Positions 1-64,000 of a DNA stretch of 64,000 nt are shown piece after piece. The notes beneath the pieces were generated by a model, which searched no databases, had not been told where the DNA came from, and was given only the letters and a program-made list of their open reading frames with translations. The stretch spans positions 1,240,001-1,304,000 of the forward strand of contig JAWMAR010000106.1 of NCBI GenBank assembly GCA_036785375.1, read 5' to 3'. This DNA is from Leucoraja ocellata (lineage: Eukaryota). A program made the translations under genes and the position numbers. Positions within the stretch are counted from its first letter, which is position 1; each line of letters starts with the position of its first letter.

Positions 1-595
1 TGCGGCTTTTATCCATTTTCTGGAGCCTGACACTATGGAGATGTTCCTCCCACAACCGCTCCAGCCGACTTTCGTGCTCTCCCGCACTAGTCGCTCGCGG
101 GTGTTTCTTTTTAGCCCACCGCTCCTGCCGACTTTCGTGCCCTCGGGCACTAGTCGCACGCGGTTTAAATCGCAACTCGTCGCCATGCCTACCGGCTCTG
201 GTTGCTCCCGGCCGCTGCAAACGCCGTTTTTCGCCGTCCCGGTACTCCTCCAAACAGATAGATGACGGCCCCACATGCTGCAGCCACTCGTACTGTTTTC
301 CGAGCTCTGCAGATGCGGTCGCTGCCGGCTGCTCTATGCCCTGCAGCTGGTCATCATCACTGCTATACAAGTAAGTATTTACCGGCGATTTTTCGGGCTC
401 ACTTTCCCAGCGGTTCGTTTTGCGTTTCGCCTTCCCGCCCGGTCTAGAATTAGTTTTTCCCGGCGCGGGGTTTGAATCTGGCACAGCTGGCTCAACGCAA
501 ACTGCCTGTGTCGTCGGCTGCTGCTGCGGGTCCCCGGCACCTTTACCGCCGACATCCTGCAGCTTCTTCACAGCCTTTCTGCGTCCTCTATCCAT
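1..595 (-). CDS. Open ORF1 (gag-like position) of the element above, at least 198 codons, running off the window
   Basis: Hand translation from ATG 595-593: MDRGRRKAVKKLQDVGGKGAGDPQQQ...RATSARGHESRQER...RATSAGEHESRLER...QKMDKSR with no stop to position 2. It is absent from the ORF track because there is no stop codon. Confidence 0.6.
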   Translation of the reverse strand, partial: MDRGRRKAVKKLQDVGGKGAGDPQQQPTTQAVCVEPAVPDSNPAPGKTNSRPGGKAKRKTNRWESEPEKSPVNTYLYSSDDDQLQGIEQPAATASAELGKQYEWLQHVGPSSICLEEYRDGEKRRLQRPGATRAGRHGDELRFKPRATSARGHESRQERWAKKKHPRATSAGEHESRLERLWEEHLHSVRLQKMDKSR

Positions 596-774
596 TCCTA
601 AAAAACGGTGAAAATGCAGAATCACTTACCTGCCGTCGACCGGCTTTTTAACTCTCCCGTTCAAGGGGACGTCCTCCCCAGGTCCGACACGTTCAATGCG
701 TGTATGCGATATGACACGCATGCGCCGTAGGCGGGGTTCTTCACGAAGTCACTCACGTGACTCCGAAGTAAAAT
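1..774 (-). mobile_element. 5' end of a young CpG-rich retroelement, probably DIRS-like (tyrosine-recombinase retrotransposon), truncated by the window edge
   Basis: Abrupt GC/CpG-rich block ending in CTTCACGAAGTCACTCACGTGACTCCGAAGTAAAA next to a decayed CR1 fragment. The terminus resembles DIRS-type ends as I recall them. It carries an intact minus-strand ORF from ATG 595. No RT or YR domain is visible in the window. Confidence 0.5.
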
Positions 775-775
775 T

Positions 776-1215
776 CTATTCTCATCATGATTTTATACAC
801 CTCAATATGATCATCTCTCAGCTTCCTGCACTCCAAGGAATAAAGTCCTAGCCTGTTCAACCTTTTCCTATAGCTCAGGCATACCTGGCAATATTCTCGT
901 ATATCTTCTCTGCAATAATTCCAGCTTTCCAACACCCTTCCTATAGCAGGCTGATCAAAACTGAACAATATACTCCAAATGTGGCCTTACTAATGTCATG
1001 TACAACGGTAACATCTCATCCCATTGTCTGTAATCAATACCTTGAATAATGAAGTCCAATCTACCGAAAGCTGCCTTAACCACCCGATCTCTCTGCGAAA
1101 CCACTTTCAGGGTATTGTGTACCTGCATTCCTAGGTCCCTTTGCCCTATAGTAGTCCCCAGCACACTGCCATTCAATGTAAAGGTCCTGCCTTGGTTTTA
1201 CTTCTCAAAATGCAC
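776..1215 (-). mobile_element. Decayed CR1 LINE ORF2 C-terminal fragment
   Basis: Translations RDLGMQVH..., LVRPHLEYIVQF and RLNRLGLYSLE are typical CR1 RT C-terminal motifs, with frameshifts. Confidence 0.85.
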
Positions 1216-1239
1216 ACCTCACAACAATTACGGTAGTCT

Positions 1240-1740
1240 TTTGATCAATGTTTACACCGAAGCTGTAGTGGGGTCTGAAGGTGTATGGTATGGTGAAACC
1301 TAGACTGGTAATCAGTGAGCAGAGTTTTTGTGAGTAAGTGCTGCTTGACATCTTGTATCACTTTGCTGATGGCTGATAGAAGACGGAATGTTAATTGTGA
1401 AGATTGTAGTTTCCCTGCTTCTCGAGAACACAACACCCCTGGGCAATTTTCCACATAGTTGGGCAGATGCCAGGTTTTGATTGATCTGGAGCAGCTTGGC
1501 TGGAAGCATGGTCGGCTCTGGTGTGTGTTGAGATATTGTATGGCCCAATAGCTTTTGCTACCTTTGTGTTCTGAGTCTTTTGCTTCATGTGTTATCAAGA
1601 ACCAACTTGTCTGGAAGTGACTTCTGTGATGGTGGTTATTTTGGGAGGACTCAAACTTGGATAAATCATTTGGCATTTGGGTGAAAGTGACCACAAGTGT
1701 TTCAGCCTTGTCCATAACCATCATTTACTGGGCCCTGCTC
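1240..1740 (-). mobile_element. Old CR1/L2-clade LINE RT remnant
   Basis: Broken frames giving MWKIAQ..., LLSAISKV...VKQHLL...YQSRF resemble the RT-proximal WK.A.V.P..K / SLLS..SKV / Q.GF region. Confidence 0.6.
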
Positions 1741-1817
1741 ATTGATTCATGGTTTGATTTCACCGTAACCATGTACCTTCAAGTCTCATTTTACAGGATA
1801 CTTATGTTCTTAGAACC

Positions 1818-2794
1818 GAGGAGGCAGGGGAGCCATCTTGGGGAACGGCTGCTAACCAGCAGCCGTCCGTTTAATTCACATTTTTTTGAAGTTTTCAGTA
1901 AGTCTTGTGCTTCGTCCGTTGGAGAAATTGACTTTTTAATGTGGGGGGAAGGAGGTAATTATACTTCTAGGTCCCTACCTGGTCGGTGAGGCAGCTTTTT
2001 CTCCGGGCTGCCCCGTCGACCTGTCCTCGTGGCCTACCAGCGGGCGTGGAGCGCTGTTTCCTGGCGGGGACCGCCCAGCATCTCGGCTTCGGTGGCGGCA
2101 CAGCGCTGGAGCGCTATCGCGTAGAGCCTTGCCTGGGTCGCCGCGCTGGATCGACGCGCTGGAGCTCCGGTGAGCTGTGACCCCCGAGATCAACACCTCC
2201 GGGCTGCGGGTCTGCAGAGCGGAGCGGGCTGCACCAACTCTAGCATCAGGAGCCTGGGAGCTCCAAATCGGCGCGGCCTTGTCGGCTTCGGAAGCCACGG
2301 TCCCCAGCTAGGAAGTGGCCGTTCCAGGTGGCCCAGCCGCTGAGAGGACTCTCCCGACGCCGGGGCAACACCACCCGGCCAGAACGGCCAGGAACATCAG
2401 GCCTCCGTAGAGGCATTAGCGGAGGCCTCAATAGGCCTGACTTTGGGTGAACTGGGGATGGGGACTGGACATTGTGCCTTCCCCAACAGTGGTAACCACT
2501 GTGGGGGGATGATTTTTTTTCCTGTGTGTAAGTTAATATGTTAGTCTGTCCAAGATGGCTGTTGGAAAGGAGAGTGGACGCTGGCGCGCTTCAGCTGCCA
2601 CTGCTCTCTCTTTCACATTGTGTTTTTTGATTTTTTGTCTTTGGAGCGATTTCTGTCTTTAATTTGTGTATTGGTGATGTGCTTATTATTTATTTTACTC
2701 CGACTATATGTTTTTTCTCTTCTGTTAATTTCTGTAAGGTGTCCTTGAGACTTTGAAAGGTGCCCGAAAATAAAATTTATTATTATTATTATTA
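1818..2794 (+). mobile_element. GC-rich non-autonomous non-LTR retroelement with (TTA)n tail and 8-bp TSD
   Basis: TTAGAACC direct repeat at 1810-1817 and 2795-2802. The 3' end is AAATAAAATT(TAT)n. CpG-rich body with no convincing protein. Confidence 0.7.
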
Positions 2795-3500
2795 TTAGAA
2801 CCACCTCCTCCTGTTACCCGCTTAATTGTCCACCGCCATATGACAGAACTGCATGGCTTTTTTATGTTTTACACTCAATGTGGCAGAACTACAGAGCTTT
2901 GCTCTTTGTAGAGCTGGTATGGGTTGATTGTTTCCCTGTTGGATGCTGCTTCATTTTTACTTGCATATTATTGCAAGTTGAATCAGCTTTTTTTGTCATT
3001 CTAATTTAATGAAAAATGTGGAACTTGTTTTAGGAACAAGAGCATTCAACTTGAGAAATAATGAGAATTCAACTCATTTAACATGACGCGTTATTTAACC
3101 TGTTATTGAATGACTCTCTATACAATAATAACAATCTGCCTACAGGGGAGACTGGTGACATTAAACATGATGGATTATCTTGTGTAGATCTGAAATTTGT
3201 AAGTTAGTAGCTGTCAGAACAGGAACACTGAACAAACTAATTAGAACATCTGACACATTAATGGAAACTGTGGTTGCATTTCTACTTTCATCCTAAATTA
3301 TAGTAATTCACTGCAGACTGGAGATCTAACCTAAAATGACCATAATCGACACATTAGACATGGGAAGTATTCTCATGATTTGATACAGCTTGATTCTTGT
3401 CTGTATTTTTGGTTAACTGAAATTTTGCATGACTTCACTACGTAATGAGTTGTTTTCTTCTGAAAATTGGAATAATAATCTAAAGGTATCTTGATTGCAG

Positions 3501-3588
3501 GTGTCATGTGCCCATGGCTGGGTATCCTGTACTTGGTGTAGCGAATGCTGAAGGAAGCCTGGAACTGTATAATCTAACACCAAATAAG
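3501..3588 (+). CDS. DPH7: DPH7 (diphthine methyl ester acylhydrolase, WDR85) internal exon
   Basis: ttgcag| then (W)CHVPMAGYPVLGVANAEGSLELYNLTPNK, homologous to human WCHIPVAGHALLGLADASGS.... The donor is most likely GC (AAG|gcatgt). Confidence 0.88.
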
Positions 3589-4830
3589 GCATGTGTACTA
3601 TTTTTAGTGGAGAAAATGCTGAAATCTTTGAAGGAAATGGGAATCAGGAACATGGAAAATAGTAGTTAAAAGAGATTTACAAAAGGAAGTAGTGTTTGCC
3701 AAATTTCTTGCAAATTTTAATAGAAGTTGTAACTAACTGGTTACGGGTGAACTAGTTAACGTGGTAGTTTGGGATTTTCAAAAGATTTCCGATAAGTTGA
3801 CACACGAGGTTGTTAAACAAGGTTAGTATACCTATCTTTAAGGTTATTATGCTGGTGTGCTTTGATCATTAGTTAACAGATAGAAAATGAAACAAAAGGC
3901 AATTTTGGGGTTGGAAAGCTGTAATACTTGGAATGTTGTCAGAGTCCAGATATTCATAATCTATAAGTTTTTTTGGCCTTCCATCACAGCGATGTGATGG
4001 ATGTTTATGTAAATTATGTTGTGTCTTGGGTCTATTTGTTTGTAATGTATGGCTGCGGAAACGGCATTTCGTTTGGACCTCAAGGGGTCCAAATGACAAT
4101 TAAATGTATCTTGTATCTTGTATGTAACGGAATGGATTAGAGGATAGAGTCAAAGGTAGACACAAAATGCTGGAGTCATCCAGTCATAGAGCTATATAGC
4201 ATGGAACAGTCCTTTAGGCCTTGTCTATGCTGACCAAGTTGCCTGCATTTGGCCAATTTCCCTCTAAACCTCCCCTATCCACTTACATATCCAAATATAT
4301 CCAGATCAGTCTTGGCTTTGTGTGGCTAGTCTTTCAAAGGAGCCTTTGGTAACTTTATTACTTGCTTCAGGCTAATGTTAAAACTATCTTGGTTTTGTAA
4401 AATGAAATCTAAAATATCAAATGTCTTTCATGGGCTGCAGGAAAAAAAATCAATGCTACTTAAAGATGTTGCTTCATCTTTAATTGGAAATTGCTTCCCT
4501 TACACCCACTCCTTCCAAAAACTTTGCATCTAAATAATTTGTTCTGATGTCATTTACCCTCACTACCATGGATTAGGGTGGGGTAATTGGTCCAGTATTT
4601 GTTTTTACTCTCTTTTTAATGCACCTATTAGATGTTTGGAGGAAACGAGAATGGACCTGTCAATAAAGCTCCTTGCAAACATAAATCAGTTTCAAGCCTC
4701 CTTAAAATTAATATGCGTGAAACTCTGTATACATGTGGAAAGGTAAAAAAATGGTGATAAAGCCAAATTGAAATGTGGGCATTAAAATGGAGAGTTTTCT
4801 GTGGCTCAATGAAATCTTTTCGTTCAGCAG

Positions 4831-4922
4831 AAAAACAGCTGCTCATTGGAGCCCATGTGCAGTGTTAAGTTAGGGCCCGAAAGCCTGGCTCTATCCCTGG
4901 ACTGGTCAACAGGAAAATGGCA
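4831..4922 (+). CDS. DPH7: DPH7 exon
   Basis: cagcag| KNSCSLEPMCSVKLGPESLALSLDWSTGKW |gtaagt. Contains the conserved LALSLDWSTG. Phase 0 to 2. Confidence 0.92.
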
Positions 4923-5129
4923 GTAAGTTTTTATTTCTGCTCATTCTCTTTTTTTTTTTTCCCAAAGGGAATTTCAAATTATGTTTTCTTGAGTAATTTA
5001 TTGATTATTTCCTTCATTTTTAAATGTGTAAGCTCTCTGAGTAACTTAATCAATGTTAGTAAAATGTCCTCTTTGTAAAGTTTATGTCCTACTTTTAAAG
5101 TCAAAATTTTCCTGAAATGTAGAATGTTG

Positions 5130-5709
5130 TGTGGCTAATCTTACGTAAGTTTGGTGCGTGTACATATGTGGTGAAGATGTTGCTGTTTAGAGCATATTGC
5201 ACACCACTCTATACTGCGCACCTGTGGTCGAACTATGGAAAGACAAGCTAAGACTAAAGGTGTCATATAATGGTGGCATGAGAACACTGCTAAGGAAACC
5301 TAGATGGTGTAGTGCTAGTAACATGTTTGTGGCTGCAGGAGTCAGTACTTTAGAAGCTATCCTAAGAAATAATTTGTATAAATTTATTTGCAGGATAAAT
5401 GCGCCTCAAAATGTAATTATTGTGGCCTTGTCAAACATAAGGTTTAGCACTACACGCTACCAATCCCAGTTGTGGAGACACTGGTATTGCTGTCCCGTTG
5501 TAGAACACTGATCTTTCTTTTTTTATTCTGGATTTTAAATCGTGTATTTTTTTTAAATATATAATTTATGATGCTTTTAAGTGATATAGTCTTATATACA
5601 TATAAAATTTTATATGTCTTTTATGGTGTTTTATATGCAATGTATTTTAATGTAATGTTGTCCCTTGTCTGGACCTTGAGTCCGAAATAAAGTTTATTAT
5701 TATTATTAT
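5130..5709 (+). mobile_element. 3' fragment of an RTE-X-like LINE
   Basis: ORF 5197-5511 LKVSYNGGMRTLLRKPRWCSASNMFV...LYKFICRI resembles the RTE-X C-terminus. It ends AATAAAGTT(TAT)n. Confidence 0.6.
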
Positions 5710-5735
5710 GACCTTTTTCATTTTTGTGTTCACAG

Positions 5736-5899
5736 TGAACCTGTCAAGATCATTAGCAGTGACTCAAAGGGATGTTTGAGCCTGGTATCTGTGGACAGCA
5801 GTAGATCAGCAATGGCCGTGGTCTCCCAGTGGAAGGCACATGACTTTGAAGCTTGGATTGCAGCTTTCAATTACTGGAATACAGATGTTATTTATTCAG
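5736..5899 (+). CDS. DPH7: DPH7 exon
   Basis: cacag| [12 protein letters not shown]...[24 protein letters not shown] |gtagct. Hallmark DPH7 WD motif. Phase 2 to 1. Confidence 0.96.
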
Positions 5900-6505
5900 G
5901 TAGCTTGGTCATGTTCGGAGCAGTTGAGTGAAAGTCAGCCCCAAACCTGCTCATTTTTATCTGTGCCTGAACTATTCCTTTACCAACACTAGTATACTTT
6001 ATCATTTAAACTAGACTAAGTGGTGGCCGAATTGTAGAATTGATCCTAGGAAGTGCAGTTAATTTTTTCAACTGTTTTTTCCTGACCATCCTTTCCCAAA
6101 TTCTCCCCCACCGCTACCATTTATCCCTTTTGTACAAGGATTGATTCTTGCAGAAATATATTAACTGGCTAACAGAGGCTTCATGTGTAATCCAAGATAG
6201 AAATATTAGCAGTTTATGCACTTTATGAAAAGCATCATAACAGAGCACAGTCCTGACCTCACCAGATGTGTACCTGCATGTTCACAACAGGGTAGCAGTC
6301 AAATTTTACCTTTTCTCTAGCTTAACACTTGGTTTCTTGGCCCAAAGATGGAGAGGCAAGTATATTTTGAGGGTAATGAGATAAGGAACTCCAGATACTG
6401 GTCTACAAAAAGCCCACAAAGAGTTTATATTTCAATGAGAATGTATTTGTGAGCTGCTTAGAAGTGTGCTAGTTTAATTTTATTTCTCTTTCTGTCCTTC
6501 TCCAG

Positions 6506-6578
6506 GAGGTGATGACAGTAAGTTGAAAGGTTGGGACATGCGGACAGGGACTAATAAGCCAGTCTTCATTAGCACCAG
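6506..6578 (+). CDS. DPH7: DPH7 exon
   Basis: tccag| GGDDSKLKGWDMRTGTNKPVFISTR |gtatgt. Phase 1 to 2. Confidence 0.96.
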
Positions 6579-7556
6579 GTATGTGCACAATGTTTAAAAG
6601 TGCAACTCCTCTAATACAACTCTGTAACTACTCTAATAAATTCCTCAGCTATAAGGAGCTGAATGGGTGCTTGTGTTTAAATTTGTATATCCTTCACTTT
6701 GTATATCCTCGTGAAGCCTTAAGCTTTTAGGTGAGTTGTATTTTACTTGGAGAATTGAACACATGTAATTAGTTTTAAATAATTCCAGGTTTCAGGCACA
6801 GCTTGAATTTCAGATTCCTGAGAAAGATCCTCACCCATTAGTCTGACCGTGTCCACAGCTCTATGGACAATAATGCACGAAAACACTTCACCCAAAGACA
6901 GGGACAGACAATCTCAAACTCGATTTGCATAACAGTTTAATTACAAAAGCTTTACCCCATCAGTGGGGCAGCAAGGGACCCACAGATGAAAGGACAATAT
7001 CAACAGGTACTGTGTCACCTGCTTCTGATTGATAGATTGGAAGTTCGAGCAGTAAAGTGGCTGCCAATCCTCTTGCTTTTCCTGGTCAATCCAGAGCAAT
7101 TTTAGCAAGTCAGTTTTCTACATTTTGTAAATTCTCATTTTTGCTTTTGTCCTGAGAAAGGATGAAAGTCCTTTGTTGAAACATTTTGCAGAATAATGCG
7201 TAGAGGCTCGAGGGAAAAGGGAATAACGTTTTTTGGTTGCATCACAGCAGTGTTCTGATTTAATTCAGCATTATACATAATCTTGGTGTGTGATCTGTCG
7301 CTGTGTGGAGCCTGATCATATCTGTAATCTATATAGAGACTTTGAACAGAGATTGATGGATACTTTATCTGTTTAGTCCTAGCCTTTTCACTTCAATAAT
7401 CCCACTTCTACCATAATGTTGGATGACATAACTAATGTGTTATGAATCAGCTACTGAACTTGGCAGATTTTAGTGCTCTTCACAGTACTGAAGTTTTAAA
7501 GGGAAATTAAAATCTCAGGTTGCCCTTTAATTCTCAAACAAATATTTGTTTTTCAG

Positions 7557-7622
7557 GCACTCGATGGGTGTGTGCAGTATCCAAAGCAATCCGCATAAAC
7601 AACACATACTGGCTACTGGAAG
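7557..7622 (+). CDS. DPH7: DPH7 exon
   Basis: tttcag| HSMGVCSIQSNPHKQHILATGS |gtgcga. Phase 2 to 2. Confidence 0.96.
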
Positions 7623-8014
7623 GTGCGATTTGTACTTACTAAAACGAGAGGAACTTTGCTTTGTGTTCTTTGGGGAATTTTGTTGATCTGCACATTAATT
7701 AACTAAAATTAATGTTTTACTCAAATCTATCCTGATTGGCCTTGACAGTTCTCCATCTTTACTAAAGTTTCCTGGTGATTTTTTGAGAAAGCTAGTTCAA
7801 GTTTCCAGATTCAATTTAATTGTCACATGTACCAATTAAGGTACAGTGAAATTTGAGTTCAATGGCTAAAGGGGAAATTGAGAAGAATAATTGCATTTAA
7901 TTAATTTTTTTAAAGTATTGTGTACTTTAACCATGAATGTAACTAATTCAATATGTGAATGGACTTGTTTCTGTTTATAACGATCAATTTTATTCATTCT
8001 ATTTTTCTTTTCAG

Positions 8015-8187
8015 TTATGACGAACATGTTCTTATCTGGGATTCCCGGCAGATGAAGCGACCGTTGGCAGATACCCACGTCCAAGGAGGTGTATGGAGGG
8101 TGAAGTGGCATCCAAGTCGGGAAGGCCTGCTGCTTGCAGCATGCATGCACAATGGATACCATATCCTGGACTGTGAGGGTGCACTCG
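8015..8187 (+). CDS. DPH7: DPH7 exon
   Basis: tttcag| [33 protein letters not shown]...[20 protein letters not shown] |gtgagt. Phase 2 to 1. Confidence 0.97.
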
Positions 8188-9412
8188 GTGAGTCTTTTAA
8201 CAGTTGTCAATCTGAAAAGATGCATTATAAATGCTAACGTCTATTTGCTAAAATAGAAATGGTTGTGTTCCATGTTCTTTGGTGCATCGTCAGCCTAGAC
8301 AGCTTATTTGTAATAAATTAATTGTTTGGTGCTGTAATTTAATTGCTTACAGATCAGAAATATCATGAGTTTAATTCTTAGTGAACTATCTGATCTCAGC
8401 AGAGACAGAAATTGAAGTGATAAATTTAGCTTCAATGCCCCTGGACAAGATAGAGAAAAATGTCAGCGTTTGGTAAAAATACTGTTATAAATGCTGATTT
8501 CCTTGACATCAGATCTGTGCCGGATCAATTTAGGGGTATGATTTTGGACTATGGTTTACTGGGCATTTAAAGAATTATTAATTTATTACAATAACAGAAA
8601 ATGTTTTAATTAATTTTGTCAGTCAGGACTTCTTATTGATCAGAAGTCTAAGTCTACTTGGAAATGATTTGTGAAATTCTCGATTATGTTCTCTATTGCC
8701 TGCATGCAAACTTCATTGGCAGGGCGGTTTTCTGGAGGGCAGACCCTGAAATGGATGACACCAAAAGAGCTGGAAAATATTTTCTTGTAATTTGGAGAAT
8801 TTTAACCTCTTTGTTCTGTAGTTTGAATTTGTGAGGAAGTACTACTTTAAATTTAAAGAGAAGATAGACACAAGAATCTGGAGTAACTGCGGGACAGGCA
8901 GCATCTCTGGAGAAGGAATGGATGATGTTTCGGGTCGAGTCCCTTCTTCAGTCTGAAGGGTCTCGACCCGACACGTCACCCATTCCTTCTCTCTGGCCCG
9001 CTGAGCATTTTGTGTCTGTTTTGTCTGAATCACTTGTTGGTCACATAACTAAGTCATTAGTGAGTTGTAAGATTCTTAATAGATAAGGTACTACAGCTGG
9101 TGAATATTGTGGCTGAGACTGAATTTAAGAGTAATTGGTATCTGTTTACACAAAATGACAGCTTTTTTACCACGGAACTCAAAATAATAGAATGAAAGGC
9201 AGCGTCGTATAAAATTAATATTAAGAAGCCTGGATATGATTGGGTTTAACCGTAAACTGCAAATAATTCGGTAACCATGCGTTTGTTTGTCAAGACCCTT
9301 TGAACGGGATTGTATAGCCAATAGCATAGTTGTGTATTAACTGTTTTTCAATGATATGTATTATTTCATAGTACGTGTTTATTTTAATTCAAATAGTTTC
9401 TGTTTTCTTCAG

Positions 9413-9885
9413 CTGCAGGTCAAGAAGGATGCCCGATTCTTTATTCATACATATTACACAATTCACTGGCATATGGGGCAGACTGGTCAAGGTTATCAAT
9501 CGATGCTCAACCCACCTCAGGGCCTTGGTCTGTACCTTCGTTATTAGCTGAAACTCAGAGGAAAAAGGATCCTGAACAAGGAACAAAGGAAGCCGTAGTC
9601 AAGTTCCAGCATCTAAAGATCCAGTATGAATCTCCCACAGGTTTATTTGATATGGTGGTAGAAGATGAGGCAGATGATTATGGCTCTAGGTCTTCAAGCA
9701 GTTTGCAGGCCAGTGGTGCCTCTCAATGTCCAAGTACGGACCGTGCCATGAAAGAGCAGCAGAACTTCAAGGCCGGGATTGATTGGACTAAAAAGAAAGG
9801 TGATTTGTTGGCAACGTGTTCCTTCTATGACCATGTCTTGCATGTTTGGAAGTGGGAAAGAAACAACACTGTATCTTCCACTTAA
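9413..9885 (+). CDS. DPH7: DPH7 terminal coding exon
   Basis: ttcag| AGQEGCPILYSYILHNSLAYGADWSR...LLATCSFYDHVLHVWKWERNNTVSST*. An alternative in-frame acceptor would start at 9419. Confidence 0.95.
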
Positions 9886-10974
9886 TTTTTTCAAAAAGTG
9901 TATACTATTATAAAGTACTGGTGAGGCCAGATTGCATGAGGGAAGAGTATAGTTTGATCATTTTAATTTTCAGTATCCTGTAGAAAAGTTGGGCATGAAA
10001 TTTATAACAGTTCATTATTCTTAAAATAGTGCCAATATTTTGGTGTTCTCGGCTGCATAAATGCTTCAGGTGAAGGGGAAAGTGGGATAGAAGTTGGTAG
10101 CTTTGTGATGTAATTGATCACACTGTTAAATAATAGTAAAAGACTAAAATATGGTTGGAAATAAAGATACAATGAGAAATATAGTATTAATGGTACACGT
10201 CCTCCCTGGGTTACAAACACGCGACTGGATGCCCCATACACACAGACAAGTGTGTGGAGACTAGTGGGATGTGCAAGGAAGAATTTGTTGGCTGCATCAT
10301 GCCAGGTGGGAATAGGGTCATTCCGTTCTTGTCTTTCACCAGCTGCAATAATGGGTGCTAGATTGAGGCTAGCGTTGGAGACTTGTTTATTCAGTGAGTC
10401 AGCTAGGCTGACTGACTGTCGCTCTTCCGGATCTCCCGTCACAGATGTTTCTGTTTATCTCTGACTTACAAACAGTTCACATAACAAACAGTTCTCAGGA
10501 ACAGAATCCTTTTGTACACTGGAGATTTCCTGTAATGCGTGGATCATTTAGTCTGAAACACCTCTTCATTAATCCCAATACTAGACCTACAGAAAAAATT
10601 GAGGAGGGATTTGTACAAGTCATTTAAATCAGATTATGCCACCCAGGATTTAAAAATAATTCAAGGGGCCTGGTGTCAAAGGTTAATTTAGATCTTCTGC
10701 CAATGATCTTTATAAACCGATGCTTTCTGCTTTTCTCTGACCATGATCTGTGACTGGTAAATTATTACAATCCACATTTCTGGTGACATGAGAAACGGTA
10801 CAATTGAAGCTCCTCACAGCAAAGTGTTTTGGTCCTGTGGACCTCTAATTAACTGGTGCTTTGGTTCTCAGGAGTTTTTGCTAAGAGCTGCTTTTGGATT
10901 TCAAGGAAATCCATAGTAGTTGAGCAAGACTAAATTTATTTTTTACCGATGGATTTAATGTATGAATTTAAACA

Positions 10975-10980
10975 ATTAAA
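10975..10980 (+). terminator. Candidate DPH7 polyadenylation signal (ATTAAA); an AATAAA also lies at 10160-10165
   Basis: ATTAAA with TGTA upstream and a U/GU-rich tract downstream. Confidence 0.4.
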
Positions 10981-12873
10981 CATTTTTTATCAATCTTTTT
11001 TGCAACTGTCTTCCACTGATGTGTAAGTCAAATTTTAAATATATACAGACATGTCTTATAGACCTCCAGAATGTAATTAAAGAGTTATTTGTTTGATCAA
11101 TTCAGTATTTTATGTTTGTTCTTGAATATTCTTGCAAAAATCTTACACTGAGTATTTCATGGGGTACAGAAAGCTGTTTGTAATAATGCTGTTCTACATG
11201 TTTTAATGTTTCTATCTTTCGCTTTCCTCCTTGCACTGACATCTGAGATGAATGTTTCAGTAACATTCAATAGGGAGAAAAGAGGTTAAACACATCTATC
11301 GCTTTCTCCAATGAAAATGTATGCGCTTATAGTGGGGGACGGTGGAGGAAATTAAGATAAACACTTTAATTTCTCTGATTAAATGTTCGATTTATATTAT
11401 GCTCTTAGTTTAATGGTGGAATTTAATGTTTGTTTAAATTATATTCTTTGAAGTCACCTTAAAAAAAACCTTCAGCTAATGGAAGTGATCTCAATATTTT
11501 GGTTGAATTCAAACAGGGTAATAGCATATGCCATTTTGGCAACACAATATATATCTTTATTTAAAGTGACATAAAGCAGCAAAAGACACATTTTCCTCCT
11601 TTTGTATTTGAATTAAAAAATTACTGTCACTGCTAATGGTAAATCAAGACTCGTTTTTGACCTGACCATAAGTATAAAATATAATTTACACTTGTGTTCA
11701 TAATCAAAACCTGAGTGGCTACAAAACTTTTCTAACCATGTGAAGAAACCTCTAGGTTAAGACAACGTTTTGGCATGTTCAGATAAAGCAACAGTTAAAA
11801 CTACATAGACCTGATACAGCTTTGAGGATTTAACCACCAGCTGCTTTCCAAGTATTATGAACGAAACAAATCAATTCAAATTACCCTGGGTTAAAGAATG
11901 ACATTTTGTTAAATACTGTATGTTAATGTATGGTAGTCTACCAATAGGATGTACTGAGCATATAGATGTGTTGGAAATTCTTGGGAATGGATGTTAAAAA
12001 TCCGAGCAAATTGCTGCATTTTGAGGCAGTAGTTACTTCAAAGAATACTGAACATTTCCGGTGTGTAACAATATAGCAGCAGCTGTGGAGAGTTAATTCT
12101 GAAGAAGGGTCCCGACGTCAAACATTGTCCCTTTCCCTCCACAGATGATCCTATTATGACAGTTTCTAAGAACGCTGAGAGAAACTTAGCATAATGTATA
12201 TTTTGTATAGAAGGTAGACACAAAATGCTGGAGCAACTCAGCGGGTCAGGTAATGTCCCTTGAGAAAAGGAATAGGAGATCCTTCATAAGACTTCTGGGT
12301 GAGTGATGCCCGGAGCTGCAGGAGAGTCAGAGCGTGGGCCTGCTGGTGCCAGTGCATGGTGCCCAGTGGAACGCAGGGTGCGGAAGGAGAACTGTTGCGA
12401 AAAGCGGTGGATTAACTGTCAGTACCTGTGATCCGGGTTGGGTCTGCACTGGGAGGTCTGGAACAGGAGTTGGAATCCCCGAGACACAAGAGGGAGGCGC
12501 AGGCCCCATTACTGAATGAAATGATCAGTGCTGAAGGACATGACCTACATGTTTATCCTTTTTAAAGATGTTGCCTTACTGATAGTTGATAGCAATAATA
12601 ATCCTTTATGCCATTCTTTCATACTGAGAACATTATTACTACTTAGTAGTTTGCTAGAGGTTTGGAGAATGGCCAATATATTATTAATTCTTTTAAAATA
12701 GGGAGACTGAGTTATTTGGATAATTATAGTCTTGCTACTTTATTACATTTTGGGAAAACTAATATTTTAATAAAGGAAATAATTATCAGGTATCAAAAAG
12801 AGAGAATAGAAGGTTGTATCAATTTCAGTGAAGGCCAGTTTTGTTGAGCTAATTTCAAATCACTATACAGACC

Positions 12874-13010
12874 GGGGTGGGAGTTTGCAACCTTCACGTG
12901 GTCCACCCTGTTTTGACTAATGCAATCAACCTGACGTGCACAAACAAATAGATCAAATAGAACACGTTGACCTACAATTTTAGGCTGTGCACGCCATACT
13001 CAAGAAGATA
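12874..13010 (+). mobile_element. Short 3' end of an RTE-type LINE with TSD
   Basis: Ends GCTGTGCACGCCATACTCAAGAAGA. ATACAGACC is duplicated at 12865-12873 and 13011-13019. Confidence 0.5.
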
Positions 13011-14199
13011 ATACAGACCTTGGAAGGATTGTTGTTGATATGAGATAGGAGGCGGGAGGATTTGCTTTTAGGGTTACTGTTGAAACCGATAATACATCAA
13101 CAATCAAAAAAATAGATACTGTAGTGGACAACAGAAACAAAGAACAGAAAGAAGCAAGTAAGAATTTCATTGTTCTATCTGGGACATGACAATAAAACAC
13201 TTGACTCATGAATTGGGAATGTGGCAGGGAGGTGCGATTAGGTTTGTTCAGTTTAGTGTCACAGGTACTGAGGTAGTGAAAAGCTTTTTGCTCTCAGCTA
13301 GCAAACATGGTTTAGGGTAACTTATTTCCAAATTGAAATCCAATATCTAAGTTATATGCAGCAAGTGGCAGATTATTTAAGCTGCTACACATGACATAAC
13401 TTCCAGATTTAAGGCAATGAACGTGATCCTGAAGAAATGCACATAAGCTGGAGAGAATCATCATCATCAGCGTTGAAAACATCAACGGGCACGGTGCCTT
13501 TACGATGCTATGTACGACAATGATCGCAAGTTCTACTGAGGAGAAAAAAAACATTAAAACTGAGCTCTGATTTAAATTATCCTAATGATTTTTGTTGAGT
13601 TTCATTTAAAATGAATGACAAGATCTGGGATAGAGCATTAGTAATTAATTTATATTTTAATGCCTGGATTTGAATATGGAACCAGAAGACATAGAACATA
13701 GTCATCGGTCCAACTAACAAGCACCATATTTAAACCTGTCTCTCAGGCCAATGCGATGTCTCTGGACCCAAGAGTCATACAGCATGGAAACAGGCCTTTC
13801 GGTGTGTCAGGCAGCATGTCAGCAGGACATGGGTGGGTAATGTTTCAGGTCAGGACCCTTCTTCAGATTCAGTATAAATTTGTTTGCAAAATAATGAATT
13901 AACCATTTTTTAATAATATGCAAGACATTTTGTTCAACAAATTTAGTTTATCAATTGCTCCAAATATCCTTATGCCACAAAACAAGCTTGTAAGAATAAA
14001 ATGTGGCTGTTCTTCTACAGTTTAGGTAAATGATGGGTTTTACGTTTTATGTCCTGAAATATTAATAATAAGCACAAGAGATAAAAAGATATGGTTTAAC
14101 ATGGTTTAATTCTCAGGGTTAATAAAACCCATACATAAATGTATTGGTATGATTGAGTGCCGGACATTTGTTCAGACATTTTAGCACAACAAAACTATG

Positions 14200-14205
14200 T
14201 TTATT
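14200..14205 (-). terminator. MRPL41 polyadenylation signal AATAAA
   Basis: TTTATT on the + strand, about 110 nt downstream of the MRPL41 stop. Confidence 0.55.
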
Positions 14206-14316
14206 CCTCATCCCGTGGCACGTACAAAACTACAGATTATACCCATGATAGCAGCAGCGTCTCATTTCTCAAGCCAGTCAGGGAAAAAGGGCTAATCTGA
14301 GATAATACAGTTCCTA

Positions 14317-14724
14317 TTACCGCACATAATTTTTTGGAAACAGCCGGAAGACCTTGTCCTCTTGTGATGGTTCAAAGCCATATTTTTCCAGGCGATTTGA
14401 GTCAAAGATACCTTCCCGAAAATCTTTCTCGATTTGCACAGCAGCAGTTTCCATGAAGAGCTTCTTGGCCGTTAGCGGCTGCTCTGTTCCACTCGGTGCT
14501 TTGTACGACACGTACGCTTTCAGGGGGAAACCTTTTAAATTAGGAACCACCAGCTCAGGCACCATTTTTTTAATCTTTACAAACTTGCCACTGGAAGTTA
14601 TATATCCTGTTGGCTTGGCTCCCCTGGATCGGTAGAAACTCTTTGGACCACGTTTACTTGTGATTTCTGCGGTTCGATCAGCTCCTCGCACCAAACCTCG
14701 GGCCAGATTCGATAGTAATCCCAT
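14317..14724 (-). CDS. MRPL41: Mitochondrial ribosomal protein mL41
   Basis: 135 aa [17 protein letters not shown]...TSKRGP...[10 protein letters not shown]...[10 protein letters not shown]...LKAYVSY...RLFPKNYVR. Single coding exon with Kozak gccATGG. Acceptor ctctgttag| with exon starting at 14736. Confidence 0.98.
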
Positions 14725-14909
14725 GGCTAATTACACCTAACAGAGATGGATAATTTTGTTAAGGATGCTCAACAGTCAAAGGTATAATTCTTCACTAACT
14801 TTCCAGTAGTTTGTTTAATTGCCAGTTTAGCCAGAGAAAAGCTTGTAATATTCCAAAAGAATTGTGCATGTTATAGTTGCAAGATCACTTAGAGGAAATG
14901 ATGATAGTT

Positions 14910-15330
14910 AGAACTGTACAGGAACAGGCCTTTCAGCCCACAATGTCCATGCCAAACATTATGCCGTTAAACTAATCTCTGCCTGCCAACCCTTTCTATG
15001 CCTCTCATGATTTTATATCAGGTCTCTCCTCAACCTCTGACGTTCTGGAGAAAACAATCGAAGTTTGGCCAACCTCTCCAACCTAATCCAGACAGCATTC
15101 TGGTCATCGTCTTCCGTCCCTCTCAAAAGCCTCCACAAACTCCGGTAACAGGGCAACCAGAACTGTACGTAATACTCCAAATGTGGCCTAACCAAAGTCC
15201 TTTAAAGCTGCAACATAACTGGCTGACTCTCATGCTGAATACCCGACCGAAGATGACAAACATACCATACACCTTTATCTATGTGTGATGTGGATTTGGA
15301 CCCCAAGATACCACTGAACATCAATGCTTG
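14910..15330 (-). mobile_element. CR1 3' fragment
   Basis: [13 protein letters not shown] motif plus a CR1-type 3' tail. Confidence 0.8.
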
Positions 15331-15624
15331 GTCTTGCCATGAACTATACACATTTTTGTTACAGATAACCTCCCAAAGTGCAACATGTCAGGATTAAAGA
15401 TCTCAACAATTTGCTTGGATTAAACAACCCATTCCTGTAGCTGATCTGTACTCCATGGTATACATTGACAACAACAGAGGTCCCAGCACTTCACACAGCC
15501 ACTAACATCTTTTTCTGCTTACCATATACTTTTGTATTGCAGGCAAGGAGACCAATCACCTTTCTTAAGATTTGTAATCAATCCACTGAAAAATATAGAA
15601 TATCTGCTCGATCTATAGTACTAG

Positions 15625-15960
15625 ATCTTAAGATAGACACAAAGTCCAAGTGTAACTGTCTGGAGAAAAAGGATGGATGATGTTTCAGGTCCCGACTCGA
15701 AATGTCACCTATCCTTTTTTTTTCCCAGCGATGCTGCCTGGTCCATTGAGTTACTCCAGCATTTTGTGTAAGAAAGAACTGCAGATGCTGCAAAAATCGA
15801 CGGTAGACAAAAATGCTGGAGAAACTCAGCGGGTGAGGCAGCATCTATGGAGCGAAGGAATAGGTGACGTTTTGGGTCGAGACCCAAAGGGTTTTTGACC
15901 AGCATTTTGTGTCTATCTTTGGTATAAACCAGCATCTGCAGTTCTTTGTCTCTACAGTTT
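15625..15960. mobile_element. Cluster of Penelope-derived terminal-repeat (pLTR-like) pieces in both orientations
   Basis: Repeated GATGCTGCC...GAGTTACTCCAGCA...CAGCATCTGCAGTTC motif and its reverse complement. Confidence 0.7.
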
Positions 15961-17355
15961 AGCACAGCTTCTTACTGACTTGGCAGAGCAACATCGCCAC
16001 CTGCAGTTCTCATTGAGATTTTACCACAGTTTCTAACAGTCAACGTTGTATGCAACATCCAAAATACTTTAGTGGGACGGGAGCGGGTTAAGAATGTGAA
16101 TTGAGCAATTAGTGACAGTCACCACATTATGCAAACGGTGTGATTATATTGGAGAGGATAGGGGGAAGATTTACAGTTGTTGCCAGAAATGGAAAATTTA
16201 AGATAGAGGAAAGAATGGATAGACTCGGGTTACTTTCATTGGTTCAGCGGTACCCGAGCTGAGATTTCACTGAACTATAGAAAAAGTAAATAGGAAAGAC
16301 TCATGAGCACTCGATGAGAGTTTCAAAGATTAAAAGCAATTGCTTGAACATGAAGAGACACAAAATGGTGGAGTAACTTAGGTCAGGTAGTATCTCAGCG
16401 GGTCAGGCAGTATCAAAGGAATAGGTGTTGGGTCAAGACCCTTCTTCAACTGAGCTGAACGTTTTCCATGCTATTTGTGAAAGGAAGGAAAGAGCAAGAA
16501 AACAACAAACAGTCAGACTGTCAATCTGACAACAGATGAAGGGAAATGAGAGTGAAAGAATAGAATGAGGAAATGGGTGGAGTCATAGAGTGATACAGTG
16601 TGGAAACTTTCAGCCCAACTTGCCCACACCAGCCAACATGTCCCAGCTACACTAGTCCCACCTGCCTACATTTGCCGCATATCCCTCCAAACCTGTCTGA
16701 TCCATGTACCTGTCTAACTGTTTCTTAAATGTTGGGATCGTCCCTGCCTCAACTACCTCCTCTGGTAGCTTGTACCATAAAACTACCAACTTTGTGCGAA
16801 AACTTTACCCCTCAGATTCCGATGAAATCTTTTCCCCCTTCACCTTCAACCTATTTCTTCTGGTTCTCGATAGTCTTCAGAGATTTATGAAAGCATGTTG
16901 ACGAATGTCACTGTGATGATGAGACTAGAAAAATAGATAAGGTGGAAACCCAGTGAACGCAGTATATTTAAATTTACAAAAGGCTTTTGATCAGATCCCA
17001 CACGTTGAACAAGACTAAAGGACATGCAATTGGGAATAATATGCATTGAGAATTGGTTAACAAACAGAAAGCTTTTGGGTCTCCTTAATTAAACAGAAAA
17101 GGGATTGCTTGCCATGGAAAGATTCAACAGACTGGATGGTGGGTTTGCCTTGTCAGGAAAGATTAAATAAACCACGTTTGCATCCTTGTTAGACAATAGG
17201 TGCTGGAGTAGGCCATTCGGCCAGCACTGCCATTCAATGTGATCATAGCTTGATACTGCAGAGGTTCAGTCATTGGGTTAATTAAAACTGAGGCCAAAAG
17301 ATTTCTGTATGATAAAGAAATCAAGCGATAGAATAGTTCAAGAAAAGATACAGAT

Positions 17356-17650
17356 TTTTAGTTTAGTTTAGAGATACAGCGTGGAAACAGGCTCTTCGGC
17401 CCACCGTGTCCACGTTGACCAGCAATCCCGCACACTGCAATATCCTACACTAGGGCCAATTTACAATTTTTACCAATCCAATTAACCTACAAACCCTGTA
17501 TGTTTTTGGAATATTGGACGTAACCGGAGCACCCGGGGAAACCCCATGCAGTCGCAGTACAAACTCCGTACTGATAGCACCCGTGGTCAGGATCGAACCC
17601 AGATATCTGGCGCCGCAAGGCAGCAACACTACCACTGCACCACAATGCCG
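17356..17650 (-). mobile_element. HE1/V-SINE-type tRNA-derived SINE
   Basis: Reverse complement shows a tRNA-like head (GGGTTCGATCC box B), the V-domain GCTCCGGTT and a CR1-derived tail ending (CTAAA)n. Confidence 0.85.
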
Positions 17651-18889
17651 ACCTTTTTTTTACCGACGCGGAAGATCAACATGATTTTAATGAATGGCAG
17701 AAAAAGCTTGAAGGGACAGATGGTCTACTCTTACTCTAATCATAATTGAGAGAATTAAGGAAAACTGTTTTCTCCAATAGGTGATAGGAGCCTGGACTCA
17801 CTGCCTTTGGGGTACAAATACAAATCACATTTAAAGTGTATTCAGATGCACACTTCAAGAGCAATGGCTACAAATTATGTGTGGAATATGGATTAGGCTG
17901 GGAAGCTGTCTATGACAGTGGCAGTGAACTAGCCTTGCCCATTGCCTTAATTATTTTGTGATTCCATCAGATGGATGATAAACTCACACTGCTGTCCAGG
18001 TTCGACGTTCACCCAGTGGTCATCTTCCACAGACATCACTTCCCTCCCCTGTTCTTTGGCCCATCTACACAGGGCAACCCTAGCTCTTTGCCCGTCTTGT
18101 TTCAGCCCCTCACCCAGCGACTGTAGCGCGCCGACCCTTTGCCCCCTCACCCAGTGGCCCTTCAGGCCCTCACCCTGCGGTTCTTCAGTCCCTCACCCTC
18201 CCACCCTAGTCCCGGCCCTCACGATCAGACATCAGCCCAGAACGTATCCTGAATGCATTCACCCTCCTATCGCTGCCCCAGTCCTCTGCCCCTCACGCAG
18301 CGACCCTTCTGCCCCCTCACCTCTGTCCAGCCCCGGCCGTTTGGCTCCTCACCCTGCTGCCCCTCACGTAGCGACCTTCAGCCGGCGACCCTTCGGCCCC
18401 TCACCCAGCGACCCTCCCTCCCCCTGTACCCCTGGCCGGGGTACTACACCCTACCCCTCTCAACCCCTCACCCAGCAACCGTAACATAACACCAGGCCCT
18501 CACCCTGCGGCCCCTCACACAGCCACCCTCACCCAGCGACCGTTCAGCCCCTCACCCAGCGACCCGAGTCCTTGGACCGTTCGGCCCTTCTCCCAGTGAC
18601 CTTCGCCCCCCCCCCCCCCCCCCCCCCCGTTCCTCACCGCCCCACCATAGCCCCGGTCCTTTGGCCCCTCACCCTCCCACCCCAACCTCCTGCGACCCTT
18701 CGGCCCCTCATCCTGTCACACCAGTCCCAGCCCTTCATCGCCTTATCTGTCCCCAGGGCCGCTCGGCCCCTCACCCTGCGATCCTTCAGTCCCGACTGCA
18801 CCCCCCCTCACCGCACCTCCGGCCGCTCGGCCCCTCACTCATCCACTCACCGGCGGTGCGGCCGCTCGGCCCCTCACTCACACACTCAC

Positions 18890-18940
18890 CCGCCCGCCGT
18901 CCCGAACGCGGCGCCGCCACCGAACAAAGCGCGCGCACAT
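18890..18940 (-). other. MRPL41: Probable non-coding exon 1 of MRPL41 (5' limit approximate)
   Basis: Strong donor CGG|GTGAGT at 18889 on the minus strand inside the CpG island, pairing with the acceptor at 14737. Confidence 0.55.
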
Positions 18941-18980
18941 TGGTTGTCCCGCGGGCGGCCAATGGGGGCGGCGGTTGGTG

Positions 18981-19140
18981 GCGCGGGGGCGGGGCTGGAG
19001 CGGGAGCGGGAGCGGGAGCGCGCGGCGCGGGGGCGGGGCTGGAGCGGGAGCGGGAGCGCGCGGCGCGGGGGCGGGGCTGGAGCGGGAGCGGGAGCGCGCG
19101 GCGCGGGGGCGGGGCGGGAGCGCGCGGCGCGGGGGCGCGC
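18981..19140. repeat. GC-box tandem repeat, about 38-bp unit, 4-5 copies
   Basis: GCGCGGGGGCGGGGC starts at 18981, 19025, 19063 and 19101, with a partial copy at 19127. Confidence 0.9.
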
Positions 19141-19361
19141 GGGCCTATCAGGGCGCGGCGGGGACGCGCGGCACAAGCCGCCCAGTGTTGGGTCAGCGGC
19201 GGCGGGCGGGAGGGAGGGACAGGCCGAGGCCCAGGCCTTGCGACCACCGCAGGAGGGCAGGCAGACAGGCAGGAGGGCAGGCAGGCCCAGGGGACCGGGG
19301 GCAAGGGGCGAGCCGAGCCGAGCCGAGCCAGGGACCGACCGACACCCGGCCAGCAGCGGCC

Positions 19362-19404
19362 ATGGACACCGTGCCGCCCGACCCCGACATGATGCTCGAC
19401 CCCG
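19362..19404 (+). CDS. PNPLA7: PNPLA7 first coding exon (predicted)
   Basis: Kozak gcggccATGG, MDTVPPDPDMMLDP, donor CCG|gtgaga in phase 1. Joins the downstream frame through the 38-nt exon at 29355. Confidence 0.65.
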
Positions 19405-19504
19405 GTGAGACTGGCGAGGATGTGGCCACGACTAGAGGGTGACTGTGAGCAACAGGGAGAGGTTGAGTGGGGCTGGGACTCTACTCCATGGAGGCAGGAG
19501 GGTG

Positions 19505-19885
19505 AGGGGGGGGATCTTATAGAGGTGTATAAAATCATCAGAGGAATAGACCAGGTAGACGCACAGAGTCTCTTGCCCAGAGTAAGGGAATCGAGGATCA
19601 GAGGACATGGGTTTAAGGTGAAGGGGGAACGATTTAAAAGGAATCTGAGGGGTAACATTTTCACACAGAGGGTGGTGGGTGTATGGAACGAGCTGCCAGA
19701 GGAGGTAGTTGAGGCTGGGACTATCACAACATTTAAGAAACAGATAGGTGCATGGACAGGACAGGTTTGGAAGGATATGGACCAAATGCAGGCAGGTGGA
19801 ACTAGTGTAGATGGGACATGTTGGCCGGTGTGGGCATGTTGGGCCGAAGGGCCTGTTTCCATGTTGTATCACTCTATGACTCTAA
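19505..19885 (+). mobile_element. CR1 3' end
   Basis: GDLIEVYKIIRG...RGHGFKV...FTQRVVGVWNELPEEVV plus tail CTCTATGACTCTA. Confidence 0.9.
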
Positions 19886-21246
19886 ACTCTGGGTGAAGGT
19901 CCTGTGTTCGGACCCACGTCCTACCCAGGCTCCGGCTAAACTTTAACTGTGCCCTCCTGGGCACCTGAAGATGGGTCTCGACCCGAAACATCACCTCTCT
20001 CCAGAGATTCTGTGTGTGTCCCGCTGAGTTACTCCAGCATTTTGTGTCTAGCTCCAGCTCTCTGCTTGGCTCCAGCCTGAGAATTAAAGGATGTTCTTTC
20101 AGGAAGGAGATGAGGAGAAATGTCTTTAGCCAGAGGGTGATGAACCTGTTGAATTCATTGCCACAGGCAGCTGTGAAGTCAATAGATATTGTTAAGGCAC
20201 AGATAGATTCTTGATCAGTAAGGGTTAAGACAGGAGAAAGGGGTTGAAAGGGAAGGTAGATCAGTAATAATTTAATGGTGGAGTAGACTTGATGGGCCGA
20301 ATGGCCTAATTCTGCTCCTTGTACTTCAAGGTTCCAGCCCTGCATACCGTCTCTCTCTCTGATAACTCTGGCAGGAAAGGACACAAAGTGCTGGCGTAAC
20401 TCAGCGGATCAGGATGCGTTTCTGGAGAATATGGATAGGTGACATTTTGGTTTGGGATCCTACTTCAGACTCCTATGCATGTTGATCAGCCATAAGATGG
20501 CCCAAAAAGTCAACTATCCATGTTCTCCAGAGAAGCTGCCAGAGTTACTGTGCCTTCTTGTGTATTAACCAGCATCTGCAGTTCTTTGTTTCCAAGAGTG
20601 GCAGGAAAACTGATCTTTAAAAAATAAACACATTCTCTAACTCGTGACAGTTTGCAGAACTCTGAAATATAAATGGATGTTGGTTTCCAAGTTTGAAAAA
20701 TCAGAACGTAGCTACAGACCACATATGTAGGAAGGAACTGCAGATGCTGGTTTATACGAAGATAGACCATACGAAGAAAAGTGCTGGAGTACTCAGTGGG
20801 TCAGACAGCATCTCTGGAGAAAAAGGGTGGGTGATGTTTTGACTCGGTATTCTTCTTCAGACTGAATGTAGAGGTGCTCTAGAAAGTAGAGTACCTCAGT
20901 AGGTCAGGCAGCATCTCTGGAGAGCATGGATGGGGCCAGTATCTCTGGACATCCATGTTCTCCAGGGATGCCACCTGATCTGCTGAGTTAATCCAGGCAC
21001 CTTGTGTCCAAAGTCTTTGAATAATTGATTCCCTTCTTGATAAGCAAGGGAATAAAAGGTTATTGTGGGTAACTGGGAATGTGGAGCTTCAGGTACATTG
21101 TAATGTTTTGTGAGGTTATCAAAATGGAGAATAGGCTTGAGGGACAAAGTCACCCACTGCTGCTCATGTTTAACTCATTGGTATTTACATGTAGTGCATC
21201 CATCCGCAAGGGTGCATTCGGGTATAAGAGGATGTGCTTGGTTATA

Positions 21247-22223
21247 GAGTAAACCCTCGTCATTACGGACCTCTTTGTAATGGATTTCGGTTATAGTGGA
21301 CTGTGGAAAGCACAGAACACGTGGGAATGTTTGATAAACTGCACCAAACTTCGCTTGGGTAGTTTACACCCCAGCGGTATGAACATTGACTTCTTCAATT
21401 TCAGGTTGTCCTTGCTTTCTCCCTCTTTCCCCTCCCCTTCCCAGCTCTCCCACAGCCCACTGTCTCCACCTCTTCCTTTCTCCTTCACCCCCCCCCCCCC
21501 ATCAGTCTGAGGAAGTGTCTCGACTCGAAACGTCATCTATTCCTTTGCTGCAGAGATGCTGCCTCACCTGCTGAGTTTCTCCAGCATTTTTGTCTACCTT
21601 ACGCCAAACTAAAGTTACCCTGGGAAGGCCGTTGGACTGACAAGCCGTTGAGATTGACAAATAATTGAGACTGACAAGCCTTTTGATTAGATCGACACTT
21701 ATCTCTATTAAACAATGTAACAAACGGTCTTTAGTATTTTTAGCCTGCAGTGAGAAAAATACATTTTGTACGCTCAGCAGATTAGGCAGCGTCTATGGAA
21801 GGAGGAATGGAGAATGGAGTTAACGTTTAAAGTCAGTGTCCCTTAACCCTGAACTCTGGGCTGGCCGCTGGTCGTGGGAATCTGACAGAGCGAGACAAGG
21901 TTTCCTCACCATGCCACACAGCCACGCCAACGTCAAAGATCTCCCATTTTGCTCTCATTCATTGGCTGCAGGAATCAGGAGCAGTGGTTATTGTTGTTTC
22001 CTAGCTGCACTGGACAAGGTGGTGCCAGGCGGGTTTCTAGTGCCACTGCGCACCGTGTGGTGAGGCAGGTCCCACTGGGTTCTCAGTGACTGGACTCCGG
22101 GATCCTGACCGGGCCGTGGTATCAAACCATTACTCGGTTATAGTGGAAATCAGCAATAATGGGCACCATTCTCTCCCCCCACCCCCCCCCCCCCATATGG
22201 TCTGTTATAACGAGGGTTTACTG
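21247..22223. mobile_element. pogo/Tigger-like non-autonomous DNA transposon interrupted by a Penelope-derived insert
   Basis: TA|(G)AGTAAACCCTCGTCATTACGGACC ... GGTCTGTTATAACGAGGGTTTACTG|TA inverted termini. Related internal sequence occurs at about 26950-27100 and 48403-48570. Confidence 0.7.
21345..21600 (+). mobile_element. Penelope-like element 3' end: GIY-YIG C-terminus plus pLTR with hammerhead motif
   Basis: RLGSLHPSGMNIDF (typical Penelope endonuclease end), a pyrimidine tract, then CTGAGGAAGTGTCTCGACTCGAAACGTC. The same layout occurs at about 32815-33200 and 44890-45155. Confidence 0.8.
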
Positions 22224-22419
22224 TATGTATTTTTGTTCATAAGTGAAATTGCCCCGAGGCAAATAAGAATTGGATGTAAACTGGGTGCTGCAAATGGGAA
22301 TGGGTGCACAGGTGCTAAAACTCAAATTGCCATCTAAACACGCAGCTGCTTTTGAGTCGTGTATGTTTTTGACTCTCGAGTTGACAGTCTGATTAGCAGC
22401 ATACAACTAATGAATAAGC

Positions 22420-22850
22420 GTAGAATTAGGCCATTTAGCCCGTCAACTCTCCTCTGCCATTCAATCATGGCTGATCTATCTCTCCTCCCTAACCCCATTC
22501 TCCTGCCTTCTCCCCATAACCTCTGACACCCGTACTAATCAAGAATCTATCTCTTCCTTAAAAATATTCTCTGAGGGCCTCTGCAGCCTTCTGTGGCAAA
22601 GAATTCCACAGATTCACCACCCTCTGACTAAAGACATTTCTCCTCATTTCCTTCCTAAAAGAACATCCTTTAACTCTGAGGTTATGACCTCTGGTCTTGG
22701 ACTCTCCCACTAGTGGAAACATCCTCTCCACATCCACTCTATCCAAGCCTTTCACTATTCTGTATGTTTCAACGAGGTCGCCCCTCATTCTTCACAACTG
22801 ACAAACGTTCACCTTTGGATAACTTACTCATTCCTGGGATCATTCTTGTA
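22420..22850 (-). mobile_element. CR1 3' end
   Basis: MRGDLVETYRIVKGLDRVD...FSQRVVNLWNSLP. Confidence 0.9.
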
Positions 22851-23549
22851 TAACATTTATGGTGCAGAAATTATGATAGGAGTATTAATGTCATGGCGAA
22901 TTCATCATGCTGAATAACATTGCCACAGGCTGATTGACCTCTGCTACATTTACTCCCATCTCAGTTGGTAGAAGAGTGTTTTATCAAAGTTATGTCTTTG
23001 AACATGTTCGCTGATAAGATAGTGGGAGTGTTCGGATATAAAGTTCAAAGCCAATAAATTCACATCTCGTTTTAGAGATCACATGTTTTTTTTGCTAATT
23101 AAACAAAAACAAGATGTCACATTATAGATATTTTAGGATTAGTTTTGAGTGATATTCATGAAATCAATGGAAGAGTTGACCGGGGTTTTATGTGTTGTTG
23201 CCATGTTTTATAATGCCTGCTGTGTATGCTTGGCTTTGAGGTCGTTTTTCAGCCGACATTTTACTCAGTATGATGAAGGAAGTCTTATAAAAAGTGGGCA
23301 GTTTGTTGAAACCCAGGGCCCCAACCTTAGTAAAGCTTGGATGCTTCAACACACCCAGCACTTCGGAACTGGACTGGCAGATTTTCTGAATAATTGATTA
23401 TAACTCTTACTAATTGAATATTGCTGCTATTAATACACCAACACAATTTAACCTTCGTTTAGATATTAATATAAATTTTCCAATGAATTAAAGGGAGCAA
23501 AATGCAGTGGGTTTAAAAAGAATTCTTAAAAGAGCGAGTTTATAGGGAA

Positions 23550-23767
23550 GGTAGACACAAAATGCTGGAGTAACTAAGCGGATGAGGCAGCATCTCTGGA
23601 GAGAAGGAATGGGTGACGTTTCGGGTTGCGACTTTGTCTGAAGAAGGGTCTTGACCGAAACGTCGCCCATTCCTTCTCTCCAGAGATGCTGCCTCACCCG
23701 CTGAGTTACTCCAGCATTTTGTGTCTACCTTTGATTTAAACCAGCATCTGCAGATCTTTCTTACACA
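23550..23767. mobile_element. Fold-back non-autonomous Penelope-derived element with 14-bp TSD
   Basis: Inverted partial pLTR followed by a direct pLTR. GAGTTTATAGGGAA at 23536-23549 and 23768-23781. Confidence 0.85.
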
Positions 23768-25100
23768 GAGTTTATAGGGAACACAGAACTGGGATTGTAA
23801 GAAAGCGTGAGAAACAGGAGCTCCCAAAAGTATTTTAAGGGAGTGTGGGAATGTTGTCCCTGGAGGGGTTAAAGAGGGCGCGAGGAATGAGGCTGGATTT
23901 GAATAATATTGTATACCAGCTTCTCGTATAGTCTACGTAACATGCCTTTTACGGCACAGAAATTATGATAGAGGAGTATTGATGCTTTATGTGTCACCTG
24001 CTAAAATCTGTTGTGCATTTTGTATTCCAAATCTATGGAAAGTTGAACTGCTAACTATTACTAATGAACTACTATGTCTTGATAAGTATGGGTGTCAGAG
24101 ATTACGGGGTAATGAGGTTAGGAGGGAGAGATAGATCGGCCATGATTGACTTGATGGGCCGAATGGCCTAATTCTGCTCTTATCACATGATCTAATGATT
24201 ATCATGACATTGATTCATTAAAACCAGTGGTGATATGGCACAATCACCATGGGTCATTGCTGTAGGGCACAGGAAAACTCAGCTTTAATAAATTATTCAA
24301 ATGGCTTGTGGGTATCTGGGATATAAAACTTTATAAAATCTCCACTTCCACCGACATTCCTTCTCTAGCTTCACAATTCACACTTCAAACTTATTGACTT
24401 TTACTTTCTGTCTTTCCACCTCTGCCCTTTGTCCCACCATCTATCTGTCTATCAAATAACTCTCCACAGCTTTGTTCGCCTATTACCTGCCAGGGTTTGT
24501 CCTGCCCTTCTCTCTCTGGAAGCTTTCTTTCCCCCCCCCCCCCCACCTCCACAATCAGTCTGAAGAAGGGTCCCGACCCAAAATATCACCTATCCATGGA
24601 TAGACACAAAGTGCTGGAGTAACTCAGCGGGTCAGGCGGCATCTTTGGAGAACATGGATTGGTGATGTTTTTGGTCCGGACCTTTCTTCAGATTCGAGGT
24701 GCTGCCTGACCTGCTGAATTACTCCAGCACTTTGTATCAATTTTAAACTATCATCTGCAGTTCTTTGTTCTACCTGTGATGTCACCTGTCCATGTTCTCC
24801 AGAACTGCTGTGTGATCCGCTGAGTTACTTCCACACTTTGCATCTCCTGCTGTAAACCAGCATCTGCCGTTTCCTTGTTTTCTACATAAACATGTTTTTG
24901 CCAGTTTCAAGGCTCTCATTAAAGCTTCTGGGAATTCAGGGTTGGTCAGGCAACGTCCCTGGAGAGAGAAGTCCAGTCATGGTTTCATCAGATCTGGAAA
25001 TGTCAGAGTTGTACAGGGTTCGTGCAATAGAGGAACACAAGCATGAACCTAGGGAACGGTCTGTACTTCAGCAACAGGCAGCTGAGGTTAGATAATGAAA

Positions 25101-25336
25101 GAACTGGCCTCAACTACTCTCTGGAACTCTCTGCCACAGAGGGTAGTTGAGGCCAGTTCATTGGCTATATTTAAGAGGGAGTTAGATGTGGCCCTTGTGG
25201 CCAAGGGGATCAGAGGGTATGGAGAGAAGGCAGGTACGGGATACTGAGTTGGATGATCAGCCATGATCATATTAAATGGCGGTGCAGGCTCGAAGGGCCG
25301 AATGGCCTACTCCTGCACCTAATTTCTATGTTTCTA
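25101..25336 (+). mobile_element. Young CR1 3' end (same subfamily as 54133-54903)
   Basis: Near-identical to 54678-54895 with tail TTTCTATGTTTCTA. Confidence 0.9.
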
Positions 25337-26090
25337 ACAGCTGTTGCCAGGATGGAGGCTAGGAATGGGACAAGAACCAAAGTTGGTGAAAATAGGAATA
25401 ACAGGATCAATACCAATAGATCAGAGAATTTGGAACAGGAGTGAGTGAGATACGTTCACAGTAACATTGACTATCGGGTTAAAGTTCTACAAAGTAGTCA
25501 CCCAGTTATTGTTCCCTTTGCTCTACCCTCTATACATCCTCTACAGGCAAAGCATAGCTCCAATGTTATCTATACATTTGCCACTGAATATTAGGTGTTA
25601 AAGAGGAGTGTTACCTGCACATGTTGATCTGGGGGGCAGTTGTACCCTCTGCACAATAACCAGGGACAGAGACTTGGTCTATGAATGTGTGCGGAGAAAT
25701 GATTATACAGGAGCAAGTAACCTGACCAGGTTACTGTACAACAGTAAGTGGTGAGAGAGCAGTAATAAGACAAAATCATGTAATAGCTAGAAACGCTGTG
25801 TACTATCACACCCTATGCCCTCTTTTGCTGCTACCACAGGCAGGCAGTACTGAAGCCCAAACACCCACACCACCAGCGACAGGAACAGCTTCTTTCCTAC
25901 AGCGAGCAGGTTCTTAAACCATCCTGTACAACCCTAATCCTAGCTTAGCAACAGAACCCTACAGACATCTTGTTTTACAATTGTGGTTTGCATAGCCAGT
26001 AGTTCTGCTATAAGGCTTGTTTCCAGACTGGGAATTAGATATAATGTGATTAATGAATCAGGGAGCACTATTCCAGAAGGGTCGCAACCT

Positions 26091-26612
26091 GAAATATCAC
26101 CTATCCATGTTCTCCACAGATGCTGTCTGACTCACTGAGTTACTCCAGCACTCTGTGAAATGTCACTTATCCATGTTCTCCACAGATGCTGCCTGACCCG
26201 CTGAGTTACTCCAGCACTCTGTGAAACGTCACCTATCCATATTCTCCAGAGATGTTGCCTGACCCGCTGAGTTACTCCAGCGCTCTGTGAAACGTCACCT
26301 ATCCATGTTCTCCACAGATGCTGCCTGACCCACTGAGTTACTCCAGCACTCTGTGAAACGTCACCTATCCATGTTCTCCACAGATGCTGCCTGACCCGCT
26401 GAGTTACTCCAGCACTCTGTGAAACGTCACCTATCCATTTTCTCCACAGATGCTGCCTGACCCGCTGAGTTACTCCAGCACTCTGTGAAACGTCACCTAT
26501 CCATGTTCTCCACAGATGCTGCCTGCCCCGCTGAGTTACTCCAGCACTCTGTGAAACGTCACCTATCCATGTTCTCCACAGATGCTGCCTGACCCGCTGA
26601 GTTACTCCAGCA
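26091..26612 (+). repeat. 66-bp minisatellite x8 derived from the Penelope-type pLTR
   Basis: Unit GAAACGTCACCTATCCATGTTCTCCACAGATGCTGCCTGACCCGCTGAGTTACTCCAGCACTCTGT starting every 66 bp from 26091. Confidence 0.95.
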
Positions 26613-28736
26613 TTTTGTGCTCTTTATGTAAACCAGCAACTGCAGTTGCTTGTTTTTACTATTGGGCATTACCCGGGCCGAATTGGCTGTAACAGTTTGG
26701 TGCAGGGATAGAACGGGTTTGGAGGAATATGGTCCAAGCGCAGGCAGGTGGGACTAGTGTAGCTGGGACATTGTTGGCCGCTGTGGGCAAGTTGGGCCGA
26801 AGGGCCTGTTTCCACACTGTATGCCTCTATGCTTCTCTATAACACAATTTAGATTGGGAACTAGAGAACAACATAAAAGTTACTTTGGAAATTGACAAGC
26901 AGGAAAAACAGTCTAAGGCACAAAGACTTCCACGTAATCTCACATTAGTCCCTTAAGAACACAAACTATCAGCTTCACGACATCCAGCCATTAACATTGA
27001 TAAGCAATGTCTTCTGTTGACACTTGTTCAATGATACTCTTATTAAACAATGTAACATATGGACTTTAGTCATTTTAGTGTGCTGCAATAAAGATAAACT
27101 TAAAGCTATTAAAATGTCCTTTTTAAAAAAAAATTCTACAGGGGGAAAAAAAAATTGCGAGTATGAAAGTCTCTGAAATAACCCCCTTTTTGAAATGAAC
27201 ACAATTATTAATATTTATTCGGAAGGCAATTACATTTTAGTAGAGTATAGCCACTGTCAGTCTGAAGAAGGGTCTCGACCTGAAACGTTATCTATTCCTT
27301 TTTCTCCAGAGATGCTATCTGACCTGCTGAGTTACTCCAGCACTTTGTGTCTATCTTCAGTGTAAACCAGCATCTGCAGTTCCTTCCTACACATTATAGT
27401 AGAGCTACCTGCAACGTCTTCTTTTAGGCACAGTCTTTTTGTTTTCATTGTTGCAAAATTGGTGTGTAATTAATGTATTTGTGTGTTGTCCATGTCTGTC
27501 TTTGTGATGCTCCTGGAAGAAAGATTTTCATTGCACCTGTAATCACGGCATTTGTGCACATCAAAAGCTTGGCTTAAGTTGTGACTGGAATCCATAAGGC
27601 TACGTGCCTGTCAAATGTCTGAGTGAGAGACAGAGTTGTGACTGGAGAAGGAGTAGAGAGATGAAAGATGAAATTGTTAAACATCATGTGGATACTAGAT
27701 TCTGCTGGAAGAGTTGGAGTAGCCAGAGTCAATGCATAATGTTGAGGGTAATACTTCGGGGCATGTTGGGTGAGCTTCATGGACACTGGCATGGGGCTGA
27801 ACCTGTTGCTGAACGGCTCTCTTGAATTATTGATGGTATACTTAGTCACCGTGTGGAGCAATTATATTACAACTGAAACCAGGCTGGGACCAACACCCTT
27901 GTGAATCAGTAGGTTGGGTTGGGGACAGGACATTGAACTTAAAATAAAAGGAGTTGTAAGCAGGTTAGTTGAAGCCATTGTTTTTTTTGTTCTCTTTGAA
28001 TATAACTAAGTTTAAATAAAATCATTCGTGGAATCTAGATTGGCCTTTATTGTCCATCTTCTTGGGAAGTAGTTGTAAATGACCTTCTTAACTCTGTGAT
28101 CCTACTTGTGAAGGTATTCACACTGTGCAATTGGGGAGGATATCCCAAGATATATTTTAGATGGAGATTTGATGCATTTCTAAGTCACTGTTGTCTGTAA
28201 GTAGGGGGAACCTTCAAGTGGTGGTGTTCTCTTGCCAGAGAATCAATTTAAATGCAAAATATGCAGATGCTGGAAATCTGATGTAAGACAGAAACCGTGG
28301 GGAAATACTCAGCAGGTCCGGCAGCATCAATGGTGAGAGAAATGGGGTTAACTTCTCATGGATCCTGTGCTTTCTATATCAGTGATCAGGGTGTTTGCTC
28401 AGTAACTTGCTGTAAGCTACTGTGAATGAAGATGCATAAACCGCTGGCGTAATTGCTATTGAGGTGACTGAATACTGAAATACGTGGAGAGGATGTTTCC
28501 ACTAGTGGGAGAGTCTAGGTGATAGCCTCAGAATTAAAGGACGTTCTTTTAAGAAGGAGATGAGGAGGAATTTCTTTAGTCAGAGGGTGGTGAATTGGTG
28601 GAATTCTTTGCCACAGACGGCTGTGGAGGCCAAGTCAGTGGATATATTTGAGGCAGAGAGAGATATATTTTTGATTAGTACGGATGTCAGAGGTTTTGGG
28701 GAGAAGGCAGGAGAATGGGGTTAGGAAGTAGATATA

Positions 28737-28938
28737 CAGTGGCTTGCAAAAGTGTTCATACCCCTTGAACTTTTCCACATTTGAAAACCATGTATAATTT
28801 TCCTTTGACTTTAAAATTATGCACCACTTTGTGTTGGTCTATCACATAAAATCCCAATAAAATACATTTACGTTTGTGGTTGTAACGTGACAAGATGTGG
28901 AAAAGTTCAAGGGGTATGAATACTTTTGCAAGCCACTG
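28737..28938. mobile_element. Tc1-family MITE / internally deleted Tc1 nested in a CR1 3' UTR
   Basis: TA|CAGTGGCTTGCAAAAGTGTTCATACCCCTTGAACTTTTCCACAT ... ATGTGGAAAAGTTCAAGGGGTATGAATACTTTTGCAAGCCACTG|TA. The CR1 sequence resumes on both sides. Confidence 0.93.
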
Positions 28939-29354
28939 TAGATCAGCCATGATTGAATGGCAGAGTAGACTTGGTGGGCCGAATGGCCTAATTCTTCTCC
29001 TATCACATATGATCTTATGATAGGGTGTCGTAGAGTTGTACAGCGTGGAAACAGGTCCCTTGCCCGTGCCGTCTAATGTATTTTGTTCTGAGTGAAAGAC
29101 AGACACAAAATGCTGGAGTAATTCAGCTGGTCAGCAATAGGTGATGTTTCGGATCGAGACTCTTCTTCAGGGTCTGATGGAGGGTCTCGACCCAAAACGT
29201 CACCTATTTCTTTTTCTCCAGAAATGCCGTTTGACCCACACAGTTACTCCAGCTTTTTGTGTTGTTCTTTGGTGTAGACCAGCATCTGCAGTTCCTTCCT
29301 ACACATTTAGTCCTGAGCCACGTTGTAACTCTCTGCTTTGTTTCTTTGTTCCAG

Positions 29355-29392
29355 ACGCATTGAAGGAACCGGACGGCTGCGTGGGCTCTGAG
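29355..29392 (+). CDS. PNPLA7: PNPLA7 38-nt coding micro-exon (predicted)
   Basis: tttctttgttccag| (D)ALKEPDGCVGSE |gtactt. Phase 1 to 0, exactly bridging exon 1 and the 75-nt exon. Confidence 0.6.
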
Positions 29393-29858
29393 GTACTTTG
29401 TCCGTTTCTCTATACATCGGCCATGGACGTCAGTACTGCCAAGTCCAGGGTATTGGTCAAGCTCTTGGTGCATACATGGTGATGGGATTGGTGTGAGATG
29501 TAAAATGGTATCAGATTGTGCACGGTGCAGTAGGAGGCGGACTAAGCCATCGGAATATAAAATAGAACATGGTCTATTCTGACTCTCACAATTTTATTAG
29601 TTCAATCAGATTTCATGAAGTGCGATTTTTGTTGGCTGTTGTATGGGCCTTTCTCATATGGTAAACGCAACTTAACTGTCAGGTCAAGGTGTAGCCATGC
29701 AACTGGTACCATGCAGTCCAGTTCAACATGTGGGACATGCTCATCCCCATGGAGAGTCTGCTTTGGCGGACCAGGTGGAAGAGATCTTTATCAACCAACG
29801 GCTGGAAAGGCGATGCAGCAACGCACTGTGGAATGCCAAGGGCTAATCAGAGCACTAA

Positions 29859-30165
29859 TTGGCCTGTCCCACATGCAACATTTCCGGCGATTGCCAGCAC
29901 CCGTCATATGTCGCCGAAAATGTTCAACTTGTTGAACATTCAGCGGCGACCAGAAAGACACTACCTCTCTTTGGGCGACTGAGGAGACTACTCACGACCA
30001 TACAGGTGACACCCTGGCGACATGTCATGAGTAGCCGCCCAAAGAGTCGTACCTTGTTCTGGTTGCCGCTGGATTTTCAACATGTTGGAAATTTTCGGAG
30101 CCCTGCCGCGACTATGACGGGTGCTGGCAAGTCGCCGAAAAAATCGTGTAAGTGGGACAGGCCCT
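29859..30165. mobile_element. PIF/Harbinger-type palindromic MITE
   Basis: Termini GGCCTGTCCCAC / GTGGGACAGGCC, long imperfect internal inverted symmetry, and TAA on both sides (29856-29858, 30166-30168). Confidence 0.85.
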
Positions 30166-30766
30166 TAAAGATGACATGGCCATCCACTGCAGCCAAGGAG
30201 TCTCCAGACGTGATGATTTTTCATACCACTGTACTCTGACTTCTGCAGGCAAAAGAGTGGGGTTGTTACAGTGCAACAGCTTCTCCACATTAAACTCATT
30301 CACGAGTGGGTTTTTGTGCCGCCCTCTTCTCTAGACTCGTGAGCCATGTCAGAACTCACCAGAATTGAGACTGCACAACCACCATCGACGGCACCGACGG
30401 GCAACCACCAAACCCACCTTGATAGTGTGAAACATTCATCTGATTTCCGTCTCTCTGGATGTTGCCTCGCCTCTTGAATACTTCCATTATTCTCCCTTTT
30501 ACTTTGATTTCCAACGTTACAGTTTTTGCTGGGTAGGCAAGTGTTTTTATGAGAACAGGAGACTTAATAAAGAGAGTTTTATAGAGGAAGGTCATTTCCT
30601 TTAGTGAAAAACAAAGGACCTTGGGTATAAAGTAATTGGTAGAAAGACTAGAGGGAGAGATGGTAGAAATGTCATTCAGTTGACAGAGGTTGTGGTTCTT
30701 GCTGCTTGAAAGGGCGGAGAATGCAAAAAGCTATGTATTTGGACATTGGCATGGGTTATTTGGAGA

Positions 30767-31075
30767 GGTGGTACGGTGGCACAGCGGTAGAGTGGCTGCC
30801 TTACAGCACCAGGGATCCATGTTCAATCCCGACTATGGGTGCATGTTTGTACGGAGTTTGTACGTTCTCCCCATAACCTGTGGGATTTTTCCGGGTGCTC
30901 CGGTTTCCTCCCACACTCCACAGACGTACAGATTTGTAGGTTAATTGGCTCAGAATAAATGTAAATTGTTCCTAGTGTGTGTAGGATAATGTTAGTGTAC
31001 GGGGATCACTGGTCGGCGTGGACTCGGTGGGCCGAAGGGCCTGTTTCCACTTTGTATCTCTAAACTAAACTAAAC
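30767..31075 (+). mobile_element. HE1/V-SINE-type SINE
   Basis: tRNA-like head, V-domain CCGGGTGCTCCGGTTTCCTCCCAC and tail GGGCCTGTTTCC...(CTAAA)n. Confidence 0.88.
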
Positions 31076-31723
31076 CTGTGTACTACAGGGCTATGGGTCC
31101 AACGCTGGAACGGGGGATTTTCCAGCTACACAGGCAGCCAATTATTTTGTTACTCTTAATTATCTGAATTTCTTCACGTTTAGAATTGTCAGAGATGCTT
31201 CAGAAGTTAATGTCCGTGTTACCATGGTGTAGAGTTTGGAGTAGGGGAAATTGTAGTCCTGAGTTTTGAGAAAAGTTTTCAGTTTCTGCAGTGGGTCATT
31301 GAGTGCTCCCCTGTTTTCATTCAGTGGTTTGATAGTTCATCACTTGGGCTATATAAAGGTTTTATGGTATTACTCAATGTAAATGGTTTGTAAATGCATG
31401 CTTTTGATGTTGATCCCAATGCACCCCAAATTAATGATAACAGGACCAACGTAAAGAATCTGCAAACAAAAAGAAGACAAAATAATTTAGAGCGTTCAGT
31501 GGGATATGGAGCAAATGCAGGCAAATGGACCTGGAATAGTTGAGGCATTTTGATCAGCATGACCAATTTGGGCTGAAGGGCCTAGTTTTGGATGACTACT
31601 ACTGCCGAGCCGTACGAAACAGAATTTATAGATTACACCATGCTCTCCTACTCAATTATTGTTAGACTTTGGAGTTAATAAAACACCTTTTTAAAGTGAG
31701 TATTTTCACATTAATTGCCACAG

Positions 31724-31798
31724 GTTGGGATACCAATTAGTGGGGACCTTCCTGCATTAGTCCAGCAGTTTGTGGAAGACAAACTCCAAACCACCATG
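31724..31798 (+). CDS. PNPLA7: PNPLA7 75-nt symmetric exon
   Basis: cacag| VGIPISGDLPALVQQFVEDKLQTTM |gtacgt. 25 codons ending TM, like the human pre-TM segment ...SPSTM. Confidence 0.8.
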
Positions 31799-33334
31799 GT
31801 ACGTATGTATAATCACCTGATCGATGGGGAGGGTGATGAACTTTACTGTTTTTGCATTTGTTGGGGTCTAGCTGCACAAAAGAGTGCTACACATAGAGTG
31901 ATACAGCACGGAAACAGGCCCTTCTGCCCAACTTGCCCATGCCGACCAACATGCCCCATCTACACTAGTCTCACCTGCCTGTGTTTGGCTCGTATCCTTC
32001 TAAACCTATCCTATCCATGTACTTGTCTCCTAAATGTTTTTAAACATAAAGGTAGTACCTGTCTCAACTTCCTTCTCTGGCAACTCGTTCCATACACCCA
32101 CCACCCTTTGTGTAAAGACAAAAGTTGTCCTTCGGCTTCCGATTAAATCTCCCCTCGCCTTAAACCTGTTTCCTCTGGTTCTAGATTCCCTTATAATGGG
32201 TAAAAGATTCTGTGCGTTTACCCGATCTATTCCTCTCATGTTTATTTATACAATAGAATGTTCATTCGTAAGGCTGTTCCATAATGTTCACGTGACTGGG
32301 TAGAATGCCAACCCATGATTTAATTGCGACGTGTAGATTTACAACGATACTAGGTACAGTGAAATACTTTGTTTTGCATACAACCCAGTATCCCTCAACT
32401 AGGCCGTACACAAGACAAAGATACAAAAGCTCACCTAACAGTCCTATCTATAGGTAGACACAAAGTGCTGGAGTAACTCAGCGGGACAGGCAGCATCTCT
32501 GGAGAGAAGGAATGGGTGACCCTTCTTCAGACTTCAGTCCTATCTATAGCCCTTGCTTTCATGTTCAGGCACTGTTGCCATCTACACTAATACCATCTAC
32601 TTGAATTACTTCCGTAATGAGTGCCAATTGTCACTTGTCAATTGAGTGGAGTTCTAGACACTCGAACTGTACCCATTGACCCACAGGCATGCTTTACAAT
32701 AGTGTGCACCTAGACAAAGTTCAAAGTTGGCATGGATCAGACAAAAATCGCAATGATAGTAATACCAATTTTTGAATTCATCCTCTGACATTAAGAAAAT
32801 AATTGCAAAGTCACGTGGGCAGCTTACAACCCAACGGTATGAATATTGATTTCTCTAACTTCAAGTAACCCCTTGCATTCCATCTCTCTCCATCCCTCCC
32901 CCACCTTAGCCCTCCTAGTTTCACTGTAATCCTGTTGAGTTTCACTGTTCACTGTATCCACTCTGTATCACCTTCTCTGCAGCAACCATTATGGGCTCTG
33001 CCTTTCCTTGATCATCGTGGCTGGCTTTGATTTGTTCTTTTCATCACTTTCATTTGTTCTATGCACCTCTTCATATCTCTAGTTTCCCTCTCCCCTGATT
33101 CTCAGTCTGAAGAAGGTTTTCGCCCCAAAAGTCACCTATTCTTTTCCTCCAGATATTCTGCCTGACCCGCTGAGCTACTCCAGCATTTTGTGTCTAGCTT
33201 TAAATGCAAAGTATTACTTGACTGCTGTCGAAGTGATTGGCCTTCAAATTCTGCTTTGAGGGAATGGGGAGGAATTGGTCAGGGAGGAGGGAGAAAATGT
33301 TTGAAGAACAAAGTGAAGTTACAGTACAGTAAAT

Positions 33335-34490
33335 AAATAGACAATAGGTGCAGGAAGGAGTAGGCCATTCAGCTCTTTGAGCCAGCACCGCCATTCACTG
33401 TGATCGTGGCCGATCATCCACACACAGTACCCTGTTCCTGCCTTCTCCCCATATCCCTTGACTCCGCTATCTTTAAGAGCTCCATCCAACTGAGATGAGA
33501 ACCATAAAACCGAGATGAGAAGAACTTTTTTCACACAGAGTGGTGAATCTCTGGAACTCTCTGCCACAGAGGGTAGTTGAGGCCAGTTCATTGGCTATAT
33601 TTAAGAGGGAGTTAGATGTGGCCCTTGTGGCTAAGGAGATCAGGGGGTATGGAGAGAAGGCGGGTACGGGATACTGAGTTGGATGATCAGCCATGATCAT
33701 ATTGAATCGCGGTACAGGCTTGAAGGGCTGAATGGCCTACTCCTGCACCTAATTTCTATGTTTCTATGTTTCTACGTTTCTAACTCTCTTGAAAGCATCC
33801 AGAGAATTGGCCTCCACTGCCTTCTGAGGCAGAGAATTCCACAGATTCACAACCTTCTGTGTGAAAAAGTTTTTCCTCATCTCTGTTCTAAATGGCTTAC
33901 CCCTTACTCTTAAACTGTGGCCTCTGGTTCTGGACTCCCCCAACATCAGGAACATCTTCCCTGCCTCTAGCGTGTCCAAACCCTTAATCATCTTATATGT
34001 TTCAATAAGAAAACCTCCCATCCTTCTAAATTCCAGAGTATACAAGCCGAGCTGCTCCATTCTATCAACATATGACAGTCCCGCCATCCCGTGAACTAAC
34101 CTCGTAAACCTACGCTACATTCCCTCAATAGCAACAATGCCCTTCCTCAAATTTGGAGATCAAAACTGCACACAATACTCCAGGTGTGGTCTCACCATGT
34201 ACAACTGCAGAAGGACCTCTTTGCTCCTATACTTGACTCCTCTTGTTATAAAGGCCAACATGCCATTCGCTTTCTTCACTGCCTGCTGTACCTACATGCT
34301 TACTTTCAGTGACTGATGAACAAGGACCCCCAGATCTTGTTGTACTTCCCCTTTTCCTAACTTGACACCATTCAGATAATAATCTGCCTTCCTGTTTTTG
34401 CCACCAAAGTGGGTAACCTCACGTTTATCCTCATTAAACTGCATCCGCCATGCATCTGCCCACTGAGCCAACCTATCCAAGTCACCCTGC
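33335..34490. mobile_element. Minus-strand CR1 (RT C-terminus to tail) split by a younger plus-strand CR1 3' end (about 33500-33775)
   Basis: Minus frames LAQWADAWRMQFNEDK and LGLYTLEFRR...FTQKVVNLWNSLP. The inserted piece is near-identical to 54630-54900. Confidence 0.88.
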
Positions 34491-34544
34491 AGATAGTTCT
34501 ACAGTCCACGTATATTAATATTATTCTTTGAATATTTCTTTCAG

Positions 34545-34632
34545 CTGACAGGAATGATGATTGGAGCACTTGTTGCCATTCTCATCGTTGTAATCATCGT
34601 ATTTTTCATCTTTAGAAGAATGAAGCAGTCCA
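34545..34632 (+). CDS. PNPLA7: PNPLA7 exon encoding the N-terminal transmembrane helix
   Basis: tttcag| LTGMMIGALVAILIVVIIVFFIFRRMKQS |gtaagt. Confidence 0.93.
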
Positions 34633-36572
34633 GTAAGTACACCAGAATGGTGAGCTAATTGACTCACGATGTACTAACATATCACTCGCCTCATCCCAGC
34701 TCCCTTCAAACTTCTAATTGTGTTTTCAATCGTGTTTTACAAGGATGTTGCCAGCTAGAGGGTCTGAGCTATAGGGAGAGGTTGAGTAGGCTGGGACACT
34801 ATTCCTTGCAGCGCAGGAGGGTGAGGGGTGATCTTATAGAGGTGTATAAAATTATGTGAGGAATAGATCTGGTAGACGCACAGAGTCTCTTGCCCAGAGT
34901 AGGCGAATCGAGGTGAGGGCGATAGATTTAATAGGAACCTGAGGGGTAACCTTTTCACACAAAGTGTGGCGGGTGTATAGAACAAGCTGCTGGAGGAAGT
35001 AGTTGAGGCAGCGTTTGAGAAGCAATTAGACAGGACCATGGATAGGACAGGTTTAGAGGGAATGTGTAGGAAGGAACTGCCAGTCTGAAGATGGGTCTCG
35101 ACCTGAATCGTCACCCATTCCTTCTATCCAGAGTTGCTGCCTATCCCGCTGAGTTACTCCAGCATTTTGTGACTAACTTCAGGTTTCGAGGGCTATGGTG
35201 CAAGATGGGACATGTTGGTCGGTGTGGGCAGGTTGGGCCAAAGGGCCTGTTTCCACGCTGTACGGCTCTGAGTAAAATTCCCTGAAATCAAACAACAGAT
35301 TTCCGTTGAGCCAGTAAACTTTTATAAATTTCCTTCCTTGCAGGTGACCGTTGCGATTCAATTCACTGTGTTTGCAGGCAGACCTACCACGTACCATCAT
35401 GTGATAGAGCTTCAGTAGTTAGACGATACGCATGCCTCGCCCCAACATGCTAGGGACTAGGAGTGTGCTCTGAGCCACGAACACCAAGCCCGCTTTGGCC
35501 AAGACCAATAAAGACCAGTGAGAAAGCCCTCCTCCAATGTCTAGGTGTTATTTCTTTATCGCAGTGTACAATAAGAGCCCAGGCTTGGAAATCACTCCTC
35601 TTTAAAGCTAGTGGAGGAAAGAACTGCAGGTGCTGGTTTATGCCAGAGATACAGACAAAATGGCGGAGTAGGTCAGCCATCATCTCTGGCGAAAATAGGG
35701 TGGCATGGTAGCGCAGCGGCACAGAACCGGGTTTGATCCTGACTACGGGTGCTGTCTGTACGGAGTTTGCATGTTCTCCCCGTGACCGCGTGGGTTTTCT
35801 CCGTGTGTTCCGGTTTCCTCCCACACTCCAAAGACGTGCTGGTTTGTAGGTTAATTGGCTTTGCTAAAACTGTAAATACTATGTATGTAGGATAACGTTA
35901 GTATGCAGGGATCGCTGATTGGCGCGGTATCTCTACACTAAACTAAACTTTAAAAAAATAATCGGTGCCGTTTCGGGTCGGAACCTTCCTTCAGCCTGGA
36001 AGTAGAGTTTGTCCAGAGATGCTGCCTGACCCGCTGAGTTACCCCAGCATTTTGTGTCTTTAAAGGTAGTCTGGTGAAAGAAAGGAGCCCCTGTTTGTGA
36101 AGAGCCAGTTCTTTTTGTTTTAACCCTTGATCTCGATGCCTTTATGTTGTTGGGGCATCTAGTTTTGAATCTTGGATAGAGCATTGTAGACTAAGGCTAT
36201 CCATAATTATTGGGACCATAGATCAGAGCGAGAAGGTAACTGAAAAATAATCACCCACCTCCTGGAACATCATTGTTCATAAGTGATAGGAACAGAATTT
36301 GGCCACTCGGCCCATCAAGTCTTCTCCATCATTCAATCATGGCTGATTTTTCTTTCCCTCTCAATCCCATTCTCCTGCCTTCTCCCCATAGCCCCTGACA
36401 TCTGTTCTAATCAGGAATCTATCTCTGCCTTTAATATACCCATTGACTTGGCCTCCACAGCCGTCTGTGCAATGAATTCCACAGATTCACCACCCTCTTG
36501 AGTAAAAATAAATTCCTCCTCATCTCCTTCATAAAGTTAGGGCAGTCTAGAGCTGCTAATAATCATTGCCTT

Positions 36573-37794
36573 CTAGTCATTTTATACTTTACGCTTCCAC
36601 CATATGCTGACACAGGACCTGCAAGCTCTCTCTGATCCTCCACATTTACAATATCTTACCAGCCTTCTCCAATGGTATAAAGCAAAGTGAAATATTCAAC
36701 ACTTTTGCTATGCCCATATTTTTTCATACACAACTTGGTGTCAAATGTCCCCAATAAAGCTGGAGGCCAGAGGCTAACAGGACACAAGGGGATACAAGGT
36801 CGCTACCTAGCAGCAGCAGCAGCAACTCTTCTTGTAGAAGAGTACAACTTACTGCTTGAATCTGCACACTAAACATCATAGAATTGATTGATTAGCTATG
36901 ATTGATTGATTGAAGGAATTGATTTATTGAAAGATGCAGCATGGAAACAGGTAATGGGCAAAATTGCCCACACCAGCCTGGAAACAAAGTAATGGGCAAA
37001 ATTAAAATGGAGGATGGTGGGACCAACATGTAATTACAATGTGATTAGAGATTCGCATTGATACAATCGTGAAGGTCTTTATGTGGCATTGGGTGGCACA
37101 GCTGATATAGTTGCTGTCTCACAGCGTCGGACACCGAGGTTCCATCCTGACCTCGGCTGCTGTTTCTGTGGAGTTTGCATGTTCTCCCTGTGATCGCATG
37201 AGTTTCCTCCCCCCATCCCAAAGGGGTGCGGGGGATGTAGGTTAATTGACCTCTATAATACGTGGATAGGATAGGTTTGGAGGATATGGATCAAACACAG
37301 GCAGGTGGAACTAGTGTAGCTGGGACATGTTGGCCGGTGTGGTCAAGTTGGGCCAACGCGCCTGTTTCCACACTGTATCACTCTATGACTCTAGAGGGAT
37401 AACATAGAACAAGTGTGAACGGGTGATCGATGGTGAACGTGGATCAGTGGGCCAAAGGACCTGTTTCCATGCTGCATCTTTCAATCAATCAATTCCTTCA
37501 ATCAATCAATTCTATGATGTTTAGTGTGCAGATTCATGCAGTAAGTTGTTGCTGCTGCTGCTAGGTAGCGACCTTGTACCCCCTTGTGTCCTGTTAGCCT
37601 CTGGCCTCCAGCTTTATAGGCATTTGACACCAAGGTGTGTATGAAAAAATATGGGCATAGCAAAATTGTTGAATATTTCACTTTGCTTTATACCATTGGA
37701 GAAGGCTGGTAAGATATTGTAAATGTGGAGGGCAGAGAGAGCTTGCAGGTGCTGTGTCAGCATATGGTGGAAGCGTAAAGTATAAAATGACTAG
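36573..37794. repeat. Long inverted duplication (arms 36573-36952 and 37459-37794)
   Basis: The arms are reverse complements with a few substitutions and small indels. The spacer is about 500 bp and contains a SINE. Confidence 0.95.
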
Positions 37795-39863
37795 TGTTGC
37801 GACGTTTCTGATCTGGAGAGATTCTGGTCAAACAACAGGTCAGCACACTGGGGAATTATTGGTTGCCTTGTAAGGTCATTGAATTTGGTGCTGTGATCAT
37901 CTTACGGGAGGTCACGTTAAAACCTCAGCAGCCATCAAGGGGAAAGGGAGAAACCAAGACGAAGGAGTTTAAATCACAATTTAGTTCTAATTAGAGTTTT
38001 GTTTAGGGATACAGTGTGGAATTATGCCCTTTGGCCCAGTGAGCCTGTGCTGACCAGCGATCACCTGTACTCCAGTTCTACCCCACGCACTAGGGACAAT
38101 TAACCTGCATGTTTTTGGGAAGTGGGAGGAAACCGGAGCACCCGGAGAAAACCCATTGGATTGGGGTTTTTGTACAGGGATAGCCGTGCGGATCTGTGTA
38201 CACCGTATCTGGTACACCTGACAATAAAGAAACCATTGATCACCATTGCCCATTGGTGGCATGGAAATGGTTCCATTGGCCCACAAGTCTCTACCAGCCG
38301 TCCAGCACCTATTGACACCAGTCCCTTTTTATTCCCAAGCCTCTGCCAGCCCAGATTCCACCACTCACCGACACACAAAGGACAGTTTATAGCTGCCAAT
38401 GAATCTGCCAGCCCACACATCTCGGGTGTGGGAGGAAACTCCCAGCCTTGTGTGCTTCATAGAGTTTGTACACAGGGAAAGTGTGGAAACTCCAGCCAGC
38501 ATCAGGGGCCAGGATTGAACCTGGAACTGCAAGGGAGCTGCTAACTGGCAGCAGCTTTACTGGCAGCTGCACCATGATGCCACCATGCATCGGTGCATTC
38601 TAGGGCTGCACCCTGGGGATGTACTGCAGCCCGAGTCCTCATCACCATTCACAGACTGCTTGGCTTGGCACAAAGGGTCAGCCCAGCTTGTCCACTACAT
38701 CAGCTTAGGGCAGGCAATGAGTTTGGGCAGTGGACTGGCTGGGTGCGGTCAGCTGGCTTTTATTGGAGCAAGCACATGCACAAGTGGGTGAAGGAAAGTG
38801 GATAAATATTGCAACCGCCCAGGCCTTTAAAGATCTTGACCCAAATTTGACCTTCCACCTTGGCCCGCTGGAGCAAGGGCGGCACGGTGACGCAGCGGTA
38901 GAACCACTACCTCACAGCGCCAGAGACCCGGGTTCGATCCTGGCTACGGGTGCTGTCTGTACGGAGTTTGTACGTTCTCCCTGTGACCACGTGGGTTTTC
39001 TCCGGGTGCTCCGGTTTCCTCCCACACATCTGATTAGCTGATGTATTAGGGCTTTCCTGAGGGAATAGGACCTTCTCTTCAACAGAGATGCTATCTGCTC
39101 CTCTGATGCATGTGAGACACTAATGATCTAAGAAGTGTGACCAGCCAGGCTGGACAGACCAGGAGGTAAAAGACCAAAGTGGTGTAGATGGGGATAAATG
39201 AGGTCCAAGGAAATTGCAGTGGCTCTTTCTTGGTTTTCCAAAGAGCAGTCGTCTATCTGTAGGGCCGGCGAGATGTGTGATTATCAAAGCGATGTTATCA
39301 AGACCTTCTTGGTGTCAGTGTGGGGAACTATCCCGGTATGGTCAAGAACAGGTCTCGTGAGAGTTTCATTCTCTCTCTCGGGAGGGAGGGCTAATGCAGT
39401 TTCACTGCAGGGACATTTCTAATGGTTGAGAAAGTTGTCCTTTAGATTTTTAGTTTAGAGATGCAGCACGGAAACATGCACTTTGGCCCAGCGTCTCCGT
39501 GCCAACCAGCACATTAACGGGGGACCCGGCTTGTGGGGTGTTGCGAGAACAAAGGGGGACCATTGGGGGCTAAACGGAATATTTGTGGCTTTGTGGGCGC
39601 CCAATACCTGGTGACCTTGGGTATGGGAAACAAAGAATCTTACTGTCACATGTCACGTGATAACAAAGGGACATTCATTCACACTAACACTAGCCCACAC
39701 ACACTAGGGAAAACTAGAACGTACAAACTCCGTACAGACAGCACCCGCAGTCAGGATTGAACCTGGGTCTCTGACGCTGTGAGGCAGCAACTCTACCGCT
39801 GTGCCACCGTTGCACACATCTACAGTAGCCTGCTCACCTTCATGGTTTTGATTTCTCTTGCAG

Positions 39864-39946
39864 GACAACAGCAGCAGGATGTTCCCCAATACAGGTTCCG
39901 AAAACGAGACAAAGTCATGTTCTACGGGCGCAAGATCATGAGAAAG
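39864..39946 (+). CDS. PNPLA7: PNPLA7 exon
   Basis: ttgcag| [27 protein letters not shown] |gtaatg. NTE/PNPLA6-7 signature. Confidence 0.97.
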
Positions 39947-39974
39947 GTAATGTGGTGTACACTTCAAACAACAT

Positions 39975-40383
39975 GCACACTCACCTACCTGTCTGTGCAC
40001 ACTCACCTACCTGCCTGTCCACACTCATCTACCTGTCTGTGCACACTTATCTACCTGCATGTGCACACTCATCTACCTGTCTGTCCACACTCATCTACCT
40101 GTCTGTACACACTCATCTACCTGTCTGTCCACACTCATCTACCTGTCTGGGCACACTCACCTACCTGTCTGGGCACACTCACCTACCTGTCTGTGCACAC
40201 TCACCTACCTGGGCACACTCATCTACCTGTCTGTCCACACTCATCTACCTGCCTGTACACACTCATCTACCTGTCTGTCCACACTCATCTACCTGTCTGT
40301 ACACACTCATCTACCTGCCTGTACACACTCATCTACCTGTCTGTACACACTCACCTACCTGCCTGTCCACACTCATCTACCTG
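39975..40383 (+). repeat. 22-bp minisatellite (CACACTCATCTACCTGTCTGTN), about 18 copies
   Basis: Directly visible. It generates repetitive ORFs in all three + frames. Confidence 0.95.
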
Positions 40384-40430
40384 CGTACTTATTTGATTTC
40401 CCATCACTTTGGGCAACACAGCGGTAGATA

Positions 40431-40465
40431 AGTCTGAAGAAGGGTCTCGACCCGAAACGTCACCC
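40431..40465 (+). ncRNA. Minimal type I hammerhead ribozyme motif in a Penelope-derived repeat
   Basis: CTGAAGA-A-GGGT(CTCG)ACCC-GAAA-CG-TC: catalytic core boxes, stem II hairpin, palindromic ACGT stem III. Predicted cleavage after C40461. Stem I is weak. A second near-intact copy lies at 47497-47524. Confidence 0.6.
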
Positions 40466-41424
40466 ATTCCTTCTCTCCAGAGATGCTGCCAGTCCCGCTG
40501 AGTTACTCCAGCATTTTGAGTCCACCAGTGGTAGATTTGCTGCCTTACAGCGCCAGAGACTGGTTCGATCCTGACTGCGGGTGCTGTCTGCATGGAGTTT
40601 GCACGTTCTCCCTGTGATGCGTGGGTTTTCCCCGGGTGCTCTGGTTTTCTCCCACACTCCAAGACTTACGGGTTTGTATGTTAATTGGCTTTACAAAAAT
40701 TGTAAATTGTCCCCAGGGTGTGTAGGATAGTGTTAATGTGCGGGGATCACTGGTCGGTGCGGGCCAGGTAGGCTGAAGGGCCTGTTTCCGCGCTGTGTCT
40801 CCAAACTAAAACCAAACGTGAATGTTAATATTTCTCTTTATCGTGCTTCTACGAGGTCTATTCCGTCACTGCTCCCTCTCCTATTGTGATGTTGCTGTGC
40901 ACAGGGTTGGGACAGATATTTCCTGTTTATGTGCAGGAAGGAACTGCAGATGCTGGTTTACACTGAAGGCAGATGCAAAATGCCGGAGTAACTCAGTGGG
41001 ACAGGCAACATCTCTGTTTCGGGTCTGAAGAAGAGTCTTAACCCGAAACGTCGTCCATTCCTTCTCTCCAGAGATGCTGCCTGTCCCACAGAGTTACTAC
41101 AACATTTTGTGTCTATGTTCTGTTTATGTATTGTGTGTGTAGTGTTTCAGTTTCTGTTTAGTTTATTCACTTGTTGTCACGTGTAGGAACAGTGAAAAGC
41201 TTTTGTTGCGTGGCAACCAGTCAGCGGAAAGACAATATGGGATTACAATCGAGCTGTTTATAGTGTATAGATACAAGTTCAAGTTCACATTTGTTGTCAC
41301 GTGCACCAATTAAGGTACTGTGATATTTGAGTTATCATGCAGCCATACAAATAAAAAGAACACAGTACGCAATAGAATTTACCATAAACATCCACCACAG
41401 TGGAATCAGCTTTCTTTCTTCACC

Positions 41425-42232
41425 TAGAGTGTCGGCGCTGTTAACAGCTGCGGCTCGCCTGCAGTCCGTCTGTCTTTACTTTTTTCTGTTGTTTTTTTTT
41501 GTCTTGTTTTGGTTAAGTTTTAGTTTGTTGGGTTGTGTTGGGGGGGGGGGGGGGGGGAGAACATGTTCTCTGTCTTCCTTCGGGGGAATGCGACTTTTTC
41601 GTGTCGTATCCACCTTCTCTGCCTCCGTCTGCGCTGAGGCCTAATGGTGGAGCTGGCGGCCTCCAACCTGCGACTGACCCCGAGGCTCCAGAGGCAGAGC
41701 CAGCCAGGACTCACCAACGAGAGGCTGAGACTGTGGGAACCGGAGCTGGGGCAGCAGCTGCCCGGAGTTGGGGCGGTGGCCCGGAGCGGAGACTGCGGGA
41801 CCCGGAGCTGGGGCGGCTGATGCTGTGGCTGCCCGGAGCGGAGACTGCGGGACCCGGAGCTGGGGCAGCGGCCTGGAGCTGGGGCGGCTGCCCGGAGCTG
41901 ATGCTGTGGCGGGCCGTCTCGTAGCGGAGACGGCGTTCCGGCTTTCGGCGGCGGTGACATCACCACGGAGGTCCGCTGGACTGGAGGGCGGCATCTCCGG
42001 CCTGGATCGATCGCCTCAGCGCAGAGGGAGAACAAGGAGGGAAGAGACAGAGACTAAGACTTTGCCCCCATCACAGTGAGGATCTGCTTGGTGAACTCAC
42101 TGTGGTGGATGTTTAATTTGTGTTTATTGTATGTTTTGTTTTTATTGGTTCTGTGTATGACTGCAGGCAACATCATTTTGTTCAGACCGAAAGGTCTACA
42201 TGACAATAAAGGAATCTAATCTAATCTAATCT
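41425..42232 (+). mobile_element. GC-rich non-autonomous retroelement with internal tandem repeats and (CTAAT)n tail
   Basis: Repeated CCCGGAGC(GGAGACTGCGGGA)CCCGGAGCTGGGG. The 3' end is TGACAATAAAGG(AATCT)n. Related 3' fragment at about 3968-4122 and 5' fragment (minus) at about 58030-58160. Confidence 0.65.
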
Positions 42233-43469
42233 GTGATGGAAGGCAATAAAGTTCAGTCATTTTAAGGGAATAACGTTTAGTGCAAAGTTATGCCAGCAAA
42301 GTCTGATCAAGGATAATCCGAGGGCCACCAATGAGGTAGATCGTAGTTCAGGACTGCTTCAGAGGTGTTCAGGGTGTAGCGCGTACATATACACATACAT
42401 GGGCTGGATGCCCATTTCATGCCCGAGGGAATGCTTTACATAAGTAAAAGCAGCAAAATGGGGCCATTTGGCCCATCAAGTCTACTCCTACTCGTGAGGA
42501 ATACAGAGATTTGCTCCACTGTCAGTGGGAAGTCCCTTAAAGCTTAAAGTAGGTGTGTAAAATGAATAATATTCACACAAAATGCTGGAGTAACTCAGCG
42601 GGGCAGGCAATATCTCTGGAGAGAAGGAATGGGTGATGTTTCGGGACAAGACCCAAAACGTCACCCATTCCTTCTCTTCACAGATGCTGCCTGTCCCGCT
42701 GAGTTACTCCAGCATTTTGTGTCTATCTTCGGTTTAACCCAGCATCTGCAGTTCCTTCCTCCACCATATTATTCATGGCATCTGCGCACCAGTTCAATAA
42801 TACCAGGAGGTGGCGCTGGATCCTCACAAATGAGCGCTAGGTTCAGTGTAATATGATGGAACAAAATCTGTGGACAGATGACAGATACACATTGAATCAT
42901 TGATACAATGATATAAGGCGCTGGGCAGGCCGCATTTGGAGTATTGTGAGCAGTTTTGCGCCCCGTATCTGAGGAAGGATGTGCTGGTTCTGGAGAGGGT
43001 CCAGAGGAGGTTTACGAGAATGATCCCAAGAATGAGTAGGTTAACATACGATGAGCATTTGACAGCACTGGGCCTGTACTCACTGGTGTTTAGAAAGATG
43101 AAGGGGTCCTCATTGAAACTTAGCGAATATCCCACTGGGTCCCACCGGCCCACCCCTTGATTCAATCATGGCTGATCTATCTTTGCAACTCAACCCCATT
43201 CTCCTGCCTTCTCAGCATAACCCCTGACACCCGTACTAATCAAGAATCTATCCGTCTCCGGCTTAAAAATATCCACTGATGGCCCCCACAGTGTATTGTG
43301 GCAATGAATTCCACAGATTCACCACCCTGTGTCTCAAGATATTCCTCATCTCCTTTCTAAAGGGACGTCCTTTTATTCTGAGGCTGTGCCCTCTGGTCCG
43401 TGACTCTCTGACTAGTGGATGCATCCTCTCCACATCCACTCTATCCGGGCCAAAGACCTAATCAAGGAT

Positions 43470-44042
43470 CAGACTCTGCCCGGTCACTCTCCCAGTAGGC
43501 AATAGGGACAGAGGTGTGAAAACACACACCTCCAGATTCAGGGCCAGTTTCTACCTATTCTTCCTATGGAGAGAAGGCAGGAGAATGGGGTTGAAAGATA
43601 GATCAGCCATGATTGAATGGTGGAGTAGACTTGATGGCTGAATAGCCTAATTCTGCTCTTGAATGTATGACCTTATGAACAGTTATCAGCCCAGATCCTC
43701 CAAACAGACCATCCTGGCCACTCCCTCTGCCCCCCTATCCCATCAGGCAAGAGGTACCGAAGTGTGAAAACGCACACCTCCAGATTCAGGGACAGTTTCT
43801 TCCCAGCTGCTATCAGGCAACTGAACCATCCTACCACAACCAGAGAGCAGTCCTGAGGTCCTGAGCTACTACCTACCTCATTGGTGGCCCTTGGACAATC
43901 TTTAATCAGCCTTTATCTTGCACTAATAGTTCTTTTCTTTGTCCTGTATCTGTCCACTGTGGACGGCTCGACTGTAATCATGTATGATCTGGTTAGCAGG
44001 CAACACTGTACCTCGCTACACGTGACACTAAACTAAACTACA
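43470..44042 (+). mobile_element. L2/Rex-type LINE 3' fragments with nested CR1 tail
   Basis: Duplicated TGTGAAAAC.CACACCTCCAGATTCAGGG.CAGTTTCT, ending CGTGACACTAAACTAAACTA. Similar 3' UTR at about 62125-62365. Confidence 0.55.
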
Positions 44043-44046
44043 AGTT

Positions 44047-44192
44047 CCTGATGGAGCCGCCTCACCTGGCCTAGGCACCACATTTTCGGGGGGGGCTTCC
44101 ATTGAGGGGGGCTTCGAGTGCGCTCTGGTAACTTTGTCTGGAGTAATGGTGGCATCGGACCACCAGTTGCTGGATAGTCGCTGGTTGACCCG
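44047..44192 (-). mobile_element. Partial copy of the TA-flanked MITE family seen at 63294-63725
   Basis: Reverse complement CCAGCAACTGGTGGTCCG...TTACCAGAGCGCACT matches the 5' part of the 63294 element. It ends at TA 44193-44194. Confidence 0.65.
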
Positions 44193-44282
44193 TATGAGGG
44201 TTGGATGTTTTGAGCTGTAGTGTTGCACTTAGTGCAGTGTGCTCCAGCCGTGGTCAACATCATGCATCCCTTTATATTGCAG

Positions 44283-44371
44283 GTGAAGCTGTCCACTTCG
44301 TCCCTGGTTGGGAACAACGTGCCTAGGCAGAGGTTCAGGAAGAGGCAGAAGGTACTGAACCTGGCTAGAAG
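44283..44371 (+). CDS. PNPLA7: PNPLA7 exon
   Basis: ttgcag| VKLSTSSLVGNNVPRQRFRKRQKVLNLARR |gtacac. Phase 0 to 2. Confidence 0.93.
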
Positions 44372-47300
44372 GTACACAGTGTCAATTGTTTCAGTATTAA
44401 TAGATGTCATGGGTATGTGTAGGAAGGAACTGCAGATGCTGGTTTAAACCGAAGATAGACACAAAATGCTGGAGTAACTCAGTGGGACAGGCAGCATCAC
44501 TGGAGAGAAGGAATGGGTGACGTTTCATGTCGAGACTTCCATTACTTTGTCCTAAACACCATCTACATCGCTTGTTCCCCTCTCCCCTGACTCGCAGTCT
44601 GAGGAAGGGTCTCGACCCAAAATGTCACCAATTCTTTCTCTCCAGAGATGCTGCCTGTCCCGCTATCTGAGTTACTCCAGCTTTTTGTGTCTATCTTCGA
44701 TGTCATGGGAATAATGGATGTCGGGGGTTATGGGGAGAAGGCAGGAGAATGGGATTAGGAGGGAGAGGTAGATCAGCCATGATTGAATGGCGGAGCAGAC
44801 GTGATGGGCTGAAAGGCCTTATTCTACTCCGAGAACGTATGACCTTAAGAACAGTTATCAGGTAACTGAACCATTCTATTACCAGATATTACACCCCAGC
44901 GGTATGAACATTATCCAATTTCAGGTAGTCCTTGCTTTCTCCCTCCTTCCCCTCCCCTTCCCGGCTCTCCCACAGCCCACTGTCCCCACCTCTTCCTTTC
45001 TTCTTCCTCCCCCCCATCCCCACATCAGTCTGAAGAAGAGTCTCGATCCGAAACATCACCTATTCCTTCGCTCCATAGATGCTGCCTCACCCACTGAGTT
45101 TCTGAAACTTTTTTGTCTACCGTTGATTTTTCCAGCATCTGCAGTTCTTTCTTAAATATTACCAGCTAGAAGCAGTCCAGAAGTACTATCTACCTCATTG
45201 GAGACCCTCGGACTATCTTTAATCGGGAATTACTAGACTAATCTGTTCCTATAACTTATGAACATCTGTCTCCGTTTAGAAGGGAGGACAGAAATAGTTG
45301 ATTCCTGCAGTGTATTTGTCCCGATGATGTCTTGTCTTCCAGTCTGTCACCAGCACCACTTCTGCAGCTGATTAATAAATAAATTAGCTAATTCTCGATT
45401 TAAAACGCCTGTTCTCACACTGTCACCCATTCCTTCTCTCCAGGGATGACGCCTGTCAGCTGAGTTACTCCAGCATTTTGTGTCTATCTTTTAAAAATTG
45501 ACTAATTTCCCAGAGTTGGGGAATCCAGAGGATATAGGCTTAAGGTGAGGGGGAAAATAGGAATCTGAGGGGTAACCTTTTCACACAAAAAGGTGGTGGG
45601 CGTATGGAACGAGCTGCCAGAGGAGGTAGTTGAGGCTGAGACTAAGAACCGTTTAGGAAACAGTTAGACAGGTGCATGGATAGGACAGATTTAGATGGAG
45701 ATGGGCCTTTTGCAGGCAGGTGGGACTAGTGTAGATGGGGCATGTTGGCCGGTGTGGGCAAGTTGGGCCAAACGGACTGTTTCCACGCTGTATCACTCTG
45801 TGGCCCTAATTGGAAATGAAAACTGGAAATACTGGCACTACTCAGTAGGTCAGACGAGCTGTGGGGAGAGAAATGATTCTGATGAAAGGTCCTTGACTTG
45901 AAACATTGCCTTTACTTTGCTCTCTGCTGATGCTACCTGGTTTAAGTATTTGCAGTAATTTCCCTTCCTGAGTTCACCCTCGGTCCAATTTGGTTCGTGG
46001 ACCAGAGGAAGCTGTTTCAATGCCTTGATGTACTGGAGTTTAGAAGGATGAGGGGAGATCTTATAGAAACATATACAATTATAAAAGGACTGGACAAGCT
46101 AGATGCAGGAAAAATGTTCCCAATGTTGGGCAAGTCCAGAACCAGGGGGCACACACAGTCTTAGAATAAAGGGGAGGCCATTTAAGACTGAGGTGAGAAA
46201 AAACTTTTTCACCCAGAGAGTTGTGAATTTGTGGAATTCCCTGCCACAGAGGGCAGTGGAGGCCAAGTCACTGGATGGATTTAAGATTTAGATAGAGCTC
46301 TAGGGGTTAGTGGAATCAAGGGATATGGGGAGAAGGCAGGCACGGGTTTTGATTGGGGACGATCAGCCATGATCACAATGAATGCGGTGCTGGCTCGAAG
46401 TGCCGAATGGCCTCCTCCTGCACTTATTTTCTATATTTCTATGTTTGTGCTGCTATCCTAGTGTAGATGGGACGTGGGCAAGATGGGCCGAAGGGCCTGT
46501 TTCCATGCTGTAAGACTCTGACTGACAGCCAAGGGTTGTAATAAGCTATTTGGCAGCTGGAGTCTAATGAGCACCCGGGTGAGGTTCCCAGCTGTGAACA
46601 ATCTCAAATAACAATTTGACTGAGGGATCCAATGTAATGTTTCCGCATTTTATTTGTTGTTCCCAAATGAGTTGTGATTCAGAATACTGAGGAGGATGTA
46701 AAGGGGCTTCAAGAGGATGTAGACACGTGAGTGGGTGGGCGGGAATGTGAAGGCTAGAATATGGAGTGGACAAGAGTGGGGCCACTAACGTTTCACAGGT
46801 TGAGGATCAAAGCCACTTGCAATTCCCTGCATATAACGAGTGCTTGAATGCACGGGGCCTGTACTCGCTGCAGTTTAGAAGGTTGAGGGGGGGGGGACCT
46901 CATTGAAACGTACCGAATAATGAAAGGCATGGATAGAGTGGACATGGAGAGGATGTTTCCACTGGTGGGAGAGTCTAGGACCAGAGGTGTGTCCCTCCAG
47001 CAGTTTGTTTATTGTGTAGGAAGGATTTACACTGAAGATACTCATAAAATGCTGGAGTAACACAGCGGGTCAGACAGCGTCTCTGGAGAGAAGGAATGGG
47101 TGACAAAGAAGGGTCTTGACCCGAAACGTCACCCATTCCTTCTCTCCAGAGATGCTGCCTGTCCCGCTGAGTTACTCCAGCTTTTTGTGTCTATCTTCAC
47201 AGTTTGTTTATTGATCCCGATCCCAGTATTTCTGTTCTTGTTTCTATTGTTGAGATTATATTATTTTATTCCTCTGGTCCTCAAATGGCGTTACCTCAAA

Positions 47301-47723
47301 ATTAGCCAGTGACCCTTTTTAATAAAATAGCCTCAAATGCACTCATTTAGGTCAGAATTGTGAACAGTGTGTTAGAACAGAGCACACTGGCTGTGAATGT
47401 GTGTAAATCCAAGGGGCCTTAATGTGCCAAGAGTTTCTGCACTGAATGTAGGAACACATTAAGAGTTAATGATGTTAACTGTTGCATTGATTAAGTCTGA
47501 AGAAGGGTGTTGACCCGAAACGTCACCTATTCCTTCGCTCCATAGATGTTGCCTCACCCGCTGAGTTTCTCCAGCATCTTGTCTACCAAGTGTTGTATTG
47601 ATGTTCCGTTTACTCAACCCATAATCATGGTGCAGAAACAGTACCCCATCAAACCTAAAGCAAAATAAGTAAGGACATGTGTGTTTAACTGGAGTGTTTA
47701 CAAGGTTGACTTGTTCTCTGTAG

Positions 47724-47864
47724 GATACTGCGGCTGAAGAAGGAGCCTCCAATACTGCAGCCAAAGGAGCCGCCCTCGTCACTTCTCGAGGCTGATCTGA
47801 CTGAGTTTGATGTGAAAAATTGCCACTTGCCCTCCGAGGTTCTTTACATGCTCAAGAACGTGAG
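47724..47864 (+). CDS. PNPLA7: PNPLA7 exon
   Basis: ctgtag| [47 protein letters not shown] |gtaatg. Confidence 0.97.
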
Positions 47865-48017
47865 GTAATGGACAGGGAACTCGAGAACCTCAAGTCCACC
47901 AGGTCTTGGGATTAATATTTGTTTCATTATCAGCTGTTTGACGTACCGTTACAATTTGTGACTGATTCTCCCAATGCAGCACCTTGTCTCCTTCGTCACT
48001 AACATTGGTGATAACAA

Positions 48018-48887
48018 GGGCGGCACGGTGGCATAGCGGTAGAGTTGCTGCCTTACAGTGCTTGCAGCGCCAGAGACCCGGGTTCAATTCCGACCAGGGC
48101 GCTGTTGGTACAGAGTTTGTACGTTCTCCTCGTGACCGCGTGGGTTTTCACCGAGATCTCCGTTTGCCTCCCACACTCCAAAGGCGTACAGATTTGTAGG
48201 TGAATTGGCTTGGTACAAATGCTTAGTGTGTGTAGGATAGTGTTAACGTGCGGGGATCGCTGGTTGGCGCGGACTCGGGGCGAAGGGCCTGTTTCCGCGC
48301 TGTATCTCTAAACTAAACTAGTTTCATCAGATGGGAGCAAAGCACAAAGTGAAATGAACGTTGGACTGCTTTACTGTCAGCCAAGACCTCTTCCTTCCAA
48401 ATACAGCCTATCCTCATTATTGCAGACGTCTTTATTACAGATTTTCGTTATAATGGACAGACGGTGTATTCAGTAATCAGATACCACTGTCTCTTTAAGA
48501 ACACAGGCCGCTAATCACATTGCGGGAAGCCATTGAAATTGACAAGCAATTGCTTCGATCGACACTGGTGCCACGATACACTTTAGTTTAGTTTAGAGAT
48601 ACAGCGCAAAACGGGCCCTTCGGCCCTGCGAGTCCGTGCCAACCCGCGATCACCCCGTACACTAGCAATATTCTACACACTAAGAACAATTTACAATTAT
48701 TTTTTACCAAAGCCAATTAACCTGCAAACCTGTACGACTTTGGATGTGGGAGGAAACCGGAGCACCCGGAGAAAACCTACGCGGTCACAGGGAGAACGTA
48801 CAAACTCCGTACAGACAGCACCCGTAATCTGGATCGAACCCGGGTCTCTGGCGCTGTGAGGCAGCAACTCTACCGCTGTGCCACCCT
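48018..48887. mobile_element. Convergent pair of HE1/V-SINEs (48018-48320 +, 48582-48887 -)
   Basis: Both have the tRNA head, V-domain and (CTAAA)n tail. Confidence 0.88.
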
Positions 48888-50062
48888 GTGTGATCTGACT
48901 TGGAATATTTAACACTGTGCTCATGTTATAAAGCTTATTTATGATTTATGGAGCCATAACTGTGGAATTGCTTAACTCTGATGGATATTTGATATTAACC
49001 AAGGCAATGGAGACTCCTGGAGATAGAAATAATCTAGCTTTACTTTATCCAAGGCAGCTTTTTACAGAATGACAATTCACAGAAGTTTAGAATACTAACA
49101 TTTGGCACAGCAATATCAACAAGATATTATGCTGTCAGTAATGGTTCTAGCTCGTGCTACTCAGCCAGTTGTCGGCACAAGAGCTGGTCAGAGGACTAAC
49201 CAGCCCATGAGACTAGTGCCCCTTCTCAATGCATCCACCTCTGGGATCTCCTGCCTATACTGTGCCATCCACAAAACCAAGGCTCTAGGTTACCCCACTT
49301 TCACATCCTACACACTAGGGGCCGTTTACAGAAGCTAATTAACCTGCACCCTGAGGGGCCAGTTTCTGAGCTGTATCTCTACAACTAAACTTAAATGTCA
49401 ATCTGCCTTTCTTGACAGGGTCTGAAGAAGGGTTTCGACCCGAAACATCACCTATTTCCTTCGCTCCATAGATGCTGCTGCACCCGCTGAGTTTCTCCAG
49501 CATTTTTGTCTACCGTCGATTTTTCAGCATCTGCAGTTCCTTCTTAAACATCTGCCTTTCTATATTATTTTGCACAGATATCAACGGAGCTGATATTCAT
49601 TGATAGTATAGAGACAGTGCTGGAGTAACTCAGCGGTTTAGACAGCATCTCGAGAAAGAAGAAGGGTCCTGACCCAAAACATCACCCATCCTTTTTTCTC
49701 CAGAAATGCTGCCTGACCCGCTGAGTTATTCCAGCACTTTGTGTCTATCTGTGGTATAAACTTGCATGCTGCAGTTCTTTGAAGACAGACACAAAATGCT
49801 GGAATAACAGCAGGACAAACAGCATCTCTGAAGAGAAGGAATGGGTGACCCTTCATCTGAAGCAATGTCTCGATCCAAAACGTCACCCGTTCCTTCTCTC
49901 CAGACATGCTGCCTGACCCGCTGAGTTACTCCAGCATCTTGTGTCTATATTCGATGTAAACAGCATCTGCAGTTCCTTCCTACACATTTCATTTGCAGTT
50001 CTTTGGTTTTGCATTGATAGTATCTGGTGCGGTGCTAAATGTGTTGTCATTTGTGCTTTCAG

Positions 50063-50222
50063 GGTCTTGGGACACTTTGAGAAGCCACTGTTCCTGGAGC
50101 TGTGTAAACACATGTTCTTCGTACAGGTTCACGAAGGGGAGTACATCTTCCGTCCGGGCGAACTGGATGACAGCATCTATGTGGTCCAGGAAGGGAGGCT
50201 GGAACTCTGCATCAATGAGAAT
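50063..50222 (+). CDS. PNPLA7: PNPLA7 exon (cNMP-binding domain 1)
   Basis: ttcag| [53 protein letters not shown] |gtaagg. Confidence 0.97.
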
Positions 50223-51260
50223 GTAAGGACGGACAGCCTCTCCCTCACACACCACTGCTCCCACCATTCACAAGATACAATTTGATGGCACTGGGCCTGT
50301 ACTTGCTGGAGTTTAGAAGGATGAGGGGGAGGACCTCATTGAAACATACAGAATAGTGAAAGGCCTGGATAGAGTGGATGAGGAGAGGAGGTTTCCACTA
50401 GTGGGAGAGTCTAGGACCAGAGGGCACAGCTTCAGAATTAACTGAAGTTCCTTTAGGAAGGAGATGAGGAGGAATTTATTTCGCCAGAGGGTGGTGAATC
50501 TGTGGAATTCATTGCCACAGAAGGCTGTGGAGGCCAAGTCAGTGGACATTTTTAAGGTGGAGATGGATAGGTTCTTGATTGATCCAGGAGAATGGGATAG
50601 AGAGGGAAAGATAGATAGATCAGCCTTGATTGAATGGTGAAGAAAAAGGTTGGGAGACATTTCGGGTGGGGAACTTATTCAGAATGTTCAACAGACATGA
50701 AACGTCACCCATCCCTTTTCTCCAGAGATGCTGCCTGACCAGCTGAGTTACTCCAACACTCTGTGTGTATTAGCGGAATGGTAATATGAGGCAATAAACT
50801 AAACATGATTTAAAAAATCTTCTTGTTCCTTTTAAATGGACAAACGACACCCCTCCTAACATTGCACAGATCACCTCGTATAGAGGGGGGGGGGGGGGGG
50901 GGGGGGGCAAGCACTCAGCCAGTAGCGTGGATCAGCTCACAGAGATTTGACGATGCCTTCAATCTTTACCAAGTCAGTGGATATTTTTAAGGCAGAGATA
51001 GACGATTTTTTTATTGGAACGGGTGTCAAGGGTTATGGGGAGAAGGCAGAACAATGGGGTTAGGGGGCAGAGATCAGCCATGATTGAATGGTGGAGGAGA
51101 GGGGGATGGAGAGGTGGAGGGGGAGTGAGGGAGGAGTGAGGTGAGGGAGAGGGGGGGGGTGGTAGAGAGGAGGTGGGTGGGGGAGGGAGGGAGCAGAGGT
51201 GCAGGTGAGAATAGTTGTGTAAAGCGTTGATGTTGAATGTCACCATTGTGTGTTGATCAG

Positions 51261-51341
51261 GATGGCACTGAAGTGGTGGTGAAGGAGGTGTTACCAGGGG
51301 ACAGCGTACACAGTCTCCTCAGTATCCTCGACGTCATTACG
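51261..51341 (+). CDS. PNPLA7: PNPLA7 exon
   Basis: gatcag| [27 protein letters not shown] |gtgagt. Confidence 0.97.
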
Positions 51342-52962
51342 GTGAGTGAACCCAGCACGACAGCAGAAGGCCATGTTATTTATGACTGAACTAAAGACCT
51401 GTAGGGCAGTTTTGATTTGTATTGTGTACCGACAGTGGTGCTCCAGCTAGCATTAATTGTTGTACAATATTTAATACAACTTTGTAGGTTTCTATGAATA
51501 AAATGACTCAACGCTGATTTATTTTGCATAATGCACCATAATTTTCCTCCTACGATCCAGGGATTAATTACTGCCATGTACAGGAAGGAACTTCAGATGC
51601 TGGTTTACACCGAAGACAGACACACAATGCTGGAGTAACTCAGCGGGTCAGGCAGCATCTGTGGAGAACGTGGATAGGTGTGTGAAGAAGGTGTCTCAAC
51701 CCCAATACATCACCTATCCGCATTCGCTACAGATGATGTTGTGACCTGCTGAGTTGCTCCAGTACTTTGTATCCTTTAGTGCATTAACTGACATCTGCAG
51801 TTCCTCGATTCTACAGAAGACAGACACACACAATGCTGGAGTAACTCAGCAGGACAGGCAGCATCTCTGGAGAGAAGGAATGGGTGACGTTTCGGGTCGA
51901 GATAGACACTTCTCAACCCGAGACGTCACCCATTCCTTCTCTGGAGTAATTACTACCATGTTTGGTCATGTTTTTGAGCTGATTCTCCGTTTTGGTGCAC
52001 AGAGTTAACAATGTTTTGCTCTCATCCACCGCACATACTGACATCTTCACCATTAGCCTTTTAAGTCCCAGAATGAGCCAGTCTAAAGAATGGTCTCAAC
52101 CCAAAACCTCACCCATTCCTTCTCTCCAGCGATGCTGAGTTACTGCAGCACTTTGTGTGTCTCTCTCCAATATGAAACTTGTTGTAGTGGGTTAAGTTCT
52201 ACACCATTGCAGAATAAAGCACCATTGAACCATGAACCATTGAGTCTGAAGAAGGGTCTCAACCCGAAACATCACCTATTCCTTTTCCCCAGAGATGCTG
52301 CCTGACCCGCTGAGTTCCTCTAGGTTTATGTGTCTTATCATTGAACCATTGGCTCTGCTGCATTCTAATCAATTCCTCTTTATTGCAGTGAATATATCTT
52401 GTCTTCAGACAATGATTATTTTTCTATTCCTGATGTTTCTGCGTAGGGTTACTAGAGTACCAATAACTCTTTGTTTTTTCATTCATAACCATCCTAGGCA
52501 ACATGTGTTGGTGTGGTTTGGGTTTTGAGACACGCCAGAAGCAGCTTGTGCTCAGTACACACTTGTGTATCTTTAAGTTGGGGCAGCTGGGAGTGAATAG
52601 TTGCAGGAACTCTGACACAATCCCACCTCCAACACACAGAGCTAAGACACTGAGACCCAGACTCATTCTATCCTGGGGAGAACATTTCAAAGCTTTGCCC
52701 TGGCTTTTCTTGCTGCATGGTTTAAATCTGATTGAAGATAGACACAAAAAGCTGGAGTAACTCAGCGGTTCAGGCAGCATCTCTGGAGAGAAGGAATAGG
52801 TGATATTTCGTGCCTTCAGATATTAAATTTGATTGACCTGGCTTTGCTGTTTAGGTCGAGTAACTTATGTCCCCTTGTGGCCAGTCAGATAACCAACCCT
52901 AAACGTCAGCCCTGCAACTATATTTCTGTTCGTATGTCCCAATTAGTTTATGATCATCAATA

Positions 52963-53260
52963 GTTTAGACTTTAGGGATACAATGCAGATACAGGCCCTT
53001 TGGCCCACCGAGTCCGCGCTGAACAGCGATCACCCCAAACACTAGCACCTTCCTACACCATTTACAATTATACCAAAGCCAGTTAACCTAAAAACCTGCA
53101 CGTCGTTGGAGTGTGGTGGGAAACCGTAGCACCTGGAGGAAACCCGCGTGGTCCCAGGGAGAAAGTACAGACTCTGTACAGACAGCACCCGTAGTCAGGC
53201 AGCTGTAACGTAGCCGGCGCTGTAAGGCAGCAACTCTACCACTGCGCCACCGTGCTGCCC
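52963..53260 (-). mobile_element. HE1/V-SINE-type SINE
   Basis: Reverse complement starts GGGCAGCACGGTGGCGCAGTGGTAGAG, then the V-domain and tail. Further copies at about 35698, 37090, 38877, 39455, 40410, 59630 and 60860. Confidence 0.85.
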
Positions 53261-54132
53261 AATACTTAATCAATGTTTGAAATGTTTTATGTTCCTGTGC
53301 TACATTGCTGGGATATCTCCTGTACTTCTAGACACCGCTTTTCTGTCTCTCTTTTGTAAAGTTTGTGGCTTAATATAAAATAAGAAAAGAAGTCAATTTG
53401 GCACAGTTGAAATTAGAATGCTGGAACTTCCACAGAGGTCTTTGTGTGCTGGTTTTAACCAAGTTCAAAATATCAATTTCCTCTAAATGTGAAGTGAAAT
53501 GTCAGTAACAATGTTAAACTTTAAAGGTGTCGGAAGTTGAGTTATAAGTTTGCAAGTAATAAAAATGATTTAAAGTTGGTTTAGTTTTCATTCCTTATGA
53601 TGATTGTTTAATTGTATCCCCATCTTTAATACTGTGTGTGCTGCTCTAAGTAGCCCCAGGGAATTTAGTTCCCATTATGGTTGTATTTTACAATAGTAGT
53701 AGAAATTTTACTGAACATGAACTAGTTGCTAAAAACATAGTTGTGAAGATTGATTTTTAATGAGATTTCTCTGCTCTGGTTCTCTTGAAGTGGCCGAACA
53801 ATTGCACTTGAGTTTTCTCATCAGCATTGATCACGCTGACAAAAAGCGCTGATGCCACCATGTTTCATATTTAGTTTATGTGTAGGAAGGAGCTACAGAT
53901 GCTGGTTTAAATCGGATAGACACAAAATGCTGGAGTAACTCAGCCGGACAGGCAGCATCTCAGATGAGAAGGAATGGGTGACGTTTAGGGTCGAGACCCT
54001 TCAGTCTGAAGAAGGGTCTTGATCCGAAATGGCAACCATTCTTGCTTAGTTTAGTTTAGAGATAAAGGGCAGAAACAGGCCCTTCAGCCCACCGAGTCCA
54101 TGCCGACCAGCGATCCCTGCACACTAACATCT

Positions 54133-54903
54133 GTGTATTATCTAAATGGTGACCGATTGGGAAAGGGGGAGATGCAGCGAGACCTGGGTGTCATGGTACA
54201 CCAGTCATTGAAGGTAGGCATGCAGGTGCAGCAGGCAGTAAAGAAAGCGAATGGTATGTTAGCTTTCATTGCAAAAGGATTTGAGTATAGGAGCAGGGAG
54301 GTTCTACTGCAGTTGTACAGGGTCTTGGTGAGACCACACCTGGAGTATTGTGTACAGTTTTGGTCTCCAAATCTGAGGAAGGACATTATTGCCATAGAGG
54401 GAGTGCAGAGACGGTTCACCAGACTGATTCCTGGGATGTCAGGACTGTCTTATGAAGAAAGACTGGATAGACTTGGTTTATACTCTCTAGAGTTTAGAAG
54501 ATTGAGAGGGGATCTTATAGAAACTTACAAAATTCTTAAGGGGTTGGACAGGCTAGATGCAGGAAGATTGTTCCCGATGTTAGGGAAGTCCAGGACAAGG
54601 GGTCACAGCTTAAGGATAAGGGGGAAATCCTTTAAAACCGAGATGAGAAGAACTTTTTTCACACAGAGAGTGGTGAATCTCTGGAACTCTCTGCCACAGA
54701 GGGTAGTTGAGGCCAGTTCATTGGCTATATTTAAGAGGGAGTTAGATGTGGCCCTTGTGGCTAAGGGGATCAGGGGGTATGGAGAGAAGGCAGGTACGGG
54801 ATACTGAGTTGGATGATCAGCCATGATCATATTGAATGGCGGTGCAGGCTCGAAGGGCCGAATGGCCTACTCCTGCACCTAATTTCTATGTTTCTATGTT
54901 TCT
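54133..54903 (+). mobile_element. Young 5'-truncated CR1 with an undisrupted ORF2 C-terminus, inserted in a SINE
   Basis: Stop-free YYLNGDRL...RDLGV...[14 protein letters not shown]...RRLRGDLIETYKIL...WNSLP...GTGY*, tail (TTTCTATG)n. SINE halves flank it. Confidence 0.95.
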
Positions 54904-55039
54904 AAACACACCAGGGACAATTTACATTTATACCAAGCCAACGGCGGTGTAGTGGTAGAGTTGCCGACTTACAGCGTCAGAGACCTGGGTTCGATCCTGA
55001 CTCCGTGCTGTCTGTATGGAGTTTGGCAAGCTCTGGTTT

Positions 55040-55444
55040 CATAGAAACATAGAAATTAGGTGCAGGAGTAGGCCATTCGGCCCTTCGAGCCTGCACCGCC
55101 ATTCAATATGATCATGACTGATCATCCAACTCAGTATCCCGTACCTGCCTTCTCTCCATACCCCCTGATCCCTTTAGCCACAAGGGCCACATCTAACTCC
55201 CTCTTAAATATAGTCAATGAACTGTGGCCTCAACTACCTTCTGTGGCAGAGAGTTCCAGAGATTCACCACACTCTGTGCAAAATGTTTTTCTCATCTCGG
55301 TCCTAAAGGATTTCCCCTCTATCCTTAAGCTGTGACCCCTTGTCCTGGACTTCCCCAACATCGGGAACAATCTTCCTGCATCTAGCCTGTCCAACCCCTT
55401 AAGAATTTTGTAGGTTTCTATAAGATCCCCCCTCAATCTCCTAA
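55040..55444 (-). mobile_element. Second young CR1 3' end, inverted relative to the previous copy, inserted in another SINE
   Basis: Reverse complement of 54494-54898 with few mismatches. Confidence 0.95.
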
Positions 55445-55949
55445 TTTCCTCCCACACTCCAAAGATGTACAGGTTTGTAGGCTACTTGGTTTGGTAAAAA
55501 TGTAAAAAAGGCACAGTCTGCCAGCAGCTTCTAAATCACAACTTGTCACCTGCTTTGATGTTTGTAACCAGATGAAATCAAGCACTCTTTTACCCAGAGT
55601 AGGGGAATCAAAAACCAGAGGACATAAGTTTAAGGTGAGGGAGAAAGATTTGATATGACCTCAGGGACAATGTTTCACATAAACAGTGGTGGGTGTATGG
55701 AATGAGCTGCCGGAGGAGTTAGTTGGAGGTAAAAAACACTTGGACAGGTATATGGATAGGATAGGACAGATTTAGAGGAATATGGGCCAAATGCAGGCAA
55801 GTGGGACAAGTAAATACATGTTGGTCGGTGTGGGCAAATTGGGCCGAAGGACCTGTTTTCACGCTGTATGACTGAGTGTGACCCAGTGAGCAGTATAGGT
55901 ACATATAGGTACATATATGTGTTCAACTATTGTTTTCTTGCATTTCTAG

Positions 55950-56078
55950 GGTTATCCTTCTCCCTATAAAACCGTTTCTGCCAGGGCCATGCAAACATCC
56001 ACCGTTCTGCGTTTGCCAGCCAGCGCCTTTCAGTCAGTCTTCCAAAAGTACCCGGAAACCCTGGTGCGAGTGATTCAG
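55950..56078 (+). CDS. PNPLA7: PNPLA7 exon
   Basis: ttctag| [43 protein letters not shown] |gtaagg. Confidence 0.97.
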
Positions 56079-56137
56079 GTAAGGATCTATTAGTTTCACG
56101 GGAAACTCGGCTGTTGCTGATGTTTGACGAAGGATAA

Positions 56138-56347
<210 letters not shown>

Positions 56348-57227
56348 TGACATCCTCTCCACGTCCACTCTATCCTGGCCTTTCACTATTCGATAAGTTT
56401 CAATGAGGTACCCCCTCATCCTTCTAAACTGCAGCGAGCTGTCAAACACTCATCATATGTTAATACAGTTCAAGAAGGTGGAATGAGTCGAGGAATAAAT
56501 GTGTTAAATGAGATGGAAGACATTAGGCACATTTAAAGGTTCGTAGAAATCTGGGGGTAAAGGACTTGAAGCAATTAATTCAGATGAATCCGAACCAAAA
56601 CATCATTAAATCTTAAACTGCTTGATATGTTGATTTCTCTATTTAATTGTTTCTACCTAAATATGAACGATCTCATTAATAGTGCTCATGCAGCATTAGC
56701 AGCTGCTGCCCCTCACAATCTAACGCTTCTGAAACCTTCTCTCAGCAAGGAGAGAGATTGTAGCCACATACATGCCTGCCCCACATATATCTGCAAATAT
56801 TTTAACACCAACTGTACCATACATTCTCACTGAGGGCAGTGATGGTTTGGTGTGAAAACCCTTTGGGATGAGTGTGGACTGAAGGGCCTGTTTCCATGCT
56901 GGATCTCCAAAAAAGCTTGGATTCTAATAATACCCCTAGCTGGAAATTAAAAAATGCATATTTGTTGGCGATGTTGTGTCATCTTAAGGAGCTTTGATGG
57001 TGTCTGAATGGGCGGACAGTGCGTTAAGTGTAAATAGATACAAAGGGTCAGGCAGCATCTCTGAAGAAAATGGATGGGTGACGTTTTGGGTCGGGACTTC
57101 CTCTGACGGCCTTCTACCCTCTCTAGACCTTTTTATTTCCAGTTTATTTCCCCACCCCCACCTCTACTTTCAGTCTGAAGAAGGGTCCCGACCCAAAACC
57201 TCGCGCATCCTTTGTCTACAGAGGTGC

Positions 57228-57650
57228 TGTCTGACCCGCTGAGTTACTCCAGCACCATCGTGTCTGACCCGCTAAGTTACTCCAGCACCATCGTGTCTGA
57301 CCTGCTGAGTTACTCCAGTACTTTGTGTCTGACCTGCTGAGTTACTCCAGCACCATCGTGTCTGACCTGCTGAGTTACTCCAGCACCATCGTGTCTGACC
57401 TGCTGAGTTACTCCAGCACCATCGTGTCTGACCTGCTGAGTTACTCCAGCACCATCGTGTCTGACCTGCTGAATTACTCCAGCACCATCGTGTCTGACCT
57501 GCTGAATTACTCCAGCACCATCGTGCCTGACCTGCTGAGTTACTCCAGCACCATCGTGTCTGACCTGCTGAGTTACTCCAGCACCTCGTGTCTGACCCGC
57601 TGAGTTACTCCAGCACCTCGTGTCTGACCCGCTGAGTTACTCCAGCACCT
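57228..57650 (+). repeat. About 33-bp minisatellite (about 13 copies) derived from the Penelope-type pLTR
   Basis: Unit TGTCTGACCTGCTGAGTTACTCCAGCACCATCG, directly following a pLTR start at about 57172. Confidence 0.93.
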
Positions 57651-57666
57651 TATGTCGATCTATGAC

Positions 57667-57879
57667 CAAGGTTTCCCAACCTATTTTGGCCCGTTTACCC
57701 CCGGCAACTTTAATAGCACATAACAATGTTATGTCACTTATTGATGAACAGATGATGAACAGATACTGGTATACCTGAACCAAGCACAGTCAGCCAATGA
57801 GAAAAAATATGTACAAATTCAGAATCAACAAATTGACCCCCTGGGTAGTTGAAATTTACCCCGGGATTGGGAACCCTTG
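57667..57879. mobile_element. hAT-like MITE
   Basis: Termini CAAGGTTTCCCAA / TTGGGAACCCTTG. Flanks TCTATGAC / GTCTATAG resemble a degenerate hAT target. Confidence 0.6.
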
Positions 57880-58201
57880 GTCTATAGTTTCAGTTTAGTT
57901 TATTGCCACGTGAACTGAGGTACAGTGAAAAGATGGATATACCAGCATCTGCACTGCTTTGGTAGGCACAAAAAGGTGGAGTAACTCAGCGGGTGAGGCA
58001 GCATCTATGGAGCGAAGGAATAGGTGACGTCCCCATCCCCCACACAAAAAGACTAAAAGGCCTCCAAAACAAAACCTTTTGACAAAATTGAATATATTAA
58101 AAAAAGGTGAAGGAGGAGGCTGCAGACGAGGCTGCCACACTGGATGGTGTCTCCACTCCGTTAATTCTCCATTCATTGTAAAGATGATTCATTTGCTGCA
58201 G

Positions 58202-58358
58202 GAAAGCCAAGCCATCCCCTTGCTGTCCTTGTCCAACATCTCGGTGCCCAGTCCCAGCAAGGCAACCAAACGGCAAGTCAGCGCCCCAGTGCTGGAGGAC
58301 GACAGCTGGGAGAAAGCAAACCGCGGTGGCGATGGCCCAGGGCACGGTGTGGACGCAG
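58202..58358 (+). CDS. PNPLA7: PNPLA7 exon (linker after cNMP domain 1)
   Basis: ctgcag| ESQAIPLLSLSNISVPSPSKATKRQV...GHGVDA |gtacga. ESQAIPL is conserved. Phase 0 to 1. Confidence 0.9.
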
Positions 58359-58416
58359 GTACGAGGCTTCCGTCTTACTCTAACTCACGGGCAGATAATG
58401 ATTCCTGCTGCTGCCT

Positions 58417-58760
58417 GATCTCCCGGTTGCCAAACACTTTAACTCCCCTGGTAGACACAAGATGCTGGAGTAACTCAGCGAGTGAGGCAGCATCTGTGGA
58501 GACGACCCGAAACGTCACCCATCCCTTCTCTCCAGAGATGCTGCCTCACCCGCTGAGTTACTCCAGCATTTTGTGTCTACCTTCGATTTTATCCAGCATC
58601 TGCAGTTCTTTCTCACACACTTTAACTCCCCTTCCCATTCCCACACTGTCCTTTCTGTCCTGGGCCTCCTCCACTGTCAGCGTGAGGCCCAGCACAAATG
58701 ATATGAACACCACCTCATATTTTGCTTGGGTGGCTTACAGCCCAGTGGTATGAATATTGC
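58417..58760 (+). mobile_element. Penelope-like GIY-YIG endonuclease C-terminal remnant split by a non-autonomous fold-back insert
   Basis: DLPVAKHFNSP | FNSPSHSHT.LSVLGLLHCQ.EAQ...HLIF.LG.LQPSGMNI. ACACTTTAACTCCCCT is duplicated at 58434-58449 and 58617-58632. Confidence 0.8.
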
Positions 58761-60124
58761 AGATAGACACACAAAGCTGGAGTAACTCAGGGGGACAGGC
58801 AGCATCTCTGGAGAGAAAGAATGGGTGATGTTTTGGGTCAAGACCCTTTTCTGTCTGAAGAAGGCTCAAGACCCGAAATGTCACCTATTCCTTTTCTCTC
58901 CAGAGATGCTGCCTGTCCCACTGAGTTACTGCAGCTTTTTGTGTCTATCTTCAATATTCGGTTTAAACCAGCATCTGCAGTTCCTTCCTACACATTGCAG
59001 CCGTTTTGCATTCATGATGTCAAATGTTGCCTTTATGGGCAGCATTCCATGCTTCAGTTACTGTTTGGTGTATTACTTTACTCATTTAGTTTCTTGTTGT
59101 CAAGTGCATTGAGAAAACATTACAATGGTTTGAAGTAGCAGTAATATGTACTTGATGGTGCATATTTGTGGTGCTTGGCGGGATATGGGGAGAAGGCAGG
59201 AACGGGGGACTGATTGGGGATGATCAGCCATGATCACATTGAATGGCGGTGCTGGCTCGAAGGGCCGAACGGCCTACTCCTGCACCTATTGTCTATTGTT
59301 AAGACAGCAATAACAAAGATGATACCATTGAGAAATTTCCATCGGACATTACAAGTGGCATTGTTGTTTTGTGGAAGGCAGTTTTATGATCACTGAAAAA
59401 TTAATGATTCTTTTTTCTTGACGTATAACACACACAGTGACAAAGGAAATGTCCCATAGTTTGCGTCAGCAATCTTTAATGTTTCTTTTGACATATTTAT
59501 TAAATATCCTTGGAAACACACGATTTATCCTTGACCCTAAAGGGATGTTCAGTGGAGAGGAACAGAAACAAAGGAGTGAATGTCGGCGTGTGGGTCATTT
59601 ATAGAGGGTGCTCAAGGACAAAAACTAATAGTGGCCCGGCATTACAGCGACTGCCTCACAAGGCCAGAGACCCGGGCGCTGTCTGTGTGGGGTTTGTAGG
59701 TTCTCCCCGTGACCTGCGTGGGTTTTCTCCGAGATTTTCGATTACCTTCCACACTCCAAAGAGGTACAGGTTTGCTGGTAAATTGGCTTGGTGTGAATGC
59801 ACAATTGACCCTAGTGTGTGTTGGGTAGTATTAGTGGGCAGGGATCGCTGGTCGGTGATGACTCAGTGGGCAGAAAGGGCCTGTTCCCCCGCTGTATCTC
59901 TAAACTAAAACTAAAATCTAATCGTGGCTTGTGCACCAGAATGAGTTGTTAGATGGAATCTAATCATGGAGCTCAGACGGTTCATTAATGGTCCAAATGA
60001 TTTCCGGAAGAGTGTGTTGATTATGAATCAAAAGGATTGCAATAGTTTATTCAGCTGCAAGTCCTTCAAGGGTGATTTACTGATGAGTGTCACGAGTTAC
60101 GAGCTCAGTGTAGAGATAGTTGGT

Positions 60125-60665
60125 CAGGCTAGAGGCAGGAAAAATGTTCCCCATGTTGGGGGAGTCCAGAGCCAGGGGTCACAGTTTAACAATAAGGGGT
60201 AGGTGGACAAAAAAGCTGGAGAAACTCAGCGGGCGAGGCAGCATCTATGTAGCGAAAGAATAGGTGATGTCGCCGATTCCTTTGCTCCAGAGATGCTGCC
60301 TCACCCACTGAGTTTCTCCAGCTTTTTTGTCTACCTTCGATTTTTCCAGCATGTGCAGTTCTTTCTTAAACAAGAATAAGGGGTCGGCCATTTAGAACTG
60401 AGATGAGGGAAACATCTTTCACCCAGAGAGTTGTGAATCTGTGGAATTCTCTGCCACAGAAGGCAGTGGAGGCCGATTCACTGGATGTTTTCAAGAGGGA
60501 GTTAGATTTAGCTCTTAGGGCTAACGGAATCAAGGGATATGGGGAGAAAGCAGGAACGGGGTACTGATTGTGGATGATCAGCCATTATCATATTGAATGG
60601 CGGTGCTGGCTCGAAGAGCAGAATGGGCTAGTCCTGCACCTATTTTTCTATTTTTCCATGTTTTT
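60125..60665 (+). mobile_element. CR1 3' end split by a Penelope-derived fold-back insert
   Basis: The CR1 sequence breaks at AATAAGGGGT (about 60191) and resumes at about 60376. Confidence 0.8.
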
Positions 60666-61207
60666 ATGTAGACAAGGTGACTTGCCCAGCAATGGTCATT
60701 GAACTATGGGTGAAAATGAGGGGGAAGGAACTACACGTGCTAAAATATTGAGATATTGTTTTGATACGTCATTTTGTTTAATATCCGGTTCTGAAAATAT
60801 CACAGGAGATTGTTCCAACCAGACATGTCCCTTTCTCTCTCATTTCTCTTTAGACATTAAACTTTAGAGATACAGTGCGGAAACATGCCTTTTGACCCAC
60901 TGAGTCCACACCGATTGGCGATCACCCCGTACACTAGCGCTGCCCTACACACACTGGGGACAATTTACAATTTTTTTCCAAGCCAATTAATCTACAAACC
61001 TGCACGTCTTTGGAAAGTGTGAGGGAACTGGAAGGGCCTGTTTCTGCACAGTATGACTCTATGACTCTCTATCCCCACCTCCCTCCAAATCCAGCGGACC
61101 TTTAATGCTCAATGTGGTGTTGCAGGTTATTGGGAATTTGTATCGTGTGTTATTGGATTAATGAACAGTTCTTTTTGCTGGGAAGTAATTGCCTTTTCAC
61201 ATTGCAG

Positions 61208-61314
61208 GAGGATTGGCGGGTGGTAAATCTGACATGAACACAGCGTGTGAGAGAGCAAGGGTCAGTCTGGTGGCAGAAGAGCACTGCTCCAGTCCTGCAT
61301 TGTCTGGTATTAAG
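61208..61314 (+). CDS. PNPLA7: PNPLA7 exon
   Basis: ttgcag| GGLAGGKSDMNTACERARVSLVAEEHCSSPALSGIK |gtaaat. Matches human SDLGMACDRARV. Phase 1 to 0. Confidence 0.9.
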
Positions 61315-61863
61315 GTAAATATCACATTGTACAACAGTTAATGAAACTGAGTTATGGGCGACTGAAGATGGATACAAATTGCTGGAGCAACTCAGTGGGA
61401 CAGGCAGCTTCTCTGGAGAGAAGCAATGGGTGAAGTTTCGGGTCGAGACCCTTCTTCAGGTCGTTAGTGAAGCCTGCAGCAGAGGCAGACCAAGTTGGGC
61501 ATCACTAACAAAGGGAAAAAATAGCATCCTGCTCTAAATCATCAAGGATCTTGGATTTGCCATTCTGGTAGTTAGCCCCGTTATAAATAGTTTGATTGAT
61601 TCAGCACGATAGAGAATCGTAATGTTAATATTATAAAAGTTGGAGCTGCTATGAAATTAAAAAAACTGAAATACTGGGCATGCACAGCTGGTTTGCCAGA
61701 GATGCTGCCTGACCTGCTGATAATCTCTGAACTCTAGAGACTCGGGGCATTGGCTTTGTCTTTCTGCACTATTATTGTTGTGCTGCCGCAAGTGAGAATT
61801 TCACTGTTCTGGCCGGGACATGTGCCAATAAAACACTCTGGACTCTTGAGTTACTCCAGCACT

Positions 61864-62043
61864 NNNNNNNNNNNNNNNNNNNNNNNNNNNNNNNNNNNNN
61901 NNNNNNNNNNNNNNNNNNNNNNNNNNNNNNNNNNNNNNNNNNNNNNNNNNNNNNNNNNNNNNNNNNNNNNNNNNNNNNNNNNNNNNNNNNNNNNNNNNNN
62001 NNNNNNNNNNNNNNNNNNNNNNNNNNNNNNNNNNNNNNNNNNN
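61864..62043. other. Assembly gap (180 N)
   Basis: Run of N. Confidence 1.
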
Positions 62044-62556
62044 TATATTGAATTTTGCTGGAATAACTCAGCGGGACAGGCAGTATCTCTGGAGAGAATG
62101 AATGGGTGACGTTACATACATACAATTGAACCAGCCTATCACCAACTAGAGAGTAGACGTGACCAATGGTCTATATCATTGGATACCCTTAACGTTTAAT
62201 CAGACTTTACTGGACTTTATCTTGCACTAAACGCTACTCCCTTTATCCTGTATCTACACTGTGGACGGCTTGATTGTAATCATGTATAGTCTTTCCATTG
62301 ATTGGATACAATGCAAGAAAAATGCTTTGCACTGTATCTCGGTACACATGACAATAAAATAAACATTTCTATAAAATATTCAAAGGTAGACAAAAATGCT
62401 GGAGAAACTCAGCGGGTGAGGCAGCAGCTGTGGAGCGAAGGAAATAGGCGACGAAACGCTCCATAGATGCTGCCTCACCCACTGAGTTTCTCCAGCATTT
62501 TTGTCTACCTTCGATTTCTCCAGCATCTGCAGTTCCTTCTTAAATATAAAATATTA

Positions 62557-63023
62557 TGCGGAGCTGTGGCTGCGGGCGTCCGGCCGCGGGCTGCGCTGGA
62601 TTTGGAGCGCCGCGCAGCCAGGGGTAGAGTTGCCGGGGTCGGAGCTACAACCGGCGCAGCCCCAGCTCCGCGATGTTGGGAGTCGGCGGCCACAGCGCTC
62701 CGGAGCTTACCGCACGGCGACCCGGTAAGGCATTGCCTGCTCCCCGCCTCTCCGAACAGGTAGGGCACTAAGACCCCCCCCCCCCCCCTCCCCCTTCGCA
62801 TAAAAGCGCTCCAAACTAACTGACTAACATTTAAGCAATGATGTCTCCCCGGTCTCCGGGAGGAGGCAGCCACTACAGTAGTACAGATCTGGGATGACCG
62901 TGGGTCATTTCGGATCAAGTTTGGCACCAAACGCGAGCTTTGGTGTGCAGACGACATCCTGGAAAAAATGTCCGGTTTTCGGAGCTTTTCGGTTTCCGGA
63001 ACTCCGGATAAACGGTTGTGCAC

Positions 63024-63026
<3 letters not shown>
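62557..63026 (-). mobile_element. CpG-rich Tc1/mariner-superfamily-like non-autonomous element, one terminus visible, followed by (TA)n
   Basis: Ends CCGGATAAACGGTTGTGCACCTG|TATATA.... The other end is not found. Confidence 0.55.
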
Positions 63027-63059
<33 letters not shown>

Positions 63060-63086
63060 CTGACTTTAATTCTTCTGTTTCAATAG

Positions 63087-63239
63087 TCCACAGTGAAGAA
63101 GAGCGTGACTATGCTGGAGCAGCCCAGCGTTTACCATTACACTGAGGGTGAGGACCACACTGGCATACAGGTCACCAACCATAAACAACAGATCCTAGAG
63201 GCTGGCAAGAAGGATCTCCTAACTTTGATGAAACTAGAT
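63087..63239 (+). CDS. PNPLA7: PNPLA7 exon (gene continues beyond the window)
   Basis: caatag| STVKKSVTMLEQPSVYHYTEGEDH...ILEAGKKDLLTLMKLD |gtaagt. KKDLLTLMKL is conserved. Confidence 0.93.
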
Positions 63240-63293
63240 GTAAGTTCTAAAATACTTGCCTCAGCCGACCTTTTTATCAAAACAAACGTGGTA

Positions 63294-63725
63294 CAGGTCC
63301 ACCGCTGGTTTTCCAGCAACTGCTGGTCTGAAACCTCCTTAAATCCGGACAAAATTACCAGAGCGCACTTGAAATTCCCCCTGGATGTCTCCCCCCCCCC
63401 CCCCCCCCCCCAAAAATGTGTTGCCTATGCTGGGCGAGGAGGCCGATCTCGACCTCATTGGGACATCCGCGGCCGATCGGCGGGTAGAATAGGCCCGCTA
63501 GTGTCCGGAACTCTATCCCAGTCGGAGCCGGCAGAGCCGTTCCCATTGCCAACTTCCGAGGCTGACTTTGTGTGCCGACATCTCGGCCCCCTGGCGGCCT
63601 AGGCGGAAGGTTCCGGTACTGTTGCACTCCTCCTGGAGGTGGTGACATCTGGTGGTCTAGCAACATGGATAACTAGAAAGGATAACCCTGGAAACAAGGG
63701 TGCCGGAAGATCGATGGTGGACCTG
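63294..63725. mobile_element. pogo/Tigger-like MITE with TA TSD
   Basis: TA|CAGGTCCACCGCTGGTTTTCCAGCA ... TGCCGGAAGATCGATGGTGGACCTG|TA. Confidence 0.8.
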
Positions 63726-64000
63726 TATGTTGTTGATTACATTCAGAAGATGCAATACATTTGCTTTTTCTTTATAGCGAGTGACCTTTGACAAATCCCA
63801 GGATTCCTTGCGTTTTTCGGAATACCGAACTCGCTTATTGGACTCGGTTTCCTAGCTGATGTTTGCAGATGAGCTGTTTAAGTCTTTCACTCCCTGTGTT
63901 GCTCCTTCCAAAAGGATTGCTGAGGCTTTTAATCTTACAGATTCCGATCCAAGCCCCGATCAAGGAATGATTGATGACACACTTGGCTCTGAGAACCTTT

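Follow-up and report, generated by a model that had tools for sequence, protein, structure and literature searches.

The hammerhead-bearing repeats in this 64,000-nt stretch of skate DNA (the window) are, by sequence, the pLTR ends of an intact Penelope-like element (PLE) of Neptune type, an assignment made on a linker criterion that Nematis elements share, and the copies of roughly 100 and 135 nt are probably run-off cDNAs from reverse transcription that began in the 5' UTR. The short copies are dispersed and span the hammerhead ribozyme (HHR) cut site, uncut, in their middle: their 5' ends lie ~30 nt upstream of that site, and they have two fixed 3' ends, short and tailed, 37 nt apart and 66 or 103 nt downstream of it.

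The autonomous element has a single 1,221-aa ORF encoding a reverse transcriptase (RT) together with a GIY-YIG endonuclease at its C-terminus, and homologues of the protein carry PF01541. The Pfam scores of the intact ORF for GIY-YIG (E 0.013) and RVT_1 (28.4 bits) were both under the curated cut-offs, and RVT_1 exceeded its cut-off on a sister copy. The Cys linker, C-x4-C-x2-C, fits the CX2-5CxxC pattern found between RT and endonuclease in Neptune and Nematis alike. Partial tandems, an inverted 5' copy, an optional 30- to 40-bp tail, and target duplications, all features of endonuclease-bearing (EN+) PLEs, were found. The tandem units of 3,946 bp are identical at 3946/3946 positions, with one HHR per junction, and the element has likely been active recently. 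The HHR followed the ORF in all 20 intact-ORF loci fetched, which bears out the Penelope origin put forward in the preliminary description. Also present, at 21345, 32815, and about 44890, was the DNA encoding the PLE C-terminus that it had noted before the motif, and a fourth such fragment was found at 58618-58758 (E 2e-13). The catalytic core was constant across subfamilies, whereas their upstream UTRs varied widely in length and sequence; in the ORF-linked subfamilies, the stop codon coincides with a donor-like site, and a pyrimidine tract that varies is followed by a CAG immediately before the core.

The motif is the known minimal self-cutting (min-HHR) core, broken in most copies. Sequence inspection found it at 40434-40461 and 47497-47524, where the preliminary description had placed the best examples, and the features by which it had recognized a minimal hammerhead with an extra base and a palindromic stem III hold: the extra base between positions 9 and 10.1, the G10.1-C11.1 pair, and the palindromic 15.2-16.2 are all present, as is the conserved core (C3UGANGA9 and G12AAA with U16.1-H17), which was complete in 29 of 172 sampled copies. 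Stem I is as weak as it had stated, with helix I comprising only the pairs 2.1-1.1 and 2.2-1.2 against a min-HHR criterion of 4-5 bp; helix II has 4 bp. The full descriptor was passed by only three window copies, at 27262, 40434, and 47497, and gave 0-1 matches in each of 30 shuffled windows. The variants named in the preliminary description all exist, but only the one at 27262 is complete; the others are damaged by a mismatch in stem II (21507), a deletion of 1 nt (23638), or loss of the ACGT palindrome (49422, 52246, and about 54004). An Rfam search returned no hammerhead family match, only sub-threshold hairpin-type matches, mostly on head-to-head pairs.

The dozens of pieces first reported for the window became 85 with a family profile, tandem-array units counted in, and the same profile found 295 pieces in 600 kb of random genome and none in reversed sequence. 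A very high copy number had been expected and was found: the 28-mer at 40434 has 21,383 exact copies genome-wide (controls, 0), and the degenerate 28-mer core has 62,033 perfect matches (control, 0). By extrapolation the genome holds ~1.7 million family pieces, and the 140-nt core alone makes up ~4.6% of the sampled DNA. Exact cores number at least 62,033 in its 3.4 Gb, which places it among the animal genomes densest in hammerheads in the published figures compared; these include about 4,000 motifs in coelacanth and 9,000 in Xenopus (PMC4209133). For host pre-mRNA, that density would be relevant only if cleavage occurs.

Coding exons for residues 1-494 of PNPLA7 span 19362..63239 on the + strand, with the copies listed here in the introns; + copies are therefore sense, as had been noted, and these include all three descriptor-complete copies of the window. 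The first, at 40431..40525 (+), is a short, untailed solo copy of an older type that starts at the HHR front edge, with a predicted cut after 40461; it has inserted into the head of a different repeat and is bordered by an 11-nt duplication containing a single mismatch (40419-40429 / 40526-40536). The second is a short solo copy at 47494..47587 (+), and the third, at 27259..27394 (+), is a tailed solo copy with a core at 27262-27289, a GUU triplet, and a degenerate target duplication. Two further solo copies that have lost the stem III palindrome retain target duplications, namely, the tailed copy at 49419..49550 (+; exact, 12 nt) and the short copy at 52243..52340 (+; 11 nt). Three 5'-truncated PLEs were identified: 21345..21598 (+), with the final ORF codons, a pyrimidine-rich UTR, the damaged HHR at 21507, and the short 3' end; 32809..33200 (+), from another subfamily with a longer UTR and a damaged HHR at 33107; and 44886..45157 (+), with UTR, a damaged HHR at 45030, and the tailed 3' end. 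A head-to-head pair at 23535..23767 (short arm -, tailed arm +) has an exact 14-nt direct duplication on its flanks. Nested insertions occupy 58425..58995, where a pair at 58439-58617 with a 15-nt duplication lies within the GIY-YIG-coding PLE fragment, which resumes at 58618-58758; after it comes a second pair, at 58752-58995. A 66-bp tandem array of pLTR sequence at 26075..26653 (+) is not a retrozyme array, because the CUGANGA half of the core is missing from its units.

The ends of the copies are sharply placed. Among 93 young copies, 46 began within 10 nt of the HHR front edge and 19 at the modal position, G2.2, which is the first base of stem I; three, representing two insertion events, began at the cut site. 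Upstream UTR was missing from 131 of 175 copies with an intact front edge in random DNA, giving a ratio of short to UTR-bearing copies of ~3:1. In 53 longer copies, the 5' ends spread smoothly from -24 to beyond -715, and there was no second peak upstream of the donor, near a D. virilis-like start, where three window copies had hinted at one. The HHR front edge was also the starting point of 3 of 30 copies with the ORF N-terminus; upstream UTR preceded 15 of the 30, and therefore read-through tandem RNAs were copied too. Of 40 solo copies, 19 were surrounded by exact duplications of at least 9 nt, against a mean of 0.08 and a maximum of 1 with shuffling, and head-to-head pairs combined one tailed and one short arm in 57 of 80 cases (33 expected; p 2e-7).

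The proposed origin of the short copies draws on PAc, a green anole element of the Poseidon clade (Frangieh et al. 2024, PMC11167929), in which RT starts internally at two sites, both target strands are nicked and extended, RNA beyond the RT start sites is required, and HHR cleavage is dispensable, the HHR cutting only with protein. By analogy, reverse transcription in the skate would begin inside the 5' UTR of the element RNA and run off the RNA 5' end 2-3 nt before the HHR core. The two fixed 3' ends would be RT start sites bracketing the tail, both nicked target strands would prime cDNA and so yield inverted pairs, and the short copies would mostly be dead ends, as the RNA downstream of the RT start is missing from them. 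HHR cutting, if any, may proceed as a dimer or be aided by the PLE protein, and its dispensability would be a further likeness to PAc, as is the absence of RNA-seq ends at the cut site. The RT start sites and two-strand priming are borrowed from an element of another clade. The ORF of PAc overlaps both the HHR and the RT starts; in the skate the HHR lies, and the RT starts would lie, within the 5' UTR, upstream of the ATG.

Less securely, the sharp 5' edge may mark the start of the element RNA, with transcription beginning at an Inr-like TCAGT. The modal end, G, lies one base past the expected Inr A, which speaks against a transcription start, as does the lack of any pile-up of RNA-read starts on the young-subfamily stretch in a related species, and the 5' ends of the copies gave no clear signal of a cap-derived extra G. 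A pol III B-box in stem-loop II was rejected by eye, as a poor match to the consensus and in the wrong position. A bolder extension, tentative and on balance unlikely, would have strong-stop-like retrotransposition produce insertions of 100/135 nt on an Alu-like scale from RNA whose 5' end is the first base of stem I under a promoter overlapping the core, with a competing helix keeping the HHR locked until it is bound by the element's protein, and with short copies that bear promoters of their own spreading as a pol II SINE.

It appears rather improbable that the short units are instead a self-propagating, non-autonomous pol II SINE-like family, with an Inr/DPE-like promoter over the HHR core and an RT-binding hairpin, served in trans by the PLE protein. 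Such a family would account for two defined ends, target duplications, and the excess of short copies in random DNA; TCAGT followed ~27-30 nt on by ACGT also recalls the Inr/DPE promoter inside D. virilis Penelope, and rotifer pLTRs can mobilise unrelated DNA in trans, according to the available sections of PMC2377424 and PMC3846280, respectively. However, each of the five most frequent young sequence variants is found in short and UTR-bearing copies alike, whereas variants exclusive to short copies have 1-3 members each; therefore, no separate non-autonomous lineage is shown, and the preliminary description's view of such a family, beside an autonomous element that proved to be intact, was not upheld. 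The short copies also lack the RNA past the RT start sites that PAc requires, and untailed copies lack one strand of a conserved 8-bp stem.

A run-off origin of the copies could also hold with a 5' edge that is not a transcription start, the edge being set by 5'-3' exonuclease trimming or CAG|T processing up to a folded or protein-bound HHR, or by RT stalling where the template turns C-rich; we regard this as improbable. The modal end at exactly the first base of stem I would fit, as would the recurrence of the donor-like site, pyrimidine tract, and CAG before the core, which resembles the D. virilis intron ending at helix I described in PMC4209133. On the other hand, a search of the older subfamilies for an intron-less copy gave two matches, of which the one inspected was an unspliced UTR variant, and for these subfamilies intron loss was rejected as the source of the edge; no such joint was present among the RNA-read joints listed, and folding predictions make the HHR fold a rare one.

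That this is an active retrozyme-like family, with units freed by HHR cleavage, circularised, and reinserted, as the preliminary description had it, is scarcely credible, since the copy anatomy contradicts it, even though the core is unchanged among subfamilies with widely differing UTRs, two lineage-level changes at paired positions retain a G-U pair, and a 2026 preprint (Li et al.) traces animal retrozymes to PLE pLTRs. No unit running from cut site to cut site was found, the copies ending outside the cut site on both sides, and no head-to-tail array of HHR units was seen in the window, the 600 kb, or the places listed, which leaves room for rare arrays; among the first 100 places listed, 1 of 99 intervals was <1 kb on the same strand.

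Indirect signs of ribozyme activity likewise count against a retrozyme. Two-sided covariation, which had been suggested as a check, was absent from the stems within this genome, at the level of shuffles (419 of 500 as high) and with low power in a near-invariant core; changes at paired positions were one-sided and G-U preserving only. The HHR fold lies 4-6 kcal/mol above the best predicted fold, so that an inactive fold is favored. RNA reads from a related species showed no pile-up of starts or ends in the young-subfamily stretch, in poly(A) and single-cell libraries that would miss circles, and none of the indexed sequences containing the stretch is on record as RNA. Sense copies were not depleted in the PNPLA7 introns (37 sense versus 29 antisense; p 0.39), and selection against them was rejected. 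Cleavage by the family HHR is thus unsupported by these signs; the ribozyme probably cuts rarely and is probably off in most transcripts because of the 2-bp stem I and a competing GGGU/ACCY helix. Among 30 metagenome loci with a related RT, one complete min-HHR (L221) had an unclear link to the RT and was dropped.

For the role of HHRs in PLEs and the mode of PLE insertion, the skate genome is informative in having elements that are intact and nearly identical, along with insertions in the order of a million whose ends are mappable at single-base resolution. The mapped ends, asymmetric arms, and duplications support, in vivo, the two-strand model with internal initiation that was previously based on one anole element in vitro, and suggest that uncut RNA is the template for the copies.

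No description of the skate family was found in the literature searched, and the family may already be annotated in Repbase or Dfam. In the available sections of Cervera and de la Pena (2014, PMC4209133), metazoan PLE min-HHRs share with the skate motif the CUGANGA core, the extra base before G10.1-C11.1, the palindromic 15.2-16.2 without loop III, the pLTR location, and single motifs that are dispersed in their thousands and derive from truncated PLEs, with opposite-strand pairs; those sections describe no fixed 5' edge. The helix I consensus given there is 4-5 bp, with 2 bp in D. virilis as in the skate, whose helix II has a length of 4 bp. The non-LTR retrozymes of animals (Cervera and de la Pena 2020, PMC7229834; Li et al. 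2026) are likewise noncoding, with type I HHRs and PLE pLTR ancestry, but occur as head-to-tail units of 150-450 bp with canonical HHRs and are expressed as circles, whereas skate copies are solo or head-to-head and cross the cut site. EN+ Neptune/Nematis-type PLEs, as described by Craig et al. (2021, PMC8557442) and Arkhipova et al. (2013, PMC3846280), resemble the skate element in the single RT and C-terminal GIY-YIG ORF, Cys linker, partial tandems, inverted 5' copy, Inr-like pLTR motif, one-end tail of 30-40 bp, and target duplications of 8-10 bp. The skate element differs from them in its extreme excess of pLTR-only copies, a long insertion rich in Pro within its N-terminal half, and duplications of up to 17 bp.

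The motif CTGAAGA-A-GGGT-loop-ACCC-GAAACGTC was present wherever the preliminary description had placed it. Three window copies (27262, 40434, and 47497) passed the full minimal hammerhead ribozyme (min-HHR) descriptor, against 0 to 1 in each of 30 window shuffles. In 600 kb of random genome stretches the descriptor matched 31 times, 28 of these in the family of pseudo-LTRs (pLTRs) of Penelope-like elements (PLEs), and five shuffles gave 1 to 3 matches. A 140-nt core profile found 85 pieces in the window, 295 in the same 600 kb, and none in reversed DNA. Extrapolation from this sample gave about 1.7 million pieces (4.6% of the 3.44-Gb assembly) and about 160,000 complete cores, figures that may be too high because of duplicated loci in the assembly (e.g., L073/L074). 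Exact genome-wide counts of three core patterns were 21,383, 62,033, and 56,521, with a control count of 0 for each. The pLTR/HHR repeat is a real feature, notable for its scale and for the statistics of its ends.

Outward extension from the window copy at 44890 reached RT and GIY-YIG coding DNA. Among the best 150 of 2,093 candidates in a search for the ORF N-terminus, about 40 (counted by eye) had open frames of over 1,180 residues. Of these loci 20 were examined; an HHR lay behind the ORF in all 20 and also before the ATG wherever another unit preceded the PLE unit. Head-to-tail arrays of intact, identical or near-identical 3,946-bp units were located on two skate contigs (C300:1139659-1147712 and C8:5608967-5613074). 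Units within one array were identical (3946/3946) and matched a unit on another contig at 3940/3946 positions, near-identity from which recent activity of the PLE is likely; judged from sequence, the two arrays are likely recent source elements. Pfam scores of an intact-ORF copy lay under the cut-offs, and a sister copy passed RVT_1. ORF homologues came from sharks, rays, and marine invertebrates, some entries carrying PF01541. By every feature tested the skate element is an EN+ PLE, and in its architecture it is of Neptune/Nematis type as outlined in PMC8557442. Several subfamilies had very divergent, pyrimidine-rich UTRs of about 110 to 330 nt, with core and tail common to all. A candidate retained intron recurred across subfamilies (L122:4197-4314 and equivalents), with a donor-like stop-codon site, a pyrimidine tract that varied, and a CAG directly in front of the HHR.

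The 5' ends were sharply defined: 200 of 299 random pieces extended to a front edge 2 to 3 nt before the HHR core, and 131 of the 175 front-edge pieces that could be anchored had no UTR upstream. Two 3' end sites lay about 66 and 103 nt downstream of the predicted cut. Young copies were selected by an exact match to a 41-mer immediately 3' of the cut, which makes shorter pieces invisible; from the first 100 among the matches listed, 99 were recovered and 6 duplicates dropped, leaving 93 distinct copies. Thirty of these ran on into UTR and 46 ended within 10 nt of the front edge, 19 of the 46 at G2.2, the first base of stem I; the cut site was the 5' end in 3 of the 93, from two events. No second 5' peak was found in 53 longer copies, whose ends were scattered. 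Among 30 copies with the ORF N-terminus, 3 started at the front edge, 15 were preceded by UTR and 1 by partial UTR, and 11 started further in or were not placed. Exact duplications of at least 9 nt flanked 19 of 40 solo copies, with 2 copies skipped, against a mean of 0.08 in shuffled sequence. A head-to-head partner accompanied 114 of 295 random pieces, and 57 of 80 such pairs (random sample plus window) joined a tailed (~135-nt) to a short (~100-nt) arm, where 33 were expected. Inverted pLTRs, one-sided tails, and target duplications are already described (PMC3846280). A search of literature listings, rather than of repeat databases, turned up no paper on the skate family or on 5' ends piling up where the HHR begins. 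With these end statistics, both PLE insertion and the function of the hammerhead can be put to the test.

Both 3' ends lie upstream of the ATG, within the 5' UTR. In the most likely mechanism, therefore, an RNA starting 2 to 3 nt before the core would give cDNAs of about 100 or 135 nt if RT started in the first pLTR. An RT start in a later pLTR would yield ordinary 5'-truncated or full-length copies, and priming from both target strands would produce asymmetric head-to-head pairs. For PAc, a Poseidon-clade PLE of the green anole studied in vitro, PMC11167929 describes RT starts at two internal sites bracketing the tail and extension of both target strands. We infer the RNA end 2 to 3 nt before the core from DNA copies; a start at that point would leave stem I with a 5' arm of only 2 to 3 nt, in keeping with its 2-bp helix. 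TCAGT at the front edge matches an initiator, and its bases double as a splice-acceptor-like site. In Drosophila virilis, Penelope carries an Inr/DPE promoter inside the element (PMC2377424) and an intron ending at helix I (PMC4209133). Among genomic copies of the older skate subfamilies, no spliced, intron-less ones were found.

Across 172 decaying copies the HHR core positions were 75 to 98% conserved, and they did not differ from one subfamily to another. Lineage-level changes affected loop II, position 17 (C to U), and positions 11.4 and 1.1 (A to G, keeping a U-G pair). Counting against activity, only 29 of the 172 copies were complete, stem I had two pairs, and 25 chosen copies showed no two-sided covariation. 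Single-sequence and alignment folds favored a helix pairing the 5' strand of stem II with bases after the cut; the HHR fold was predicted to lie 4 to 6 kcal/mol above the preferred fold, with a stem II probability of at most 0.02. Published accounts report no monomer and weak dimer cutting for min-HHRs (PMC4209133) and, for the PAc HHR, cutting only with its own protein and dispensability for insertion (PMC11167929). Raw RNA reads from a related species, drawn from 1 to 5% of each of three runs and joined by one contig set, gave heavy coverage of the core (in the poly(A) run, 10,527 of 12.9 million reads); no site where many molecules begin or end appeared in them, a weak test given mostly embedded-copy signal. 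PNPLA7 introns showed no sense-copy depletion (37 sense versus 29 antisense; front-edge copies, 22 versus 10). Downstream of the HHR, alignment A1 contained an 8-bp stem (columns 55-62/114-121; 97.5% paired) and a small hairpin (71-76/80-86; 92.7% paired), both better kept than the HHR stems; the former, joining pLTR body to tail, may be an RT-binding structure.

Apart from its short helix I, the skate motif fits among the min-HHRs found in PLE pLTRs. The retrozyme-like reading proposed in the preliminary description was not borne out, the copies sampled failing both structural tests for non-LTR retrozymes drawn from PMC7229834 and a 2026 preprint. A complete min-HHR (L221:1583-1615, minus strand), its stem II 6 to 7 bp and its stem I 4 bp long, shared a metagenome contig with a fragment of a related RT, a putative link at most.

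PNPLA7 exons encoding residues 1-494 lay on the plus strand from 19362 onward, one being 100% identical to a Leucoraja erinacea protein over 77% of the query, as expected of a skate-like host fish. The genes at 7959-9882 (plus) and 14320-14730 (minus) appear from their translations to be DPH7 and MRPL41; the order looks like DPH7, MRPL41, PNPLA7, the last two head to head. Tandem arrays seeded from pLTR sequence occupied 26075-26653 (66 bp) and 57194-57660 (33 bp), and RNA reads showed 32- to 34-nt back-jumps across the HHR region, from which we conclude that the PLE seeds minisatellites. An inverted, 97%-identical copy of 44860-45160, flanks included, lay at a distance of about 560 kb on the window's own contig (C106:1843139-1843439); either the segment is duplicated or a second haplotype was assembled as well. 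Outside the HHR family, the window held many CR1/L2-type LINE tails and a distinct tRNA-derived SINE-like repeat, presumably HE1-like, at 30804-30916, 35714-35826, 38915-39027, 40546-40658, and 48064-48176.
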